From: a virus
Lineage: Duplodnaviria > Caudoviricetes
DNA length: 64,000 nt
Direction: 5' to 3' (one strand)
IMG/VR virus record: IMGVR_UViG_3300021399_000008
Span: 1-64,000 of that record
Part shown: positions 1-64,000 of the stretch, piece by piece
Layout of the letters: the number at the start of each line of letters is the position of its first letter
How positions within the stretch are numbered: position 1 is the stretch's first letter
Notes under the pieces: model-generated
Databases searched by the model: none
What the model saw: only the letters and a program-made list of their open reading frames with translations
Told to the model about the DNA's origin: nothing
Position numbers and translations under genes: made by a program

Positions 1-27
1 GATTTTGATCACGGGTCTGCGAAAGAC

Positions 28-1107
28 GTGTCTGTAGAACTTGTTGCCGAAAGCATTGAGGCAGCAATCTACAATGGACAGGCTTACTACCTGGTGGGCC
101 GCTACAGCAATCTGGCCACGAAGATCCTGGGCAGAATCTGCAGGGCTACGACTGCTAAAGAACTGCGCGAGTTACTGATTGATGCAGCGTACGCACACGT
201 TGCCACTATTCTCTGCATAGACGCAGTGAAAACTGGCAATATCCCTTCTGGTCTCATCATGATTCTGGAAGGCGACGGAGTACATGATGGCCTCACGGCT
301 AAGTACGCCGAAATGCCTTGGAATCAGAGATTTACAAAGGGCATTGACATGGTTTGGACGGATCCTCGTTGGAACAACGACAAGCGGTTTAAGACCGAAC
401 GTGAGTCCCAGTGTGTGTGTGACAGACTTGCACGCATATTTGTAAACGGAATGGGCACACGCAACAACGAGACCCGTATTAAGCTTGGACTTAACTTCGT
501 TAAAGAGGCGTCTGACTTTGTGTGGGATCCTTCCGACGTGGGAGAGTTCGATCCTAAGATGCTCCTCTTCCGGCCTGAGTCCAAGTACACCTGCCATGGT
601 GGTATCGTCGAGAACGAATTTCTGAAGCGTCTCAACGAGAACACGTATAGCAATGACTCTATCGTTGTGCAGATCAGGAACGGTAAGCGGGTGAAGCCCC
701 ACGAACTGTTCATGTTCCTGTTCCAGAATGCGGCTGGACTGGAGCGTGGTCTCGCGAATAATCCTAACGGCGATGATATTCGTGAAGAATACTATCGCGC
801 CGTGAAGGAGATTATGATCAGCCTCGATTCTTATAATGACCGCTTCGTCGTTGCTGACCACTTTATCCGTGATGCTCTGGAGATCGGAATTAAGTCGAAC
901 AAGGCTGGTTCCACAAAGACCGCGACAGCTCTCGATATCCGTAAGGAGAAGGGCCGTTACTTCGATTTCGTCCTGCACGTATTCGCTGATGAGATCCGCG
1001 AGAACCTGATTCGTAACGGATTCAAGGCGAAGTACGAGGCAGAACATCCCGAAGAAGTTGAGCAGGGACAGGAGCTCGATCCTGACGATCGCCCCTTCTG
1101 CGAGTAA
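28..1107 (+). CDS. hypothetical protein (probably starts upstream of the window)
   Basis: 359 aa ORF with phage-like codon usage, TAA stop followed by a hairpin. Confidence 0.7.
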   Translation: MSVELVAESIEAAIYNGQAYYLVGRYSNLATKILGRICRATTAKELRELLIDAAYAHVATILCIDAVKTGNIPSGLIMILEGDGVHDGLTAKYAEMPWNQRFTKGIDMVWTDPRWNNDKRFKTERESQCVCDRLARIFVNGMGTRNNETRIKLGLNFVKEASDFVWDPSDVGEFDPKMLLFRPESKYTCHGGIVENEFLKRLNENTYSNDSIVVQIRNGKRVKPHELFMFLFQNAAGLERGLANNPNGDDIREEYYRAVKEIMISLDSYNDRFVVADHFIRDALEIGIKSNKAGSTKTATALDIRKEKGRYFDFVLHVFADEIRENLIRNGFKAKYEAEHPEEVEQGQELDPDDRPFCE

Positions 1108-1223
1108 TCCTATCTCTGAGGGAGAGACTGAAATACGTCTCTCCCTCCCTTACTATCAGAAGACCGACTCGATCTTCTGATAATAGGTGACGCCCTATAA
1201 AAAATATTTAGGAGGAACAAACC

Positions 1224-1676
1224 ATGACAATGCGCTTTATGAACTGGGAAGTTATTAAGAACGAGAACAACACACTTACTGTTAACTGGTACGACGACGA
1301 TAACGATCCGTGCTGGGGTTTCACAGAAGATTCGCCTATTGACTGCATTTGCTTTGTATGGGACAAGAGAGAAGACGGAGGATTCCACAAAGCTGTGTAT
1401 CTCGCAGCTGCTATGATTGCACTGCAGCTGTTGCCTACTAATTTCCAGATCGACGATACTAATGCTGTTATTGACGGCGTGTGGTACTACGGGACAGACT
1501 GCGGAATCACAGCGTGGAATTTAGTAAGTGATATTCGTCCAAGTGAATTTAATTTCTCCGAAGAAGGTAATAAGCTCGCTAAGATCATTTACAAAAACGG
1601 GAAAATAAAATTTGAGTATTTCGAAGAGGATCTTGACTCTTGGATAACTGGCTTCGATGGTGTCCCACTCTGGTAA
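1224..1676 (+). CDS. hypothetical protein
   Basis: AGGAGG RBS, 150 aa. Confidence 0.75.
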   Translation: MTMRFMNWEVIKNENNTLTVNWYDDDNDPCWGFTEDSPIDCICFVWDKREDGGFHKAVYLAAAMIALQLLPTNFQIDDTNAVIDGVWYYGTDCGITAWNLVSDIRPSEFNFSEEGNKLAKIIYKNGKIKFEYFEEDLDSWITGFDGVPLW

Positions 1677-1788
1677 TTGCACAGTCCTGAGCATGACTTT
1701 AAACTGCTCCCATACGACAGAGCCATCTAGTGATAGAAGGCTCTTTTGTGTGGAAACACATAAATAAAAAAACTAGGAGGAACCAGTT

Positions 1789-2265
1789 ATGATCAGTATG
1801 TTTATCCTTGCATTACTTAACAACAAACTCGCTCTTTTTAAGTTTAATGATCGCGATGAGGCCAACAGTAAGTTCGTTGAATTAAATAAGAACCGCGTTC
1901 CAATGTTCACTATAAAAGCCGATGTGATGAAAGCATGGAATTATGACAGGTCTGCGCTAATTAAATTCGGAATTGCTGTAATTGAAAGTAGTGAAGACAT
2001 CGACGCTGTTGAAGACGCGTATGGCAGAGCCGTAAATGATATTATTGTCGATTTGGCTCTAACAATAGATGATAGGCTTGGAGGACGTTTCATCACAACC
2101 TGCAGCGATAATGAATTCACGTATGATATTTTTGAACGGTTTATTGATGGCAATACTTATCGGGTTCTTTATAAGACTTCTAAGAAAAGCGATAAATGCG
2201 ATATGTGTTTTTGCACAAAGAATGGGGTTCTTCTAACTACTGTGCACAATGTTGTTTTCCCATAA
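1789..2265 (+). CDS. hypothetical protein
   Basis: AGGAGG RBS, 158 aa. Confidence 0.75.
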   Translation: MISMFILALLNNKLALFKFNDRDEANSKFVELNKNRVPMFTIKADVMKAWNYDRSALIKFGIAVIESSEDIDAVEDAYGRAVNDIIVDLALTIDDRLGGRFITTCSDNEFTYDIFERFIDGNTYRVLYKTSKKSDKCDMCFCTKNGVLLTTVHNVVFP

Positions 2266-2677
2266 AGCGAGAGGTTGTGTACAGGAGACTGGCTTAGGCT
2301 AGCCTCCTGAATACAGCCCCTGTTTAACGACAGGGTAGCTGCCGGGGTAACCTGTGGTTTTGGGTAGCTTGGATATCTGCTCGCTTCGCTCGCTCTCTTC
2401 GTTCTCTCACTCCGCTCGCGTTCCACTCACTGGCGCTCGCGGTAGATTACGAGAGTGTCGGGCACCTCCGGGTATCCAGGCACCTTCTCCCCGCAGCGGA
2501 TCGTCCGTCCCGGGTAGCCTCCGGCTTCCTGGCTCGGCCCGTGTATCGCCGCTCTGGTCACTCCCATTCGGGTAGCTTCCAGATGTGAGTGGTGCGCTCC
2601 ATATCATGGTAGCTTCCGGCTCAGGCTCCTGCTGTCGCAACGATTAGCAGTGCCTGGTCCGTGCTTCCTTGTTTGGG

Positions 2678-2945
2678 TTAGCGTCGCTCCACTGGCGTTA
2701 CGCTCCGCTTAGATTATGAAGAAGAAACAGCTTCTTCGGTCTTCGTGGTTCCTAGCTTCGCTTTAGCGTCGCTAACGCTCCGCTTAGATTATGAAGAAGT
2801 TTAGGCTTCTCCATATCTGAGTTGAGCCATGTGACGTTTAGCGTCGCTGACGCTCCGCTTAGATTATGAAGAAGATTCAGCTTTCTTCATAGTCTGAGTA
2901 GTGTAGTGACTTAGCGTCGCTGCGCTCCGCTCAGATTACGAAGAG
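2678..2945 (+). repeat. tandem array of 4 hairpin-forming units, period ~73-75 bp
   Basis: TTAGCGTCGCT(N)CGCTCCGCTTAGATTATGAAGAAG at 2678, 2763, 2838 and 2911; the variable 3' part folds back on the conserved part. Confidence 0.9.
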
Positions 2946-2949
2946 GGTT

Positions 2950-3505
2950 GAGTCCATCCTCCATCCGGGTGGTGGATGAGCCAATCTTCGAGCGATCCTG
3001 TTCCGCGTGTAACAGGTCAGTCCCGTATCGCTAACGGGATAAGTTACGCAAGGGTGGCAACCTTAACGCATCTCGGGCTTGCATGGAGATGCGGCTTCAG
3101 TAAATGAACTGCCCATATGACTGCCTCCGCGAAGATGCATATGGGACTTAACGCGCCACACCCGCGTTAAGCTAGAGAACGAGCCGAGGACAAGCTGAGG
3201 TATGTGACTCAGCGCTGGTGTAGTAACGTTCGGATCGTATGGCCCTGGTACACCTACGATGCTCGTATAGGCGGTACTCCGTAGGTCCGTATGCTCAATG
3301 CATAGCGGCAGAACCGTATACGTTAAGTACGGCGGCAGGTCCTTGCCGAAAGTAAGCATGGACACTAGGCAACTGAGAGGTGTTGCAAAACCTGCAGAGT
3401 GCGCACGAAGCAGGATGCTCAACCGTAGCTAAGCTGAGCACACAGACTGGACCAGCTACCCAGTCTGGGTAAAGCTACAGACCCGTAGTGCAAGTCGGGT
3501 CGGCT
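2950..3505 (+). ncRNA. candidate large structured ncRNA
   Basis: no credible + strand ORF; successive hairpins (TCCCGT/ACGGGA, CCCATATG/CATATGGG, GCTGAG/CTCAGC, CAGACTGG/CCAGTCTG, GACCCG/CGGGTC). Confidence 0.45.
3432..3501 (+). ncRNA. twister-like ribozyme candidate (P5-type permutation)
   Basis: P2 AGCU/AGCU, conserved GA and UAA, T1 GUGC/GCAC, T2 AC/GU, P1 and P4 stems; loop L4 is 2 nt longer than consensus. Confidence 0.4.
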
Positions 3506-3519
3506 TAAATCAAAGGAGG

Positions 3520-3918
3520 ATGCTTATGAAAGTGAATATCAATGATGCCCTTGTTATCGCCGAGCAGGATTCTCTGCCCGTGCCTGGTGATCGTGCAATC
3601 ACAGCCGAGTGGACCGGAGACTATCCGTGTCTCTGCTCTGGCGAGTGGATCATCAGCATTGGCGGCGAGCAGGTCGATCTTCCCGACGAAGTTCGTACCT
3701 CGCCTATGGGAACTAAGGGGACCTACAACACCTGGACCTTCGGTGAAGACTGGGAGGAAGTGTGGTCTCAGTATGAAGACGGGCTCGACTTCGAGCCTTG
3801 GCTTCAGGAGAACTCCTGGGTCTCTCGCCTGAACCTCTCTCCCGAAGAGGAACGGGATCTTTATGACGCTATCTCCGAAGAGGACTGGCGTCACAATTCC
3901 TGCGGAGGGTGCATCTGA
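3520..3918 (+). CDS. hypothetical protein with Cys motifs (CLC, CGGC)
   Basis: AAAGGAGG RBS, 132 aa. Confidence 0.8.
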   Translation: MLMKVNINDALVIAEQDSLPVPGDRAITAEWTGDYPCLCSGEWIISIGGEQVDLPDEVRTSPMGTKGTYNTWTFGEDWEEVWSQYEDGLDFEPWLQENSWVSRLNLSPEEERDLYDAISEEDWRHNSCGGCI

Positions 3919-3991
3919 TATCCCTATGAAAGGATTCCGATGCGCTCCGCTACGCTGCGCTTATCGTAGATTTTGAAGAAAGGTGAGTGAT

Positions 3992-4286
3992 TCCATTGCA
4001 CTACCAGAAGAGCCTCCTCAACAGCGGCTCTGAAGGCTGAAGGGAGTAACGCATGATGATCAGACCGGATCGGGATGGTAAACCGTGAAGGGTCCTGTTG
4101 GATTGTGCCCGTGAGGACGACCCGTGACTTCCAGCTTCAAGGTGTAACGGGCAACGTGAAAACTATAAGCTGGCGGCTAGCCCGGATAGGCTTAATGGAG
4201 CCGTGAATCCTCCATCTCTTATTACCATAAAACCGTGCAGGCTATACCCGCCGTGACCTGCAGGGTGAAGGAAGGTGGGCAATGGA
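3992..4286 (+). ncRNA. candidate structured ncRNA
   Basis: long-range stem TCCATTGC-A-CTACC (3992-4005) with GGTGG-GCAATGGA (4274-4286) encloses a non-coding stretch with recurrent CGTGA motifs. Confidence 0.4.
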
Positions 4287-4388
4287 TTCCTGTGAACGTT
4301 CATACACTGGGCCTGCCTGATTACTCAGACCCAGTAATGAGCGCTTACGCTCTACGTTTCTACAACTAAATACAGAGGAGGAACACAC

Positions 4389-4577
4389 ATGACAGTACCT
4401 TACATGCCACAGGTGCATCAGCCCAGGATCTCTGGGTATGGTTGGTTCGCGAGGATCAGCCGTAGACTTATGAGCTTCGCGACAGACAAGGAAGCCCTTG
4501 AAGCTCTCGAAAATACTGAGAGTTTATACACAAAATATGGGCTCACACCAGAAGACGACTATTTGCTCGAGCGGTGA
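4389..4577 (+). CDS. small hypothetical protein
   Basis: GAGGAGG RBS. Confidence 0.7.
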   Translation: MTVPYMPQVHQPRISGYGWFARISRRLMSFATDKEALEALENTESLYTKYGLTPEDDYLLER

Positions 4578-4646
4578 GCCGTAGACTGAAATCGTGTAAA
4601 AAACTCCAGTAAATTATCTACTCAGCCACATAAAGGAGGAATAGCC

Positions 4647-4994
4647 GTGGCAATTAAGATGTCCAGCAGACAGGTGATTGATACGTTCCCGTTCACAATT
4701 CAAATCGGATATTGCGACCTATACTATCCACTCGTGTACCAGCGAAAGGTTGGTTACACCTGTGGGGTATATGGTTGGAACAGCGACATCTATTTCTGTG
4801 GTGATGTTGCTATCTCGACTGGTTACAGACCATTTGGCAAGAAAGTCAGCCGCGGACTGATCAGCCGGTATAATGAAGCTGCTCGTGAAATCTACGATGA
4901 CCGTAATATCGAGTTTACCAAGAAGGTCGAAAGACTGAACGCAGTCCTGAAAGACTTCCTGTGTGAAGCTAAGAAGGAACTGTTAGGCGAGTAA
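4647..4994 (+). CDS. phage hypothetical protein (GYC...YTCGVYGWN motif)
   Basis: AAAGGAGG RBS, GTG start. Confidence 0.8.
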   Translation: MAIKMSSRQVIDTFPFTIQIGYCDLYYPLVYQRKVGYTCGVYGWNSDIYFCGDVAISTGYRPFGKKVSRGLISRYNEAAREIYDDRNIEFTKKVERLNAVLKDFLCEAKKELLGE

Positions 4995-5006
4995 AGGAGG
5001 CTCGTT

Positions 5007-5297
5007 ATGACTACCATGGACAGTATTGAGCATGCAAAGATCGGTGACCACTATGTGATCATCGACTGGTGTATGTACACAGCTCCCGGTTACTGGGGCG
5101 TTGATGAATCAAACGATCCCTGGTTCGGAAAGGCGTTCGCGGACAGGGAGCAGGCCGAGATGGTGATAGCCGACATGCAGGACAAAGGCTATCTCCCCGG
5201 ACTGATCGCTCCTTCGTCTCAGGAACTCTGGGACAATATTCAGGCAATACTCGCTGCGAACGAAGATGCAGTGATTGAATACGAGAGACTTGGATAA
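5007..5297 (+). CDS. hypothetical protein
   Basis: AAAGGAGG RBS. Confidence 0.8.
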   Translation: MTTMDSIEHAKIGDHYVIIDWCMYTAPGYWGVDESNDPWFGKAFADREQAEMVIADMQDKGYLPGLIAPSSQELWDNIQAILAANEDAVIEYERLG

Positions 5298-5313
5298 CTA
5301 AGTCTCTCTTTTT
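5283..5313 (+). terminator. intrinsic terminator
   Basis: GAGAGACTTG/TAAGTCTCTC stem plus T-run. Confidence 0.7.
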
Positions 5314-5318
5314 GAATT

Positions 5319-5362
5319 GGTAGCTTCCATATTTAGGTAGCTTCCATATTTAGGTAGCTTCC
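5319..5362. repeat. 17-bp iteron-like direct repeats GGTAGCTTCCATATTTA (x2.6)
   Basis: copies at 5319, 5336 and 5353; the core GGTAGCTTCC also occurs at 2571 and 2608. Confidence 0.85.
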
Positions 5363-5601
5363 AGAAAAAAAGTGGGGGGTCCATTGTATATCTATAAGAC
5401 ACCCCCCCAATTGGAACGCTACTCGAAGGGTAGCTTGGATATCTGCACTCGCTGCGCTCGTTTCAGATATCCGCTCGTTACACTCGCTCTCTCAACACCA
5501 GAGTGATTAGCGACTTCTCCATGTTTGGATTCGCGTCGCTAAGTCGCTCCGCGCAGATTATGAAGAGTCAGGATTGGCTCAACTATGAAAGGAGAATAAA
5601 C

Positions 5602-5805
5602 ATGAGTAACTGGAACAGGAATGATTCGTCTTGGGTAAACGGCAGTGGCTATTTCGACCGTACGATGGGTGCAGCCCTGGCCAAGATTGGCCGTGAGGAC
5701 TACGCCAAGAACCACCAGGCTCAGGAAGCGAAACCTGAACCGAAACGTGAACGGAAACCGATGCCTTCTGGTATCGTGTTCAAGCGTGCCTGGGTTCGCG
5801 CTTAA
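5602..5805 (+). CDS. small hypothetical protein
   Basis: GAAAGGAG RBS before ATG 5602; the track start at 5503 runs through a repeat. Confidence 0.7.
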   Translation: MSNWNRNDSSWVNGSGYFDRTMGAALAKIGREDYAKNHQAQEAKPEPKRERKPMPSGIVFKRAWVRA

Positions 5806-6043
5806 TTGAGAGGTTTTAAACTCGGGACTGACTATCGTCAGCCCTGAGATTAAAGCCCCTTGAGCAAGGGCTTTCGGCGAAGATCTCGTAAGAGATCGAG
5901 CCATGGAAATCCTCCTTAGATATAGAGGACTCCCTTAGGCAAGGAGTCCTCGCCTTTATTTAAGGTACGCGTCGCTATCGCTCTGCGAAGATTATGAAGA
6001 AGAATAGCTTCCTATATAAAACGAAAATGAAAGGAGGACTGCT

Positions 6044-6976
6044 GTGGCTATTCTTGATTTTCACAACGAGAACCATTTTCTCTCTAACTTCTATGAATGC
6101 ACAGTGAATTACAACGGGCTTACCTTCTCCAGTGCGGAGTCGGCTTTCCAGGCAATGAAATCTGAAAGCCCGTATATCCAGACAATGATGTCCGTATTCA
6201 GTCCTCTTGAGTCCAGGCGCTACGGAAGGAAGGTAAAGCTTCGCCGTGACTGGGAGGACGTGAAAGAACGCGTTATGTCCGAGATCGTGTATGCGAAGTT
6301 CATCCAGCATCCAGATCTCGCTGACAAACTACTCGCGACTGGTGACCAGGAACTCGTAGAGGGAAACCTCTTTGGTGACACATTCTGGGGCGTCGACAAG
6401 AGAAACGGTCGAGGCCAGAACAAACTAGGAAAAATCCTGATGAATGTCAGGAACGATATTAAACAATTACGTGAAAACGAAAGGAGAAACAAAATGGCTA
6501 CTATGAATCGGAAACTCGACAAGACCCCTACGAATATTATTCTGAAGGTTGAAGGATCTGCGAACACTCAGAACAAGAACGGAGCCTATATCTCCAAACT
6601 GGTACTCGGTGAGCACGAGAAGGAATTCATCGGCTCTGCTTCCGAGACCACGAACAACCGTATGGCCCTGGATGGGATTATCTCCGCTCTGGAAGCCCTG
6701 AATGACCGGGCTAAAGGTGCAACGATCGAGATTCACTCGAGCTGCACCTACATCTATGACTGCGCTACGAGAGGCACTATCGGTACCTACCTGAAGAACA
6801 ACTGGACTACTCCCTCTGGAGTAGAGGCCAAGAACCGTGATCTCTGGGAGAAGCTCCTCGAGGTCAAGAAGGCCAAGGGTGTGAAGGTTAAGTTCTCTCT
6901 GGATGAGAACAAAGACATGAAGAAGAAAGCCAGAGAAATGGTTCGTACTTTGAGCCCTGTAGTGGCTGAAATCTAA
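6044..6976 (+). CDS. NADAR (YbiA-like) domain fused to a degenerate RNase HI-like domain
   Basis: FLSNFY, SAESAFQAMK, KF.QH..L...LL.TG, DTFWG, GQNKLG..LM; C-terminal TTNNRM and NRDLWE; internal RBS and ATG at 6494. Confidence 0.9.
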   Translation: MAILDFHNENHFLSNFYECTVNYNGLTFSSAESAFQAMKSESPYIQTMMSVFSPLESRRYGRKVKLRRDWEDVKERVMSEIVYAKFIQHPDLADKLLATGDQELVEGNLFGDTFWGVDKRNGRGQNKLGKILMNVRNDIKQLRENERRNKMATMNRKLDKTPTNIILKVEGSANTQNKNGAYISKLVLGEHEKEFIGSASETTNNRMALDGIISALEALNDRAKGATIEIHSSCTYIYDCATRGTIGTYLKNNWTTPSGVEAKNRDLWEKLLEVKKAKGVKVKFSLDENKDMKKKAREMVRTLSPVVAEI

Positions 6977-7062
6977 TCTAACTTCTGCTATATAGCGGGG
7001 TGGCTCCGGCTGGCCACCCCGCTTATAAAAAAACTATTTAAAATTTTGAGGAGGAACAAATT

Positions 7063-7272
7063 ATGATCAGGAACAACATGAAGGTGGACATTAGGACCAA
7101 GATGCTCGAAGAAGGAATGAACACTGTTGACCTCGCAAAGGAAATGAAGGTCAGCACCTACTGCACCAGTAATCTCACCCGTGGACTGGGTGCTATAAAT
7201 AAGAACTTTGTCCGAATGATGGAAGTTCTGGGTTATGATATCCAGCTCTCCTTCGAGAAGATTCGTCCTTAA
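7063..7272 (+). CDS. XRE-like HTH DNA-binding protein
   Basis: DLAKEMKVS...SNL..G...F..M.EVLGYDI pattern. Confidence 0.7.
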   Translation: MIRNNMKVDIRTKMLEEGMNTVDLAKEMKVSTYCTSNLTRGLGAINKNFVRMMEVLGYDIQLSFEKIRP

Positions 7273-7342
7273 CTATATAGGCAGGTAGCTCTTGGCGGCT
7301 ACCTGCCTTATAAATTTTGGTATAATACCTGTGACTGGAGGA

Positions 7343-8035
7343 ATGACCTTGCCGACTTATAAGAGACCTAAGATGATTATCCATGTTGAACAAACAAGTT
7401 CTGATGTTGAGAATGCTGAAGACATCATTACTAAGATGGCTGTTAACATGAGTATGACTGATAATGAAACTGCTCTGTTGTTAGCGTACGCCCAGTTCAA
7501 AGATGGATTCAGACCTGCGATGGGATTGCTGCATGAGAAGACTGGAATTCCAAAACCAACTCTCAAAAGCGCAAGGAACAATCTCCAGAAGCGGAATATT
7601 ATCCAGATGGACCGTGATCATATTTACCTTCGTTGGGGTGATTATAAAGCTATTTGTATGGCTGATCCGTACATGATGAAAGAGGGGCTGAAAGGAAAAC
7701 CAGTACTTCGTCCATTTTTTACCTACCAGATGTTTAACGAACTCACAGACGATGATCTGGCAGAATTATTCTGTGATAGAGAAAGGTTGATTGAGACTCT
7801 TCAGAACGCTAAAGAATATGAAGCGGAAATTCTCTGCAAGAAAATGAGTAGTTTCAAAAAGCGTATCGAAAAGCAGAATGAGAAGGAGGTTTACTTTTTA
7901 GAACACCCGGATGAACACGCGAACAGACTCATTGAAGACGTTAATGACTTCTATGAAAGGAGCTGGACACCACCGACTGAATTACCCGAAGATCTTGTTT
8001 CGGGATGTGTAATAAGCGATGAATTACCTTTCTGA
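7343..8035 (+). CDS. winged-HTH protein, possible replication initiator
   Basis: LHEKTGIPKPTLKSARNNLQKRNII wHTH-like segment; C-terminal DELPF tail; lies upstream of the DnaA-box region. Confidence 0.55.
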   Translation: MTLPTYKRPKMIIHVEQTSSDVENAEDIITKMAVNMSMTDNETALLLAYAQFKDGFRPAMGLLHEKTGIPKPTLKSARNNLQKRNIIQMDRDHIYLRWGDYKAICMADPYMMKEGLKGKPVLRPFFTYQMFNELTDDDLAELFCDRERLIETLQNAKEYEAEILCKKMSSFKKRIEKQNEKEVYFLEHPDEHANRLIEDVNDFYERSWTPPTELPEDLVSGCVISDELPF

Positions 8036-8551
8036 GTGATGTATTATCTGGTAAGAAATCCAACCTTCAAAAATTTTTTTTTCATCCCATAACTCTAATT
8101 AAAAATCAAATTAGCCTACCGTTCGCTCGCTCCGCTCGCTCACGAAGCTGTCTGATGTGGTATAGGAGTACCGCTCACTCAGCCGTTCGCGGTAGATTGT
8201 GGAGAGCGGACGGTAGGCGGTTAAGCCCGAGCGGAGCGAGGGCTACATCAAGTACACATAATGAACGCCGCGAATGGAGCTACGCGGGACGAAGCGGTGA
8301 GAGCTCTCCGTAAGGAGGAACGAGCCGCTGAGGCTCCGCGAGCGGAAGCGAGCGGCCCTGAAGGAACTGACTTCGTCCTGCGGTATTCCTCGCGACCAGC
8401 GGGAGCGGAGGAACTCAGACTACTCGCGTCGCTCGTCGGGCTGTGCTCTCTTTGGCTGAAGGGAAAAAGTATAACTAGTTTACTTCATAAGCTACCGCGA
8501 GCAGAAGCGAGCGGGGAACAAAAGGACCTATCGCTTGAGCTCGAGGAAGAT

Positions 8552-8594
8552 TGTGGAAACAATTGTGGATAACTTGTGGAAAACCTGTGGATAA
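8552..8594. promoter_or_regulatory. cluster of 4 DnaA boxes (oriC-like)
   Basis: TGTGGAAAC 8552, TGTGGATAA 8564, TGTGGAAAA 8575, TGTGGATAA 8586 (reverse complement of TTATCCACA); AT-rich tract at ~8798-8880. Confidence 0.75.
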
Positions 8595-8957
8595 GTGGGA
8601 ATCAAGGAAAAAAAAGAGTGGTTTTTCGGAGAAAAAGTGGGAAACAGTTCTCCTTTGTCCCTCTCCCTCCTCCTGACATTTTGAATTCATATTCTTTCTC
8701 TACCTCGGGGAGGGGCTCTCCCTGGCCCCTCCCCGGGTGTATAGGTTGTAAAAAAGATAAACACAGGTCGGTGCTCCAGATCGAAGTTGAGTAGAAACTC
8801 ATATACGTATATATTATATATATAAAGCCGAAAGACTTCGTTCGTTTCTGTAGTGTTAATAGTAATTATTAATATAACCCTCTGAGCTTTTCTGTCGAAA
8901 CAGAAAGCTCTTTTAGTTTACATGTAAATAATACTCGAAAGGAGCTTAATAGCCGAA

Positions 8958-9665
8958 ATGGCCGAATTAGCCGAAATTGCCGAAAGAAATTGGTTCGTTA
9001 TTCAGAAAGATCTCGATCTTTCGAAAGTCCCGGTTGAAACCGATAAACTGACTCTCGATATGGTTCGAGTCTCTGGCGAACTCGACTTCTCGAACTATCC
9101 GAATCTCAGCGAAATTCGGATTAAACACTGTCGGTTCGACTCTGTTAAGGTTATCGGACTGAACAGTACGAGCCTCGATATCGATTATTCCTACTTCTAC
9201 GACCTGAAACTCGAAAACTGTAAGTTCCTCTCGATCTTCGCTTCGAGTTCGGATTTCGTGCTCTGTGACCTGTCTAGCGATAGCTCTGTCAGACTGGTTA
9301 AAGGTTATAACCTTGATTTCCTGCACGTCAGTGTGGCAGGTAAGGTTTATAAACGCGACTACGTCACTTCGTTACAGATTAAGCCAACGAGCTGGATAGG
9401 GTACAAGACTGTTAACGAGTTCGGTGAAGATTATATCGTTACGTTCAGGATTCCTGAAGACAGCAGTGCTCAGAAACTGAACAGTAACCTCTATCTCTGT
9501 GACTTCGCCGAAGTCCTGAGTATAGAGAAACAGGATCCTGATTCTCTCCAGACTGAGTACCTTACCGATGTCTGTGAGACTGGTTTCGCTGGAAACCCCG
9601 ACACTGAGTATAAAGTCGGAAAGACTTACTCAGGTGAGAGACTCAGGCTTACGAAAACTAGGTAA
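8958..9665 (+). CDS. degenerate pentapeptide/LRR-like repeat protein with a DUF5758-like C-terminus
   Basis: WIGYK...IVTFRIPEDS...CDFAEVLSI...TEYKVGK pattern. Confidence 0.55.
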   Translation: MAELAEIAERNWFVIQKDLDLSKVPVETDKLTLDMVRVSGELDFSNYPNLSEIRIKHCRFDSVKVIGLNSTSLDIDYSYFYDLKLENCKFLSIFASSSDFVLCDLSSDSSVRLVKGYNLDFLHVSVAGKVYKRDYVTSLQIKPTSWIGYKTVNEFGEDYIVTFRIPEDSSAQKLNSNLYLCDFAEVLSIEKQDPDSLQTEYLTDVCETGFAGNPDTEYKVGKTYSGERLRLTKTR

Positions 9666-9981
9666 AGCCCGACCGAAGGTCGGAACTCCGAGCGTTAGCG
9701 AGGAAAGAAGAAATCCCGCTACGGATACTCTCTATGACTGGTTTAGCGTCGCTTCAGCTGACGCAGTCGCTCCGCTTAGACTATGAAGGTCTAAGCAGAG
9801 TAGCCGCAGGCTACTAGCTTAGTACGTGAAGGGTAAGCCGATTCGGGTACTACGGATGTTCGAGTGCAGACTCACTCCTACTAACGTAGTCGTTCGTCTT
9901 AGATTATGGAGAGTCAGATGGCTCTTCTTAATAAATTCTTATTACTAAATTATTATTGAAAAAGAAAGGTGGAAACTACAC

Positions 9982-10395
9982 ATGTTCAAGACCGAAATTA
10001 TTGGTAACCTCACTAAGGATCCTCAGACCCGTGAATTCACTGCTCCTAATGGTGACAAGCGCACCGTGTGCAACTTTGATGTTGCTGTGGACACTGGCTA
10101 TGGCGACAACAAGAAGACCCATTTCGTCCGTATCAGCGTCTGGGGTAAGTCTGGTGAAGCCTGCGCGAAGTACCTGGCAAAGGGCAAGAAGATCTACGCG
10201 AAGGGTATCGTGACCGCGAACGCCTACGTGAATAAGGATGGCCAGCCTGCCGGACAGCTCCAGCTGAATGCTGATGAAATCGAGTTCCTGAGCCCTGCTG
10301 GCGGTAACGGTGCTAGCGCTGCTCCCGCTCCTCAGGCGAACTACTCCCAGGCCGGATTCACTGAAGAGCCCTCTACTGACGACCTGCCCTTTTAA
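9982..10395 (+). CDS. ssb: single-stranded DNA-binding protein
   Basis: IIGNLTKDP, VCNFDVAV, WGKSGE.CAKYLAKG, DDLPF tail. Confidence 0.95.
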   Translation: MFKTEIIGNLTKDPQTREFTAPNGDKRTVCNFDVAVDTGYGDNKKTHFVRISVWGKSGEACAKYLAKGKKIYAKGIVTANAYVNKDGQPAGQLQLNADEIEFLSPAGGNGASAAPAPQANYSQAGFTEEPSTDDLPF

Positions 10396-10470
10396 GGGAA
10401 ATCCCGGGACGTACACCAGAAGTACGTCCCGGGTTACTTTTCTGAATTTAATTAAGAAAGGAGTAAGATT

Positions 10471-10638
10471 ATGCCGGAAGATAACCTTATCGAATCTATG
10501 TATATGGATTCGGACTGCGAGCTTGGCGAAGACGAGTATGCCTGGTTTCGCGAGTACGAAGAGTGGGAGAATCAGAACCTGAAGTTCGATGTCGACGATT
10601 TCGCTAATGAGTATTTCGGAGGTGAAATCCCGGCATAA
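10471..10638 (+). CDS. small highly acidic protein (55 aa, absent from the ORF track)
   Basis: AGAAAGGAG RBS; MPEDNLIESMYMDSDCELGEDEYAWFREYEEWENQNLKFDVDDFANEYFGGEIPA. Confidence 0.75.
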   Translation: MPEDNLIESMYMDSDCELGEDEYAWFREYEEWENQNLKFDVDDFANEYFGGEIPA

Positions 10639-10783
10639 TATATTCCTTCCTTCAACCCGACGAGCCGATAGGCGAGTCAGCCATTTAGCCGTGAGCGCGA
10701 GCAACGCTAACGCGAAGCGTTCTGTTGCGAAGCAACGAGCGATATCTGTTTACTAACTGTGATTAAAGAAAGGTGGTTTCAAA

Positions 10784-11416
10784 ATGATTAAGGTAAACGT
10801 ACGTACCGACAAAGGCAATTCCGTTCCCTCTCAGCTGACCAACGAGAACCGGAAGATCGAAGACTTCCTCGCTTCCGTTGGTGTTCCTGTGACCTCTGCG
10901 ACTCAGATCTACGCGAACGGCCAGATCTGTGACGCCGACACTCTCCTGGCTGATATCGACGCAGAAGAAGTGACCCTGATGCTGTGTGAGAAGATGCAGC
11001 TTGGTGCGAAGATGCACGTCGCTGGTCATGCTCTGGCTCTGACTTCCGAGTACCTGGACATCATTAAGGATGCGGCTGCTCATAAGCCCGAAGCCCTGAT
11101 TGTCCGCGATCCTGAGACGAAGGAACCTGTGTTTAAGGTTGAAGTTGCCGAAGGCGACGAGTACGGTGATATCGGGAAGTACGGTGTCACGTTCTCGAAT
11201 AAGGCCGACAGCTACGGTAACGCCGTGGCTACAACTGTCCTGAATCTGGATATGTTCGACGATCCCTATGTTCAGGATATCCGTGAGAAGCTTGTCCAGG
11301 AGTATGGTCCTGTCCTCGCGAACCTGCAGAAGGTTGAGGAGCAGATCGAGAAGGCTCGTGGCGAACTCGAGGCTCAGGTTCAGGCTACCGAAGGTATGAT
11401 CGTGATCGCGCATTAA
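10784..11416 (+). CDS. ubiquitin-like (beta-grasp) domain fused to a C-terminal domain
   Basis: residues 1-74 show a beta-grasp pattern (IKVNV...IEDFL..VGV....IYANG......LADI....TLML..K..G); operon context with JAB and E1. Confidence 0.6.
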   Translation: MIKVNVRTDKGNSVPSQLTNENRKIEDFLASVGVPVTSATQIYANGQICDADTLLADIDAEEVTLMLCEKMQLGAKMHVAGHALALTSEYLDIIKDAAAHKPEALIVRDPETKEPVFKVEVAEGDEYGDIGKYGVTFSNKADSYGNAVATTVLNLDMFDDPYVQDIREKLVQEYGPVLANLQKVEEQIEKARGELEAQVQATEGMIVIAH

Positions 11417-11495
11417 AGCCAGCACTATCTCCGGGTCCGCGCTAAGACGGACCCGGAGAGATTTAATTTATTAAACGCAGAGGAGAGGTGAGAAC

Positions 11496-12959
11496 TTGAA
11501 TTACAGTAATAAATGGTCTACTCAGATCGTGAAATCCCTGACGAGTCAGGCAGTTAGAATTATGCACTCAGCTTTCGACGTAGACGGACCTGAAGGATTA
11601 ACGATAGATAATTCGCTCGCTTCTTGTCTGCGCTTAATCTCAACTATGATGCCGGGTGCGAACATAAAGCTTTACTTCCAGTTTTCCGACAAGTTCTCGG
11701 AGTTCGAAGATGTTCTCGGTTCTTCGAGTAAATACGGAGCAGTCGTTGTGAATCTTGCTACTAAACCAGATAGTCTCAACGACTTTATTAAGGAAGTGAA
11801 CTCGCATCATTATAAAGGCGAAGCTCAGCTCTGTTCATTCTTTAAATCGAAAGGAATCCAAAACCCGTATGTGTGCTCGAATAATAGTACTGTCCATTTC
11901 TTCTTTCAGCAGTTCACTGAGAAGGAGCTTTGGGCTCTGATCTCAACGATACCAGTCTGGCTGAAGAAGAATGCATACGGCTATCCTTGCGGATTCAAAG
12001 GCGAAGAGAAGCTCCTTGAGTTTTTCGGGATGTTCGACAAGGGCCAGATAGCCGAAGCCTACGAGTTCCTGAACACGACTTCGTTCTATGACGAGTTCAT
12101 CGAGAAGAAGCTGTATGGGAAACTGAAGTCGATCCGTCAGCTGAATATCACGAAAGAGATTGAACACTTTGCCGGGATCGAGCGGCAGAGTAAGGAACAG
12201 CTGCAGGTATACGAGCGGAAGATCCTCGAGGCGAAGGCGAATCTTTCAAATGCGAAGTTCACTCTTCTCGGTCTGAATCTGGCTATGGATAATCTCGAGA
12301 AGGAAGTTGATAAACTGAAGACCGAGCTGAACAATTTGCTCGCGAAGAATCCTACGCTCTCAGTTCTTGAACTTACGTCCGACACTATGACCTTTACCTA
12401 TACGACTACGTACAGGAACTGGGATCAGAAGCTGATTGAGGCAATGATCGATAACCCGAAGTCGATATGTTATCAGGATATCCCGATTACTGCTGCTTTC
12501 AGCATTATCGGCGAGAGCGACCACGAGACTGCGAAGGAAGTCCTGAAAGCGATCTTCGTAGATCAGGTCCTGAAGATCAGAACTGCCTGTGGCTTCTACT
12601 TCAGGATGAGTTCGACGAACCCTGCTGTTAAGCGTCTGGATGCCGATATTACAACCTCAGTGATCGGTGACAGTGCGATGAAGAACATGATCCTGAATCC
12701 GAATATCATGAGCTATGACTGCTTTGGAAGCTACAGTCTTCCGATTAGGACAGCCCTGCAGGATTCGGACATTATCCGAGCTATCGCTGTAGCTATGACT
12801 GCCGCAGCCTCGATTACTGTTGACGAAGGACCGACTGCCGGACAGATCTACCGTGCAATCTGGGATAACCGTCCCATTATGGAGAATCTGGAAGGTGACG
12901 TTCTGAATCTTGAACAGGCAATAGAGTATTTGAAGAGGGAGGGATACTATGTACCTTGA
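11496..12959 (+). CDS. coiled-coil protein with a putative prokaryotic E2-like C-terminal domain
   Basis: NPNIMSYDCFG resembles the xPH/N...C.G catalytic motif of bacterial E2s; lies between Ubl and JAB. Confidence 0.5.
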   Translation: MNYSNKWSTQIVKSLTSQAVRIMHSAFDVDGPEGLTIDNSLASCLRLISTMMPGANIKLYFQFSDKFSEFEDVLGSSSKYGAVVVNLATKPDSLNDFIKEVNSHHYKGEAQLCSFFKSKGIQNPYVCSNNSTVHFFFQQFTEKELWALISTIPVWLKKNAYGYPCGFKGEEKLLEFFGMFDKGQIAEAYEFLNTTSFYDEFIEKKLYGKLKSIRQLNITKEIEHFAGIERQSKEQLQVYERKILEAKANLSNAKFTLLGLNLAMDNLEKEVDKLKTELNNLLAKNPTLSVLELTSDTMTFTYTTTYRNWDQKLIEAMIDNPKSICYQDIPITAAFSIIGESDHETAKEVLKAIFVDQVLKIRTACGFYFRMSSTNPAVKRLDADITTSVIGDSAMKNMILNPNIMSYDCFGSYSLPIRTALQDSDIIRAIAVAMTAAASITVDEGPTAGQIYRAIWDNRPIMENLEGDVLNLEQAIEYLKREGYYVP

Positions 12960-13524
12960 TCTGGAATCTGTACCTGACTATGCCGAGAGTGAAGACCCGT
13001 TCACTCTTATTATACCCAGCTCCGTTGAGGACAAGATCTTCACGGCTACGAACTACGTCGAAAGTGAGATCGCCTGGTTTGGAGTCGTGAAAGAACTCCG
13101 GCCTCTTGAATTCTACCTCGAAGATATTCTGATCTTCCCTCAGACAGTGACTGGTGTAACCGTCGAGACTGACGAGGCTGAATTTGCTAAGTGGATGGCT
13201 AACCTCAGCGACGACGAGTACAGTAAGCTGAAGTTCCACTGCCACTCTCACGTGAAGATGTCCACAACTCCCAGCGCAACCGATCAGAAGTACTATAAGT
13301 CTCAGATCGAGAACATGGACAATGACGACTACAAGATCTTCATGATCGTGAACCAGTGGCTTCAGTATGATGCCGTCCTGGTAGATAAGAAACACAAGAT
13401 CTACTACCCTGACTGCAAGTATGAGATCCACATCGGATCTGACTCTACGATTGGCCAGATCTATAAGTATGTGAAAGAAGTTCCGACAGAAAAGGAAAAG
13501 GAGAAATTGAATGAACCTGCTTAA
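12949..13524 (+). CDS. JAB/MPN metallo-isopeptidase
   Basis: N-terminal Glu (EIAW) and HSH...PSATD JAMM motif. Confidence 0.9.
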   Translation: MYLDLESVPDYAESEDPFTLIIPSSVEDKIFTATNYVESEIAWFGVVKELRPLEFYLEDILIFPQTVTGVTVETDEAEFAKWMANLSDDEYSKLKFHCHSHVKMSTTPSATDQKYYKSQIENMDNDDYKIFMIVNQWLQYDAVLVDKKHKIYYPDCKYEIHIGSDSTIGQIYKYVKEVPTEKEKEKLNEPA

Positions 13525-14191
13525 GAGCTATAAGTTCTTCGATCCTACAGGCTTCAGTGATCGGATCCACATCATCGGGTGTGGGTCCGTAGGGTCTACT
13601 ATCGCAGAGCTTCTCGCCAGATATGGTTTCACGCAGTTCGTACTGTACGATTTCGATACCGTCAGCAGTCACAATATCGTGAACCAGATGTTCTTCAACG
13701 ATCAGATCGAAACTCCGAAGGTGGATGCTGTTGAGGCAGTTTTGAAGGCGATTAACCCTGATGTCCGTGTCCTGAAGATGCGGAAGGGCTGGACTGGCCA
13801 GAACCTCAGCGGATACGTCTTCCTATGTCTCGACAATATCGAACTCAGGAAAGAGATCTGTGAGGCTAACCTCTACAACGAGAATATTACTGGAGTTTTC
13901 GACGTCAGAACTGGCCTCACGAACGCTCAGGCATATTTCTCTACGTGGGATACCGAAGAGGCGAAATCGTGGCTGATTTCTACAATGAATTTCAGTAAAG
14001 AGGAAGCGAATCAATCGACTCCTCTGTCCGGCTGTAACGTCGCACAGTCGGTAGCTGCTACTCTCAGACTGATCTGTTCTCTTCAGGTAGCGAACTTCGT
14101 GAATTACCTGAGAAAAGAAGGTTCTGTCTTCCAGCTTGCGACTGTTGATACTGATTCCTTCAGCCTGAATACGATCCCGTTAAAAAACTGA
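13511..14191 (+). CDS. ThiF/E1-like adenylating enzyme
   Basis: IIGCGSVGS, DFDTVSSHNIVNQ, CLDN, DVRTG, Cys in PLSGC. Confidence 0.95.
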   Translation: MNLLKSYKFFDPTGFSDRIHIIGCGSVGSTIAELLARYGFTQFVLYDFDTVSSHNIVNQMFFNDQIETPKVDAVEAVLKAINPDVRVLKMRKGWTGQNLSGYVFLCLDNIELRKEICEANLYNENITGVFDVRTGLTNAQAYFSTWDTEEAKSWLISTMNFSKEEANQSTPLSGCNVAQSVAATLRLICSLQVANFVNYLRKEGSVFQLATVDTDSFSLNTIPLKN

Positions 14192-14398
14192 AGCGAGATC
14201 AGTGTGACGAAGATGAATGGAGATTCTTATCCAATTCAGATGTCTTTGATATTCCGCTGAATCCAACATATACAGGCATTGATGGCTGGGTTGGTTTGCG
14301 GAATGATTTGGATGGTTTGCCGCTTGAAGTTGAAGCCGAAGCGGTCCCAGATGAAACAGAACCAGGATGGCATACATTTTGATCGGAGGTGAACAGGA

Positions 14399-14809
14399 AT
14401 AAAAGTTTACGTAGTAATGGCTGGCGATTACTCCGAACGCCATATCGAAGGAATCTTCGATAGTGAGGAAAAGGCTAAACATTACGTAAAACTGTTCGAC
14501 TTAATGTGGATGTATAAAAATGCGCGTATAGAAGCCTATGAGCTGAACAGTAAAAACGAAGACGAATCTTGGTGTTGGTATGACTGGATTCGTTGTACGT
14601 ACAACGTGGACAATAATACTGTGACCACAGAAGGTGAATTTTACGAAGAAGATGAATGTGTCTACGGATTAAGCAACAATAAATACTTTGAATTCTCAGT
14701 CAGGTTTGATGAACAACTGGCCGACGAGTCGGTTCTCCTGAAGATTGCACAGGATCGCTGGGCAAGGTACAAGTACGAACATTCTGACGAGGAGGAGACT
14801 AATGTGTGA
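14399..14809 (+). CDS. hypothetical protein, apparent ATA start
   Basis: GGAGG at 14385 then ATA AAA GTT TAC GTA GTA ATG, giving (M)KVYVVMAGDYS; the track starts at 14417. Confidence 0.65.
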   Translation: MKVYVVMAGDYSERHIEGIFDSEEKAKHYVKLFDLMWMYKNARIEAYELNSKNEDESWCWYDWIRCTYNVDNNTVTTEGEFYEEDECVYGLSNNKYFEFSVRFDEQLADESVLLKIAQDRWARYKYEHSDEEETNV

Positions 14810-15062
14810 CTACATTATTGACTATGATGGGAACACATACAGGAGACTTACTGACTGGATTCAGCTGAAGGATGGGAAGTTCGAGCTGAATAACAAGACC
14901 TACAGTCTCGAAGATGACTTCGATAACCTCAACTATCCGATTTTCTACGACGATGATGAAGGTAAATTATGTTTCCTGTCAGCCGTCGAAAAGGATGAGT
15001 GGGTTCACCCGTTCCTGTTGGAACTGTCCGAATGCGTCGACTGGATTCGTGTCTACAGTTGA
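14802..15062 (+). CDS. hypothetical protein, probable paralog of 17188..17571
   Basis: GGAGG RBS; YRRLTDWI / YSL..F / PIF.DD.GK...L pattern shared with the 17188 ORF. Confidence 0.7.
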   Translation: MCDYIIDYDGNTYRRLTDWIQLKDGKFELNNKTYSLEDDFDNLNYPIFYDDDEGKLCFLSAVEKDEWVHPFLLELSECVDWIRVYS

Positions 15063-15095
15063 CGCGACTATACTATGAAAGGAAGGTGTTCTGAA

Positions 15096-16235
15096 ATGTA
15101 TATTGTGATGAGAGCACATACGAAACATAACCCTGTATCTTATGAGAACCTGATCGCTGGTAAGTGCGGAACAGTTAAGTGGAAGAACACCAAGAACTTC
15201 ACGGTAACGAAGAAGGTTCCGACGAATTCAGTCAACTGCAACAAGAAGCTAATCGACAAAGGTGTATTGGCTCTTAGACAGATCACGAAACAGTTCGAGA
15301 GTGAAGGTCTCTGTCCTGATTCGATGTATAAACATTACCAGATTCCGAAGAAGACTGGCGGTATGCGGAACATCGACGAGCCGAATGATGAACTGAAGGG
15401 TTGGCAGAATGAAATCGTGCGAATCCTGAAGGAATACTTTGGTGTGATGCACCACACAAATGCGTACGGTTACGTAGAGAAGAGGTGTTGTATTGACGTA
15501 GCAGAGAAACACAGACTGGCTGGATCCAACTGGTTCCTGAAGATCGACATTTCAGACTTCTTCGGGAGCACTACTCTGGACCACCTGGTTAAACAGATGG
15601 GCCAGGTCTATCCGTTCGCTAACCTGATAGACTCGTGGCATTGGTATTATGAAGAGATATTCAGGAAAGCTTTGAAAATCTGCTTCCTGAATGGAGGACT
15701 GCCGCAGGGTAGTCCTGCTTCACCGCTCCTCACAAATCTGCTTATGATCCCTTTTGACTACGAGATCACGAAGAAACTGACAGCCAAAGGACTCATCTAT
15801 ACCAGATACTCTGATGATATGCAGATCTCTGGCAGACAGGAGTTCGACTGGCAGGAAGTCGTGAACATCGTACGGGAAACATTCAAGGAACTCGGTGCGC
15901 CTTATGTTATCAAAGATAAGAAGACGCATTACGGGAACATCAATGGCCGAAACTGGATGCTCGGTGTGAAGATCAACAAAGACAGAAACATTACTGTCGG
16001 CTGGGAAAATCACAAGACATTCAAGGCCAAGATGTATCGCTTTATCATGGACTACGATCACCTCAGCTATGAGGATAGAGCAAAGTTCATCGGTCTAGCG
16101 AACTATTACAAAGCTGTTGAGCCGGACTTCGTGAAGAAAACGTTTGAGCATTACAGGTTTGAGAAAGAAGAAACCAGACGAATCCTGATCGACTTTACTC
16201 AGCCGTTCAATACTCTGTTTAAAGTTGTCCGGTAA
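15096..16235 (+). CDS. retron-like reverse transcriptase
   Basis: IPKKTGGMRNI..P, AYGY...R, AEKH (region-X-like), KIDISDFF, LPQGSPASP, YTRYSDD, MLG in place of VTG; RBS favours ATG 15096. Confidence 0.9.
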   Translation: MYIVMRAHTKHNPVSYENLIAGKCGTVKWKNTKNFTVTKKVPTNSVNCNKKLIDKGVLALRQITKQFESEGLCPDSMYKHYQIPKKTGGMRNIDEPNDELKGWQNEIVRILKEYFGVMHHTNAYGYVEKRCCIDVAEKHRLAGSNWFLKIDISDFFGSTTLDHLVKQMGQVYPFANLIDSWHWYYEEIFRKALKICFLNGGLPQGSPASPLLTNLLMIPFDYEITKKLTAKGLIYTRYSDDMQISGRQEFDWQEVVNIVRETFKELGAPYVIKDKKTHYGNINGRNWMLGVKINKDRNITVGWENHKTFKAKMYRFIMDYDHLSYEDRAKFIGLANYYKAVEPDFVKKTFEHYRFEKEETRRILIDFTQPFNTLFKVVR

Positions 16236-16246
16236 AACAATAATTC

Positions 16247-16565
16247 TCTAAGTGTTATGTATATCCGCGTGAGAAACGGGGCTTCTGATGTTATTAGAAG
16301 TAAAGAATTAATCGAGTCTTACGACGTCGTCGCCGCGTAGGCGCCTTCAGATCGCAGGCCCGGAGGAACCGACGAGCAAAGCACGTCGGTACCTCCGAGG
16401 CCCGCGTTCCTAAGGCGCCACTCGGCGACGACGTCTATGACCGTTCGTCCTGGATCTCGAGCTGCAGAACCTGAAACGCAGCATCCTGCTGGTTTCAGGT
16501 TCTCGCAGCTCGAGATCCAGGACTCACTCTTCACAATTTGTATAATTCTTATAGATGCACTTAGA
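16247..16565 (+). ncRNA. retron msr/msd-like ncRNA downstream of the RT
   Basis: terminal inverted repeat TCTAAGTG/CACTTAGA, two small 5' hairpins, inner stem AAGAATTA/TAATTCTT, long hairpins at 16323-16435 and 16447-16523. Confidence 0.8.
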
Positions 16566-16610
16566 TTGACGTAACTGTTAACTGCACGACCGAATAGGAA
16601 AGGAGAATCT

Positions 16611-16880
16611 ATGTACGTTAATGTCTTCGACCTGATCCTTTTGTCTCTCGCAGTATTCGCTATCGTAATATGCTCCTTTATCCTGGGTTATAAGGCAGCT
16701 CAGGAATCCTTCGAACAGAAGGAGAAGGGAGCGAAAGCGGCTGTCGAGCAGTACCAGAAAGTGATGCATGACAATTACTATCTCAGCCAGTCTGAGAAGA
16801 GATGGAATTCGAACTACTCATCTGAGAATTCCAGCAACATATTCAGCCTGACTTCCTATCCTAAGGAAGAACAGGCATAA
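16611..16880 (+). CDS. small single-pass membrane protein
   Basis: AAAGGAG RBS; N-terminal hydrophobic helix. Confidence 0.75.
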   Translation: MYVNVFDLILLSLAVFAIVICSFILGYKAAQESFEQKEKGAKAAVEQYQKVMHDNYYLSQSEKRWNSNYSSENSSNIFSLTSYPKEEQA

Positions 16881-16896
16881 TCTGAGACATTATCCA

Positions 16897-16941
16897 TGTC
16901 GGGAGTGGTCGCGCTGCAGGCGATTGCTCCCGATATTTTTT
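16897..16941 (+). terminator. intrinsic terminator closing the Ubl/RT transcription unit
   Basis: TGTCGGGAGTGGTCGC/GCGATTGCTCCCGATA plus T-run. Confidence 0.75.
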
Positions 16942-16969
16942 ATTTCCAATTAAGAAAGGGGATATCTGT

Positions 16970-17146
16970 ATGGCGCACATCTACATCGTAAAGGTTTTCG
17001 ACGGAGAAGCAATCGAGTACGAATATTCCAACCTGGCACATGCGAAGGAACACTTCGCTGAAGAGAAGAGTCCCTGTGAACTTATTGATTATGTCTGGGA
17101 TTCGGAGAAACAGAAGCGGAAATATACGCTGCTGAAACGGAAGTAA
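16970..17146 (+). CDS. small hypothetical protein (absent from track)
   Basis: GAAAGGGG RBS; MAHIYIVKVFDGEAIEYEYSNL... Confidence 0.7.
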   Translation: MAHIYIVKVFDGEAIEYEYSNLAHAKEHFAEEKSPCELIDYVWDSEKQKRKYTLLKRK

Positions 17147-17187
17147 AAAATTTCCCTTCAGCCGTACGAAAAGGAAAGGAGTTAGCT

Positions 17188-17571
17188 ATGGCTTACAGAG
17201 AATTTGAAACGTTGGACCACCACAAATTGTACAGGGTCAGCCGCTGGATCAAGATCCATTTCTCTGAAAAGGTTTCTGTCCGCAGCCCTCTCTGGGACTA
17301 CGCCACAGATGAAAACGGTTACTGTCCCTACAGCGACCACTTCAACCCTGCTAATGGCTGTTACGTTGATTACTTTGTTTTCAACGGAAGAAAGTATGCG
17401 CTCAGTCAGTTCCTTCGCCTGTCTCAGCCATGGGGTTTTCCTGTGATCTTTAAGGATGAACACGGAAAGATGGTGAGTCTTGCCGGGTATGACCTCGAGA
17501 ATTACTACAGACCGATCATGATCGAGGTTGATGATGTCGGGGAATCGGTCAGAGTGTATGTGGAAGACTAG
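17188..17571 (+). CDS. hypothetical protein (ends in TAG; may read through to a TGA)
   Basis: AAAGGAG RBS, 127 aa. Confidence 0.8.
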   Translation: MAYREFETLDHHKLYRVSRWIKIHFSEKVSVRSPLWDYATDENGYCPYSDHFNPANGCYVDYFVFNGRKYALSQFLRLSQPWGFPVIFKDEHGKMVSLAGYDLENYYRPIMIEVDDVGESVRVYVED

Positions 17572-17730
17572 AACCCATATAACACAACGTTTTACTCAGC
17601 CTGAGCAGATTTCGTTCGTCTTTTCTCAGGAGAAAAAACGTATCACTTTCGATAATGGACAGAATGAGAGAAGCGGATAACCGAACCTGTGAAAATTAAA
17701 TACTGAAGAGGGAGGCTGAAGCTGAAGTAG

Positions 17731-20556
17731 ATGGGAAAATTAAAACCTGATCTCAGTTATCTTGAGAACCAGATTAAACTCGTGTCACTTAACACCTATG
17801 ACCTGTTTACAGACGAAGAATTCGCGATGTATATGCGGATTATAGAGTTTGCGAAACAGATTTCGAAGCTGAACAAGAAGACCGATATGGAAGCACGGGT
17901 TCTTCTGATCGAACAGAAGCGTGAACTGATCAGAGAATTCAATGATCTGGTTAAGCAGCACGATGGTACCCCACGAACTGTCAGACTCAGCTTTATCCTT
18001 GATTCCAGGCTGTACGATGGGCCACTTCCACAGGGTGTAACCTGGTGGACCCTTAAGTACAGCCGGAGAATAGCTGAGTTCTGCTCAGAAGAGTCTCAGA
18101 AGATGGGACTGAACACGAACGATGTTACGTTCGACAAGATCATATTCAAATGGAAGTCACCTCAGATCCTCAGACAGATTGTCGTCGATGGATTTACGAT
18201 GCCGATCCTGAACGATGACGGTACAGTGACTACGAAAATGTACCACGTAGTGAATGCCTCAGCTGGCCAGCTCAGAACAGATAAAGTTCAGTGTCTGTCT
18301 GACGATATCTGGGAAAAGATTAAAGGCCCGTTCCAGTGCGGTCTTACGTGGGAAAAGATTAACCAGAGGAAGCCGATTAATATCAGTAAAATTCTGGCCT
18401 ATACTTCACTGATGTCCTCAGCCACAAATGTCTGGGCTGATATCAGTATTGACGAGTGTATAGTTGTTCCTGACTTTAAAGGCGAAGTTACCGGAGTCGT
18501 CGACTTCATTGAGCGAGACTATACGATCACAAGAGGTGAGCGTACTGTCGAGATCAATCATATAGACGGCGCAGGTATCTACATTTCAGATAACTTATCA
18601 GACATTTCAAAAGGAATTCGCGTTAACAGGAACAAGATGGTGCGTGGTCCATATATTAAAGGACTCGTTTCTCCGTTCGAAGTTCTCAGATTCTGCAGGG
18701 AACACGGAGTAGAGCCTGTAATCGAAGACTGTTGGGGAAAGGTACACAATCTCATCGAAGAAGGGATTAAGGTTATCTTCTCTGAGTCTCAGTTCAAGAT
18801 GCATGCCTACTATGATTCCTGGGATGAGTATAAGAATGAGTTCAAGAAGAACGGATGCCAGCTGAGAGACACGAACTATGAAGCTGACTATATCAAGGAC
18901 TGTGAGATTAACTATCAGATGCTTCAGGCTCTGATTGAATTCACGGACGAAGAGATTCAGAAATTCACAGCGAAGACGCATCAGAAAATTGAAGGAATCG
19001 CGAAGAACAAGGAGTCAATGCTTCGGGTTCTGAAGGCTGACGAAGACTCTGAGATCAACTACAGGAAAGCTTTGGCTCTGTACAACGAACTCCTCAGAGA
19101 GGGTTATGCCCGTGAGACTCTGAAGAACACGAAGAAGCGGTGGACTCTGGACGCAAAGTCTGGAAAGATCGTCTGTCAAAATAAGAGACTGTTCGTGATT
19201 CCTGATCTCTACGCAGCATGTGAGTTCTGGTTCCTGCGTGATCCACATCCGAAAGGTTTACTTCAGAATGGGGAAGTAGGATGCCTTGTCTACAGGAACA
19301 GAGAAAAGGTTGACTGTCTCAGATCACCAAGCCTGTACTTCGAGCACGCTGTCAGAAGAGTTTCGAAGGATCCAAAGGTGTATGACTGGTTCCAAACAAA
19401 CGGAATATATACGAGCTGCCATGACCTGATCTCGCGTGTTCTTCAGTTCGACTGCGATGGTGACCAGCTCAACGTAGTCGGTGAGCCTGTGATTATCGAA
19501 GTCGCTGAAAGAACCAGAGATAAGTACAATGTTGTACCTCTGTTCTATGACGCGAACGCAGCTCCAGGTGAACTTGTCTCCAGAGAAACAATCTATGAAG
19601 GTATCCTCAGAGCTCATAACAACTCAGGTATCGGAGCGATCTCGAATAACCTCACGATCCTGTGGAATAAACCGAACCCTGACTTTATCGCCGCAGCTCT
19701 TCTGTGTTACTTCAATAACCAGATGATCGACGGTGCGAAGACTGGTGAGGTAAACAGTTATGAGTCCTATCCTGAACCCTGTAAGAGGATTAAGGCAGCG
19801 ACTGGCGGCGGCAGAGGAAAGATGCCATACTTCTTCCAGTTCTCGAAGAATGGCAGAAGAGACCTGAGCAATAAGATGACATCGAATAAGGTGAAGGTTA
19901 CGAAACCGAACAACTCTGTTATGAATCGTATCTGTAAGTGCTTTGAAGATATCGGAAGAATCAATCCGAACTTCGCAGGGATTCCTCCCTTCAACTGGCA
20001 GATGCTGATGGCTGGAAACGTGACTGAGTATAACGAGAAAGCTATCGAACGATTCTGCGAACTGGATTCAGGCTACGATTACAACACGATCCATAACCTG
20101 AAGAATATTCACGAGAGTACTTTCCTGAAAGAAAGTAACGTCGGTTTTGTGTATGAGACCGTCTCGCGTCTGCTCGACGAAGAATTTGGGTTAGAGAATA
20201 TCTTCCCATCGATCACGAAGTATCTCTTCGCTGGTTCGAACGAGCAGAAGTACAGCCACAAGAAAGCGTACTGGGCGATCTTCGGAGACATTGCTGTACG
20301 TAATCTTGAGAGAAACCTTCAGGACTATACAGTCTGTGAACACTGCGGTATGAAGATTCCTTCCTGGGTGAAGAAGCATACATGTAGTAAGAACATGACT
20401 GGATACCTGGAGTGTATTGACTGTGGAAAGATCGTGGAACGGATTAACTCGAAGCAGTGCCGCTGTGCTGACTGTCAGAAAGAATACAGACGGATCACTC
20501 AGAACAGACTCCACGCTGAGTACAACAAACAGAAGAGAAGAAAGGCGGCTGGATAA
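17731..20556 (+). CDS. single-subunit double-psi-barrel RNA polymerase (SPbeta YonO-like) with C-terminal Zn ribbons
   Basis: catalytic FDCDGD, conserved LRSP, ASAGQLR, R.PYIKG, SQFKM motifs. Confidence 0.9.
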   Translation: MGKLKPDLSYLENQIKLVSLNTYDLFTDEEFAMYMRIIEFAKQISKLNKKTDMEARVLLIEQKRELIREFNDLVKQHDGTPRTVRLSFILDSRLYDGPLPQGVTWWTLKYSRRIAEFCSEESQKMGLNTNDVTFDKIIFKWKSPQILRQIVVDGFTMPILNDDGTVTTKMYHVVNASAGQLRTDKVQCLSDDIWEKIKGPFQCGLTWEKINQRKPINISKILAYTSLMSSATNVWADISIDECIVVPDFKGEVTGVVDFIERDYTITRGERTVEINHIDGAGIYISDNLSDISKGIRVNRNKMVRGPYIKGLVSPFEVLRFCREHGVEPVIEDCWGKVHNLIEEGIKVIFSESQFKMHAYYDSWDEYKNEFKKNGCQLRDTNYEADYIKDCEINYQMLQALIEFTDEEIQKFTAKTHQKIEGIAKNKESMLRVLKADEDSEINYRKALALYNELLREGYARETLKNTKKRWTLDAKSGKIVCQNKRLFVIPDLYAACEFWFLRDPHPKGLLQNGEVGCLVYRNREKVDCLRSPSLYFEHAVRRVSKDPKVYDWFQTNGIYTSCHDLISRVLQFDCDGDQLNVVGEPVIIEVAERTRDKYNVVPLFYDANAAPGELVSRETIYEGILRAHNNSGIGAISNNLTILWNKPNPDFIAAALLCYFNNQMIDGAKTGEVNSYESYPEPCKRIKAATGGGRGKMPYFFQFSKNGRRDLSNKMTSNKVKVTKPNNSVMNRICKCFEDIGRINPNFAGIPPFNWQMLMAGNVTEYNEKAIERFCELDSGYDYNTIHNLKNIHESTFLKESNVGFVYETVSRLLDEEFGLENIFPSITKYLFAGSNEQKYSHKKAYWAIFGDIAVRNLERNLQDYTVCEHCGMKIPSWVKKHTCSKNMTGYLECIDCGKIVERINSKQCRCADCQKEYRRITQNRLHAEYNKQKRRKAAG

Positions 20557-21155
20557 TGTTCTACTACCTTGGAATTATAAAGGAAGAAGATGTTCGTAAG
20601 GGAAACTACGAAGCTTCATTTATCCTTTGTCAGAGTAAAGGAAAGAGTGAGAAACGTTCAGGCTGGCGTGTTATTAAGACAAACAGCGCATATGTTACGA
20701 TGCCGAAGGTTCTCGTGAACAACATGTACGGGAACGAAGCTATGATCGATTTCCTCTCGAAGTACAGGACAAGAGATCATATGCATAACGGTAAGTACAG
20801 GCACGAGAAAACACTGAAGTACTATCCGAAAGGGTGGCTCTGCTGGTTCGAGTGCAACAAGTACGGTGTTCCGTCAGGGAACGTTCTCTATATTAAGAAC
20901 GTTCCTGATAAATCTGTCAGTAAAAAGACTGACACAGGGTTTATTCATCTGAAGGCTGAGATAGGTAAGGAGCCTACTAAGACTGAGCTTCTTACCTTCA
21001 GCCTGTATAACAACAGGGTTGTTCCCAATGAGTTCTCACAGGTCTTTCGGCCTACGATAGCCGAGAACCGTGTGGAAGTCATGAAGGAATATAACAAACG
21101 TGGTAAACGAAAGACTGAACCGGAATTGAAAGGAAGGAAAGTATGGACAAAGTAA
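20556..21155 (+). CDS. hypothetical protein
   Basis: translationally coupled to the RNAP gene. Confidence 0.75.
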   Translation: MFYYLGIIKEEDVRKGNYEASFILCQSKGKSEKRSGWRVIKTNSAYVTMPKVLVNNMYGNEAMIDFLSKYRTRDHMHNGKYRHEKTLKYYPKGWLCWFECNKYGVPSGNVLYIKNVPDKSVSKKTDTGFIHLKAEIGKEPTKTELLTFSLYNNRVVPNEFSQVFRPTIAENRVEVMKEYNKRGKRKTEPELKGRKVWTK

Positions 21156-21862
21156 GTAAGAAGTGGTACGAGGGAACTGAAGAAGAAGCTGCAGAGTATA
21201 TCTGGGGAAAGCTTTCAAAGATTGATGTCAGCGGTCTGGTTGAGAAGAAACAGAATCTTTCTTATCTCAGCTGGGCAAAGGCTCTGCATGAGGTCTACAG
21301 TGCTTTCCCGAATATGCGCTTCAGGATTCTGACTGATCCGAACAATGGTGACGTTCCGTACTTCGATCTGAAGAATGGCCTTGAGGTCAGGACCGAAGTA
21401 ACGATTGGTCCGATCACTCGTGAGATGTCTCTGCCTGTAATGGACAACACGAACACGAGTCTGAGGCTTGAACCGTATTCGATTACGACTAAGTTTGGTG
21501 AGAAGACGATCCGTGCCGCTGATGCGAATGATATCAACAAGAGTAAGATGCGCTGTCTCGTAAAGAACCTTGCGCTCTTCGGTCTCGGTATCAACGTGTA
21601 TGCAGGTGAGGATCTTCCGATGGATTCGGCTGAGGATCGTGAAGCTAAGAAGGAGCTCGAGAATGAGCTGAAGTCAGTGAAGGCTCAGATTAAGGAGTTG
21701 GGTGTGAAGAACACGAAGGGTATGAGCGCCGACCAGAAGAGTGAATACTACAATTCTGTAATCGTCAGCGTGATCAACTCTATGGACTTTATATCCTGCA
21801 ACGACATCTCGAAGCTGAACAAGATCCTCGAGAACTCAAGAAGCTTTAAGAAGGCAGCTTAA
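21143..21862 (+). CDS. Sak3/DUF1071 single-strand annealing protein
   Basis: LSYLSWA, LPVMD..N, INK..MRCLVKNLALFGLG..VYAGEDLP. Confidence 0.9.
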   Translation: MDKVSKKWYEGTEEEAAEYIWGKLSKIDVSGLVEKKQNLSYLSWAKALHEVYSAFPNMRFRILTDPNNGDVPYFDLKNGLEVRTEVTIGPITREMSLPVMDNTNTSLRLEPYSITTKFGEKTIRAADANDINKSKMRCLVKNLALFGLGINVYAGEDLPMDSAEDREAKKELENELKSVKAQIKELGVKNTKGMSADQKSEYYNSVIVSVINSMDFISCNDISKLNKILENSRSFKKAA

Positions 21863-22016
21863 ACCGCACAGCACACTTGGGAGGCGGCAGTGGTACAGCG
21901 TCTTGTCAGCGCCCGGGCCGCAGCAAAAACAGATCGACCCATGCTTAAGGCGACACAGGGGTTGTAAGACTTGAAGGAACTGACAATCCTGAAGAGTTCA
22001 GTTTGACTGTGTAAAT

Positions 22017-22203
22017 AATGCGGTGGCGGAATAGATTGCCATCAATCCTGCGGAGAGTAGATAAGGACGTGCCTCTCAATCAAGTACACCTGTTTACAGG
22101 GGCGCAGGTCACGGCTAAAGTAGACGCTTACGACTGTAAAGAGTGGCGATGCACAGTCCTACTGCGAGTCGGCTCATGTGAGGTGCAAATCCTCACCCGC
22201 ATT
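22017..22203 (+). ncRNA. tRNA-like RNA A (large D-loop insert, anticodon arm replaced)
   Basis: AATGCGG/CCGCATT stem, TGGCGGAA...GTAGACGCT, T-arm GTGAGG-TGCAAAT-CCTCAC. Confidence 0.75.
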
Positions 22204-22238
22204 TTGTGACTTAAAGGCAATGTTAAGTGGGGTAGAAC

Positions 22239-22448
22239 ATGGACACTGAATTTGAAGGATTTGCACAGCAAGGTTGGCAATGTCCAATTTGCAAACGGGT
22301 TTATTCACCATTTACTCCGATGTGCTGGTACTGTGGAGATGGCAAACAAACTACGGTTACATCTACAGGAACAGATATAAATCCAGGATATATGCCACCT
22401 ATAAACGAATGGGGCAATAGTAAAACAGTTCCGAATAAAGTTATGTGA
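22239..22448 (+). CDS. small Zn-ribbon protein (GWQCPIC...SP...C..C)
   Basis: CxxC pairs; lies between tRNA-like elements. Confidence 0.75.
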   Translation: MDTEFEGFAQQGWQCPICKRVYSPFTPMCWYCGDGKQTTVTSTGTDINPGYMPPINEWGNSKTVPNKVM

Positions 22449-22461
22449 TTAAAAGTGACAT

Positions 22462-22518
22462 ATGCGGTGGCGAAAAAGGTAGCCGCTCGTCATACGAGGT
22501 GCAAATCCTCGTCCGCAT
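22462..22518 (+). ncRNA. tRNA-like RNA B (minimal, no anticodon arm)
   Basis: ATGCGG/CCGCAT stem, D-like TGGCGAAAAAGGTAGCCGCT, T-arm ACGAGG-TGCAAAT-CCTCGT. Confidence 0.75.
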
Positions 22519-22541
22519 TTGATTTATACAAGGAGAAACAC

Positions 22542-22856
22542 ATGGAACAGGAATACTATTTCATAACAGTGTTTCGCAGGGCCAATATAGATAATCTTGG
22601 GTGGCCTGACACGGGAGACAGAAGAACGTGGGGTTTTTATCTGGAAAAGGAAATGGCAATCCAGGCGTTGCATGAGAATTGGACAGACATGGAAGAAACC
22701 ATATACGAATATGCCATAATTGAAGGATTCAACGAAGGTATTTCTCATGCGACTGGATATCAGCAATGGTTTAAGTTTGATGAAGAAAAAAGTGGATATT
22801 TTGAAATAGATACTCCATCTGGATATGAGCATTTCTCAGAATGGGGTATCGGATAA
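22542..22856 (+). CDS. phage hypothetical protein (RTWGFY...N.TDM.E..Y.YA.IE)
   Basis: AAGGAG RBS before ATG 22542. Confidence 0.8.
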   Translation: MEQEYYFITVFRRANIDNLGWPDTGDRRTWGFYLEKEMAIQALHENWTDMEETIYEYAIIEGFNEGISHATGYQQWFKFDEEKSGYFEIDTPSGYEHFSEWGIG

Positions 22857-22861
22857 TAGTG

Positions 22862-23005
22862 ATGCGGTGGTGGAATATGTAGACACTAAGGGCAAGACAG
22901 ATATTCGAGGAGAACAGCTATTAAGTTAGCAGTATTGCCGAACAATACTAAGGCAATATATTAGGGATTGGGTCTGTTATGTGAGGTGCAAATCCTCACC
23001 CGCAT
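22862..23005 (+). ncRNA. tRNA-like RNA C (~90-nt insert in place of the anticodon arm)
   Basis: same scaffold as A and B, with D-stem covariation GTG/CAC. Confidence 0.75.
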
Positions 23006-23193
23006 TAAATATTCCTGTCAGGGGTCATACCCCGCCACGGGAGATGCCTGCATCATTCGTGGTTATCCAAACAGGGTGACTCCCGGCCCTGAAGTTACGA
23101 ACTAATTTCGCTTGAGCTTCGTCGTACGCCCAGTCAACGTACATAATGGAGCAAAAAGTGAGAAATAAAGTCGGTTTGTAAGGGCAAGGCTTC

Positions 23194-23225
23194 GACTACT
23201 GGGCCAGTAACCAGTAGTCTTTTTA
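23194..23225 (+). terminator. intrinsic terminator
   Basis: GACTACTGG/CCAGTAGTC plus T-run. Confidence 0.7.
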
Positions 23226-23228
23226 TAT

Positions 23229-23365
23229 GTAGCGGTGGCGAAATAGGTATACGCTTACGGGGAGTCAAAGGCGGCATAGCTATAACGTGAGTATAGCCTT
23301 AGAAATGTGCGAAGCGAACAGCCCGAAATGCTTTGATATGTAAGGTGCAAATCCTTACCCGCTAC
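23229..23365 (+). ncRNA. tRNA-like RNA D (~80-nt insert in place of the anticodon arm)
   Basis: GTAGCGG/CCGCTAC stem, T-arm GTAAGG-TGCAAAT-CCTTAC. Confidence 0.75.
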
Positions 23366-23372
23366 TTTATAT

Positions 23373-23450
23373 GCTGTGCTAGTTCAATGGTAGAACGCTG
23401 TGAAAAAGATCCGGCATGATAGCGAGTTCGATTCTCCTGCACAGCCCCCA
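23373..23450 (+). tRNA. degenerate tRNA (possibly Phe-derived, malformed anticodon arm), encoded CCA
   Basis: GCTGTGC/GCACAGC acceptor, GTTC-AATGGTA-GAAC D-arm, TTCGATT T-loop. Confidence 0.6.
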
Positions 23451-23475
23451 TTTTAAGAACAGGAAGGTAAAACGC

Positions 23476-23823
23476 ATGACGAAGAGTAATGCCGAAGCGG
23501 TTATTCGAGGACACATCCTTCGGGACCCTGAGATGAAGCGGTTCAAAGGACGCGATGTCTGTATCTTCACGGTCGTTGTGAACACCGGGAAGAAGAACAA
23601 AGACACTGACACAGAAGTTGTGAACTTCTTTGACTGCTCAGTGTGGGGCGAGAAAGCCCAGATTTGGTACGAGAAATTGGCGAAAGGAACAGACGTTATG
23701 GTTGTTGGTTCCTTCTATCAGCATGAATACAAGAAAGAGTCTGGCACGAAGTACAGGCTCAGACTCGAAGTCGCAAGCATGAAACTGCTTCCTCAGAAGA
23801 AGGTTGAAGAGGAGGCTGCATAA
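23476..23823 (+). CDS. ssb: second SSB-family OB-fold protein
   Basis: FFDCSVWGEKA, LAKG..V.VVG; lacks the DxPF tail. Confidence 0.85.
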   Translation: MTKSNAEAVIRGHILRDPEMKRFKGRDVCIFTVVVNTGKKNKDTDTEVVNFFDCSVWGEKAQIWYEKLAKGTDVMVVGSFYQHEYKKESGTKYRLRLEVASMKLLPQKKVEEEAA

Positions 23824-23848
23824 CAGAAAGAGATAAGGAGAAAAGGAA

Positions 23849-25690
23849 ATGGAAGATATTACAAGAGCTGTTTTGAATCTGGCACAGAAGAAACTGAAGA
23901 ACTTTAAGACAAATTCCAAGGGTGATGAACTAATCGCTGAGACCTGTCCGTTTTGCAACGGCGGGGATCACCACGATAAGTATTCCTTCTATATCAATAT
24001 GGAAACAGGAGCTTACCAGTGCAAACGTGGTAAGTGTAACGCTGAGGGTTCGTTCAAGACCCTGTGCCAGAAGCTGGATTCCGCAGAATCTTATGTATAT
24101 AACCACCCTCAGATCAGAGCTAAGTCAGAAAAGATTTACCAGAAGATCGACGCGAATATCCTGAAACCTCTGACTGATGAGATTGTAACCTACTTCGCGA
24201 TCAGAGGTATCAGCCGTCAGACTCTTGATGATTTCAAAGTCTCAGCTGACGATAAGGGAAACATCGTCTTCCCGTTCTTCAGAAACAAAGAACTGGAATT
24301 CGTGAAGTTCCGTAAGCCTGTGAAACATACAAAGGATTCCGGTCCGAAAGAATGGCAGCTCCCTGATACCAAGCCGATCCTTTTCGGAATGGACAATATC
24401 TCTTTCAATAAGCCTCTGTTCATCACTGAAGGTGAGATCGATGCTCTCAGCCTGTACGAATCAGGAGTTCACAATGTGGTTTCTGTTCCTTCTGGAAGTA
24501 AGAACCTCGACTGGATCCTCCTGTGCTATGACTGGCTTCAGAAGTTTAATGCGATCGTAGTCTTCGGTGATAACGACGCTCCGGGTATCCAGATGGTTTC
24601 TGATATTAAGAACCGTCTCGGCGAAGATCGCTGTATGGATGTCCCGGATTATCCTCGACTGATTATTGACGGAAAAGACTATGGCAGGAACTGTAAGGAT
24701 GCAAATGAGATCCTGTATGCTTACGGTCCTCAGGCAGTTAAAGAGATCGCAGACAAGTGCGAGATGCCTCCTGTCCAGGGTCTCCTCCAGATCTCAAATA
24801 TTCAGTTCAATGATGGCCTGAATACTCCGAAGATCTATACCAGAATTCCTGATCTCGATGTAGCTATTGGCGGTCTGAAGGAAGGCCAGGTTACCGTGAT
24901 TACTGGCAAATCCGGTGAAGGTAAGTCCACTCTGTCACAGTACCTGATGCTCAACGCGATTGAACAGGGCTATAACTGCGCTGCTTATTCCGGGGAGCTG
25001 ACAGGTGAGAAGTTCGCAGAGTGGACAATCCTTCAGGCAACTGAAAGAAAGTACATCGGAGTAAAGCACGATCCGAATACCGGGAAGAAATACGCAACTG
25101 TCGACGCTAAGATCGTAAAGCGTATTCAGGACTGGATGCAGGATCGTTACTTTCTCTTCAACAATAAGTATGATTCTCCTAAGTCTCAGCGTGAGAAGAT
25201 CCTCGAGATCTTCCGAATCTGCGCGAAGAGATACGGATGTAAGCTCTTCCTCTGTGATAATCTGATGTCAGCTCTGGCTGATGTGGATGATGAATTCAAG
25301 GCTCAGGCAATGTTCGTGAACGCAATGAAGAACTTTGCGACTGAGATGAATGTCCATGTGATTATCGTTGCCCATCCGAGAAAGACCAAGGCCGGAGATC
25401 CGATTGGTCAGGATGACGTAGCCGGAGCTAAGGCAATCATTAACCTTGCCGATATTGCTCTGACTGTAGAGAGACCCAACATCCGAATCATTAAGAACAG
25501 AGACGACGGAGAAAAGAAACGGATTATCTGCAGCTATGATCCCAGCAACAGAAGAATCTTCCAGAAGAATGTGGGAGACAGAACTTCTTACGGCTGGGAC
25601 CACACAGGTATTGAAGAACCTGCAGATCCCGCTGAACGTTACGATGAGTTCCGTATCAGCCACGGAGTAGACCGGGATAATCCATTCTAA
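23849..25690 (+). CDS. T7 gp4/Twinkle-like primase-helicase
   Basis: Zn finger CPFC..C...C, TOPRIM TEGEIDALS and DND..G, Walker A GKSGEGKST, VAHPRK. Confidence 0.95.
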   Translation: MEDITRAVLNLAQKKLKNFKTNSKGDELIAETCPFCNGGDHHDKYSFYINMETGAYQCKRGKCNAEGSFKTLCQKLDSAESYVYNHPQIRAKSEKIYQKIDANILKPLTDEIVTYFAIRGISRQTLDDFKVSADDKGNIVFPFFRNKELEFVKFRKPVKHTKDSGPKEWQLPDTKPILFGMDNISFNKPLFITEGEIDALSLYESGVHNVVSVPSGSKNLDWILLCYDWLQKFNAIVVFGDNDAPGIQMVSDIKNRLGEDRCMDVPDYPRLIIDGKDYGRNCKDANEILYAYGPQAVKEIADKCEMPPVQGLLQISNIQFNDGLNTPKIYTRIPDLDVAIGGLKEGQVTVITGKSGEGKSTLSQYLMLNAIEQGYNCAAYSGELTGEKFAEWTILQATERKYIGVKHDPNTGKKYATVDAKIVKRIQDWMQDRYFLFNNKYDSPKSQREKILEIFRICAKRYGCKLFLCDNLMSALADVDDEFKAQAMFVNAMKNFATEMNVHVIIVAHPRKTKAGDPIGQDDVAGAKAIINLADIALTVERPNIRIIKNRDDGEKKRIICSYDPSNRRIFQKNVGDRTSYGWDHTGIEEPADPAERYDEFRISHGVDRDNPF

Positions 25691-25714
25691 TCAGACAATT
25701 ACAGGTCCAGCATC

Positions 25715-25952
25715 GCCAGCGCGACGAGTAGGAAACATATCCTTTCCCCTCCCCCTTCTGCGCAGAACGGGGATGTGTGCTTTGCTTTTTCCTCCTTTCT
25801 CCTACCGTGTCGGACACAGGTAGTCTCGTGTCAGTATTATCGCGTCTTTCACATACAACACCTCCTTAACACCTCCTCTCAGACAACCAGCATAGCGAAC
25901 TGACACCTCAACCCGGCAACCTGCAAATGTCCGGCTGCTGCGACCTTTTTTT
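25715..25952 (+). ncRNA. candidate sRNA with multiple anti-Shine-Dalgarno loops
   Basis: CCTCC motifs at 25748, 25791, 25861 and 25872 within stem-loops; ends in a T-run. Confidence 0.55.
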
Positions 25953-25977
25953 ATTTCTATCGAAAGGACGATCACCT

Positions 25978-27153
25978 ATGGACTATATCCAGGATCAGCC
26001 CCAGGAGTTAAGCCGTCTCGAAGATGAGACGATAGAGCAGTACCTGATCCGTATTGCGACGATGAAAGAACAGAAATAGATTAAAGCCACATGGCTGGAT
26101 GTAGCCGTTCTGATGAACGAGGCTTCCGGTCTGAAGAGAGACGAGAGCCATTGGCGAAAGATGTATGCCGAGCTGAAGAAAGCCGACGAAGATATTTCTG
26201 TCAGCCTTGATACATACACCTACTTCGATGAGCTTGAGAAGACGAAGGTAAGAATCCGTGACCATCGTAACGCTCTGGCCCGTCAGATCCGAAATGAAGC
26301 TCGAGCAGAAGAATTGCTTGAAATTGTCCGAAACACTGTAATTCCGCTGCCTGAAATCGATTTCGAGCCTAAAGCCGTAACAACTGAACACAAGTGTCTG
26401 TATGCTCTTGTCTCAGATCTCCATTATGGAATCAGCTTTAAATCTGTAGCTGGATCCTACGACAAAGAAATAGCCAGGGAAAGAATGGCCAGATATGCCG
26501 CTGAGATTATCCGAATCGGGAAGGATGTAGATACACTCTACATTTCTCTGATGGGTGATATGATCAGCGGCGGTATTCATCCGTCAATCAGAGTAGAAGA
26601 AAGAGAGAACGTAGTTCAGCAGGTAATTGGTGCGGCTGAACTGATCTCAAAGTTTATCTATACTTTGTCTCAGCATTTCTTTAACGTAATCGTAAACAGT
26701 GTAGACGGAAACCACAGCAGAATCGAACGAAACACGGAAGATTCCGTACGAAACGAGAAGCTGGATATCCTGATCCCATGGTTCTGTAAAGCCAGACTGG
26801 CTGAACAGAAGAATGTGAAGTTCGTAGACTCAGAACTGGATTCAACGATAGCGAACTTCAACATTTACGGGAAGGAATACGTGGTTGTCCACGGTGACTA
26901 TGATCTTGACCTTCAGAAGAGTTCCGTCAGCCTCTCGAAGTTAATCGGGAAGAAGGTTGACTACTTCCTCTGCGGCCATATGCACGTACCTGAAGCCAGA
27001 ATAGAAGAGACTGGTTACATCCGTAACGGTTCTGTCTGTGGCTCAGGCGACGACTACACAATGAAGAAGAGATTGTTTGGTGTTCCTGCTCAGGTACTTC
27101 TGCAGTGTTCAGAGCAGGGAGTAGAAGCGATTTACCCGATAGTACTGAGGTGA
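25978..27153 (+). CDS. calcineurin-like metallophosphoesterase, with in-frame TAG at 26077
   Basis: SDLHYG, MGD, GNH, VHGD, GHMH motifs; RBS and ATG at 25978 in frame with the 26113 ORF. Confidence 0.85.
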
Positions 27154-27157
27154 TTAT

Positions 27158-27979
27158 ATGAGCCTTTTAAATGAAGACTGGGTATTCTCATACAGTCAGC
27201 TATCCGGCTTCGATGAGTGTCCTTACTCTCTGTATCTGGAAAAGATTGAGAAGAATCCTACTGTGCTTTCGAATGGTTTCGCTGAGTACGGGACTCTTAT
27301 CCATGATATTCTGGATGAGTGGGCAAAAGGGATCATCGACAGAGACGAGATGGTTCCAGTGTTCAAAGCCCGTTTCGGAAGAGAAGTACTGACTCCGTTC
27401 CCCAGAAGACTCAGAGATTACAAGGAAAAAGCTTTCGACCTCGGAGTGAAATACTTCGAGGACTTCGACAGCTTTGAGGGCTATGAGATTGTCTCCTCTG
27501 AAGACAAGTTCAGGAATAAGATCTGCGGAAGAAACTTCGTAGGGATTATTGACCTTGTTCTTAGAGATAAAGAGACAGGGAAACTCATAGTAGTCGACCA
27601 TAAGTCAAAGAGTCTGGCTACCTTCAAGAAAGAAGAAGACCATATGTACCGTCAGCAGTATCTGTACTCTCAGTATGTGTACGAGAAGTACGGTGAATGG
27701 CCTGAGACTCTGATGTTCAATCTCTTTAAAGAGAACGGGCTGAAGAAAACAAGACCTTTCTCGAAGGTAGAGTTCGACGAAGTAATGGTTTGGGCCAACG
27801 ATGTAATGGAACGGATGGAAACCTATGACCTGTTTGATTTCCTTCAGACGAAGGAAGTTCAGCTGACAAAGAAAGGAACGAAGAGAGAGGATATGTACTG
27901 CACAGAAATCTGCGATATGAGGGCAGTCTGTGAACAGGGTAATCCTGCTTTCTATAAGGATAGTTATGAGGAATTCTAA
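27158..27979 (+). CDS. PD-(D/E)xK nuclease (RecB/AddB/Cas4-like)
   Basis: SYSQL..F..CP, GIIDL, VDHKS, Q.YLY, C-terminal Cys cluster. Confidence 0.9.
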   Translation: MSLLNEDWVFSYSQLSGFDECPYSLYLEKIEKNPTVLSNGFAEYGTLIHDILDEWAKGIIDRDEMVPVFKARFGREVLTPFPRRLRDYKEKAFDLGVKYFEDFDSFEGYEIVSSEDKFRNKICGRNFVGIIDLVLRDKETGKLIVVDHKSKSLATFKKEEDHMYRQQYLYSQYVYEKYGEWPETLMFNLFKENGLKKTRPFSKVEFDEVMVWANDVMERMETYDLFDFLQTKEVQLTKKGTKREDMYCTEICDMRAVCEQGNPAFYKDSYEEF

Positions 27980-28017
27980 GAAAAAGAACTGACGAAAGCT
28001 GAAAGGAGGAACGACTG

Positions 28018-31000
28018 GTGGCACATGATTATGAACCATATCATCTGCACTCAATGTATTCGAATGCTCTGATGCCGCAGGTAGATTCGATGGCGAAGAT
28101 CGAACAGTATGCTGAAGTGATACACGAAAGAAATCAGAAGGTACTGTGTATTACAGAGCACGGCAACAGATCGAATGTATGGCTGCAGTTTGAGCAGGGA
28201 CAGAAGTATGGCCTGCTTCCACTGGCAGGAGCAGAAGCCTACTTCGTACCGAACAGAGACCCAGAACTGAAGGATAACAGGAACTTCCATCTGATTCTTA
28301 TCGCGAAGAACATGGAAGGTTTCTATCAGCTGAATACTATTCTCTCAGCTGCGAATATGACTGGGTATTACCGCAGAGCCCGTGTTGACTTTGATTTACT
28401 CAGCCAGCTTGACTACAGAAACTTTATCTGTACGACAGCCTGTGTCGCTGGTCCTGTCTCCGATCATGAAGGTGAACAATACTGTCAGAGACTGCACAGT
28501 ATCTTCAGGGAGAACTTCTATCTTGAGGTTCAGCCGCACCCTCAGAGAATTCAGATAGAACATAACAAGAGGATCATGGATCTGTACAGCAAGTATGGAT
28601 GGCCTCTGATCTTCGCGACTGACTCGCACTATGTAAAGCCTGAAGAGAAAGAGGATCGTAAGGAACTCCTTCTGTCAGCCTCTGGTCTCAGCTATGGCGA
28701 CGAGGATGAGTTCCTTCTTGACCTTCCAGATCCAGACGAAGCCTACAGGAGAATGGTTACTCAGGGGGTTCTGAGCCGCGCAAGAATCGAAGAGGCTATG
28801 GAGAACACTCTGATACTCAGAGAGTTTGAGGGTGTAAGCTTTGACCACGAAAGAAAGTTTCCGATCAGCAGACCTGACCTGACTCAGGAAGAGAGGAATA
28901 CTTTGTATAAGAGAATGGTCTGCTCAGGTTATATCGACAAGGCTGGAATGCCCAGCGAAGAGGAAGCCAAAGAGATCCATAAGGAACTGGATACGATTGT
29001 CGATACGAACAGCGCAGACTACTTTATCGGACTTCACGATATGATCAAGAAGGGACAGGAGAATGGCGGTATTCTGACGACTACCTCCAGAGGTTCCTGT
29101 TGTGGCTTCGTAAGTAATTATGCTCTCGGATTCACAACAATAAACCGATTCAAATCTCCTGTGAAAATGTACCCTGACAGATTTATCTCAAAGGCTAAGC
29201 TGGCTTCAGGTAGTATGCCTGATATAGACAGTAACCTCGCAAATGTTGAAGCTTTCGAGAAGGCGGGAAAGGAAATCTTCGGTGAACATGGCTGTTATCC
29301 TATGATTGCCTATGGCACAAACAAGACTTCCTCAGCCTTTAAGATGTTAGCCAGAGCCAGAGACCTTGACTTCCAGATATCGAACGCGATCTCGAAACAG
29401 ATAGCGACCTACGAACTTGATGTGAAGCACGCGAAAGAGAACAATGAAGACGATCCTGATTACGATGTCAACGATGACGTGCAGATCTCCGACTATGTTG
29501 AGGAGCAGTATCTTCAGTTAATCGAAGACAGTAAGCAGTATCAGGGGATTATCGTCTCAGTGACTCCGCATCCCTGTGCTCATCTTGTCTACCACAAAGA
29601 CCTGCGAAGAGAGATCGGTGTAATCAGACTGAAGGATAAGGCTGGTTCCAACGTTCCTCAGTACTGCGTCTATGTTGATGGTAAGACAGCTGATGAGTAC
29701 GGCTATGTGAAGAGTGACCTTCTTCGTGTCTCAGTCGTGAAGTTTATAAATGATACATTTAAAGCTATCGGAAGACCAGTTCCTACTTCTGATGAACTGA
29801 TCCAGTACGTCACAGATAATGAGGCTGTCTGGAAGATCTACGAGAATGGCTATACCTTCGGTGTGAACCAGGTGGAACAGGAGAAAACTCAGGAGAAAGT
29901 CAAGCGCTTTAAGCCACGGAATACTGTGGAATTAAGCGCTTTTATTGCGGCTATACGACCGGGAGCTAAGAGCTTAGTCAACGACTTCGTAAACAGGAAG
30001 CTGCACACATACGGTATTCCTGCGATGGATAAGCTTCTGAGATTAAACGGAGCTACAGGTGTGACTGGTCAGTCGAGTTTCCTTCTTTATGATGAGAATG
30101 TTATGACGCTTGCCGAGTCAGCAGGAGTAGATCCTGCCGACGCACAGGCTCTGATTAAGGCGATTAAGAAGAAGAAACACGACAAGGTAGCCGCCTATAA
30201 GGAACAGTTTATTCCTGGATTCAGGAAGTATCTGATTGAGAAGGAACACGCAGATCAGAAACTCGCTGAGAAAACAGCCGACGATGTCTGGACTGTGATT
30301 ATGAACTCAGCCAGTTATCTGTTTAATGCTTCTCATGCCTACGCTATGTGCCTTGACAGTCTGTACGGCGCGTACTTAAAAGTAATTGCTCCGTATGAAT
30401 TCTATACTGTTCTTCTGAAACACTACACGGAGAAGAAGAACAGCGAGAAGATCGCGAAGGCTATCTCGGAAATGAAAGCGTATATGGGGATCAATGTCGT
30501 GAATGGAAAATTCGGACAGGATAACAGAGACTGGTTCATCGATAAGGAACACAAGACAATCTCACAGAGTCTTCCGTCAATAAAGTTCCTGAATAGACAG
30601 AACGCTACGGATCTGTATGAGATTAAGGATCGCACAACGTTCTTCTCAGACTCAGACAGGCAGCTCCTCAATGAATACAATCATGCTATTGCGGAGAAGA
30701 ACGAGAAGATCCGTGAGTATAATGAGAAAGCTGAACAGGGAAAACGGAAGAAGAAGCTGAAGGATGAACTTCAGGGCATTGAAGTTAATGAAGTAAACTT
30801 CACTTACTTCACAGACTTCCTCAGGTTCGCCCAGATGCAAACTTCTCTCGGAACCCGTGAGTTGAAGATCCTGATCGAGCTGGATTACTTCTCGCCTTTC
30901 GGAAGGTCTGGGAAACTGATGAAGGTTTATAACGCTTTCTTCGAAGGTAAGGGAGAACTGAAGCCGCTGACAAAAGGGCTGAAGAATATAGAGAATATTC

Positions 31001-31407
31001 TCCTCAGACTTGAGGCCCTCAGGCAGTACGAAAAGAATCTGATCGACGAGGATCTGTGGATTGTCGACAGACTCACAGCTGAGAACGATAACATCGGACT
31101 CTGTCTCAGTAAGGATGACGAGGTTCCTTCGAACGTTTACTTTATCCAGACAGTAGACAATAAGTATGGCGGGAAGCTTGACCTCTACAGTATTCAGAGA
31201 GGTACAGCCGGACGAATGCGGATCAGGAAGAACCTGATCGAGAGTATGAATCTCGAGAAGAATGGCTGTATCGTAATCGATAAGTGGGCATCCAGACCTA
31301 AGTATTCCTATACGAACGGTAAGAGAACACCCAGCGGAGAGAATGAATTCTGGATAGAGAGATGCCACTTTCCGACAAGTAAAGCCAGTTAGAAAGAAGC
31401 GGTATAA
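28018..31407 (+). CDS. dnaE: DNA polymerase III alpha subunit (TAG at 31390; read-through ends at TAA 31407)
   Basis: PHP HLHS..S, TEHG, TDSHY; RGS, PDID, FNASHAYA. Confidence 0.95.
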
Positions 31408-31419
31408 GGAGTAGGAACT

Positions 31420-31758
31420 ATGGCTAAGATCAGAAGTATTACAGGATTCTTCGGTCAGAAGATCCATTACGACGAAAAAGGAAACCGGGTTGGCGAAAGT
31501 TGGCCCGGTCTTTTCGAAGGTTCTATGGAACACTACGATGCGTCAGGTGAACACGTCGGAAGTTCAATGCCTGGACTTATAAATGATTACGTTCACTACG
31601 ACGACGATAATAACTCAGTCGGATACAGTCAGCGCGGACTCTTCGGAACTACTCACCACTACTTAGTCGGCGGTAGCCACTATAGTAATGATGGTTACGA
31701 AGGAGATACAGTCGAAGGATTGTTTAGTTCCACTACTGATTTCGACTTTGATTTCTGA
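31420..31758 (+). CDS. small repeat protein (HYD..G..VG.S..GL repeats)
   Basis: 3-4 internal ~23-aa repeats. Confidence 0.75.
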   Translation: MAKIRSITGFFGQKIHYDEKGNRVGESWPGLFEGSMEHYDASGEHVGSSMPGLINDYVHYDDDNNSVGYSQRGLFGTTHHYLVGGSHYSNDGYEGDTVEGLFSSTTDFDFDF

Positions 31759-31775
31759 ACAGCAGGTGGTTTTAT

Positions 31776-32333
31776 ATGTTTCAGTTACCTTAGGTCTTCG
31801 CGAGAATAGGCAAGAACTAGTATATTCAGGGCTCTCGGATAACGACTATCCAGTCTTTACAGTCTCTTCAGGCGAGAGCTATCTACAAAGCCGAACGTCA
31901 CGCCAAGACTTTAATAAACGGTGCTGCTCCTCACGCAGCATAGTCCCTTGTCTACCTTGATAACGGTCAGGTTATCTCCAGCAGTCTGACTCCGAGACAG
32001 ATTATCTCTTCTATGACTGATGCTACAGGAAAAGAATTTCGCAGGAAACAGAAGCGGAGTACTCAGAAGATAGAAGTAGTCGATGTGAAACTGGATCCTC
32101 CTGATCCTGAGACTGACTACGATGCCGAAGACGTCCGTATAGCCACTGATCCCGAACTTGAATACGAAGAGTATAAGGTTTCGGATGAAGAGCTTCTCGG
32201 TAATCAGTTTAATCCTGACGAGGAAGAAGAGCCTGACGAAGAGCAGATTACGATGGAAGAACTCCTCGCTGAAGAAGACGAGGAAGAGGAAGACGTAGGA
32301 CTCGACGAAGACGAAGAAGAAGATCCCGAATAA
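31776..32333 (+). CDS. RemA/DUF370-like protein with an acidic tail; three in-frame TAGs
   Basis: ARIGKN*YIQGSRITTI...LIN......SLVYLDNGQVISSSLTP aligns by eye with RemA (INIGFGNIVSANRIIAI...LIDAT...AVIITDSDHVILSAVQP); in frame with the 32013 ORF. Confidence 0.75.
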
Positions 32334-32348
32334 AGAGAGGTAATAGAT

Positions 32349-33392
32349 ATGGTTACATCAGTTGAGCTTCTCAGCCCAGATACCAGCCGTGAAAAGGTTC
32401 GCGGCCTTATGAGTACGATTGCCCGTGGAACTCAGGGGGCTTACATTGATCTCGCGCTTATGTGCCGGACTCTCGTGGAGAAATACAACAACAGCTTCTG
32501 TGTTTCTCCTCTGGATTTTGGCGACATTACAATTAAGCTTGTTTCGAACCACCTGTTCAACGGCTCCGATTACAAGAACAAAGATTATACAAACTCGCAG
32601 ATCGAGGAAGTAAACAGCGATAATGAAACACATTACTTCGCGGATGATTATGGCTTTGCAATCTCAGTAACGAAGCACGAGGCCACGAAGTATGCCTGGG
32701 ATACCAGTAAAATGAACTTCGCGGAAAAACCTGATAAAGAAGTGTTCTATGTCCATATTATCAAGGGTTCTGTCGATACCTGGCGCTACTATCTGAAGGG
32801 TGTAATGAATCAGATTATCGAAGATCCTACCTGTGACGCTTACTATATTCTTTTCAACCTCTCGCATTATATTGCTCCGCTCTTCAGTGATCTTCTGGAT
32901 AAGTACGAAGATGCCATCAGAGAGAAAGAGGAAGCAGAGCGTAAGGCTGAAGAAGAACGGAAAGCCGAGGAAGCTCGTAAGTCTAAAGCCAAGCCTCCTA
33001 TCGGTGGGCTGACTGAGGAAGACTGGGCTACAATCAGAAAGGCTATGGACGAGAAGACGAAGAAGACTTCCTGTTCAAATAAAACAGAAAAGGAATCTGA
33101 ACCCAGGGATGTGGAAGATCTGATCTCTATCCTCAGCGAAGTTCTCGATATTGCAAAAAATGCAAAGAAGAACGGCGGTATCACGGGGAACGAGATCCTT
33201 AATCTTATAGCCAAGTACAGCGACGGTCTGGATATCCTGCACAGCAACGTCCTTGATTCTATGAGTAACTTCAATATGGACGACTGTGTGGATTATCTGA
33301 AGTACATCAGCATGATGACTGATGCATATCATGATCTGTTCCAGAATATTCTGGACAGTAATCCTGATATGAACTCTGAAGAGGAAGATTAA
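32349..33392 (+). CDS. hypothetical protein
   Basis: GAGG RBS, 347 aa. Confidence 0.8.
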   Translation: MVTSVELLSPDTSREKVRGLMSTIARGTQGAYIDLALMCRTLVEKYNNSFCVSPLDFGDITIKLVSNHLFNGSDYKNKDYTNSQIEEVNSDNETHYFADDYGFAISVTKHEATKYAWDTSKMNFAEKPDKEVFYVHIIKGSVDTWRYYLKGVMNQIIEDPTCDAYYILFNLSHYIAPLFSDLLDKYEDAIREKEEAERKAEEERKAEEARKSKAKPPIGGLTEEDWATIRKAMDEKTKKTSCSNKTEKESEPRDVEDLISILSEVLDIAKNAKKNGGITGNEILNLIAKYSDGLDILHSNVLDSMSNFNMDDCVDYLKYISMMTDAYHDLFQNILDSNPDMNSEEED

Positions 33393-33547
33393 TATACAGA
33401 GTTTCCCAGTAATTTACTGGAGAAATTAAACGAAAAATCGATTCTGTTTCGAGATGAAGAAGAACCTGGCTGTTCCCCTAAACAGCCAGGTCTCCCTTAA
33501 TTTTACAATAAAATTAGGGCAAAGTATTATAAACGGAGTGGATTATT

Positions 33548-36035
33548 ATGAACGTAATCAAACGTGACGGCAGAGAAGTAGCTTTCGACGAACAAAAAAT
33601 AGTCGATGCGATTCTCTCCGCTATGCGTGAAACGGAAACAGGAACCGATGAGGCACTGGCCAGGTTTATCGCGAACAAGATCGCTATCTCGAATAAGGAT
33701 ATGACAGTCGAAGAGATTCAGGATCTCGTAGAGAATTACCTGATGTCAAGCGACAGGAAGGATGTCGCGAAACAGTACATCCTGTACAGAGCTGAGCGTA
33801 CACGGAAACGTCAGATGGGTTCTGATATTGTGCGTCAGGTATGGGAGAAGACGAATGCATCTAACGTTGTGAACTCGAATGCGAACGTAGACGAACATTC
33901 TTTTGGCGGTAGAAAGAACGAAGCTGCTTCTGCGATCCAGAAGATTATAGCTCTTGATTATAATATGAGTCCTGATATCTCAGCTGCCCATAAGGATGGC
34001 TGGATCTATGAACACGATCTGGACTTCTATAACTTAGGCGGTGCGAACTGCCTGTTCCTTGACTTCAAACACATATTCGAGAACGGGTTCTCTACCCGTA
34101 ACGGAGATGTGAGATCACCAAGTTCTTATTCTACTGCCTGTCAGCAGGTAGCTGTTGCTTTTCAGCTGCAGAGTCAGTGTCAGTTTGGCGGCGTAGCCAG
34201 TCTGCATATTGACTACGATCTGGCTCCGTATGTAGCCAAGTCGTTCAGAAAACATTACGAAGATGGCCTTAAGTGGATTGAACATATTAATCAGCCTGAA
34301 TTTGGAGAGCTGAAAGAGAAAGCTTCTGTCGGCAATCCTGATCCTGCTCATTTGTCAGCTTATGATTACGCAGTTGAGATGCTTGAGCGCGAAGGGAAAC
34401 AGGCAAGTGAAGCTCTCTACCATAACCTTAATACGTTGGAAAGTAGAGCAGGAAGTCAGGTAGATAAAGTTGCCTGACGTAGCGGCGACGCTATGGAAAA
34501 ATCAATCGGGCAAATACGGTAGAACTCTCACGCAGACAATACCGTGGTAATCGGATAGATTTCGTAAGGCTGTCCGACACCGTAACGCGTAGGTGGTGAA
34601 TAAATATAATCCACCCAAGAGTGTCCGACTTCCCTCGCGGAAGAAGATGTACGCTGAACCGTGCACGAATTTACGTGCAGTTATGGGTGTGAACCCCGGA
34701 AGTAGATGATAAAAAGCTTCTACGATAACATATTGACCTTTTACCTCTATTAACTTCGGCAGAGATATATCTCCTGAAGGAAGACTGGTAACAAGATGGC
34801 TGCTCGAAGCTTCCCTATCGGGTATAGGCAAGCACCATCTCACAAGTATCTTCCCGATCAGTATCTTTCAGCTGAAGAAAGGTGTTAACTCCGATCCCGG
34901 AGATCCTAACTACGATCTGAAACAGCTGGCTATTAAGTCCCTGTCCAGAAGAATTTATCCGAACTTCGTGAACTGCGACTATTCAGAAGCTCATGAAGAT
35001 TTGAATAACATCGATACTTTCTACGGTACTATGGGATGTCGGACGAGCATCGGTTTAGATGTTAATGGATTAGGATATCAAAGAGTAGGTCGTGGAAACA
35101 ATGTACCTATTACAATTATCCTTCCTAAGATCGGTATTGAATACGGTATTTGTACAGGAAAGAGACAGACTCCTGATCTCGAAGGATTCTGGAAGAAACT
35201 GGATGAGCTGCTTGCTCTGACAGAGAAAGCTTTCCTTGAACGCTGGGAAATCATGAAGAGTCAGAGTCCTAAAGCCGCAACATTTATGTATCAGAACGGA
35301 ACGATTGCCGATGCTGACAAATGTACCGACACAGTTGAGCCAGCTCTGATTCATAACACGTTTGCGTTTGGTTATATTGGTATCGCTGAGATGTGTGAAG
35401 CTCTCTTCGGTACGAACCATGCAAAGGACGCGAGAGCTCATGCTTTTGCTCTGAAAGTTGTAGCTCGGATTAACCAGTACGCTAAGGAATTCACTCAGAG
35501 AAACAAGCTGAATGGTTCCTGCTATGCCACTCCAGCTGAGAGTCTGTGCTACACAGCGATGACGAAGCTGAAGAGTCAGTATGGAATTATCCATAACGTA
35601 ACTGACAGAGACTGGCTCACGAACTCGCACCATGTTCCTGTGTGGGAGAAGGTTTCTATCTACGATAAGCTCAGGATTGAAGCTCCTTTCTGCAGATATC
35701 CTACTGGCGGCTGCATTACGTACATCGAATGCGAGTCGACTTTTATGAATAATACTCAGGCTATAGAAGATATTATTGACTATGCTTCGAACCTGGACAT
35801 TCCTTATCTTGCTTTTAATTTCCCGATTGACACCTGTCTGGATTGCGGATATCAGGGTGAGTTCGATAACGAATGTCCTGAATGCGGAGGAAAGAATATC
35901 CTTCAGCTGAGAAGAGTAACTGGATACCTGACTCAGGATTACAGGAACTTTAACCACGGAAAACAGGAAGAGGTTAAAGCCAGAGTAAAGCACTCTGCTT
36001 ATACTGACTTCGGAGGAAACAACTTTGGACGATAA
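33548..36035 (+). CDS. nrdD: anaerobic ribonucleoside-triphosphate reductase, join(33548..34461,34736..36035)
   Basis: ATP cone VIKRDGR; splicing restores ESRAGSQVPFTSINFG; MGCR, ATPAE, TNSHH, C-terminal CxxC pairs and RRVTGYL. Confidence 0.95.
34462..34735 (+). mobile_element. group I intron (274 nt, no homing endonuclease ORF)
   Basis: 5' exon ends in U with P1 GTCAGGT/GCCTGAC (U-G pair); terminal G; P7-like GCGTA/TACGC; removal restores the frame. Confidence 0.9.
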
Positions 36036-36561
36036 TATTGTTCTCAGCCATCGTGGGTATCCATTTTTATCTGGCGTTAACTACGAAAGTCTGGTAGACG
36101 GAAGTGGTGTAAGGACAGTCGTGTTTATCTCCGGCTGTCCTCACCACTGTTTTAATTGTCACAATCCTGAGACATGGAATCCATGGTACGGGAAACTTTG
36201 CGATGCGAAAATGATTCAGGAGATCGCCGAAGAGTACGCAAAGAGAAAGGATTACCTAGCTGGTATTACTCTTAGCGGTGGAGATCCTCTATGGGATACG
36301 GAGAAAACGTACTGGTTACTTAACGATTTGGAAGATGCGATCTATGAGCGGACAAAGCAGAGCCATGTGAATCTCTGGATTTACACAGGGTATACATGGG
36401 AAGAGCTTATGGCCAGAGAAGATACGTTTCTTAAATCAATTCTGAATAAAACAGACGTTCTTGTTGATGGTCCGTTTGTTCAGGATCTGGCAGACAAACG
36501 ACTGGCTTTCAGAGGTTCAAGTAACCAGAGAATCTTACAGGTTCAGGAATTGCTGAAATGA
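36025..36561 (+). CDS. nrdG: anaerobic RNR activase
   Basis: ESLVDGSGVR, GCPHHCFNCHN, SGGDP, RGSSNQR. Confidence 0.95.
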   Translation: MDDNIVLSHRGYPFLSGVNYESLVDGSGVRTVVFISGCPHHCFNCHNPETWNPWYGKLCDAKMIQEIAEEYAKRKDYLAGITLSGGDPLWDTEKTYWLLNDLEDAIYERTKQSHVNLWIYTGYTWEELMAREDTFLKSILNKTDVLVDGPFVQDLADKRLAFRGSSNQRILQVQELLK

Positions 36562-36656
36562 AACTTGTTATGCTTATTTCAGCAGTAATAAGAGGAAACT
36601 GTCAATTTAATCTTGGCTATTGTAATCTTGGCTGTATTAGTGGCTATGAGGTAAAC

Positions 36657-36935
36657 ATGAGCGATAAAGAAGAAAAGAAAGATATTTCCGTAGACGATAT
36701 CAAGTTCATGAACGTTCTTCTTACAATCCCTGAGAACTCCGTTCAGGTAATAGTTAATGTAAAGACTATGGAAAACGGAGAGATTGTAGGCATAGTAGGA
36801 ACATACGGTCCGAAAGATATCAGAGAGATCCGATCTGATTTCCTTGAAGCTGTTCCTGATGGAGATGACTGGAACGCAGTCTATACTCTTACGGATGAAG
36901 GTCAGAAGTACGTTGATAAATACTTAAAGAAATAA
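36657..36935 (+). CDS. hypothetical protein
   Basis: GAGGT RBS before ATG 36657. Confidence 0.7.
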   Translation: MSDKEEKKDISVDDIKFMNVLLTIPENSVQVIVNVKTMENGEIVGIVGTYGPKDIREIRSDFLEAVPDGDDWNAVYTLTDEGQKYVDKYLKK

Positions 36936-36990
36936 GGCCGCTCACTCTGCGTACGCATACCGTTCGCGGGAGCAGGTGGAGGAGACTAAT

Positions 36991-37185
36991 ATGAATATAT
37001 TTCAGGCTATAGCTAAGCTCACAAAAGAACCTAAAGGAGCTTATGCTTGTAGATTCGGCAAACCATGGCGGCTGGAAACGGCCAATGACTAGCTCTTCGC
37101 TATATCCGAAGGCGGTATGCTCCATATGTGGTGTCCTACTGTCGAAGATCTTCAGGCAGAAGACTGGATGGTAGTGAGGTGTTAA
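36991..37185 (+). CDS. DUF2829/Tad2-like small protein with in-frame TAG at 37090
   Basis: GGAGG RBS; MNIFQAI...W.PTVEDLQAEDWMVV C-terminal motif. Confidence 0.7.
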
Positions 37186-37186
37186 G

Positions 37187-37855
37187 ATGTCCACTACTGT
37201 AATTGGACTGGAGGAAAAGCCATCAATAAACGAAGTGGCTGCGGTACAGAAAAACCGCTTCACTGTTCTGGCTGGTGACTTGTCTATGAACTATCCTGGA
37301 TTCTGCGTTATGGATCTAAAAAAGGTGAACGGTTCGTGGAGAATTACTGGCCTGAAGATCTCTTCGATTAAGCGCAGCCACAAAGACGAAACACATGGAG
37401 AAGCTCTGGTTACGATAGGGAAGCATCTGCAGGAACTCTTCGGCCACGAGATGCCAAACTTCCTCGTAAGAGAGAAGGCCCTTGTTGGCCAGCGAAACGG
37501 GTTCACTCCGCAGAATCAGATGGCTATCTTTAAGGTGGTTGGTGTAATTGACATCCTGACTACGATCTGGTGGCGTAAGTTCACAGAGAGTGACAGGCAG
37601 TATCGATCCAGACAGTGGAGTGAGATCGCGGCTACAACTGTAAAGAAGCTGATTACCGGGCAGGGAAAGGCTGACAAGAACGAAGTAGCTGAAGGAGTTA
37701 TGAAATACCTGAAGCTCTACTGTGATGTTGACCTTGGAGACGAACCCTTCAATAACGATAACGAGAGTGATGCTACAGCTGTGGCTCTGGCGTGGTTGTT
37801 ATCCAAAGGCGTAATCACTCCGATTAAAGAAGAGGAGAACTTGAAATGCGGTTAA
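37187..37855 (+). CDS. ruvC: RuvC-like Holliday junction resolvase
   Basis: LAGDLS...PG, VRE, VKKLITG.GKADK, NESDA.AVA. Confidence 0.85.
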   Translation: MSTTVIGLEEKPSINEVAAVQKNRFTVLAGDLSMNYPGFCVMDLKKVNGSWRITGLKISSIKRSHKDETHGEALVTIGKHLQELFGHEMPNFLVREKALVGQRNGFTPQNQMAIFKVVGVIDILTTIWWRKFTESDRQYRSRQWSEIAATTVKKLITGQGKADKNEVAEGVMKYLKLYCDVDLGDEPFNNDNESDATAVALAWLLSKGVITPIKEEENLKCG

Positions 37856-38202
37856 AGACAGTTCACCTGTATTCAATTCTGATGGGACTGAAAAGAGGCG
37901 TAGTTCCTCAGACAATCTATGAATCCGTGGATTATCCCGGTGTTCCCGGAGTAAACTACTACTTCACTTCACTGAAGGCCAGAAATAAGGATGTACTCAT
38001 TGAGTATCTTAAGAAGACATATGGCAGTGACCTTCTCAGAGAATCGCTCGTGATCCAGAAGTTTGCTACTCTGGAAGTACAGAATCCTTCGAACATTATT
38101 CCTCTCAGCCAGGAAGAGTATGACTACCTGTTCAACAATAAGGACGGAGATAAACCGATGCCTTACGCGGAGAAGATTATGGGAGCTGATAACAATGGCT
38201 GA
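37846..38202 (+). CDS. hypothetical protein
   Basis: coupled ORF. Confidence 0.65.
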   Translation: MRLKTVHLYSILMGLKRGVVPQTIYESVDYPGVPGVNYYFTSLKARNKDVLIEYLKKTYGSDLLRESLVIQKFATLEVQNPSNIIPLSQEEYDYLFNNKDGDKPMPYAEKIMGADNNG

Positions 38203-38701
38203 GGTAGTAGGAAAGTTCTCGAAGGTTTCACTCGAGCAGTTTATCGATGACTACAGGAACGTCGTATCTCCTGAAGAGAGCGAAGAGACAATCGCGAAGA
38301 TCTATGAACAGATCACTCTGCCTGAAAGAAGTACTCAGGGTTCAGCTGGCTACGACTTCAAGCTTCCTATTCCAGCCTTCTTCGACAGTAATATCCCGTT
38401 TACGATTCCAACTGGGATCAGGGCTGAGATTAAACCTGGGTGGTTCCTGATGCTTGTACCTCGTTCAAGTCTCGGGTTTAAATACGGTATGAGACTGAGG
38501 AACACAGCTGGGATTATCGACAGTGACTATGCTTTCGCTGATAACGAAGGCCACATTATGGCTAAGGTCGTGTTCGATGAGTACTGCTGCCTGAATGACG
38601 GCGACAAATTCATGCAGGGAATTTTCGTTCCATATGGTATCACAGACGGTGATGCCACTAAAGGGAAAAGAACAGGAGGTTTCGGTTCAACTGGAACCTG
38701 A
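38195..38701 (+). CDS. dut: trimeric dUTPase
   Basis: SAGYDF, PRSSLG, GIIDSDY, QGIF, RTGGFGSTG. Confidence 0.95.
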   Translation: MAEVVGKFSKVSLEQFIDDYRNVVSPEESEETIAKIYEQITLPERSTQGSAGYDFKLPIPAFFDSNIPFTIPTGIRAEIKPGWFLMLVPRSSLGFKYGMRLRNTAGIIDSDYAFADNEGHIMAKVVFDEYCCLNDGDKFMQGIFVPYGITDGDATKGKRTGGFGSTGT

Positions 38702-38821
38702 GAACAGGAGATTAACTAGTAAATGGTAACTGTATTGACAGTAAATATGCAGCACGCACTGATCATTGGATTGATCGGATTTGTTGCTTACCTTCTTGCA
38801 GCCGACTATGAGGAATAAGAT

Positions 38822-39127
38822 ATGCCGACACAGCTAAGATGGGTCCAAAGACCACCAAACCATGAGATACTCGTATAGAGTACAGATGAACAGGGTGACA
38901 ACGTCCTCGCTGATATTACCTACAGAAACGAAAGTAAGACAGAGTGGGCGTTCACAACGGCTATTAAACAGATTCCTACGATCTCAGCCGACAGTGACGT
39001 AACAGACACGAAGCGGTGTATTATCTACGATCTGATTAAGTTTTTCCAGGAGAGAAAGCATCAGAACGAAGAGATACTTGAGCAGTTGGAATCTATTAAG
39101 CCGAAAGTAAAGGAAGACCTGGAGTAA
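38822..39127 (+). CDS. hypothetical protein with in-frame TAG at 38876 (absent from track)
   Basis: GAGG RBS; a 101-codon frame fills the gap only if TAG is sense. Confidence 0.7.
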
Positions 39128-39145
39128 TCCGGGTCTTTTCTATAT

Positions 39146-39219
39146 GCCGAAGTGGCGCAACAGGCAGACGCAGCGGACTTAAAATCCGTAAGTTGTGGGT
39201 TCGAGTCCCATCTTCGGTA
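39146..39219 (+). tRNA. tRNA-Leu(TAA) with a short variable loop
   Basis: cloverleaf; anticodon loop CTTAAAA; discriminator A. Confidence 0.9.
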
Positions 39220-39312
39220 CTCGTCAGGAGGAGTCTTGGCGATAAGTTTAGAGGAAGGGTACAGGGCATACACCCTTCCTCTGTCTTTATCTTGTTTTGT
39301 CCAGCCGCTCTC

Positions 39313-39388
39313 GCGGGAGTGGCGAAATTGGCATACGCGGCGTACTCTAAATACGCTAACTTTGAGGGTTCGAGTCCCTTCTCCCGTA
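39313..39388 (+). tRNA. amber suppressor tRNA (anticodon CTA) on a Leu-like body
   Basis: GCGGGAG/CTCCCGT acceptor, GCGTA-CTCTAAA-TACGC anticodon arm, TTCGAGT T-loop. Confidence 0.9.
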
Positions 39389-39419
39389 CTTACATAAAGT
39401 ATTGGGAAATTCGAAGCGA

Positions 39420-39475
39420 TTTCAGCTTCCAGAATTACGTAAAGAACTTATCAGCTTTCGATCTGGAAGCGAGAT
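39420..39475. repeat. dispersed palindromic element, copy 1 (copy 2 at ~45539-45595)
   Basis: GCTTYCAGA...GTANAGAACTTATCARCTTTCGA-TCTGGAAGC shared by both copies. Confidence 0.8.
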
Positions 39476-39548
39476 TCGATAAGTTTTTCTCCAGTAGTTC
39501 TGGACAAACTGGAATAAAGGAGAGAAGGAACATAGAACAGGAAAGAAA

Positions 39549-39577
39549 TTTACAAAGGAATCTCTGCAGGTTATAAT
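39549..39577 (+). promoter_or_regulatory. sigmaA-type promoter
   Basis: TTTACA-17 nt-TATAAT. Confidence 0.75.
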
Positions 39578-39753
39578 AAAGAGACTTACGAGAAACAGAG
39601 AGGTGGTTAACATGGTTATAAAGCTTATTTTGTAGACTGAACACACCTTAACGTATGACTGGTCTTATCGATCCCGCTGCAGAGATTCAGAAAGGGAAAT
39701 AAGAAGTGAGTAATACGTTAAAGGAGAGAAACTATGAAAAGGAAACGGTGAAT

Positions 39754-40554
39754 ATGGAGAATAATGAAAAGCTTATTATCGATGACTACGGAAACGGAAG
39801 ACTGGACTACATCGACAAGAGTAAGCTGAGATCAGGAATGCGGCTTCTCACATATCGTGAGGGCTGGATGGTTGTGATGCGGGATGTGAATCCCTTAATC
39901 TTCAGAGACAGAGATGTATTCGTTCTGGAAGACTGTGTGAGACCTTTCAGCGAGTGGAACGATGACCTGACGTTTAAGAACAGAGATATGCCCGGGTACG
40001 ATGTCGTAGCTGCGTGCTCGACAACAAACCTTGGCGAAGTAGTAAAAGGAAACCGTGATATCTACAAACAGGATGACGAGGAATGTTTCTGGAAGTCCGA
40101 CCTTGTGAAAGAGGCAGCTGTTGATCCGCAGAAAGCATACATGTTTGACCTGAAAGGATCACTAAGAACAGGTGACCTCGTGGAATTAAGGAACGGTAGA
40201 CGCTATGTTGTAATGTATAAGGTTTACGTCGGTGAAGTAGATGACGATCTGCCTTTCCATGTGCCGAACTACAGCGACCTGCTGATTGAACTGGAAGATC
40301 CAGACAATACTGTAAATCTTTGCCAGTATCAGACCGGACTCTGGCATACATATGACCACGATCTCGATGTTATGGCTATCGTAAAGCTGTCTTCTACAGA
40401 CTTCTCCGTGATGGGTAAGCTGAAGGATAAGAAATACGTAGATAAACTCTTCGAGGATACATGGTGGCGCAGAACACCGGAGATTGAACAGGCATTTAAA
40501 GACTGGATAGACAGGCAGGATTCCGATATTACGGATGATTACCTGCCGTTCTGA
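39754..40554 (+). CDS. hypothetical protein with two tandem LR(S/T)G..V.LR.G domains
   Basis: internal duplication visible. Confidence 0.8.
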   Translation: MENNEKLIIDDYGNGRLDYIDKSKLRSGMRLLTYREGWMVVMRDVNPLIFRDRDVFVLEDCVRPFSEWNDDLTFKNRDMPGYDVVAACSTTNLGEVVKGNRDIYKQDDEECFWKSDLVKEAAVDPQKAYMFDLKGSLRTGDLVELRNGRRYVVMYKVYVGEVDDDLPFHVPNYSDLLIELEDPDNTVNLCQYQTGLWHTYDHDLDVMAIVKLSSTDFSVMGKLKDKKYVDKLFEDTWWRRTPEIEQAFKDWIDRQDSDITDDYLPF

Positions 40555-40750
40555 AACTAAATAATTAAGAGGAGTAGCCGTAGGAAACTGCGGCTACTTT
40601 TTAATTTATCTCTACCAGAGGTGTAACTATGAAGTACAACGTAACGAGTATCGAGAACTACCTCGACAGACTGAACGAGGAAACAGAAGAAGATCAGCCT
40701 TTCTACAAAGACTAGTCTGCTGAGGAAGTAGAAAGGGAGGAGGTGGAAGA

Positions 40751-41035
40751 TTGTTCGAAACCGTTCTTGAGTACTTCGACGACAGCGAGTGCCGGGTCTA
40801 CACGAACGAAAGGAAAACGATAAACAGAGTCCTCGGGTTCGCTGAAGAATACCCGGATAAAGTCAGACTGCTGAATGAACCTAAAGATAACGAAGGTTAC
40901 TTAAACGCCTATATCCCCAGAGACTGGGTAGTAATACGGCCTAAAACTACGAGAGAACTTACTGAAGAACAGAAACAGGCTCTCCGTGACAGGCTTAACA
41001 GTTACAGAAAGAAGGCAGAAACAGAAGATGAGTAA
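40751..41035 (+). CDS. phage hypothetical protein (RELTEEQK..L..RL)
   Basis: GGAGG RBS, TTG start. Confidence 0.75.
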   Translation: MFETVLEYFDDSECRVYTNERKTINRVLGFAEEYPDKVRLLNEPKDNEGYLNAYIPRDWVVIRPKTTRELTEEQKQALRDRLNSYRKKAETEDE

Positions 41036-41672
41036 CTCGCTGGAAGTACAACTTATCCGATATACTCCTGATCCTGACCATATCTGTGGTCTCGCAGCAG
41101 CCGAGTGTTATAGCTCGAACAATCCTTATAAAGCCCTGAAAGTAGCGATGGAAGGCGGTCACGAATCGGTAGCTGAACACGCAACCTTTACCTTTCAGAT
41201 TAAAGGTCTTTCGAGAACTGCTCTTGCCCAGCTTACGAGACACAGGCTGGCCTCATTCTCTGTCCAGAGTCAGCGGTATGTAAACATCACAGACAACGAT
41301 GTCGTAATGCCTGACAGTATTCCTGAGAAATACAGGGCTGACTGGGAAGAGATCGTAAAGAAGGCTGGAATTCTCTACGTACATATGGTCGAGGATGGCG
41401 TTCCGAAAGAAGATGCCAGGTTTATCGTACCGCAGGGAGTTACTACGAAGCTTACAATGACTATGAATGCCCGTGAGCTTCGCCACTTCTTCTCTCTTCG
41501 CTGCTGTAACAGAGCCCAGTGGGAAATCAGGAAACTTGCCTGTAATATGCTGGACCTTGTGAAACCTGTAGCTCCGATACTGTTCGCTGATGCTGGCCCT
41601 GCGTGTGTCAGAGGCCAGTGCCACGAGAAGAGGCCGTGCGGAAATCCCTGGCCTAAGCTGAAGAAGGAGTGA
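41028..41672 (+). CDS. thyX: flavin-dependent thymidylate synthase
   Basis: GHESVAEH, QLTRHRLASFSVQSQRY, EDARF, NAREL.HF..LR...AQWEIR. Confidence 0.95.
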   Translation: MSNSLEVQLIRYTPDPDHICGLAAAECYSSNNPYKALKVAMEGGHESVAEHATFTFQIKGLSRTALAQLTRHRLASFSVQSQRYVNITDNDVVMPDSIPEKYRADWEEIVKKAGILYVHMVEDGVPKEDARFIVPQGVTTKLTMTMNARELRHFFSLRCCNRAQWEIRKLACNMLDLVKPVAPILFADAGPACVRGQCHEKRPCGNPWPKLKKE

Positions 41673-42442
41673 GTCCAATAAGCATAATGAGCACAATGGA
41701 CCGTGGAAATAAAAACAGAAAAGACGTTAATAATTTCAGAAAGCCTGTTCCGGTTCTTGAGCAGCACGAATCTACTGTCCTGATCGGATGTTCTGTTGGG
41801 GTCTGTCCGAACTGTGGGTATACGCTGACGAGAAAGAGTACAGATAAGTACGTCCGCTACTGTCCCGAATGTGGAACCTGTATATCCTGGAATAACACTG
41901 ACGAGAAAAAGGAGACTGGTACTATGAATTCCGTAAAGAATACTAAGATTGCTCCTCCGTGGGTAACCTATAGAAACATGATGGTTGCTCTGTTTGAACG
42001 CGATCCTGATGTGGCGATCAGCGACGTATACAAAGACAACGACAACTACGCTGTCGATCTCGAAATCACGAAACACAGGAAGTATGAAGCTCTGGTTAAG
42101 CTGCTGCCTGCAAAAGTGGAATTCGGGAACGTTTGTCTGAAACTGTATATTTACGACGAAGAGAATAGCGTTGAGCCGGATCAGGCTGCTCTGTACCGCG
42201 ATGCTTTTGAGAACAATCCGATCTTCGACTATGTTGAGGATCTGACTGACGTCACCGGTACCCACCACTATTTCGTGATGTTCGAGCCTCAGGTAATCCA
42301 GTTCTATAACGATAATCTGCAGGATCCGAACGGTAACTGGAGTGGTTTGGCTCAGGATCTGGCTAAGGAGATCTTCAGGAACGTACAGCTCGGTACTACC
42401 TTCTCTACTGCTCCTGTTAAAGTTGGTGGAACTGAGAAGTGA
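41669..42442 (+). CDS. Zn ribbon fused to a phage domain (APPW..Y); possible internal start at 41924
   Basis: CPNC/CPEC; GGAG RBS before 41924. Confidence 0.7.
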   Translation: MSPISIMSTMDRGNKNRKDVNNFRKPVPVLEQHESTVLIGCSVGVCPNCGYTLTRKSTDKYVRYCPECGTCISWNNTDEKKETGTMNSVKNTKIAPPWVTYRNMMVALFERDPDVAISDVYKDNDNYAVDLEITKHRKYEALVKLLPAKVEFGNVCLKLYIYDEENSVEPDQAALYRDAFENNPIFDYVEDLTDVTGTHHYFVMFEPQVIQFYNDNLQDPNGNWSGLAQDLAKEIFRNVQLGTTFSTAPVKVGGTEK

Positions 42443-43002
42443 AACACCTCGAAAGGATTACTCCGAAAAGTATCGGGGCTTCGATGGCTATATCTCTTGT
42501 GGTTTGTGCTCTTCTTAAGCTGGGTAATCCAATTGGTCCTGTAATCTTCGCTCTTGGTCTTATCTCAGTCTGTGTTCTGAACCTATACCTGTACACAGGG
42601 AAGATTGGATTCGTATTCGAGGACAATCTGGATGGCTCAGATCTTCTGAAGATTCTGGCTGTGAATCTGATATCGGGATATCTGATCGGCTGCTTTATTG
42701 GAACAGCAGATCCTTCTCTTATTCAGCCAGCCTTAACGAAAGCGCAGACGTGGACCTACAGCTTCCCGTATTTTCTCCAGTCAGTCTTTTGTGGAATTGT
42801 GATGTATCTGGCAGTAGCGATCTATAAGAAGAAGAGTATGCTCGGGATTCTCTTTGGAATTCCGCTGTTTATCTTCTGCGGTTTTCAGCATTGTATCGCG
42901 AACGTGATTACTCTCGGTGTAGCTGGAACATGGAACTGGGCAATCTGCTTGTGTATCTTCGGGAACACAGTCGGCTCAATCCTGATGTGGCTGATCAGTT
43001 AA
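42439..43002 (+). CDS. formate/nitrite transporter (FNT)-like membrane protein
   Basis: LYTGK, NLI, FCGIVM.LAV, FIFCGFQHCIAN. Confidence 0.85.
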   Translation: MKHLERITPKSIGASMAISLVVCALLKLGNPIGPVIFALGLISVCVLNLYLYTGKIGFVFEDNLDGSDLLKILAVNLISGYLIGCFIGTADPSLIQPALTKAQTWTYSFPYFLQSVFCGIVMYLAVAIYKKKSMLGILFGIPLFIFCGFQHCIANVITLGVAGTWNWAICLCIFGNTVGSILMWLIS

Positions 43003-43012
43003 GGAGATTAAA

Positions 43013-43318
43013 ATGGCTAAAGAGGAAAAGTACCTGCATATCTGTGAGGTCTGCGGGAAAGAAGAGTATCTGACTGAGAAGGAAGCATATGAGAAAGGCT
43101 GGGATTACCCACCATATATTGGAACGTATGGAGTTCTCTCGCCCAGAACCTGTCCGTGTTGCACAATCGAAGATACGGCCTGGTTTGATTATATGAAGCA
43201 CCATTCCTTTGCTCAGCTGTCAGAGAAGCACAAGGAAACAGTCAGAAGAATCCTGGGAGAACCGGATAATCTGATCTTCCTGAATGATAAGAAAGGAAAG
43301 AAGAAGAATGGCACGTAA
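43013..43318 (+). CDS. Zn-finger hypothetical protein (CEVCG...GWDYPP..CPCC)
   Basis: AAGGAG RBS. Confidence 0.75.
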   Translation: MAKEEKYLHICEVCGKEEYLTEKEAYEKGWDYPPYIGTYGVLSPRTCPCCTIEDTAWFDYMKHHSFAQLSEKHKETVRRILGEPDNLIFLNDKKGKKKNGT

Positions 43319-44360
43319 ACTAGCCAGTATAGAAAAAGTCTGGAAGATAGAACCTATCGAAGGAGCCGACAATATCGAGCTGGCCCACGTACTTGGATGG
43401 CAGTGTGTTGTAAACAAAGGCCAGTTCAAACCGATGGATCTCGGTGTCTACTTTGAGATTGATTCTTTCCTTCCGATTCGGCCTGAGTTTGAGTTCCTGA
43501 GATCTTCGAGCTACAGAAACTCTGATATCTTAGGTGAAGGATTTAAGCTGAAGACAATGCGGTTTAAAGGTCAGCTCTCGCAAGGATTACTTCTTCCTGT
43601 CAGCCTCTTCCCTCAGCTCACCGGATATAATGTCGGTAGAGGCGTTGCCGAAGAACTCGGAGTTAAGAAGTGGGAGATCGAAGAGAGAGCTACGACTGGC
43701 GGTAACGTAATCGGAGAACTTCCGCACGATGTACCTCATACAGATGAGACCAGGGTGCAGCAGATACCTGAACTGATCGAAGAGTTCAGAGGACTTGAGT
43801 ACTATATCTCAACGAAGATGGATGGCTCGTCGCATTCAGTCTCGATAGACGAAGACGGACTGCATGTGACTGGCCACAACTATGAATACAAAGACGACGG
43901 ATCTTCGAGCTTCTACGAGTTCATTAAGTCGAATGGATACCTGAAGAGGATTCAGGAGTACAAGGAGAGGCACAATCTCACAGTAGAGACTCTTACAATT
44001 CAGGGTGAGTTCTGTGCTCCGGGTATTCAGGGCAATCCTGTAAAGCTTACGAAGCCTGAGTGGTTCGTGTTTACTGTCAGAATCAACGGGAAACGTGTGT
44101 CTCTGTATGAGATGCAGAAAGTCTGCGAAGAAGCAGGTCTTTCTACTGTCCCAATTGAGGAAGTAGGAATGGATCTTCCGTCGAAATATCCGACAGTTGA
44201 AGCGGTATTGGAACGAGCTGAAGGTAAATATTCTACAGGAGCCCGTAAGGAAGGTATCGTAATCAGACCTACAGAACCTGTGTTCTCCAGGACAATCAGT
44301 ACAAGTCTTTCTATGAAGGCTGTGAGTAACACATACCTTCTGAAAAAGAAAGGCGATTAA
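43308..44360 (+). CDS. ATP-dependent RNA ligase (DRB0094/Rnl2-like family)
   Basis: N-terminal RKLAS..I.PI.GAD.IE, motif I KMDGSS, QGE, EGIV, K.VSN.YL. Confidence 0.9.
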   Translation: MARKLASIEKVWKIEPIEGADNIELAHVLGWQCVVNKGQFKPMDLGVYFEIDSFLPIRPEFEFLRSSSYRNSDILGEGFKLKTMRFKGQLSQGLLLPVSLFPQLTGYNVGRGVAEELGVKKWEIEERATTGGNVIGELPHDVPHTDETRVQQIPELIEEFRGLEYYISTKMDGSSHSVSIDEDGLHVTGHNYEYKDDGSSSFYEFIKSNGYLKRIQEYKERHNLTVETLTIQGEFCAPGIQGNPVKLTKPEWFVFTVRINGKRVSLYEMQKVCEEAGLSTVPIEEVGMDLPSKYPTVEAVLERAEGKYSTGARKEGIVIRPTEPVFSRTISTSLSMKAVSNTYLLKKKGD

Positions 44361-44406
44361 AGTCAACAGAGTACCCGAAGGAGTAACTTCGGGTACTTTT
44401 ACTTAT

Positions 44407-44480
44407 GCTATCGTAACTCAGCAGGTTAGAGTGTCGGCCTTATAAGCCGCTGGTCGTGGGTTCGAATCCCACCGATAGTA
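44407..44480 (+). tRNA. tRNA-Ile(TAT)
   Basis: cloverleaf with anticodon loop CTTATAA. Confidence 0.9.
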
Positions 44481-44518
44481 CGAAAAAATAAAAACAGATA
44501 GTACGAAAAAATAAAAAC
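44474..44518. repeat. 22-bp tandem duplication of the tRNA 3' end and trailer
   Basis: GATAGTACGAAAAAATAAAAAC at 44474 and 44497. Confidence 0.85.
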
Positions 44519-44528
44519 GGAGGAAAAT

Positions 44529-44891
44529 ATGGGTATTGTAAACAGATACAGAATGAAGCCTGGTGTAACTCTGGATGACATTAAGCACGAGCTGCAGGAG
44601 AAGCACCTTCCGATTTCGACAAATACATCTTATATCGATGGTGGGCTGGATTTCTCGACTTTCAGTATGCTTGTTGATGAGATCTCTGTAAACATAGGTT
44701 TCCCTAAAGATATTTCCAAGTGGGACGACTATGAGCACATTGTTGTAATCGATGAAGATTTCCTGCAGCCTTATGGCCCGTTCTACAACATCGACGAAGA
44801 TCCGTTTATATATGCTCTGAACGTTGTTGGCCACTACAACAAGTTCATGGATTCGTTATCGTTTCTGGAAGAGGTGAGTTCGAATGGGTAA
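44529..44891 (+). CDS. hypothetical protein (DEDFLQPY.PFY)
   Basis: GGAGG RBS. Confidence 0.8.
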   Translation: MGIVNRYRMKPGVTLDDIKHELQEKHLPISTNTSYIDGGLDFSTFSMLVDEISVNIGFPKDISKWDDYEHIVVIDEDFLQPYGPFYNIDEDPFIYALNVVGHYNKFMDSLSFLEEVSSNG

Positions 44892-45516
44892 GTTAATTAC
44901 TTTCGAAGGTATAGACTGCTGCGGTAAAACAACGCAGATAAATCTTCTGCTAGACGACCTGACTGCGAAGTACGGTAAGAGCGCAATGTCTACAAGAGAA
45001 CCTGGAGGCTGTATTGTGGCTGAACATATCAGGTCTATTCTGCTTGATCCTGCTACTCCTCCGATCTCTGGGACAACAGAAGCTCTTCTCTTCGCAGCCA
45101 GCAGATCAGAACACTATAACCGTATTGTGAAGTACGGTCTGGAACACTGGGACTTCGTAATCTCAGACAGATTCTGTGATTCCTCTGTCGCTTATCAGGG
45201 TGGAGGAAGACAGATGGATAAGGAACGGATTATGCAGATTAATGACCTGTTCCTTGAAGGCCGGAGACCTGACAAGACTTTCTATATCAGGATTACACCT
45301 GAAGAAATGTACAGGAGAATGGCTGAAAGACATATGGAACAGCTTAAGGATAGGATAGAACGTGAAGATATCGCTTTCTTCCAGCGAGTAGTCAACACCT
45401 TCGACGAACTGGCTGAGTATAGTCCTGAGAGAATCGTTGTAATCGACGGAGCTCAGGATATCCAGACGATCCATTCTCAGATTTGCCAGAACCTTGAGGA
45501 ATCCGGACTCTTATAA
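44884..45516 (+). CDS. tmk: thymidylate kinase
   Basis: ITFEGIDCCGKTTQ, TREPGG, DRF..SS.AYQG. Confidence 0.95.
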   Translation: MGKLITFEGIDCCGKTTQINLLLDDLTAKYGKSAMSTREPGGCIVAEHIRSILLDPATPPISGTTEALLFAASRSEHYNRIVKYGLEHWDFVISDRFCDSSVAYQGGGRQMDKERIMQINDLFLEGRRPDKTFYIRITPEEMYRRMAERHMEQLKDRIEREDIAFFQRVVNTFDELAEYSPERIVVIDGAQDIQTIHSQICQNLEESGLL

Positions 45517-45743
45517 ATTACTGGAAAAATAAATACAATTTCGGCTTTCAGATTAAGGTAGAGAACTTATCAACTTTCGATCTGGAAGCCGATTTTATTA
45601 AAAATTCTACAGTAATTTACTGTAGAACCTGAGTAAGAATTCGTTTTTATTCCGACTCGCTACGGATAAATCCTCGCTCGTCGAAGCCTGTGGAAGGCTG
45701 GGATTCAGCTTTACTAAAAAGAATAGGAAAAGGAGATAATGAT

Positions 45744-46631
45744 ATGGCACTTGATATGTATAAGATTATTACTGACAGGATTCTTGAAGACCTGAAGAAG
45801 GGTGAGATCCCGTGGAATAAGCCATGGGTGAATACGAATGGTAATTATGTTGCCCGTTCCCATGAGAATGGCCGTGTGTATTCTCTCCTGAACCAGATGC
45901 TGGTCGGAATGCCCGGTGAATACGTGACGTTTAACCAGGCGAAGAAGGAAGGCGGCACGATTAAGAAGAACGCGAAGGCTAAGAAGGTTGTGTTCTTTAA
46001 GATGCTCGAGAAGAAGGACCGTGAAAGTGATGATGACGATAAGTGGATTCCTTTCCTGAAGTACAGTAATGTCTTCCACCTCGATGATACTGAGGGTGTC
46101 GAGCATAAATACGTGTTTACCGACGAGTCTCTGCACAACGACAACCTGAATATCGAAGAGATCGATAAGGCTGTGAAGGACTATGTAGACCGTGAGCACG
46201 TAACGATCAGGAACTATGAACAGAACAGGTCTTACTACAGCCCTGCTGAGGATGAGATTATTCTGCCTCAGATGTTCCAGTTTGCGAACTCTGAATCTTA
46301 TTACGCTACTCTGTTCCATGAGATGGGCCACAGCACTGGAGCAAGGAACAGACTCTACCGTGACTTCTCCGGCAACTTCGGAACGAAAGCCTACAGCCGT
46401 GAGGAGCTGGTAGCTGAGATTACCTCTGCTGTTCTCTGTAACCACTTCGGTATCGATACTGAGAAGGTTCAGAGAAACACTTCTGCCTATGTTCAGAACT
46501 GGATCTCCGTTCTGGAGAATGATACAAGGGCTGTTGTGTGGGCAGCAGGAAGAGCAGAGAAGGCTGTGAAGCTGATCCTGAATATTAAAGATGAACCTGC
46601 AGAAGCTGACGAGAAAGAAGGAGGAAACTGA
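45744..46631 (+). CDS. ardC: ArdC-like antirestriction ssDNA-binding/zincin protein
   Basis: IPWNKPW, YSLLN, TFNQAK..GG, YYATLFHEMGHSTG, YSREELVAE, Y.QNW. Confidence 0.9.
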   Translation: MALDMYKIITDRILEDLKKGEIPWNKPWVNTNGNYVARSHENGRVYSLLNQMLVGMPGEYVTFNQAKKEGGTIKKNAKAKKVVFFKMLEKKDRESDDDDKWIPFLKYSNVFHLDDTEGVEHKYVFTDESLHNDNLNIEEIDKAVKDYVDREHVTIRNYEQNRSYYSPAEDEIILPQMFQFANSESYYATLFHEMGHSTGARNRLYRDFSGNFGTKAYSREELVAEITSAVLCNHFGIDTEKVQRNTSAYVQNWISVLENDTRAVVWAAGRAEKAVKLILNIKDEPAEADEKEGGN

Positions 46632-46632
46632 T

Positions 46633-47281
46633 ATGGCAAAAGTTGAAAACATGTATAAGCTGGCTGAACTGTTCCTGAAGACTCTGGAGTACAGTACTCT
46701 TTCCGACACTATGAAGAAGTCTATGATTGACCGCTGGAACGAAGAGATCGCTGAGATTCAGGAAGGAGACAACCGATGAACAAGGCCGAATCGATTAACA
46801 GGATTATGGCTGGCGTAGCTGAGTACATCAACAAGGAACGGAAGAACCCTGTGAGTATTTACTACTTCCGTGAGACTGAGGAGAGTATCAGCGAATATGA
46901 CGACTTCTATGTTCGGTACTTCGGTATGTATCCAGGAAGAGAATGCGTGTACGTTACTGAGACTATAGACGGCAGTACTCGTCTTCTGTACGTACAGAAT
47001 GTTGAAGGTGACTCTGTACTGACAGCCGTGTACGAAACGATGAACCTGATCGCTGAGAAGTTCTGACTCAGAAGGAGAAACAAATGGGAGGAATTATTAC
47101 GCTGAAGATTTTGTTCTGGACACTGCTTGTGTTCGTAGTGATGTTCTGCTCCTTCGTATTCGGAGCGATGTACGGAATGACCGAGGAGACAAACTTCTTT
47201 AAGTTCTGCCGGGACTTCTTTCTGATGAAACCTAAGGACTATAAGTTTTTCGAGAAGGAGAAAGAAGACAGTGCTGACTGA
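46633..47281 (+). CDS. three small hypothetical genes (46633-46779, 46776-47066, 47084-47281, the last with a TM helix)
   Basis: each has an RBS; coupled. Confidence 0.65.
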
Positions 47282-47849
47282 CGGATATGTTCCATACAGG
47301 TTCTGGTGTTTTGTATCATGTGACGACGGAACAAGAGAGCTTGTATTCGATGAAATAATTGATCATAACGGAGAATGGGAAACCACGTTTCTGAAGGAAA
47401 TGTTTAAGGACGAACTCGAAGCGCGGGACGGAGATCTGCATATCAGTTTGAACTGCGTAACAGGAGGTCTTAGATGTTGTCTCGATATCTTCGACCTCCT
47501 TTATATGTATTCTCTCAGCGGAAATACTGTAACGGTTACAATTGAGAACTTTGTAAGCGGAGCTCCTGTCGTGATTATGATGGCAGCTGATTTCGTAAAC
47601 GCGAAGAAGACAAAAGATTATAAGTTCGGTCCGAGTATTCTCCTGCATGAGCCAAAGATGGCTATGTTCGGTTCTCTGGATAAACTGAAGAAAGACCTCG
47701 ACACATTTGCGGAGATGCGCGAGAACTATATAGAGAAGATCTGTGTGTTTACGAAGCTGAATAAGGCTGATCTTGTGAAGATGATGGCTGATGAGACCTG
47801 GCTTGACGAAGAGAAAATGAGAGAATACGGATTCATTACTGCAAGGTGA
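47271..47849 (+). CDS. ClpP-like protease
   Basis: LN..GG, Ser (VSGA), His (LLHEP), ETWL...M.EYGF. Confidence 0.75.
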   Translation: MLTDGYVPYRFWCFVSCDDGTRELVFDEIIDHNGEWETTFLKEMFKDELEARDGDLHISLNCVTGGLRCCLDIFDLLYMYSLSGNTVTVTIENFVSGAPVVIMMAADFVNAKKTKDYKFGPSILLHEPKMAMFGSLDKLKKDLDTFAEMRENYIEKICVFTKLNKADLVKMMADETWLDEEKMREYGFITAR

Positions 47850-50800
47850 TTGACTATGAGCGGTACAGCGTTTGGTGTAATTGCAGACTCTCTTAAGAGG
47901 TGTGCGAATAATGACTGCTTGAACTGTAAGTACGCCGAGAAGGATTCGATGGGAGTTTCCTGTGAGACTCAGCTAAGAATAGATACCAGAAGACTGATTA
48001 ACGCACTGGAAGAAGCGCTTCTGGAAATAGATAATAAGTATGACTGATACCTGAGGTAGAAACTATGAGTAACTTAGATAAAGATAAATGCCTGAAGGAT
48101 GGTAATCCTGTAGACTGCAGATACTGTAATCTGTCAGACGCAGCAGCTCCTGACAGCGAGAACGTGTACTGTTACTACGATATTCCTGTGTTGTTGAAAG
48201 ATACGAAACGTACAGCAGAGGAGTGCGGTGCTTTTGAGTACAACCCAGTCTTCCCTAAGGAATGAACCTGAGATTCTGATGGTTGAGACAGACTACCTGT
48301 ATGTTCCGCGTGAATACAGAAGACCTGAGATTGACCCTATCAGAACGTGTCCAAACTGTAAGACGATGATCTGGGATCCTCAGCTGATCTACTGTCCAGT
48401 GTGCGGAACGTTCGCTATAAAAGTAAAGGAGTCTGCTGAATGAATATTGTGACCGACTGGAGAAATCTGAACTATGTGAACTCAAACCTGAAACAGGCTG
48501 AAGAAGGAATGCGGAAATGCTTAGTTGCAGGCTTCGAATCGCTCGTTCAATCTGGTGTGGAGGATAAGGATGCTAAGGATAGCAATAGCTCTGGAGAACG
48601 GTAATCCATTTGCTTACTTGTTAATCTTTATGTTGCTTTTGCCGCCAGTATTTATATGCATATCGGCAATAATTGAGAAAATTGCCGAAGCGTATGCGAG
48701 GAGAAAACATGACAGGAAGAGATTTGATTAAATGGATTAAGGACCATAAAGCCGAAGACTTCGTTGTTACTGTAGCTGACGGACGCCGCTTCAATAACGG
48801 CGGCTGGTACCTGACTACTGCCTCGATGTATACGACTCACAGCAGAACAGGTTACGAACTTTCTATTGAACCTTTCGCTAGATACGACAGTGAAGATACT
48901 GATAAACCGCATAACACTATCGTACTGTAAGGAGGAATTTGTATGACGGCTATTTGGCAGGCGACTTTTGTTCTGGCAGCTATCTGTGCCGGTGTCGTAA
49001 TCGTTACGTTTATTCTGGTTCGCAGTATTTCAGAGACCGTGGATAAACTGGTAGACCTGCTGGTGGATACGGTTAAAACGCAGAGAGATATTACCTTCTC
49101 TCAGCATGAGATCTTTCAGGCTCAGACCAGCACGTATAGATACTTGAAATTGATTCTCGAGATTCTTGGCGGTTTAGAACCGGAAGAAGAGGAGGATGAA
49201 GATGAGTCTGGATCACGAAACGAAGATGTCACTGCTGGCTAACCAGTATGGCTGGGAGTATCTGAGATACGACGACAACTTAAAAAAGATTAAGGATTAC
49301 CTGCACGATGCGTATTGTGCAGGTTTTCTTAAAGGTGAAGAAATCGCAAGGAAACGTGGCTGGTGGTACAAGCGGATGCACGTGATGGATTACCTGTACT
49401 GCAGCAACTGTAACTATATGTTGAGCGGAGAGAAGACACAGTTCTGCCCTGGCTGCGGAGCGAAGATGGATCTTGAGAACAGTCCTACTGATAACCATCA
49501 GGGACATGACTGCTTCAACTGTTCGAACTCTTTTGTGGACGACAACGATAAGCTGCACTGTATGGCAGACGACCACGACCATGAAGCCACTGTAGCAGAT
49601 GATCACTGGTGTTCTGATTGGACCTAACTGTCCTAATAGACCTGACTGGAGGAAATATGACGACTGAGAAATACAGACAGTTTATAGAGGAGTTAAACAG
49701 TCTGAGTAATGACGTTTACGACGGAGACTTTGTTTCGGGTTGGAACGAAGGACTTGATGCTGCTCGAGAACTGATCGAGAGATATAAAGATTTCTTCCTC
49801 AGCCAGCCTGATAAGCCGACTGATGTGATGCACGAACTGAATATCGTAGCTGCTTCTGTGTCAACGATCAGCAGGGAAGTGGAGGCGATTCAGAAGGCGA
49901 TGAAGGAAATCAGCTCCTATATCTACAAAGCTTACCAGAAAGAAGAAGAGAAGGAACAATGAGTATGAGCGGAATGAACGTGAAAGAAAACGAAATGACT
50001 GTGTATATTCTTACCTACTACGATATTGGTGACGCTCCGAATGTTCTGGTGTTCAGCAATAAACGCAACGCTCTGAGAAACATGGAGTTTATGACTAAGA
50101 TGTATGATTCTGTGACGTTCTCGAAGCAGATTATACTGGCAGACAAAGACGACGCAGAAGAATAAGGAGATAAAAGATGAGCCATTTTAATGTTGCCGTA
50201 ATTCATAGAGCTGATCAGAGTATCGACGAACTTCTTGAACCGTACGATGAGAATACCGAAGTTGAACCGTACATTGATTATACAAAACAGATGGCTATTG
50301 AGCACGCCAGAAGAAATTATGCTGGCCATTCGAATGCTCTTCCGGCTGACGCTACGGATGAACAGTGCTGGAAGTATATGGCTGAAGACTACGAAGCTGA
50401 CAGGATCGACGGAGATGGAAACCTGTACACTACCTATAACCCGAAGTCTAAGTGGGACTGGTGGACTATCGGTGGACGCTGGAGTGGTCTGATCAAAACA
50501 AAAGATGGAGACACTGTAGACGAATGCCGTATTGGCGAGATGGATCTTACTCCTAATCAGGATACGTATAACCATGCTCTCAGATTCTGGGATGTGTATG
50601 TTGATAAGAGACCCTTGAAACCGGGAGAGACTGAAGAACAGTACAACACTTTCTACAGGGAGAGCTACTTTAAAGACAGGTATCTGGACCGTGAAACCTA
50701 CGCGAAGTGTCAGGCTTCCTTTATGACCAGAGCTGTCGTTACTCCTGATGGAGAATGGCACGAGGCAGGAGAGATGGGCTGGTTCGGTTGTTCCAGTGAA

Positions 50801-53800
50801 ACCGACGAAGAGTGGCGCGATTGGGCTGAGAACTATCAGAAGAACTTTATCGACTCAGCTGATCCTGACCTTGTAATCACAATGGTTGACTGCCACATTT
50901 AAAGGAGATAAAGAATGGACAAAGGAGGATGAAACCTGATGGATCAGGAACGTCTTAATCAGCTGGATTCGTATATTGGTATTGCGAACAACGTAGGGTT
51001 CAAGACATTAGAAGTAGATGTCGATCTTCTAAATGAAGCTGTGACTGAGCTTAAGAATAAGGTTCCGAGTACGCCTACATTCTGGCAGGGTAAAGCCTAC
51101 TGCGGTAAATGCGACAGCAGGATTCCAAAGAAACAGGTAATGAAATCACATTACTGTGCGAGTTGTGGCTGGCCTATTCAGTGGCCGAGTAAGAAGCCTG
51201 ATTATGGAGTAGGAAGGGATGCATAAAATGACTGAACTGAACCGAGTGATCTACGATATCGAACGGTGCACCTGTCACGTCCCTGATGCTTGCCGTGACT
51301 GCTCGAAATACAAGGGAGAGTACACGCCTGACTGCATGGAACAGTTGCTGACTGATGCGCTGAAACTGCTGAAAGAACAGCCTGAAATCGTTCATTGTAA
51401 AAACTGTAAATGGTTTAGCGAAAAAGGATTCTGCAAACACCCTGACGGTGGAGCTGGAAACATTCGGCCTGCAGATTGGTTCTGCGGTGATGGGAAAAGG
51501 CGGGAAGTGGAATGAAAGAGATCATCATAGAAGTGCCTGACAGATTTGGACAAGAGCTGAAACCTGAAAAAGTAAACAGTAAGATCAAAGGGGAACTTGT
51601 CCGGTGCGGAGACTGTAAACATTATAAGGACGGATTTTGCTACAACCCTAACACTTTTGATGCTGAAAAAATATGCGGAAATACTTCGCCAGACTGGTTC
51701 TGCGCTGATGGGAAAAGGCGGGAAGTGGATTGACAAATAAAGATGCTATCAAATGGCTTGGCAACCTAAGAAATGATCTGGGAAATCCGCATTATGAATG
51801 CCTTTGGCCTTACGCACAGGCACTTGATGAAATTGCTGAGATGCTGGAAGAACAGGAAACAGAACCGCAGATGGTACTATTTAGAGACGATGGCGAGTAT
51901 TGTCCGCATTGTTCGACGATTACAAGCAGAGCAATGGGAGTACAAAAACTGCATCGTGGCACAAGGTTTTGTCCGTACTGCGGAAAGGCTGTGACGTGGA
52001 ATGGTTGACAGAGGGAAAGTTATTAAAGAACTCATAAGATGCGATATTCCATATCCGTTACTATGCGATACCATTGCCTTGCTAACAGAGCAGGAACCTG
52101 TGAAGCCGATCAGATTAGAAAACTGGTGGAAATGTCCATATTGCAGTGGGAACATAGTTGCTAACATGAATTATTGTCCGAGATGTGGAAGGGCTGTGAA
52201 TTGGAATGAGTAATAAAGGCAGAGTAAAACAGGGACTGACGTGCTGTCAGGTTAGTCATAAACTGTATTGCGACAAGTGTCCGTATAAATATAAATACTC
52301 AACAGGAATTCTCGACTGTACAGCTGATCTGGCTGCGGATGCTTTAGAACTGATAAGAGAATACGAGAAGTACAGGTGGCAACCAGCAGAACAAAAGCCG
52401 AAAGAACCTGGGTGGTACTGGGTGTATGCTCCTACTTATCAAGGTGGATCGTCAACCTCTCGTGAACACCACGACGGAATCATGTTCGCGAAATGGAGCG
52501 GTACAGCCTGGAGTATAGAACGTGGCTACTACAACAGACCTGGCTGTGTGGAAGCATGGATGTTTCTTCCTAAGTCGCCAGTGAAGGAGAATATTAGATG
52601 AGCGAATGGATCAGCGTTAAGGACCAGATGCCATCAGATAATCAGATGGTAATCGGTTATACACCAGTTGATGGTCGTATGTTCGTAGGATTCTATAGAA
52701 CATTCCACTATTCACACATAGACAAACCTTTGGGTTATTGGTACATCGGGACGGCTATGCGATCCACAAAGCGTATGACAAAAAAAGTAACGCACTGGAT
52801 GTCATTGCCTAGTTCACCAAAGGAGGAGAACTAAGATAATGACCGATAAAGATCTTCTGAATGAGGATATGAAGAACAGGATCATAGAAGCTGCGCATAA
52901 AGCGATCAGCATGAGCCGTGAAGATTCAGATTGTGTTGATCGCACAGAAGTAGAAACCGAGGTTCTTCTTGGATTGTTGAAGATAGTAAGTATGCAGGAT
53001 GAGAACTCAGATGAATGGATCAGCGTTAAGGACCATCTTCCTCCGAGCCAGAAACATGTTCTGGCTGAGACAGACAAGTATGAATGCGTAGCCTTCTACG
53101 CTGAAAGATTCTCTGTCTCAGTCGGATACTATACTGACGATGAGATTGATTGTGAATACAACGAAGACTTGGACGAATACTTTCTGGCCGAAGGATGGTA
53201 CGAGGTTGTCCATAACTGGGAAGAATATTCAAGTATTACGATTGAAGACGAAGTGATTGGCTGGATGGATTTGCCACGAAGATCGAAGGAGTAAGTATGA
53301 TCTACTGGGATTACACGCTTAACTGGAAATATATCGTCGACAAAATGGAAGAGAAGTTTGGACTTAAACCAGACTCTACAGAGAAGCTTTCTATGGGTGA
53401 GATTGAGAGGAAGATCGAAGAGATCTGGGTAGAATATGTAGATATTTTGGATAAGAAATACACAGAAGCTGAGATTGTAGATTCTCTGGACAAGGAGATA
53501 GTGTGATGAATTCGCCATTGACCGCTGAAGAAGTAGACAAGGTAGCAAGACAGTACCTGTGGAAACGGCACTGGCTGGAGAGAAACACAGGCGAATAGTA
53601 TATTATCTAGATGGACATGATTGCTTATTCCAGCAGAGGTAAGAATCTGATCTATCGCTTTACAGATCCTGAGCTGAGTACCTTCAGTCAGGAATTTTTT
53701 ATGTGTCTGTTTTCAGAATACGGAGAGACATGGAGACTGTGGGATAACGAACCTACAGAAGAAGAAAGGAAAACTGCTGAGTGGAAGACAGCTTAAAGAT

Positions 53801-56449
53801 GTGTCCGTTATGTGGCGGCAACGCGGCTATAAGTTTCTGGCTGGAAGAAGATGTTTACAGCTACGCAGCCGGAAGAATTCGATGTTCTGAATGCTTCGTA
53901 ACACTGCAACGTCGGTTGGAGATTCAGTTCAACACGGAGAAGAATCCAGGTGAAACCTTTATGGATCTTGAGAAGGAACTGAAAACAACTTGGAACAGTC
54001 GCATTATGGAGGTAGCAAATGTCTGAAAGAACAGTAATCCCGCATCGGAATTATAAATACCTGTCCGACTACTGGTGTGAGTGCGGCTGGCATCTTGGAA
54101 AGAAAGGTTCAGTGAAATACTGCGCTGACTGCGGAAGGAAGATCGATTGGAATGATTATCGTTAAACGAGCCAAAGAAGGCATGCGGTGTAACTCGTGTT
54201 GTTCGGAGACTGGTGTCTACAATATAACGATGTTCCGATATACTGGCCAAGGCACGCAGATTTCGTTATGTGATGCTTGTATCGCAGACGTATACAAAGG
54301 GTATATTAAATGTAACAACGGCAACAACGAGGTAAAAGAGCTTGAACGAGATAAATAAAGCAGACGAAAAGGATGAACTCGATGAACTCGATGAACTCAT
54401 GACTGCTCTGGAGAATGCGGGTATTCTTTGCGGCTGGTCAAAGTTTATGGGTAGAACAGATGAGATAACGTGCAAAGACTGTCTTCTGAATCGTAACTGT
54501 CCTTGCGGATATTCAGCCGGGAACGCTGCTTGTCTGACTGTGAGGCAGCAACATCTGGACGAAACAATGATGGAGTTTGACGCTTACCATGACGAGATGG
54601 ACGGTATAGCTGAACAGTGCGAAATGGAGTCTTCACAGTGATTATAAAATATAAGCCAAACAAAATCACAGCGACTCTGCAAGCTGTTGTAGCCGGAGAG
54701 TTTCACGACGGTGCTACAGGAGAAACGGTTCGCCACTGTGTGGAGCAACAGTTAAGACATGCAGGGTTCGATGTTAATGTAAAACTAAAACATTACACCA
54801 GAGATCGCATTTCGATAGAAGAAACAAAGATTACAGCAGGTTTGCAGTTAAGAGTTACTGGAGAGTTTTACGATGACGAAGCATCAGAAGAAACACTTCG
54901 CTACTGTGTTGAACAGGATCTGGAAGACGCTGGGTTCTACGCTTATGTAAACGTTATAAGGAATTAAAAACATGGAAAAGCAGGAGAAGGTTTGGACAAA
55001 ACCGGAAATCGTTGAACTGATACAAACCAATGATCGTGTATTATATAAAGCATTGAAAACGCTTTATAACGAACAAAGCGAATCTGAACAAGAAGATAGT
55101 GAGACTATCGAAAGTAATGGCTCTGGATTCAATAAGATAGATGCTGAGTTTATGTCAGGCATCGTTAAGTTTCTAGACAAAAGAGGATTTCTAACAGATA
55201 AACAAAAAGAAGTTACTCGCAAGAAACTAGTTAAATATGCCGGGCAGCTTACAAGGTTGGCGAACCATCAACCAGCATATGAACCGCCGCAACCGAGAGT
55301 TCCAAAAGAAAAACCGAAAAAGAAACAGGTTGTAAACAAAGAAGTAAAATGCAGAGGTTGTCTGTTCAACTGTAGGTGTGCTTATGTTAATTCAGCTGGA
55401 AGTACAGGGTGCGTTTTAACTAGACAACACATGGATGGCGAAAGGGATTGGGTAATCGAAAAACATTTTCCTGATCTTGTTAAAACTGAGAGCGACAAAG
55501 CACCATGTCCGTTGTGCGGTGGTGTGCCGTCTGTTCAAGAACAAGAAATATATTTCGGTAGACCGGATCATAAATGGAGTTGCATACGGCATTATCTAAG
55601 GAATATCGTTTGCACAAAGTGCGGACTTCAGACAAGAAAGTTGTTATACAACACAGAATACGATGACTCGGATACTGTTTGTTCTCTGGGTCGTTACGCA
55701 TCAGATTCTGAAGTATGGGAAGACTGGGATAAGATAACCACAACATTTCGCATAGCGGAAGCTTTCGAATCTCTTTTAGATAAACAAGATGGGAGAACTG
55801 GCGATGATTGCGAACATACCGACTGAAGTAGTCCCTGTGTGGTATATAGAGAAGTGGGCGAAAAATAATTCTGAGGATGGATCTATTCTCAGCAACTGGA
55901 TAAAACGGCTGCTGAAAGACTGGCAGGAGTCTAAGGATAATCTGAGTGGAGGACATAATGACAGGACAGGAACTGATTAATTGGATCGTAGAACACAACG
56001 CTCAGGATATGCAGTGTGTGGTGCAGTACCGTGACGACAGCAACGCTTACTTGGAGCCGTTGAGCAGGTGGAATGAAGGCAGCATATCCAAACCCCCGGT
56101 GCTCGCTTCATATAAGGCTTACGACGCACCGTATGATAACGAGGTTGAAATCAAGTTCGAAATAGATAAACCGATCTGTTTCGATCCTCTCTGTTTTGTC
56201 CTTTGAGAATAGGTGATGAAAATGACAGGACTTGAACTGATTAAATGGATCATAAAACACGACGCTGAGGATAAGGAAATCATTATTGAACACAGAGACA
56301 GCGGCGGTTCGTACCGCACAGCAGAACGACTTGGCGAGTTCTCTGATCCTGCTTTTGTAATGTTTTCTGACGAAGGGTACGGAGTCATATCAAAGCTAGA
56401 ATACGAGTACGATGTGAAAGACTTTAAGCCAAACGGCGTTGTACTTTAA
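47850..56449 (+). CDS. dense array of ~30 small accessory genes (Zn ribbons, DUF551-like, Lar-like, MTG.ELI.WI family)
   Basis: overlapping ATGA junctions and RBSs; includes 50177..50902 (YNPKSKWDWW.IGGRW), 52598 and 52839 (EWISVKD), 53781 and 54972 (CPLCGG Lar-like). Confidence 0.7.
53506..53796 (+). CDS. hypothetical protein with two in-frame TAGs (53596, 53608)
   Basis: AAGGAG RBS, overlaps the upstream stop, in frame with the 53611 ORF ending YGETWRLW...PT. Confidence 0.75.
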
Positions 56450-56464
56450 CTGGGAGACTGAATA

Positions 56465-57436
56465 ATGCTTAATGTTGTATATACACATACAGGAAAAATA
56501 TTTGTAGACACAGAGAAACGACTGGAGTTTTTAACAGTAGGCGACTACGGGAAAGAGAATAATATAAAAGCAGATTTTCTTGGATTCACAAAGGAAATTA
56601 ATGGCGTTGCAAATACAGCGGTTGACTTAAGGAAAAAGTGGGTTGCAACGATCAGCACCCAACATGGATGTCCTATGAAGTGTCGGTTCTGCGACTGTCC
56701 GAAGTTTGGATATTACGGAAACGTGACACAGGATCTCCTTAAATACCAAATTGAAACAATCCTCCAGTCAGAAACATTGGACACTACAGATAGATTCAAC
56801 GTTCATTACGCAAGAATGGGAGAGCCGACATTTAACCAGAACGTTCTTAAATTTTCTGAAGATCAGTTAAGACAGGTGGTCGGCACTTATATCAGCGCAA
56901 AAACCATACATCCGGTTGTTTCCACGATGCTTCCAAAATCAAACAAAAACTTAGCCGCATTTCTTTTCGACTGGTGTAATATCAAAAACAATATATACAA
57001 AGGAGAAGCAGGTCTTCAGCTTTCTATTAACTCTACTAATGATAAACAGCGGTCATGGCAGTTTAATGATATGTCTATGGATCTGCGTGACATTGCGGCT
57101 CTTGCTGAAAAACTTCCTGATCCAGTTGGGAGGAAATATACACTTAACTTTGCGGTGACAAAAGATACAATTCTTGATGCAGAGAAATTATCAGCACTGT
57201 TTGATACGAATAAGTTTATAGTAAAGATTACGCCGATTCATCAGACAAACGCTGCGCTTACAAACAACTTTGATGTAACGACTTCCTATGCAGATTATGA
57301 TGTATATCGGGATTTTGAACAGCCTCTGCTGGACTGCGGCTGGGATGTGATTGTATTCGTTCCTAGCGTGGAAGAAGATAGCGACAGAATTACCTGCGGT
57401 AACGCACTGATTTCCGACGCAAATAAATCGGAGTAA
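56465..57436 (+). CDS. RlmN/Cfr-like radical SAM enzyme
   Basis: ISTQHGCPMKCRFC, MGEP, LQLSINS, C-terminal TCG. Confidence 0.85.
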   Translation: MLNVVYTHTGKIFVDTEKRLEFLTVGDYGKENNIKADFLGFTKEINGVANTAVDLRKKWVATISTQHGCPMKCRFCDCPKFGYYGNVTQDLLKYQIETILQSETLDTTDRFNVHYARMGEPTFNQNVLKFSEDQLRQVVGTYISAKTIHPVVSTMLPKSNKNLAAFLFDWCNIKNNIYKGEAGLQLSINSTNDKQRSWQFNDMSMDLRDIAALAEKLPDPVGRKYTLNFAVTKDTILDAEKLSALFDTNKFIVKITPIHQTNAALTNNFDVTTSYADYDVYRDFEQPLLDCGWDVIVFVPSVEEDSDRITCGNALISDANKSE

Positions 57437-58311
57437 AAATGAAAATAACGATAGAAATTCCACCTGAATACGAGAGTGAATTTGAAAAAGACAAATTCGA
57501 AAATACGCTCCAACGAATGAAAGCCGATGCACATTGTTTAGCAGGAAACTATGAGAAAGAAACTATAAACATGCTGATAGAAGCATTTAAGAACGCAAAG
57601 TCAGTGAGTTAAATAGGAGTTTAACATGTATATATTTGTAATACTTGCCGTTTTTGATTCGGTGATTATATGTCGCGCGATTATCAATATCGAAATTGAG
57701 ATTGAGAGAATCAGGAAATGTTTAGAAGATCACAAATGACAAAAATTGGAGGATAAAACATGACGGTCAAAGATGCAATGGACACGATTAAAGCTGCGAA
57801 AGTATACTCCAAATTTCTGTGTCAACTGGCTGACAAAGAACAGGACGAGCATTTTAAAGACTACTTAGAAGAATCATCCGAATTGCTTGAAGAATATGTG
57901 GGTGTGCTTGAACAAATGAAGGTGCAGGGGACTTAAATAGGAGTTTATAATGATTGTTATAGGCAAACGTGCGTACGGCACGGATCGGTTCAGATGGTTT
58001 TATCACCCGTTGTTGCCGCAGAACGAAAAGGAATTCTTTCATTTCTTTGTCTGGTTCGGCAAGAATTGGTATATATGTTGGCATAAGAAAGGTAAATAAC
58101 CATTTGAAAAAGGTTGGGCTTAATCCATGATTGAAAAGTTTCACATAGATGGCGGCGTCAACGATTATGCTACGATCCAAGAACCTGATAAGCACGAGGA
58201 TGAACGCAAGCAGTTGATCAATGAAGGATATCAACTTTGGAGCAGATATGTTAAAGACGGTAAGCAAGAAGAGCTGTGGGTTAAATAACCATTTAAGACT
58301 GGAGGAATAAA

Positions 58312-58521
58312 ATGTCTTTTGCAGATGCTGTTTTAGCTATGAAACAGGGAAAGAGAGTGCGTCTGCCGTGGTGGGGAGGATACTGGTACATCGCAAACAA
58401 CACACTCAGAATACATTGTGCAGACGATGACGACTTTAATGCATTTAGCAGAGAAAACACAGAACCGCTTTACACTTTGTCATTTATGACTGCAAACTGT
58501 TGGGAGTTAGTCCAGGATTAA
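58312..58521 (+). CDS. DUF2829/Tad2-like protein
   Basis: MSFADA..AMK.GKRVR...W.G...A..WELV. Confidence 0.7.
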   Translation: MSFADAVLAMKQGKRVRLPWWGGYWYIANNTLRIHCADDDDFNAFSRENTEPLYTLSFMTANCWELVQD

Positions 58522-58713
58522 ATAACCCGAGGTGGGATCAATGCACAAATATATTCGTAGTATTCTTAGGTTTACCATTCGACACAAAAAGATCGATCAG
58601 ATTTTCAGCAAATGGCAGTGGTTTAGGATTCTGTGCTACGAGGAAGCGCAAGCGGTTATTGGAAATAGGCCGTGGATGTAATTTAAATAACACTGTTACA
58701 AGGAGAAAATGAA

Positions 58714-58944
58714 ATGTACGTCAGAGATTTGAACGGCGGAAAACCAATTGTATTCAAAACTGTGGTTAGTTATTGTCCTCCAGATTGCGGAGGTGCGGAC
58801 GAAGATGAAATTGATTATGAGGCGTTTTGCCCGGTTTGCGATCGTAGATTCGATGATTTAGATCACGACAAGTTTTGTAGAGAGTGTGGCACAAAATTGT
58901 ACTGGCCTGCCAAATGGCCAATAATTAAGAAAATCGATAATTAA
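58714..58944 (+). CDS. Zn-ribbon protein
   Basis: CPVC...FCRECG. Confidence 0.75.
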   Translation: MYVRDLNGGKPIVFKTVVSYCPPDCGGADEDEIDYEAFCPVCDRRFDDLDHDKFCRECGTKLYWPAKWPIIKKIDN

Positions 58945-58960
58945 ATAACTCTTTAATTTT

Positions 58961-59053
58961 CTGACATATGCCGGATGCCATAGGGCGGCGTAGTGGTGAC
59001 TTTCGGTGGCTCGGTTCGACTCCGGGGCTGTCCGTGGTTTTAACTTATGTCAG
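58961..59053 (+). ncRNA. tRNA-like fragment inside a terminal stem
   Basis: T-arm CTCGG-TTCGACT-CCGGG; outer stem CTGACATA/TATGTCAG. Confidence 0.45.
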
Positions 59054-59484
59054 TAAACCGAACCTTAAATAGGAGCTTATAATATGAAAGCAATTATAAC
59101 ATTTAACGCCCATCTTGAAATTGATATTGATGACAAATCGCGGGATGAAATAGTTTCAGAGGACGTGCAAATCGTACAGATGAAACATCTGCTAATGGAA
59201 GAATGCGGTTGCGAGCACGTTGAAATAAGCGAGTATCATATGGAACTTAAATAACCCATTAAATAAAGGTAGGCGGCGAAGCGAAATGAAAATAAGAGTA
59301 TGGGCGCATACGGATGTAGTCGGGAGTATGACCGAAGACGTTATAGAAGTTGAAGACGGTTTAACTGAAGAACAAATTGACGAAGAGGCAAGAGATTATA
59401 TTTTCAATTTTGTCGAATGGGGATGGGAAACAGAGCAAGATGATTAACAGAGACGAGATTAAAACTATAACGGAGTGATTGTGA

Positions 59485-59700
59485 ATGACATTCGCAGAAG
59501 CGTACCGTGAGATGCGTAACGGAAAGTGTATTGCCCACGAAGAATTTGACGGAGACTATTGGACATGGGAAAACAATACCGTGATGTTCAACAGCAATAC
59601 TGGTCTTCGTTATCCTATACAGGGTGCGCCTGATATTGGCCGTGTCTTTGATTGTATCGTAGAAGATAAATGGAACGTAGTTTATCCTGAATTCGAATAA
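59485..59700 (+). CDS. DUF2829/Tad2-like protein
   Basis: MTFAEA...M.NGK.I......G...DKWNVV. Confidence 0.6.
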   Translation: MTFAEAYREMRNGKCIAHEEFDGDYWTWENNTVMFNSNTGLRYPIQGAPDIGRVFDCIVEDKWNVVYPEFE

Positions 59701-59733
59701 GTCTGAGTAAAAGAGTAGAAGGAGATTAAGGTT

Positions 59734-62287
59734 ATGACGATTAATGAACTGGTTGAGATCCTTGGACGTTTCGATGGAATGACTGAAGTGTGTGTGACTG
59801 TTGACAGGAAGCATAAAGGTATTAAAGGTATCAGCAATATTAAGAAGCTGACGAATGAAGACGGTGTTGTAACTGAAGAGAACCAGGTACAGATTAAGCT
59901 GAGGTAAATATGAGACCAGTAGATTGTGACGCTTTGGTCACATTCCTGCGCAACATGGCAGGGTGCGATACATGTGACAATTACGATAGAATAAAATGCA
60001 GGGCCTGCCCGTGGGATGACGCGATTACTGCTGTAGATGACTTCGGCGACAACCATCCTCTTGGCTTTGGACGCTGGAAGAAAGAACTCGGAGGCGCTAG
60101 TCCAGGTGGAACTCCTACTTATGTCTGCTGTTCCTGTGGTGGATCAGAGCATTTGTATGGAGCAGAATACCCAAAGAAGAGGCTGATCTGTAAACAGTGC
60201 GGATCGATTAACGTATACCCGTGGGAGAAAGTGGAGATAGAATAATGGTTGTATATTCAGTTACGCTGACGAGTCCCAGTGGAACCCGTGCCGCAGACAG
60301 CGACGGAAACTACGCTGAGACTTTGTACACCACGAGAGAGATAGCGCAGAAGAAAGCTGATATCTTAAACACATTAGGCGATTACAACCTTTGGCGCTGG
60401 GGCGTCGAGGAAAAGAATATCAGGGACTCCGTAGAATCGCTCTGGTTCTACGGAGAATATTATCCTTATTCAGGTAAGCTGGAGATATATGAAGGCTGCG
60501 CGTACGAGGATATACCTGAGGTAAGAAGAGATTATCCTGATATTGTGTACGGAGAATTGGCTAAGAACCCGTCTTATATAGTGTATGAGTTCGTTATGCC
60601 GTACGATGAGTCATTGAGAACTTGGGAAGATGTAGCAGCCTGTGTCCGCAGCAGATATGAGCTGATCACGAAAGAGTTTAAGCGCACAAAAGGTGAACTC
60701 GGAGAAGTGATCTATACTGAGAAGAAACGGAAGAAGAAAAAGGATGAGTAACTGGAGAGACAATCCGATTACCGAGAAGCAGGTTGAATATATAAGGCAG
60801 ATGCAGCTGGACGCAGAGATGAATGGCGCGATACCTTTGCCTCCGTTCAGAGGAAGTACCAGAGGAGAAGCCAGTGATTACATCGACGCGAATAAAGGCA
60901 GGCAATACGAAGCCTTCGATTACTACGGCCATGGCGATAACTATGGAGACAGAGTATGAGTAACTATAAATATATATGGGACGAGCTGAAGGAAACAATC
61001 CATGAACTGCATGAAGCAAACACAGACAAGCCTGATGTCGAGAACGTGACACGGTTTCTTGAGAACTTGATGAATGTCAAGGAGAAGAAGAATACCGATA
61101 TCAGGGACTGTGCAGCTATGTGGTGCGACGATATCAGTTTCTGCGGAGAAGAGTGTGATTGGCTCGACTGCCCCAGGAACAGTAAGAACATTCGAGATAA
61201 GACAGTACCGCACTCTTATATCGTTGGAACACCTGACGATTGTCCGAAGAAACTGGAAGGAGCAGTATCAGCTGTATGAGCAAACAGAGCAAACAGAACA
61301 AACAGACTGAATACCACGTCGGAGCTTCGGATATCAGCGGGCTTGTCTATATAGGCAGAGCTACAAAAGAAGACGGAGTTTTCTGGTGGAAGGATAAAAG
61401 CGAAGGAACCAGTGAAGCTATTAACGCTGTGATGGGCCATATGCTGCACAAGATAAAACCAGGAGAGAATTCGACAGCTTATATGAATACAACTCGTGAC
61501 GGCAGGTATCTGAGGTTGACACTGGAAGTAACTGATAAGAAACCTGCGTGGCTGGAGGAAGAGGATGACCTGTAATCGAGACTGTGCGCACTGCTGTTAC
61601 TCTCAGCTGATTAAACAGAGTGGATACTGTTCGAGTCCTGGATAGACCTGTAATGGAAACTGTTCCAGCTGCCAGCACTATGTTGTACTGAGATGGAAAT
61701 GGAGATGCGGAAGAGTATGACAGGACGAGAGTTTATTAAATGGATTCTGGATAATCAGGTAGAGGATTGTCCTATCGAGATTGTATATAGAACTCCTGAT
61801 GGAAAATTCTTCCCTGAGACTGATAAGTATTTTGTTCTGGATATCGATGAGAAAGGGAAGGATGAGTTCGGCTGGAACTACAGGAGGATACTGTTGTGAC
61901 GTTTGTGAACTTTAACTTCAAAGGATACGTAGATCCGTGGCTTGTGAATGTCAGCCTGGTTACTGACATTATGTATGACAAAAGTAACAACCAAACGATT
62001 ATCTACTTCCTGTCAGAACCGGGGAGACGGACTGTTGAAGGAAACGTAGTCGACCATATTATAGAGAAGATGAAGAAAGCTGGAGTAAACGTAGTATGAA
62101 GTTTATAAGAATAGACCTGCATAACGATCCAGATCCGTGGTATGTGAACATGGATAAAGTAACAGATTTTTACTACAACAGCGGGACAAAGAAAACGTAT
62201 GTGACTATTGTAGGAGAGGAAAACGAGAGAGTATTCGATGGAAACATCACCACTCAGCTTCTGAATCCTTCACTTTTATGGAGCTGA
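59734..62287 (+). CDS. ~10 small accessory genes, including two paralogs at 61896..62099 and 62096..62287
   Basis: coupled ORFs with RBSs; DPW.VN...VTD..Y duplicated. Confidence 0.7.
61565..61720 (+). CDS. small Cys-rich protein with in-frame TAG at 61643 (absent from track)
   Basis: MTCNRDCAHC...PG*TCNGNCSSC; the duplicated TCN..C..C motif spans the TAG; ATGA overlap with the next gene. Confidence 0.7.
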
Positions 62288-62299
62288 GAGATTTGATAT

Positions 62300-62329
62300 T
62301 TGACATAACGGCTGGCAGTAGGATATGAT
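62300..62329 (+). promoter_or_regulatory. sigmaA-type promoter of the integrase, overlapped by an inverted repeat (62311-62341)
   Basis: TTGACA-18 nt-TATGAT. Confidence 0.6.
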
Positions 62330-62361
62330 CTTACTGTCAGCTGTTCTTTTCGGAGGGTAAG

Positions 62362-63633
62362 ATGAGTATAGATATAGAAAGTATTAAATAGATCGTACAT
62401 GAAACTCTGAAAGAATCGCTGGCTATGTACCTTGAAAACTCAATGTTTCCAGGTTTCCTCAGACCAGAGAAAGAAGAGGAAACCATGGGTGATTTCAGAT
62501 CATTCGTAAATATAGGAACAAGAGAGAAGCCTGTGATGAAGAGGTTAGCCGCGAAGAGCCAGCAGGAACTGAACGACAGGATCGTAAAGGCTTACGTAGA
62601 TTCAGGAAGAATATGGGAGTTTTTGGAGTTAAAATCGGACTCTGAGAATAAACCCAGGGAAACATTCGGGCAGTATGTTGAACGCTGGATTTCGCTCTAT
62701 AAAGTCAATAAAATACGTGGAAACACACTGAAGGATTATAAGACAATACTGACAGGATATCTTATACCGGAGTTCGGGAACAGAGAGTTCGCCTCTATAA
62801 CGACAGATGACTTCCAGAAGTTCCTGAATAAGAACAAACATTTGTCGATGAAGTACCTGACGAACATAAAGATTCTGTTTGGATCTATAGCTAAGGATGC
62901 TGTTGAGGACGGAGTTATAGATAAAGATCCTACTGCGAGCAGGAAACTGTTTATACCTTCGACGAAGAAGAAGGAACGTAAACCTTTAAAGAAGGAAGAG
63001 TATCTGGAAATTCTCGAAGAAGTTAAGAAGCTGAAAGGAAGATTGTATCTTTTGATTGTTCTGCTTATGTTAAGTGGGCTGAGAAGAGGAGAAGTCCTGG
63101 GGCTGAAATGGGAAGACTTCTGCTGGGATGAAGGATACTTCGTAGTTCAAAGGAACGTGACCTTCTCGAAAGGAATATCTGAAGTAGGCGAGACTAAGAC
63201 TGAGTCTGGAAAGAGGAAGGTTCCTATATTAAAAGAACTCAGAACTTTTCTTGAGCCTTATAAGAAGGAATCTGGTTTTATTATCGAAGCTAAAGGAAGA
63301 GATCAGCAGCCAATCTGCAAGTCGACCTTCGACAGAGACTGGTACCAGCTGAATAAACTGATTAACCTGCACGGAGCTACACCTCATATCTTCAGGCACA
63401 CATTCCTGACATTACTGGCTGCGTCTGGGGTAGACATTAAGACTCTGCAGACGATAGCCGGACACAGTAATGCTGAGGTAACAATGAGAGTGTACGTACA
63501 TCCTGTTGACTCAAATATAGTAAAGGCAGGAGCAATGTTCAGTAAGTCAGTCTTTGATAATGTTGACTGGACTAAGTACGAAGAGATTACGGAGAAGTCT
63601 GAGATCGAAGAAGAAGTAGATAACGTAAGTTAA
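62362..63633 (+). CDS. int: tyrosine integrase (N-terminal extension contains TAG at 62389; alternative start 62485)
   Basis: GLRRGE, KT..G.R, HIFRHT, AGH, Y; GGAGG RBS at 62352. Confidence 0.95.
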
Positions 63634-63673
63634 CGTGGTGTCAGTATACATAGGGTATACAGGATTCGAAATA

Positions 63674-63715
63674 TTCATACCCGGAGTGTCATTGGTTCGA
63701 GTCCAATCGGAGCCA
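63674..63715 (+). other. attP core: 3' half of a tRNA-Met(CAT), flanked by ACGTCAG-like arm repeats
   Basis: TTCATAC-CCGGAGTGTC-ATTGGTTCGAGTCCAAT-CGGAGCCA just downstream of int; repeats near 63781, 63793, 63834 and 63861. Confidence 0.85.
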
Positions 63716-63726
63716 TTCTAAGCGTT

Positions 63727-63759
63727 ATCTCGATTCTTCACGAGTCGAGATATTTTTTT
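63727..63759 (+). terminator. intrinsic terminator after the att core
   Basis: ATCTCGATTC/GAGTCGAGAT plus T-run. Confidence 0.75.
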
Positions 63760-64000
63760 ATCCGATGCATAATTCGATTTACGTCAGTCTTAACGTCAGC
63801 CTGAAATACGACTTGGTTTATTCCACTAAGATAGTCAGCCTGTCTGAGCTGTCAGATTCTACGTCAGCCAACAGAAGAAAATAAATTTTTATTCAGCCGT
63901 TATTCACATAAGGAAACCTGGAAGCAGAGTTTATTCTTAACTTTAGCTGTTGTGCAGCGACTGTTAACGTTAGGAATAAGTGCGTTATAAATTACCCCTG

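Follow-up and report, generated by a model that had tools for sequence, protein, structure and literature searches.

In a retron, a reverse transcriptase makes short hairpin DNA from a structured RNA of its own. Characterised retrons are bacterial toxin-antitoxin defences. Retron priming follows a geometry in which the branching G stands after the a2 arm (PMC7736814), and the text of the retron classification of Mestre et al. (2020) names no set of Ubl, E2, JAB and E1 genes as a partner (PMC7736814). Known retrons employ their msDNA for sensing, that of Ec86 detecting Dcm methylation (10.1101/2023.08.16.553469). UG27, in turn, makes cDNA hairpins of 50-100 nt, in a report that carries no mention of ubiquitin (Li et al., 2026; 10.64898/2026.09.22.753630), and the descriptions of the Bil and Bub conjugation systems mention no reverse transcriptase (RT) (PMC11601603, PMC11601596). 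A literature search that covered subscription journals thinly found no publication pairing a retron with Ubl, JAB and E1 genes. The window analysed here comprises the first 64 kb of a complete viral record of 116,328 bp with direct terminal repeats and, on the reading that we favour with a probability of about one half, it encodes a phage-borne retron that forms one functional block with a Ubl conjugation set.

Genomic setting

Relatives of the window RT sit on gut and rumen viral contigs and also in MAGs, mostly of Clostridia, so that the host is probably a Bacillota anaerobe. Among the cultured phages of INPHARED, the RT family has no member bar one unannotated faecal contig. The RT and the Ubl set lie in the replication and transcription arm of the genome, among genes for an SSB (9982-10395), a Sak annealase (21143-21862), a primase-helicase, a DNA polymerase and, downstream of the RT and its RNA, a single-subunit RNA polymerase of 941 aa of the RdRP-like (PF05183) class (17731-20556), which we take to be YonO-like. 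The site of the block is fixed and is not a variable defence hotspot. The initial annotation had assigned the locus to a lytic module. Its place in the replication and transcription arm agrees with this, but a tyrosine integrase is encoded at 62425-63633, so that the lytic label is not established; two relatives are classed as proviruses, and the phage may be temperate.

Other features of the window include an NADAR-RNase H fusion protein (6044-6976); a tRNA with a CTA anticodon (39313-39389), called as Pyl by ARAGORN and possibly an amber suppressor; an anaerobic ribonucleotide reductase NrdD (33548-36035) encoded in two ORFs with a 490-nt gap that may represent an intron; and an RNA ligase gene adjoining tRNA-Ile(TAT) (43284-44481), possibly a tRNA repair module.

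The reverse transcriptase

The RT open reading frame extends from 15075 or 15096 to 16235 on the + strand, and the 379-aa length of close homologues makes 15096 the likely start. The protein carries a YSDD motif and an N-terminal extension of about 75 aa that is specific to its family, and it matches Pfam RVT_1 with an E value of 5e-25. Its top PADLOC profile is RT_II-A (175 bits), the best 25 PADLOC matches are all retron models, and the solved structures nearest to it are those of the Ec83 and Ec78 RTs, while the NCBIfam St85 RT model scores 196 bits, under its cut-off of 235. A protein search returned 965 matches, the best 120 of which are mostly of about 378 aa and share 36-49% identity with the window RT. 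The same PADLOC and NCBIfam profiles do not place the RT among the DGR type. DGR was also considered for the locus as a whole and rejected, a template repeat with a matching variable repeat being absent and the msd having no second copy in the genome.

The motifs previously read in this frame (DVAEKH, LPQGSPASP, YSDD and WMLGV) are present as described. When aligned, region X reads DVAEKH in the window and DAVKxH family-wide, against the retron standard NAxxH, and region Y reads MLGV in the window and NLGV in the family, against VTG; the His of region X and the Gly of region Y are invariant across the family. The substitution of MLG for VTG, singled out by the initial annotation, is hence a family trait (NLG or MLG) and not a peculiarity of the window RT. 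A quick tree, with group II intron RTs as the root and the branching order among retrons poorly settled, groups the RT with retrons and away from the group II intron RTs, and unites 25 diverse family members, including the window RT, in one clade (SH-aLRT 97) apart from St85-type references. Judged by profiles, structures and tree, the RT can be assigned to the retron class, its clade falls outside the named retron types sampled, and the retron belongs to none of the 13 types named by Mestre et al. (2020). Neither PADLOC nor NCBIfam profiles gave a retron effector match among the neighbours of the RT, which include none of the Mestre 2020 effector families. In one contig (L169:1758-2985), a near-identical RT turns unrelated after about residue 230 and is accompanied by no ncRNA, as might be expected of a recombinant or a chimeric contig.

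The ncRNA element and its family

Directly after the RT stop codon, the sequence between 16230 and 16600 folds with an energy of -195.9 kcal/mol, against -107 +/- 5.7 kcal/mol for shuffled sequences (z -15.5). The fold delimits an element with msr-msd anatomy on the + strand (16247-16565) and contains every part that had been described in it from inspection: two small hairpins, an inner stem (16303-16310 with 16543-16550) and two long hairpins, one of 113 nt with several mismatches (hairpin A, 16323-16435) and one of 77 nt with perfect arms of 19 bp (hairpin B, 16447-16523). Of the small hairpins, the first (16265-16280) is variable in the family alignment and weak in the window copy, whereas the second (16281-16301), with a loop of 3 nt, is the best conserved part of the element and may be the stem recognised by the RT. 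Two mismatches of hairpin A appear as perfect pairs in two relatives (L176 and L177), and two adjacent base pairs of hairpin B are changed on both arms between near-identical phages, although such changes can be produced by template switching and are therefore weak evidence. Rfam holds no family that the element matches at gathering score, yielding only sub-threshold matches to generic miRNA hairpins.

The closing stem is formed by a 5' arm (a2, 16247-16258) and a 3' arm (a1, 16555-16565) that covary across the units of the family. The initial annotation had paired 16247-16263 with 16550-16565; a closing stem does exist there, but family comparison ends it at an unpaired G16259 opposite G16554, and the additional TATA pairs are positioned inside this G:G closure. 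When the best stem was sought with no base required, G opposite G was found to close it in 77 of 99 distinct units, and the arms change together. This combination of G:G closure and covarying arms reproduces the retron priming geometry, predicting priming at G16259, the position of the presumed branching 2'-OH, and an msDNA reaching at most some 250 nt. By analogy with retrons, that msDNA would correspond to the - strand of 16302-16553; folded as DNA, it reaches -105.7 kcal/mol (z -18.9). In a pattern search, the unit 16259-16554 was the top scorer of the whole genome, and similar units were found beside homologues.

A covariance model was built from the 5' part of such units. Its 163 matches at E values of 1 or less, a count that includes the 24 seeds, come from 100 sources and all share the strand of the RT; 60 other RT loci searched with it yielded nothing convincing. 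For hairpin 2, the unfitted seed alignment shows 86% pairing and two-sided changes at 7 of 9 pairs; in the alignment fitted to the model, 95.7% of its cells are paired and 8 of 9 pairs have changed on both sides. A conserved structured element therefore accompanies the homologues, both as model matches beside them and as the G:G closure, and the proposal of a retron-like RT that has a dedicated msr-msd RNA downstream, from which an msDNA with two hairpins is predicted, draws support from anatomy and covariation alike. On these features the element can be classed as a retron msr-msd RNA, and msDNA is very probably made from it.

Genomes of the family carry one to five different units, located between E1 and RT, after RT, in tandem or tens of kb away. 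The 116-kb genome studied here has one copy, a second, weak match (E 0.04) lying inside the RNA polymerase gene, and the search of that genome revealed no convincing extra copies. Across the family, msds range from 70 to 290 nt; about a quarter fold strongly, several of them as two long hairpins, while 70 of 94 are long and fold weakly, which means that duplex hairpins are not universal. The reversed gene order and double hairpin stressed by the initial annotation are therefore true of the window and ordinary within the family. One group of related phages combines a nearly invariant msr and nearly invariant arms with an msd that varies blockwise. Units of one locus show no base pairing with each other and are neither similar nor complementary. 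Evidence that selection on folding acts on the cDNA and not on the RNA is marginal (Wilcoxon p 0.024 under DNA and 0.29 under RNA parameters). In two upstream units (L005:5746-5764 and L012:5978-5995), the likely ribosome-binding site for the RT shares sequence with the a1 arm, so that stem formation could control RT translation.

The Ubl gene set and its linkage to the RT

The initial annotation had recognised no effector for this RT. A block of Ubl, E2-like, JAB and E1 genes (10784-14191, + strand), ending 0.9 kb upstream of the RT behind two small ORFs, nevertheless travels with the RT clade and, going by gene content, stands where other retrons have a toxin. Its first gene (10784-11416) encodes a Ubl domain (residues 1-74) fused to a domain of about 130 aa. 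In the structure model (pLDDT 88.5), the Ubl domain adopts a beta-grasp fold, with matches of Z up to 9.2 and an rmsd of 2.0 over 70 residues. The two domains are fused in some relatives and encoded by separate genes in many, and Ubl proteins of the family mostly end in KxDNA or KxDGA, or are fused N-terminally to the 130-aa domain. A terminator-like stem follows at 11428-11459; a scan for promoters and terminators gave nothing above chance.

The second gene (11496-12959) encodes a 487-aa protein with an alpha/beta domain, a coiled coil and a C-terminal domain. Its Cys409 is invariant in the alignment, within a PNPHxxxxxCxG consensus that resembles an E2 motif, and on this motif alone the protein is a putative E2; Foldseek, VIA and PDB profile searches gave no E2 match, whole-protein fold searches being dominated by the coiled coil. 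The third product (12949-13524) is a JAB/JAMM peptidase with a weak Prok-JAB match and a full JAMM motif (E40, H99, H101, S109 and D112 invariant), and the fourth (13511-14191) is an E1-like enzyme of the ThiF family (Pfam ThiF, E 1e-24). The two small ORFs between E1 and RT (14417-15062, + strand; 130 and 86 aa) are not conserved with the RT and occupy an interval that in many relatives holds another ncRNA unit. The one that precedes the RT (14802-15062) is homologous to a small ORF after the ncRNA (17188-17571). The interval also differs among near-identical phages, and in one relative (L174) the E1 is extended to 291 aa.

Among the 87 relatives with at least 4.5 kb of upstream sequence, E1 is present in all 87, JAB and the 487-aa protein in 86 each, and Ubl in 83. 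Only some 19 of 99 relatives have, within 6 kb, the RNA polymerase that flanks the locus here, which makes the Ubl link tighter than general synteny. The relatives nonetheless belong to one broad phage lineage with many near-identical loci, so that the linkage counts are not independent and may partly reflect inherited gene order. In this genome, the two ORFs between E1 and RT and the terminator-like stem at 11428-11459 also speak against a single block.

Exchange with UG27 systems

The reverse search, starting from 80 JAB loci, recovered the family RT in 72 and a locus cut short in two; in the remaining six, and this is new here, a UG27 system occupies the slot of the retron beside the Ubl set. 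Five of the six are near-identical (L327 group) and the sixth is L342. All six have, closely behind the Ubl set, a UG27 RT (558 and 445 bits), homologous versions of the two accessory genes and long hairpins in arrays; these are complete systems (L327:11893-15910; L342:10338-14056) in place of the retron. Their E1 proteins nest in a well-supported clade with retron-linked E1s, which fits replacement, once or twice, in either direction; the swap is represented by two phage groups and may have been a single event. That two unrelated RT machines with a similar product occupy one slot suggests, on this small sample, that the DNA hairpin is what matters. The window RT itself is not UG27, by its sequence, and a tblastn search of the DNA neighbouring its close relatives detected none of the L327 UG27 genes. 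L327 itself carries about seven small ORFs of about 95-105 aa between E1 and its UG27 RT (L327:9525-11879), and a K(R/K)NN(Y/F)(Y/W) motif closes six of them.

Proposed function and alternative explanations

In the mechanism that we consider most likely, the msDNA would act as a bait or sensor coupled to Ubl conjugation, its synthesis and its coupling both being predictions. As a strongly indicated first step, the RT would bind msr hairpin 2, prime on the 2'-OH of G16259 and reverse transcribe from about 16553 to about 16302, so that a branched msDNA carrying two long duplex hairpins results. The RNase H domain of the fusion protein encoded at 6044-6976 could process the retron RNA:DNA hybrid and trim the template. 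Short duplex DNA would then be the useful product, a bait for enzymes, encoded by the host or a competing element, that bind or modify DNA. In the least certain step, the state of the msDNA might control, or work with, the Ubl, E2-like, JAB and E1 proteins, which might conjugate the Ubl domain to a target protein for counter-defence or competitor exclusion. We infer a role in the interest of the phage rather than in lysogen defence. Functional coupling of the retron to the Ubl set is slightly favoured; a more specific and doubtful version holds that hairpins from either retron or UG27 bait host DNA-targeting enzymes and direct the phage Ubl cascade to tag and disable them.

An alternative, closest to the earlier reading of a locus with no effector, is a stand-alone decoy, in which multicopy duplex DNA titrates restriction-modification or DNA-binding defences of the host and the Ubl genes are mere neighbours. 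Several observations fit it. GCWGC occurs 112 times in family msds against 44 in shuffles, and in 59 of 73 msds; CTGAAG, GGCGCC and GGATAC are likewise enriched. In strongly folded msds, 8 of 10 CTGAAG sites are fully paired, against a baseline of 0.19, and GGCGCC and CCWGG are paired in the window msd and avoided in the window genome. Ten msd-derived words occur 24 times in UG27 hairpin regions, against 6 for GC-matched words, although the shared words are also frequent in these phage genomes (GCAGC ranks 2 of 80) and a hairpin contributes each site twice to such counts. The several different units per genome would suit a variable decoy set, the exchange with UG27 also fits, and the enriched words may serve as binding sites, by analogy with the Dcm site in Ec86 msDNA. 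The enrichment against shuffles is real, yet a restriction-site decoy did not withstand the controls. Words in the msDNA duplex show no extra avoidance in their own genome relative to matched words (p 0.46-0.62), across 23 genomes, avoidance of msd words is slightly lower in the genome they come from, and REBASE 6-mers are in excess to the same degree in msds (1.22-fold) and in ordinary genome DNA (1.18-fold), with no excess in the window msd. Furthermore, the enriched words are unpaired in weakly folded msds, and a decoy leaves the tight link with the Ubl set unexplained. We retain it as a possible, if doubtful, rival.

A canonical defence retron on a temperate phage would have the RT and msDNA restrain a toxin in the lysogen and release it upon attack by a rival, with the 487-aa protein and the fusion partner of Ubl as candidate toxins. 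Characterised retrons work by toxin restraint, prophages carry defence systems, and an integrase is encoded in this genome. Bil, moreover, uses Ubl, E2, JAB and E1 against phage (PMC11601603). The block nonetheless lies at a fixed site among replication and transcription genes, no known toxin domain was found in it, and an unrelated RT system can take the place of the RT module, which would not be expected of a dedicated antitoxin; we consider this explanation unlikely. It is very improbable that the element escapes reverse transcription and works as RNA or DNA alone, as a terminator, an origin, or a site of processing or protein binding. Intergenic phage DNA often contains long inverted repeats, and changes on both arms can arise by template switching rather than selection, but this would not account for the G:G closure, the covarying arms, the msr hairpins and the strict strand and clade specificity. 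A cDNA serving as donor for recombineering with the nearby Sak and SSB, or for DGR-like diversification, is the least probable and is largely refuted for targets in the phage genome, since the msd has no similar sequence elsewhere in the window genome or in the examined parts of three relatives, units within a locus are unrelated and the RT is not of the DGR type.

Comparison with known systems

A phage-restricted RT clade with a Ubl partner and several template RNAs would constitute a new retron type and, if the proposed function holds, possibly the first retron used by a phage against its host. Were hairpin-guided tagging to prove true, the locus would represent a counter-defence retron and a nucleic-acid-guided bacterial ubiquitination pathway, and would explain what UG27 products do. 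Candidates for retron-based editing in Clostridia also include RTs able to use many templates of 70-290 nt.

By score, the nearest group is that of the St85, Ec83 and Ec78 retrons (types I-A and II-A; PMC7736814), with which the locus shares RT profile and solved-structure matches, an a1/a2 stem whose 5' arm is immediately followed by a G, msr hairpins ahead of a hairpin template, and linked accessory genes. In contrast to these retrons, the window RT lies in a separate clade at 25-29% identity and under the St85 cut-off, and its family has (A/V)xxH and LG(V/L) for NAxxH and VTG, the N-terminal extension, one to five units placed up- or downstream with msds of widely varying length, a phage genome as carrier and a Ubl set as partner. 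The retron-type RTs of Staphylococcus jumbo phages are similarly found in a phage genome rather than a defence island, but share only 22-25% identity, fall outside the clade and do not match the RNA model. On the side of the partner genes, the order Ubl, E2, JAB and E1 matches that of Bil operons (BilABCD; PMC11601603), with the E2 of the window being putative; unlike Bil and Bub, the set is phage-encoded, has an E2 candidate of 487 aa and includes Ubl proteins with the KxDNA or KxDGA ends, or the N-terminal fusion, described above. Finally, UG27 differs in its unrelated RT class, its need for two accessory proteins and its RNA fold, with no branching-G architecture reported (10.64898/2026.09.22.753630), yet it too is a phage-borne RT with variable ncRNA units and diverse short cDNA hairpins, as predicted for the retron family, and six loci have it in the retron's position next to the Ubl set. 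This exchange connects two unexplained phage RT systems and offers a route to testing the role of their DNA hairpins.

Follow-up and report, generated by a model that had tools for sequence, protein, structure and literature searches.

TAG as a sense codon, most likely leucine, in a phage that encodes its own CUA tRNA

Recoded phages and coding density under TAG-sense calling

Gut phages that reassign a stop codon and carry their own suppressor tRNAs are known for code 15 (TAG to Gln) and code 4 (TGA to Trp) (Borges et al., bioRxiv 10.1101/2021.08.26.457843; Cook et al., PMC11210395). Borges et al. observed only TAG-to-Gln and TGA-to-Trp, and the integrases of their Garnet and Topaz phages avoid the recoded stops (bioRxiv 10.1101/2021.08.26.457843). 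In the recoded phages of Cook et al., coding density rises by about 20 points (PMC11210395). The phage analyzed here resembles these systems in its presumably standard-code host, its in-frame TAGs in conserved genes, its phage-encoded CUA tRNA, its TAG-richer late structural genes and a coding density that increases under the alternative code. It differs in that the residue is most likely Leu rather than Gln, recoding is much sparser (a gain of about 4 points), TAGs crowd into the first 50 codons of genes, the integrase itself contains a TAG, and the phage genome was found to encode neither an RF-1 or other release-factor domain nor a synthetase.

Outside phages, TAG stands for leucine in NCBI codes 16 and 22, those of chlorophycean and Scenedesmus mitochondria. 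The assignment, a Leu-type CUA tRNA and a LeuRS blind to the anticodon would be shared with the present case; however, those are organelles with their own translation, whereas here a virus would act on a standard-code ribosome against RF1. Amber suppressors derived from tRNA-Leu, such as E. coli supP, have the anticodon changed to CUA and insert Leu at UAG in competition with RF1. While supP is a host mutation giving partial suppression, the tRNA described here is phage-borne and lacks the long variable arm, and essential phage genes would depend on it. Our literature search, which did not extend to many subscription journals, found no report of TAG-to-Leu or TAG-to-Ser in phages.

The window, i.e., the 64-kb stretch of DNA that was analyzed, is the first part of a complete phage genome of 116,328 bp with terminal repeats, whose hosts are presumed to be gut or rumen Clostridia using the standard code. 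A 24-kb part of the window, compared by megablast with 50,697 GenBank phages, had no match. A sequence-only reading of the window had proposed that TAG is a sense codon and suggested gene re-calling as a test. Once TAG was read as sense, coding density of the whole genome rose from 0.809 to 0.851, the coding score increased by 405 and mean gene length grew from 190 to 213 aa; the window gained 2.1 points and the remainder of the genome 4.9. Six standard-code relatives treated in the same way as controls gained at most 0.004. The calls contain 42 in-frame TAG codons in 28 of 146 genes, or 1.3 per 1000 codons.

Stop-to-stop ORFs of 4809, 1477, 1000 and 951 codons are opened only by reading TAG, and the terminase, portal and capsid genes are likewise open only in this way. 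One late gene outside the window, 4802 codons long, carries six TAGs; residues 1-900 of its 4802-aa protein, used in a homolog search, gave no match. PHROG and Pfam matches run across TAGs in the capsid, portal, terminase, RemA-like and Tad2-like proteins, and the match of a tail gene does so too. Together with the retention of TAG in sister contigs described below, the controlled density gain, these matches and the giant late ORFs uphold the proposal, and support the reading that the phage translates TAG with its own CUA tRNA.

The same reading had pointed out that almost no gene ends in TAG. This is true (3 of 112 genes in the window), but only 2.6-6.3% of genes end in TAG in the standard-code relatives, so the rarity is a family-wide baseline and nothing specific to this genome.

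TAG-bearing genes in the window

All TAG positions that had been listed as lying in frame behind Shine-Dalgarno-led starts were borne out except 39633, where the ORF has neither a start codon nor a ribosome-binding site and is not called by the gene caller. An upstream, Shine-Dalgarno-led ATG is in frame with the TAGs at 26077, 31390, 31791, 31818, 31941, 37090, 38876, 40713, 53596, 53608, 61643 and 62389. The next start codons after TAGs, at 26113, 32013, 53611 and 62425, have no Shine-Dalgarno motif. All features below are on the plus strand.

Several of these genes have recognizable products. The calcineurin-like phosphoesterase (25978-27153; Pfam Metallophos_2; TAG 26077, codon 34) has a ribosome-binding site for its start at 25978, whereas the ATG at 26113 lacks one, and its alignments to seven relatives begin at residues 1-17, upstream of the TAG. 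The tyrosine integrase (62362-63633; Pfam Phage_integrase; TAG 62389, codon 10) shows a comparable arrangement, with the site GGAGGG at 62362 but no such site at 62425; its TAG is kept in the sister contig L184, and alignments to the homologs in G006 and G013 begin at residues 1-3. The RemA-like gene (31776-32333) has the highest TAG density of any window gene, with TAGs at 31791, 31818 and 31941 (codons 6, 15 and 56). Its Pfam match spans residues 10-77 and crosses two of them, the protein also aligns with RemA from the PDB, and codon 6 corresponds to Leu in relatives. In the small Tad2-like (anti-Thoeris) protein (36991-37185; TAG 37090, codon 34), the Pfam match covers residues 31-62 across the TAG, which a PDB alignment to SPO1 Gp34.65 places opposite Ile.

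At the end of dnaE, encoding DNA polymerase III alpha (28018-31407; Pfam), TAG 31390 (codon 1125 of 1129) is followed four codons later by TAA 31405, directly before the ribosome-binding site of the next gene, as had been described. The alignments of most relatives stop at residues 1110-1117, and the TAG probably used to be the stop codon, with the TAA as its back-up. An ORF of 138 codons at 17188-17604 has TAG 17569 (codon 128) followed by TGA 11 codons on, and this TAG too is probably a former stop.

The remaining cases are short ORFs. A 101-codon ORF (38822-39127; TAG 38876, codon 19) has a ribosome-binding site and a coding score, and neither a family nor a homolog was found for it; it lies directly 5' of the tRNA pair. 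The 96-codon ORF at 53506-53796 (TAGs 53596 and 53608, codons 31 and 35) was called as a gene and has a ribosome-binding site for its start at 53506, whereas the start at 53611 lacks one; its homolog search was negative. A 64-codon ORF at 40629-40823 (TAG 40713, codon 29) combines a ribosome-binding site with a gene call, and no homolog was found; it is a weak case of TAG as sense. The Cys-rich ORF of 51 codons (61565-61720; TAG 61643, codon 27) is preceded by the ribosome-binding site GGAGGAAGAGG 5' of ATG 61565; sister contig L184 has CAG at the position of the TAG. In the ORF at 51204-51515, TAG 51210 (codon 3) is uncertain because the real start may be ATG 51219; some 5' TAGs (51210, 22233) may stem from wrong start calls.

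The CUA tRNA and the residue inserted at TAG

The CUA tRNA that the sequence-only reading had recognized is encoded at 39313-39389 (77 nt, plus strand; ARAGORN, Rfam tRNA model 50.9 bits). Its D-arm and T-arm are of leucine type, with G1-U72, A73 and a variable region shortened to about 8 nt. A paralogous tRNA with the Leu anticodon UAA and likewise a short variable arm lies at 39146-39220 (75 nt, plus strand) and is 78-79% identical to it. Alignment to the tRNA-Leu(UAA) and Leu-type CUA tRNAs of relatives gave 79-81% identity; D-arm, T-arm and acceptor stem match the relatives' tRNA-Leu(UAA), and the best match is the Leu-type CUA tRNA of G005. The tRNA does not match the tRNA-Gln(UUG) of the phage family. 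Judged by its sequence, it is a member of the family's tRNA-Leu(UAA) lineage. A long variable arm is the defining trait of bacterial tRNA-Leu, and its absence from the CUA tRNA counts against the presumed charging by LeuRS.

Protein alignments were used to narrow down the residue. TAG columns pooled over about 80 related loci contain L147, I68, V62 and Q9 among some 570 residues. The capsid reads [TAG]DFLN where 48 of 52 relatives have LDFLN, the tail protein RNGWRE[TAG]SF corresponds to RNGW(K/R)ELSF, and the RemA-like QLP[TAG] to QLPL. Terminase residue 106, a TAG, is Leu in P0002, the closest mid-range relative (77% identity). A portal relative at 82% identity ends where the code-11 portal fragment of this phage ends and offers no residue at the TAG. 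Roughly one TAG column in three is polar (K, E, D or Q); one of these holds a Lys conserved among RemA-like relatives. A Codetta-like column likelihood was then calculated on non-overlapping longest ORFs, as off-frame or antisense ORFs would give spurious Tyr columns. The calibrated log-likelihoods over 19 columns were -55.1 for V, -55.8 for L, -56.4 for M, -57.7 for I, -64.3 for Q and -65.2 for S, with 453 bootstraps won by V, 303 by L and 171 by M. The alignments alone fail to separate Leu from Val, Ile and Met. Applied to G004, which has a Leu-type CUA tRNA, the same method returned Leu in 1000 of 1000 bootstraps; in G001, whose CUA tRNA is paralogous to its own tRNA-Ser, it favored Ser.

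The sequence-only reading had cited glutamine (code 15), the meaning of TAG in crAss-like, Lak, Garnet and Topaz phages, but the columns point to an aliphatic residue and the tRNA to Leu. Glutamine has its precedent in Borges et al. (bioRxiv 10.1101/2021.08.26.457843), E, K or Q occupies some of the TAG columns, and comparison with L184 offers it further support: L184 has CAG at 61643, carries TAG at a Gln position of this phage's gene 67320-67925, and takes part in two TAG/Glu exchanges. All four TAG/sense differences between the two phages are CAG/Gln or GAG/Glu, and none involves TTG. TTG is rare (4.1 per 1000 codons), so we read these exchanges as single-step non-synonymous origins; they fit Gln as well. 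Against glutamine, CAG is abundant (27.8 per 1000 codons) and CAG-to-TAG would be a synonymous transition, so Gln-rich columns should have arisen, yet not one TAG column is dominated by Gln. Several TAGs instead occupy conserved Leu or aliphatic columns, the likelihood of Gln is 8.5 log units below that of Leu, and the tRNA, with G1-U72, A73 and a D-arm of Leu type, is unlike the family tRNA-Gln. We regard glutamine as improbable; the residue is very probably not Gln.

Somewhat less credible still is another aliphatic residue, Val, Ile or Met. No more than 2.6 log units separate the column likelihoods of V, L, M and I, and Val occupies two well-conserved TAG columns (residue 121 of the Dit-like protein and residue 24 of the scaffold-like protein). 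However, ValRS, IleRS and MetRS need their cognate anticodons, and CUA lacks the elements they require. The tRNA is moreover of tRNA-Leu descent, relatives with Leu-type CUA tRNAs resolve as Leu unambiguously, and a single step separates TAG from TTG, whereas the codons of Val, Ile and Met are at least two steps away. The residue is thus judged to be aliphatic, most likely Leu as in code 16.

It is very unlikely that the TAGs are real stops, produced by sequencing or assembly errors, recent nonsense mutations or genome decay, with the CUA tRNA incidental. Several TAG-bearing window ORFs are orphans without homologs, and L184 has sense codons at two of six shared sites, GAG at one and, at 61643, CAG, the outcome that had been named in advance as speaking for errors or recent mutations. 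Yet TAG is kept at 20 of 22 testable sites in sister contigs assembled independently from other samples, despite amino-acid divergence of 1-13% around the retained sites: at 16 of 16 in L174 (87-100% amino-acid identity) and at 4 of 6 in L184. The near-identical contigs L006-L009 keep every TAG. The metagenome sisters L173 and L174 kept every TAG and are therefore uninformative on the amino acid. The near-identical IMG/VR contigs leave out the window region 25.9-40.9 kb, and the exact CUA tRNA stretch occurs in no other viral contig, so that the sister check of window sites comprises 61643 and 62389. Real stops would, in addition, break the essential capsid, portal, terminase and tail genes in a genome that is complete with terminal repeats, and homology is conserved on both sides of the TAGs. 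Pyrrolysine, suggested by nothing but the CUA anticodon and the automatic ARAGORN label 'tRNA-Pyl', is all but excluded by tRNA architecture, as tRNA-Pyl lacks a normal D-loop and the T-loop TTCGA, whereas the CUA tRNA has a normal D-loop with GG and the T-loop TTCGA and aligns with tRNA-Leu.

Distribution of TAG, expression timing and the phage family

TAGs are concentrated near gene starts, with 24 of 42 in the first 50 codons versus 9.0 expected (P < 2e-4); among TAG sites spanned by homolog alignments, the count is 17 of 34 (P = 2e-4). The nucleotide that follows TAG is not significantly biased (A in 18 of 42, P = 0.23). Plus-strand genes of the window have 0.82 TAGs per 1000 codons against 1.77 in the rest of the genome (Fisher P = 0.02). 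TAG had been called sparse, and it is, but chiefly owing to the part of the genome that was read: the window takes in the replication and early half, and the half with the late minus-strand genes, about twice as dense in TAG, lies outside it. The late-gene enrichment of the recoded stop known from gut phages holds here as well. The absence of TAG from the large core enzymes, also put forward earlier, was not significant (about 4 expected, 1 seen, Poisson P = 0.09).

We consider it likely that the phage has reassigned its amber codon, with TAG read as leucine through its own CUA tRNA. LeuRS does not read the tRNA anticodon; the host enzyme could thus load the CUA tRNA with leucine, and UAG would be decoded as Leu against the competing host release factor 1. 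The tRNA gene is located in the early and middle plus-strand replication module, and full translation of TAG-bearing genes may accordingly await tRNA accumulation. Most of them would be late genes for virion proteins, usually bearing a TAG or two within the first 50 codons, while translation past a former TAG stop, as at the end of dnaE, would halt at a back-up TAA or TGA close by. We infer this timing from the position of the tRNA gene.

The relatives divide into TAG-to-Leu, TAG-to-Ser and standard-code lineages, and each recoded lineage has a matching suppressor tRNA. The TAG-to-Ser relatives (L030/G001, L018/G003, L032) share the virion module, with terminases 46-49% identical to that of this phage, and likewise use a suppressor copied from their own phage tRNA. 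Their CUA tRNA, however, is paralogous to tRNA-Ser(UGA) and has a long arm, and their TAGs fall at Ser or small-residue columns; in G001 the 5' bias of TAG is absent. A wider scenario, to which we give even chances, is that TAG was captured at least twice within one family of ~100-kb phages of gut and rumen Clostridia, through a short-arm tRNA-Leu copy here and a tRNA-Ser copy in sister lineages, other members remaining standard. The meaning of TAG would then be labile and set by anticodon-blind LeuRS or SerRS, and the near-start TAGs of this phage would serve as cheap translational gates opened by the accumulated suppressor tRNA.

For recoded phages, the choice in gene callers and databases is limited to code 15 (Gln) or code 4. 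If TAG is Leu here and Ser in the sisters, the public proteins of this family are fragmented or carry the wrong residue. Phage recoding has been proposed to be limited to the Gln and Trp synthetases (bioRxiv 10.1101/2021.08.26.457843); if our assignments are true, LeuRS and SerRS, which ignore the anticodon, could serve it as well. The family would then form a natural series, from standard through sparse and denser Leu to Ser, for studying how a stop codon is captured.

Evidence for TAG as a sense codon

That TAG is a sense codon in this phage, as the sequence-only reading had it, is essentially certain, being borne out by the opening of ORFs, coding density, matches running across TAGs and their retention in sister contigs. 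The source IMG/VR virus genome is complete (116,328 bp; 127-bp direct terminal repeats; CheckV completeness 100%). The window, coded almost throughout on the plus strand, carries the module for replication and nucleotide metabolism, with primase/helicase, DNA polymerase III alpha, RNase H, PD-(D/E)XK nuclease, NrdD, RNA ligase, anti-restriction protein, Tad2-like protein and tyrosine integrase; outside it, the minus strand at 64 to 113 kb encodes the virion module (terminase, portal, major capsid, tail and a 4802-aa protein). With TAG open, stop-to-stop ORFs of 4809, 1477, 1000 and 951 codons appear in the minus-strand module; the genes for terminase, portal and capsid are made whole, and all end in TAA or TGA. 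PHROG and Pfam matches span TAGs in the capsid, portal, terminase, tail, Dit-like, RemA-like and Tad2-like proteins, and alignments of phosphoesterase and integrase homologs begin upstream of the TAG.

Genes were re-called with a purpose-written, simple codon-score caller. Under the TAG-sense reading, coding density rose from 0.843 to 0.876 overall, from 0.825 to 0.846 in the window and from 0.864 to 0.913 in the rest of the genome, genes became fewer and longer, and the total score increased, while TGA-sense and TAA-sense calls scored worse. The same caller changed density by 0.004 or less in six relatives without a CUA tRNA and gained 4–8 points in two relatives with one. Sequencing error was checked as an alternative in independently assembled sister contigs; because these keep the TAGs, the codons are not errors. 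Retention was 16/16 in L174 (proteins 87–100% identical), 4/4 in L173, complete at all covered sites in L006–L009, and partial (4/6, including 62389) in L184, which shares 93.8% nucleotide identity.

Apart from 39633, the sites named in the sequence-only reading are TAG triplets in frame with an upstream ATG, and each of these ATGs follows a Shine-Dalgarno motif (AAAGGA, AGGTGG, GGAGGAG, GAGGAA, AAGGAGA, GGAGGAAGAGG or GGAGGG); no such motif precedes the next start codon downstream of the TAG at 26113, 32013, 53611 or 62425. Support was uneven among the weaker sites. The site at 39633 falls in an ORF that lacks a start codon and was not called, and is unsupported; ribosome-binding sites and coding score are the only support for 40713 and for the 38822 and 53506 ORFs, none of which has homologs. 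The remark that almost no gene ends in TAG is correct (3/112 window genes) but uninformative alone, because standard-code relatives share the low share of TAG stops (2.6–6.3% of genes in G006, G008, G009, G010, G012 and G013). This low usage may have pre-adapted the family to a low-cost capture of the amber codon. Three TAGs called as stops under code 11, at 17569, 31390 and 8792, are followed in frame by TAA or TGA after 11, 4 and 26 codons, and have the appearance of old stop codons backed by a second terminator; that at 31390 is the dnaE TAG, with its TAA four codons on, as had been described.

Identity of the inserted amino acid

Phage proteins, with X at each TAG, were aligned to about 90 related loci and to the whole genomes of eight relatives. 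The TAG-to-Gln reading known from gut phages (code 15) was not upheld, as homolog columns at TAG are poor in glutamine, with leucine the commonest residue (pooled residues L147, I68, V62, A49, Y42, M31 and only Q9). The capsid has [TAG]DFLN opposite LDFLN in 48/52 relatives, the tail protein RNGWRE[TAG]SFTLP opposite RNGW(K/R)ELSF, and the RemA-like protein QLP[TAG] opposite QLPL; at terminase residue 106 every relative has L or I, with L in P0002 (77% identity), the sole mid-range terminase relative. A self-calibrated likelihood, using an empirical substitution table from the same alignments and one observation per column, recovered the true residue in 95–100% of trials on sets of 12 known columns. 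For the TAG columns it gave log-likelihoods of -55.1 (V), -55.8 (L), -56.4 (M), -57.7 (I), -64.3 (Q) and -65.2 (S). Glutamine is disfavoured by about 8.5 log units, and the alignments on their own allow no choice among the aliphatic residues.

The tRNA breaks this tie toward leucine, because its arms are of Leu type, LeuRS is blind to the anticodon and TTG is one mutation away. Three tRNA genes, all well above the Rfam tRNA threshold, are encoded: UAA (39146–39220), CUA (39313–39389), whose presence had been correctly noted, and UAU (44407–44481). The D-arm of the CUA tRNA reads GTGGCGAAATTGGCATACGC (tRNA-Leu(UAA) of the relative G001: GTGGCGGAATCGGCATACGC), its T-arm is that of the G006 and G009 tRNA-Leu(UAA), and its acceptor stem, GCGGG...CCCGU, is followed by discriminator A73; the tRNA is 78–79% identical to the neighbouring UAA tRNA and best matches the Leu-type CUA tRNA of G005 (81%). 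ValRS, IleRS and MetRS require their own anticodons, LeuRS does not, and every Val, Ile or Met codon lies at least two mutations from TAG. The variable region of the CUA tRNA and its UAA paralog measures only 5–8 nt, in contrast to the long variable arm of bacterial tRNA-Leu. Short Leu-anticodon tRNAs recur in relatives (G012 UAA, 75 nt; G004 CAA, 74 nt), which suggests that they are functional, with charging predicted. Short-arm tRNAs (74–77 nt; UAA, CAA, CUA) coexist in the phage family with normal 82–87-nt tRNA-Leu genes; besides the window pair, they are found at L167:2785–2859 and G004 51537–51610. We consider leucine the most likely meaning of TAG, with fairly good confidence.

Against leucine, polar residues (K, E, D, Q) or Tyr occupy about a third of the TAG columns, among them a Lys conserved in relatives of the RemA-like protein. 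The phage and L184 show four TAG-versus-sense differences in all. CAG in a sister genome, which the sequence-only reading had linked to error or recent nonsense mutation, was found in L184 at 61643, with GAG at 65726, but the other four of six sites are TAG; conversely, L184 has TAG opposite phage Glu (gene 64771–65112) and Gln (gene 67320–67925). These Gln and Glu residues are single-nucleotide neighbours of TAG. Were TAG glutamine, as the CAG/TAG exchanges at 61643 and in gene 67320–67925 would favour, abundant CAG as a source would yield Q-rich columns, which the homolog alignments do not show. With TAG as leucine, most new TAGs would come from non-synonymous hits at tolerant sites, because TTG, the sole synonymous neighbour, is rare (4.1 per 1000 codons) and CAG, GAG, AAG and TAY are abundant (about 150 per 1000 combined). 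This account would be a reasonable way to reconcile the polar columns and the L184 differences with leucine.

TAG usage and gene layout

TAG is sparse, as had been claimed: 42 codons in 28/146 genes, or 1.3 per 1000 codons genome-wide and about 1.7% of presumed Leu codons. The late-gene enrichment known from gut phages also held (1.77 per 1000 outside the window's plus-strand genes vs 0.82 inside, P = 0.02), but the absence of TAG from large core enzymes is not a significant difference in the window (P = 0.09). TAGs concentrate within the first 50 codons (24/42 vs 9.0 expected, P < 2e-4; 17/34 among sites spanned by homolog alignments, P = 2e-4). G004 shows the same bias (31 vs 16.4 expected) and the Ser-type G001 none.

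We propose that host LeuRS would charge the phage tRNA(CUA), which would compete with RF1 at UAG; a search of the genome found no release factor genes. The tRNA would be transcribed together with replication genes. Translation of virion genes, and of a small number of further genes (RemA-like regulator, Tad2-like protein, integrase), would then run to the end only once the suppressor had become plentiful, and a TAG early in the gene would keep the cost of a failed attempt low.

Several features of the layout were also recorded. The giant ORF (L004:5537–19945, genome 85096–99504, minus strand; 4802 codons, six TAGs) belongs to the tail module, with a Dit-like gene downstream of it; its first 900 residues found no homolog of 2641–8404 aa, and counterparts exist in relatives, e.g., 4224 codons in G001. 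NrdD, the anaerobic ribonucleotide reductase, is split within 33548–36035 into an ORF with the ATP-cone domain and Pfam NRDD positions 2–157 (33548–34477) and one in another frame with positions 158–562 (34737–36035); the gap of about 260 nt matched no Rfam intron model, even at E <= 1. A near-consensus sigma-70-like promoter (39549–39577; TTTACA, 17 nt, TATAAT; 11/12 matches) sits just past the tRNA pair, ahead of gene 39706–40554. The early genes include a reverse-transcriptase-like 'polymerase' (phrog_2825, 15096–16235), a Tad2-like anti-Thoeris protein (36991–37185) and an anti-restriction protein (phrog_7245, 45744–46631), suggesting a counter-defence set.

Recoded relatives and comparison with known phages

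Relatives of the terminase are present in about 80 IMG/VR contigs and also in MAGs labelled Lachnospiraceae (RUG rumen bin), Acutalibacteraceae and other Clostridia; given these labels, a Clostridium-class bacterium of the gut or rumen is the probable host. Recoded relatives served as controls. In G004, which has a long-arm Leu-type CUA tRNA, 36 of 59 testable TAG columns are Leu-dominated, and Leu ranked first in 1000/1000 bootstraps (L -133.9, M -159.1, Q -191.7). In G001, L018 and L032, TAGs fall at Ser or small-residue columns (e.g., terminase S in 68/82 and 70/84, portal S in 61/68). The CUA tRNAs of G001 and G003 (the record to which L018 belongs) are 88–89 nt long and evident copies of tRNA-Ser(UGA); in G001 (107,106 bp) the copy adjoins the tRNA-Ser(UGA) gene (L132:16071–16247), and in G003 it lies on L102. 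Ser was the best-fitting residue in 689/1000 bootstraps for G001, and TAG probably encodes Ser in both.

Only TAG-to-Gln and TGA-to-Trp were described in phages whose code differs from that of the host (Borges et al., bioRxiv 10.1101/2021.08.26.457843), and TAG recoding has been handled as table 15 (Cook et al., PMC11210395). Within incomplete coverage, the full-text literature yielded no phage reported to read TAG as Leu or Ser. Integrases of Garnet/Topaz prophages avoid recoded stops (Borges et al., bioRxiv 10.1101/2021.08.26.457843), whereas in the integrase here (62362–63633), whose start follows a strong ribosome-binding site, codon 10 is TAG; the codon is kept in a sister, and homology to relatives covers it.

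Judged from columns and tRNAs, the phage family appears to mix standard-code, TAG-to-Leu and TAG-to-Ser members, the inferred residue tracking the type of suppressor tRNA. The phage most likely represents a variant of stop-codon-recoding phages that reads TAG as leucine.

Follow-up and report, generated by a model that had tools for sequence, protein, structure and literature searches.

The window analysed here is the whole 64,000-nt stretch of DNA, positions 1–64,000 of the 116,328-bp genome of this rumen phage (G000). At 57.6–59.3 kb, the sequence (AC)TTAAATA occurs nine times in one orientation, at nine gene junctions (motif starts 57609, 57933, 58092, 58281, 58518, 58683, 58941, 59065 and 59247); there is also a tenth core, at 59259, and a degenerate copy, at 57423. 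The core is followed by GGAG… in three copies (type A) and by AC… in six (type B). The parts of the array are as follows:

57423..57438, + strand: degenerate type A junction (ATAAATCGGAG); overlaps the radical SAM stop and forms the left edge of the array
57439..57612, + strand: cassette gene, 57 aa, no family match
57609..57624, + strand: type A linker (TTAAATAGGAGTTTAA), a perfect palindrome; contains the TAA stop of the upstream gene, at +2, and the next gene's SD
57626..57936, + strand: two genes, of 37 aa (hydrophobic) and 58 aa (family F11), not separated by a canonical linker
57933..57948, + strand: type A linker
57950..58099, + strand: cassette gene, 49 aa, family F12
58092..58107, + strand: type B linker (GTAAATAACC...); upstream TAA stop at +6
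58127..58288, + strand: cassette gene, 53 aa
58281..58296, + strand: type B linker, a perfect palindrome; breakpoint 1 relative to L333 and L334
58312..58521, + strand: cassette gene, 69 aa; a weak, sub-cut-off match to Tad2-like/DUF2829 (E 0.002)
58518..58533, + strand: type B linker
58541..58681, + strand: cassette gene, 46 aa, basic
58683..58698, + strand: type B linker; breakpoint 2 relative to L333 and L334
58714..58944, + strand: cassette gene, 76 aa, zinc-ribbon protein
58941..58956, + strand: type B linker, a perfect palindrome; breakpoint 3
58957..59064, + strand: non-coding cassette
59065..59080, + strand: type A linker
59084..59254, + strand: cassette gene, 56 aa, family F4; the core itself serves as its final two codons (CTT AAA) and stop
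59247..59269, + strand: type B linker; the second core follows 12 nt on (59259) and precedes the next gene's SD; forms the right edge of the dense array
59286..59447, + strand: first post-array gene, 53 aa, DUF7167

The sequence-only reading of this DNA had counted nine copies in 1.7 kb, three of them perfect inverted repeats, and had described the cargo as AT-richer than the core genes. All nine copies were recovered; exactly three (57609, 58281 and 58941) are perfect TTAAA-N6-TTTAA repeats, where 0.04 are expected in the window, and the GC content is 40% in the array versus 45% in the genome. The proviso that the motif frequency might simply match an AT-rich background can be dropped, as the observed frequency is far higher: TTAAATARS has eight exact occurrences, all on the + strand, in the 3 kb around the array, where dinucleotide shuffles predict 0.19. 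Across the + strand of the whole genome, 9 of 11 matches to TAAATA[AG][CG] fall inside the 1.7-kb array.

The description of the linkers as TTAAA-N6-TTTAA sites stood only in part. The full form is present three times here, but it is not a conserved feature: the right arm TTTAA is perfect in 18 of the 81 copies from 15 array regions (22%; type A, 12/63; type B, 6/18), and left of the core the same copies have no conservation except a preference for AC. The linker is asymmetric: (A)C-TTAAATA continues into GGAG(T)TT(A) in type A, and into AC(AC)(T)TTAA with a separate SD in type B. It is this asymmetric core, not the palindrome, that is conserved. Junctions are 11–17 nt long, and type B is conserved over 16–17 nt across unrelated phages though it has no SD. 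A role for the linker as a structured RNA was rejected, since the perfect copies form only weak hairpins (-1.8 to -4.2 kcal/mol) and the right arm is not conserved.

Translation signals and cargo

Stop codons had been said to lie often within the site, and the upstream stops are indeed inside or beside the motif, in three registers (-4, +2 and +6). The linker terminates the upstream ORF, with stops available in two reading frames, and its sequence is constant whatever frame the upstream gene reads, which excludes a coding constraint. The TAGGAG spacer had been taken as the ribosome-binding site of the next gene, in agreement with the three type A copies of the window, where AGGAG lies 5–9 nt ahead of the next ATG. 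Among the 63 type A copies of the 15 array regions, all on the coding strand, most have a start codon 5–10 nt past GGAG, and type A was found at array genes only. The TTAAAT prefix is likewise array-specific; of the AGGAG-N4-10-ATG sites, it stands before 3 of 58 in this genome and before 14 of 89 in a second phage genome (G001), and each site so marked is inside an array.

No terminator or strong promoter was predicted on the + strand between 54 and 62.3 kb, and there is no -35/-10 pair in the motif; the motif as a promoter or terminator is thus unsupported. As this stretch lacks such predicted signals, the array is probably one transcript, and its cassettes appear to be promoterless and mostly single genes.

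These properties invite a purely regulatory reading, which we consider rather unlikely. The linker, travelling with each gene, would signal translation or termination or would be the operator of a translational repressor or RNase; cassette boundaries would match it only because surviving mosaics are cut at gene boundaries, with the motif not promoting recombination. Type A, AU-rich and 5–10 nt before starts, is a near-optimal initiation region, as this reading would predict, and there is a precedent in the start-associated sequences (SAS) of Cluster K mycobacteriophages (Pope et al. 2011, PMC3203893). SAS are 13-bp asymmetric motifs with ATAGGAG and weakly symmetric ends, placed in one orientation a few nucleotides ahead of the starts of some non-structural genes; they often enclose the stop of the preceding gene, and their conservation exceeds the needs of rRNA pairing. 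The linker resembles them in its ATAGGAG content, its single orientation, its confinement to some of the non-structural genes and the stop that it encloses. Of the two linker types, only type A, with most starts 5–10 nt past GGAG, matches the SAS arrangement, in which an asymmetric AGGAG motif lies 3–8 nt before starts in one orientation; type B is without AGGAG. The SAS sequence itself, GGGATAGGAGCCC, belongs to Cluster K only, whereas the linker has the flanks TTAAAT and TTTA and is carried by unrelated phages with Clostridia hosts. SAS are also limited to one phage cluster, are spread across half the genome and carry no proposed role in gene exchange; here, in contrast, the copies are contiguous, mark mosaic breakpoints and cross lineages. 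Type B, SD-less yet conserved and breakpoint-marking, argues against the regulatory reading.

Searches for a cargo function in Pfam, PHROGs and the ESM Atlas yielded nothing beyond weak leads (Tad2-like, E 0.002; DUF7167; zinc ribbons; DUF3113 at 0.86). The combination of small zinc-ribbon and acidic proteins, the weak Tad2-like match, Lar-like neighbours and tRNA-like RNAs suggests that the cargo is probably host-takeover or anti-defence equipment. The cassette that had been called non-coding (58957–59064) has no convincing ORF. Within an outer stem, it contains a 51-nt tRNA-like minihelix (58983–59033) with an acceptor-like stem and a canonical T-arm. The minihelix core is identical in the close relatives L333 and L334, the surrounding block is 94% identical and the stem changes are G.U-compatible. 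Neither this cassette nor the ~210-nt RNA-like cassettes of G001 gave a tRNA, Rfam or intron-tRNA call.

Breakpoints in close relatives and unrelated phages

Gene gain or loss with breakpoints at the motif had been put forward as the check on a capture and shuffling system, and such breakpoints were found both in L333 and L334 and in unrelated phages. L333 and L334 are 94–98% identical to this phage, and the array differs by whole-cassette replacement, translocation and insertion. All five array breakpoints among the three phages are at TTAAATAAC, within 2 nt. At breakpoint 1 (58281), identity to both relatives runs through TTAAATAAC(C) and the sequences are unrelated beyond it; at breakpoint 2 (58683), both relatives are unrelated ahead of the core and identical past it; and at breakpoint 3 (58941), the three phages each continue with a different sequence. 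The 69-aa gene at 58312..58521 is in a different array slot in L333 and missing from L334, and the 46-aa gene at 58541..58681 was matched nowhere in either locus. L333 carries a replacement of the radical SAM gene, with similarity picking up again at the degenerate junction 57423..57438.

A second close pair, G001 and L330 (97–99% identical), differs by a two-cassette indel between direct repeats of AGGAGTTTA and by one cassette relocated to the opposite end of the array; some breakpoints of this pair lie after GGAGTTTA or at no motif. In the L333/L334 comparison, indels or replacements of a Lar-like gene and of the radical SAM gene break at start codons, with the linker absent or degenerate, so gene-boundary mosaicism can also be motif-free. 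These boundary indels without a canonical motif speak for the regulatory reading, but the direct repeats of the motif flanking the two-cassette indel speak against it. Moreover, random insertion followed by selection would be unlikely to rebuild an identical 9–16-nt junction at nearly every slot, or to pack almost all genomic copies into contiguous arrays.

Arrays with the same motif occur in at least 14 further phage contigs, mostly from the rumen, which differ in size and range from 35 to 58% GC. The carriers are G001 (two arrays, with 9 and 11 copies), G002–G005, L322, L326, L265/L285, L247, L134, L202, L330, L331, L336 and one rumen Clostridiales MAG. That they span this GC range and both genetic codes makes a single common regulator unlikely. 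Array GC is 40–45% even where the genome is at 51–58%.

When six whole genomes were compared, DNA matches between unrelated phages were nearly all short and the strongest were single cassettes (150–260 bp, 79–89% identity), the exception being a longer, weakly similar block common to G003 and G004. Among 52 HSPs from the 15 array regions, the linker was present in both partners at the start in 18, at the end in 20 and at both in 11, against random-placement expectations of 0.01, 0.04 and 0.0005, respectively. The cassettes neighbouring these motif-bounded matches were different each time, and families F3, F4, F9, F10, F12, F14, F19 and F25 all have neighbours that differ from genome to genome. 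Family F11 directly follows a type A linker in L326, and the F12 homologue of L322 is behind a type B linker with different neighbours. For F4, whose contexts were sampled through one metagenome scan (20 F4 protein clusters), there were at least eight different upstream and at least seven different downstream contexts, most with the core or a near-variant at each end; L338 was without the core. Individual cassettes, RNA genes included, were found in varying orders and genomes, with homology beginning and stopping in the linker. Linker-bounded cassettes are common to many otherwise unrelated temperate phages of rumen Clostridia, and the earlier proposal of capture and shuffling of accessory genes gains support in the form of exchangeable, motif-bounded cassettes.

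The same comparisons make it very improbable that the arrays are vertical remnants of one ancestral array, shaped by differential loss and divergence only, with the motif left over from an ancient tandem duplication. Some families do recur within a genome, as F5 does in both G001 arrays (89% identity). However, the carriers share almost no other DNA and are up to 23 GC points apart, the proteins of one array are mutually unrelated and the order of common families is never conserved.

A blastn search against 50,697 GenBank phages gave no match, and the motif strings were not found in the phage papers of the literature searched. Relatives retrieved through the flanking radical SAM gene (80 loci, ≤74% aa identity) shared no small genes and had no arrays, and were of no use for synteny. 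Cyanobacterial matches to the double-motif pattern (L327 and L329) were discarded as other repeats.

Recombinase candidates and known systems

Half-sites of known tyrosine recombinases are ~9–13 bp, inverted about a spacer of 6–8 bp. The sequence-only reading had assigned the linker to this class, as a dif-like site with inverted arms around a 6-bp spacer, and this part of it we do not retain. Only TTAAA/TTTAA, 5 bp, can pair, in three of the nine copies here and 22% overall, and nothing is conserved left of the core. The nearby integrase (62485–63633, 3 kb downstream of the array) scores 43.8 bits against the 265-bit cut-off of TIGR02249, the integron-integrase model, and 36.3 against the 435 cut-off of NF011946, and is generic. 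The integrases of the array phages fall into two unrelated families, 3 to >16 kb from the arrays, and some G001/L330 breakpoints are at no fixed core position.

These data bear on a true site-specific cassette system, in which a phage or host recombinase would read the TTAAATA core and a flank and cassettes would move as circles, an integron analogue without IntI and attC. We regard this as distinctly unlikely. It would explain why every breakpoint among G000, L333 and L334 is within ~2 nt of one 9-bp core and why type B is conserved beyond translational need, and the ends of a circularised cassette would recreate TTAAA-N6-TTTAA. A tyrosine recombinase is also encoded in all five complete array-bearing genomes checked (this phage included), at 3–5 kb from the array in three. 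Against it stand the unconserved left half-site, the rarely perfect right arm, the short arms, the two integrase families and the breakpoints of G001/L330 that are off-motif. Nor was a resolvase-type recombinase found, and no protein family is common to all six genomes compared; a single gene common to the array phages as the recombinase was rejected on these grounds. The array phages also have no single-strand annealing recombinase in common: ERF occurs in G001 and G006 only, and neither RecT nor AAA_24 was found. The most regular neighbours of the arrays are small Lar-like zinc-ribbon proteins, not enzymes.

In integrons, attC sites are imperfect inverted repeats with R''/L''-L'/R' boxes at cassette 3' ends. 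The array resembles an integron in its co-oriented, apparently promoterless and mostly single-gene cassettes expressed from upstream, in its varied neighbours, in a short invariant core at each boundary and in cargo that differs in composition from its carrier. It differs in having no IntI-type integrase, no attC-like imperfect palindrome of 55–140 bp and no attI or Pc beside the integrase; the junction here is also a stop and ribosome-binding site, and the carriers are phages.

A closer likeness is to PeSLs (promoter-early stem-loops), the regulatory cassettes of T4-type phages (Arbiol et al. 2010, PMC2839356; Comeau et al. 2014, PMC4122927). These too are regulatory motifs repeated in intergenic positions, set among small non-essential ORFs of plastic regions. 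Each takes in the stop of the preceding gene, an AT-rich stretch and the next gene's SD, and they have been proposed as carriers for the horizontal transfer of single ORFs. Insertions, deletions and replacements have breakpoints in the PeSL motif, as they do in the linker in G000 versus L333/L334 and in G001 versus L330. PeSLs are several times longer than the linker and include a G+C-rich terminator stem-loop and a strong sigma-70 promoter; the array has no predicted terminator or strong promoter, and only 9–16 nt are conserved. Its hosts are Gram-positive and its phages temperate, and linker and cassettes cross otherwise unrelated phages rather than staying in one phage family. Mini-circles have been shown for PeSLs.

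The array shares with morons the placement of AT-richer accessory genes between resident genes, but each classical moron stands alone and brings its own promoter and terminator. The modular theory of phage evolution includes short conserved boundary sequences, proposed for homologous exchange (summarised in PMC3029335); these are missing from most mosaic joints of other phages, whereas here one marks nearly every joint of the array.

Model and significance

Our preferred reading, to which we give a probability of about 0.5, is that the linker is the stop and ribosome-binding joint of promoterless mobile cassettes and also their recombination joint, in a minimal PeSL-like system with no dedicated integrase. 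The translational joint would double as the point at which cassettes are inserted, lost or swapped. The most likely route would be recombination or template switching on the 9–16 nt of common sequence, with co-resident phages or prophages as partners, and selection would keep those junctions that preserve the stop and start signals. Minimal efficient pairing segments are 31–34 bp for RecA and 23–27 bp for Red-beta (PMC3945230). The common sequence is well under both, so ordinary homologous recombination at the linker would be very inefficient, a point that favours both the regulatory and the site-specific readings. The conserved, SD-less type B hints at an additional function of the linker, such as protein binding, which also counts against the preferred model.

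Phage mosaicism is usually viewed as the product of rare illegitimate joins with no common signature. Here, dense arrays in at least 15 phage contigs have one 9–16-nt linker at almost all of their joints, and single cassettes are shared by phages with almost nothing else in common. The unit of exchange and the joint thereby both become explicit and open to testing. The array looks like a shared plug-and-play gene pool rather than a classical integron. There is a slim chance that the (AC)TTAAATA core is the crossover site of dedicated capture and excision machinery, phage- or host-encoded, making the array a phage 'integron' without IntI or attC. If so, dedicated machinery would move protein-coding and small-RNA cassettes among unrelated temperate phages of rumen Clostridia, across 23 GC points and between standard and TAG-recoded codes, and finding the enzyme would define a new class of gene-capture system. 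That cassettes pass between standard-code and TAG-recoded phages bears on the acquisition and timing of early genes in recoded phages. The linker is also a search handle for small accessory genes and RNAs, otherwise unannotatable ORFans, in rumen and gut viromes, and what it retrieves is likely to include anti-defence or host-takeover factors.

Linkers and array in the window phage

The window phage genome (116,328 bp in IMG/VR, with direct terminal repeats; the window is its first 64 kb) carries at 57.4-59.3 kb a row of + strand genes encoding 37-76 aa each. At almost all junctions of this row lies (T/G)TAAATA, which is continued in one of two ways.

Linkers of the window array
57609, 57933, 59065, +: type A, GGAG(T/C)TTA and then ATG
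58092, 58281, 58518, 58683, 58941, 59247, +: type B, AC.. and then a separate SD

Within the 3 kb surrounding the array there are eight copies of TTAAATARS, on the + strand only, against 0.19 expected from shuffles, and 9 of the 11 + strand copies of TAAATA[AG][CG] in the whole genome lie within the array. Perfect TTAAA-N6-TTTAA is present in three copies (0.04 expected), and the array has a GC content of 40% versus 45% for the genome. The sequence-only reading had described nine copies, three perfect inverted repeats and AT-rich cargo; all are correct, the copies were found where it had placed them, and the motif frequency is far from that of an AT-rich background. On the + strand of 54-62.3 kb there was neither a terminator nor a strong promoter, which suggests that the cassettes are promoterless units within one long transcript.

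Across 81 linker copies from 15 array regions, information content was found in TTAAATA plus GGAG or AC(AC), with AC favoured immediately before the core and no conservation farther left. The right arm TTTAA was perfect in 12/63 type A and 6/18 type B copies, and the hairpins of perfect copies were weak (-1.8 to -4.2 kcal/mol). Stops of the upstream ORF fall at -4, +2 or +6 from the core, in three registers and two frames, which argues that the motif is under constraint at the DNA or RNA level rather than at the protein level. In family F4 (window gene 59084-59254), the core itself encodes Leu-Lys-stop. In most type A copies, GGAG is 5-10 nt from the start codon. TTAAAT precedes AGGAG-N4-10-ATG at 3 of 58 sites in the window phage genome and 14 of 89 in G001, a 107-kb phage, every one inside arrays; the prefix differs from the general ribosome-binding-site style of the window phage.

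TAG is read as sense in the window phage and in G002, a phage fragment of 35% GC, and not in G001 or G003-G005. Genes that stop at linker +6 in the recoded window phage use TAA, with a type B linker (58099, 58288, 59254), and the F4 copy in standard-code G001 (82266; compare window 59247-59255 and locus L202) has TAG at +6, with type A. A change from TAG to TAA at this position removes the SD and, on these few cases, may explain the type B richness of the window phage. Window 39313-39389 encodes an amber-suppressor tRNA (anticodon CUA), consistent with TAG recoding, and TAG read-through lengthens the longest ORF from 2013 to 4808 codons.

Cassette exchange among close and unrelated phages

Two contigs from a metagenome scan with an F4 alignment, L333 and L334, are 94-98% identical to the window across several kb. 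Both have one unrelated 169-nt cassette in place of the pair at 58312-58521 and 58541-58681; L333 carries the Tad2-like cassette in a different array slot, and L334 has two other cassettes past the zinc-ribbon gene, of which one has a homologue among the cassettes of G002. The non-coding cassette follows a different upstream cassette in each of the three phages, and its homology begins 1-2 nt past the core. All five breakpoints in the array lie at TTAAATAAC, off by 2 nt at most.

Outside the array, L333 has a ~75-aa zinc-ribbon ORF in place of the RlmN/Cfr-like radical SAM gene (window 56465-57436) and lacks the 284-aa Lar-like gene (window 54972-55826); both are thus dispensable accessory genes. 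Here the breakpoints are at start codons and the linker is absent or degenerate. This counts in favour of a purely regulatory linker with no causal part in recombination, like the start-associated sequences (SAS) of Cluster K mycobacteriophages (PMC3203893), a reading we consider doubtful. The second close pair, locus L330 and G001 array b (97-99% identical), differs by a two-cassette indel between direct repeats of AGGAGTTTA, by one cassette relocated to the opposite array end and by a small ORF with tRNA-Ile(UAU) inserted behind a linker. Part of the breakpoints in this pair are off the fixed position, or away from any motif.

We searched IMG/VR for the exact type A string, which gave chiefly lone chance matches plus several clustered contigs, and added two further pattern scans and one protein-based scan. 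At least the following records carry arrays, among the matches listed.

Array-bearing records
G001, 107 kb, GC 51%: two arrays, 9 and 11 copies
G002, 70-kb fragment, GC 35%: one array
G003, 44 kb, GC 52.5%: two short arrays
G004, 46 kb, GC 58%: one array
G005, 69 kb, GC 53%: one array
G006 (L326), 116 kb: 6 copies
G007 (L322), 48-kb fragment: 10 copies within 2 kb
G008 (L265/L285), 67 kb: 6 and 2 copies
L134, L202, L247, L330, L331, L336: additional arrays

In all array contigs found, the copies form clusters and lie on the coding strand. The arrays have a GC content of 40-45%, also within genomes of 51-58%. RUG13503, a rumen Clostridiales MAG, has a 200-kb contig with two linker copies and a homologue of window gene 59084-59254, which points to Clostridiales as the probable host group.

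By whole-genome blastn, six array phages have next to nothing in common between unrelated genomes save for a handful of short matches, of which single cassettes (150-260 bp, 79-89% identity) are the strongest; a longer block is common to G003 and G004 (65-72% identity). Among 52 HSPs between the 15 array regions, we counted those starting within 5 nt of a linker or ending 0-16 nt past one in both partners: 18 started there (0.01 by random placement), 20 ended there (0.04) and 11 did both (0.0005). At the aligned junctions, similarity is confined to the stretch from the first core T to AAATA(GGAG) of the next core, with unrelated sequence on either side.

Protein clustering showed that common cassette families have changed neighbours in each genome. 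F3 is preceded by F14, F25, F20 or F8; downstream of F9 comes F18, F10 or an orphan; and F14 lies beside an orphan and F3 in G001, beside F19 and F20 in G002. F4 has at least eight upstream and seven downstream contexts, in most with the core or a near-variant at both ends.

Protein and RNA cargo

The cassette proteins are mainly ORFans, with weak or uninformative matches: Tad2-like (E 0.002), DUF7167 and zinc ribbons. Among the flanking genes are those for Lar-like zinc-ribbon proteins, with several paralogues, and in other phages one for a dUTPase-like protein. From size, position and these weak matches, we infer a possible role in anti-defence or host takeover. Most array phages have, adjoining the arrays, several paralogues of a ~70-130-aa family with N-terminus M.DREKVI..LE.C, a C-terminal zinc ribbon and weak Lar-like matches.

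Members of the M.DREKVI..LE.C family
window 51204-51515 and 52001-52213
L209:17462-17764 and L209:18230-18535
L206:18966-19271

Directly upstream of the radical SAM gene, window 55946-56206 and 56213-56449 are adjacent paralogues (86 and 78 aa; 87% identity across 53 nt).

RNA genes also occur as cassettes: a tRNA-Ile in L330, ~210-nt elements in G001 and the non-coding cassette of the window.

RNA cassettes
58983-59033, within 58957-59064: tRNA-like minihelix, 51 nt, core of the non-coding cassette
L208:2538-2752 and L208:616-870 (G001 array b): non-coding, each about 210-250 nt, also in L134, L330 and L338
L330:2797-2871: tRNA-Ile(UAU)

The minihelix has a 7-bp acceptor-like stem (GGGCGGC/GCTGTCC, two G.U pairs), with a canonical T-arm (CTCGG-TTCGACT-CCGGG) stacked under it and just 20 nt between, and is enclosed by an outer stem, CTGACATAT/TTATGTCAG. 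Neither ARAGORN nor Rfam called it. It is unchanged in L333 and L334, where the surrounding block is 94% identical, and may be a small RNA cargo, e.g. a decoy or processing signal. The ~210-250-nt cassettes have ends (5' GCGGTGGCGGAACAGGTAGACGC, 3' GAGGTGCAAATCCTCACCCGC) that together resemble a class II (Leu-like) tRNA split in half, with unrelated middles; they are 95-99% conserved across different phages and gave no tRNA, intron-tRNA or Rfam call. The bona fide tRNA-Ile(UAU) lies 43 nt past a type A linker, within 308 nt that are inserted in L330 by comparison with G001. A separate tRNA-Ile(UAU) is encoded by the window phage at 44407-44481.

Possible routes of exchange

That accessory cassettes are captured and shuffled at the motif, as the sequence-only reading had proposed, is well supported by the HSP ends and the breakpoints of gene gain and loss in relatives. 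Its tyrosine-recombinase (dif-like) site found no support: the arms are not of recombinase size and the nearby integrase is generic. As a candidate integron integrase, this gene, 3 kb downstream of the array, fell far under the integron model cut-off. Temperate phages encode tyrosine integrases, and all four complete relatives tested have one, from two unrelated families and at varying distance to the arrays. No resolvase was found in the array-phage genomes examined, no protein family is common to all six genomes compared and no annealing recombinase is common to the array-bearing phages.

By analogy, we favour exchange of cassettes at a common regulatory linker, as in the promoter-early stem-loop (PeSL) cassettes of T4-type phages (PMC2839356, PMC4122927), where selection would keep junctions with an intact stop and initiation region. 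The weak point is linker length, since 9-16 nt is shorter than the minimal pairing segments reported for RecA and Red-beta (PMC3945230). Together with the lack of a common annealing recombinase, this leaves rare microhomology joins or template switches, or else a novel activity; that such an activity acts at the linker seems to us improbable, more so than the purely regulatory linker.

The linker motif strings were not found in phage papers within the literature library searched. That regulatory linkers can act as joints in modular shuffling is a known concept; new, at the level of sequence comparison, are a linker of minimal, promoterless form, its two discrete types, the RNA cassettes, and one linker and one cassette pool common to phages that differ in backbone, in GC content and in genetic code without being related.
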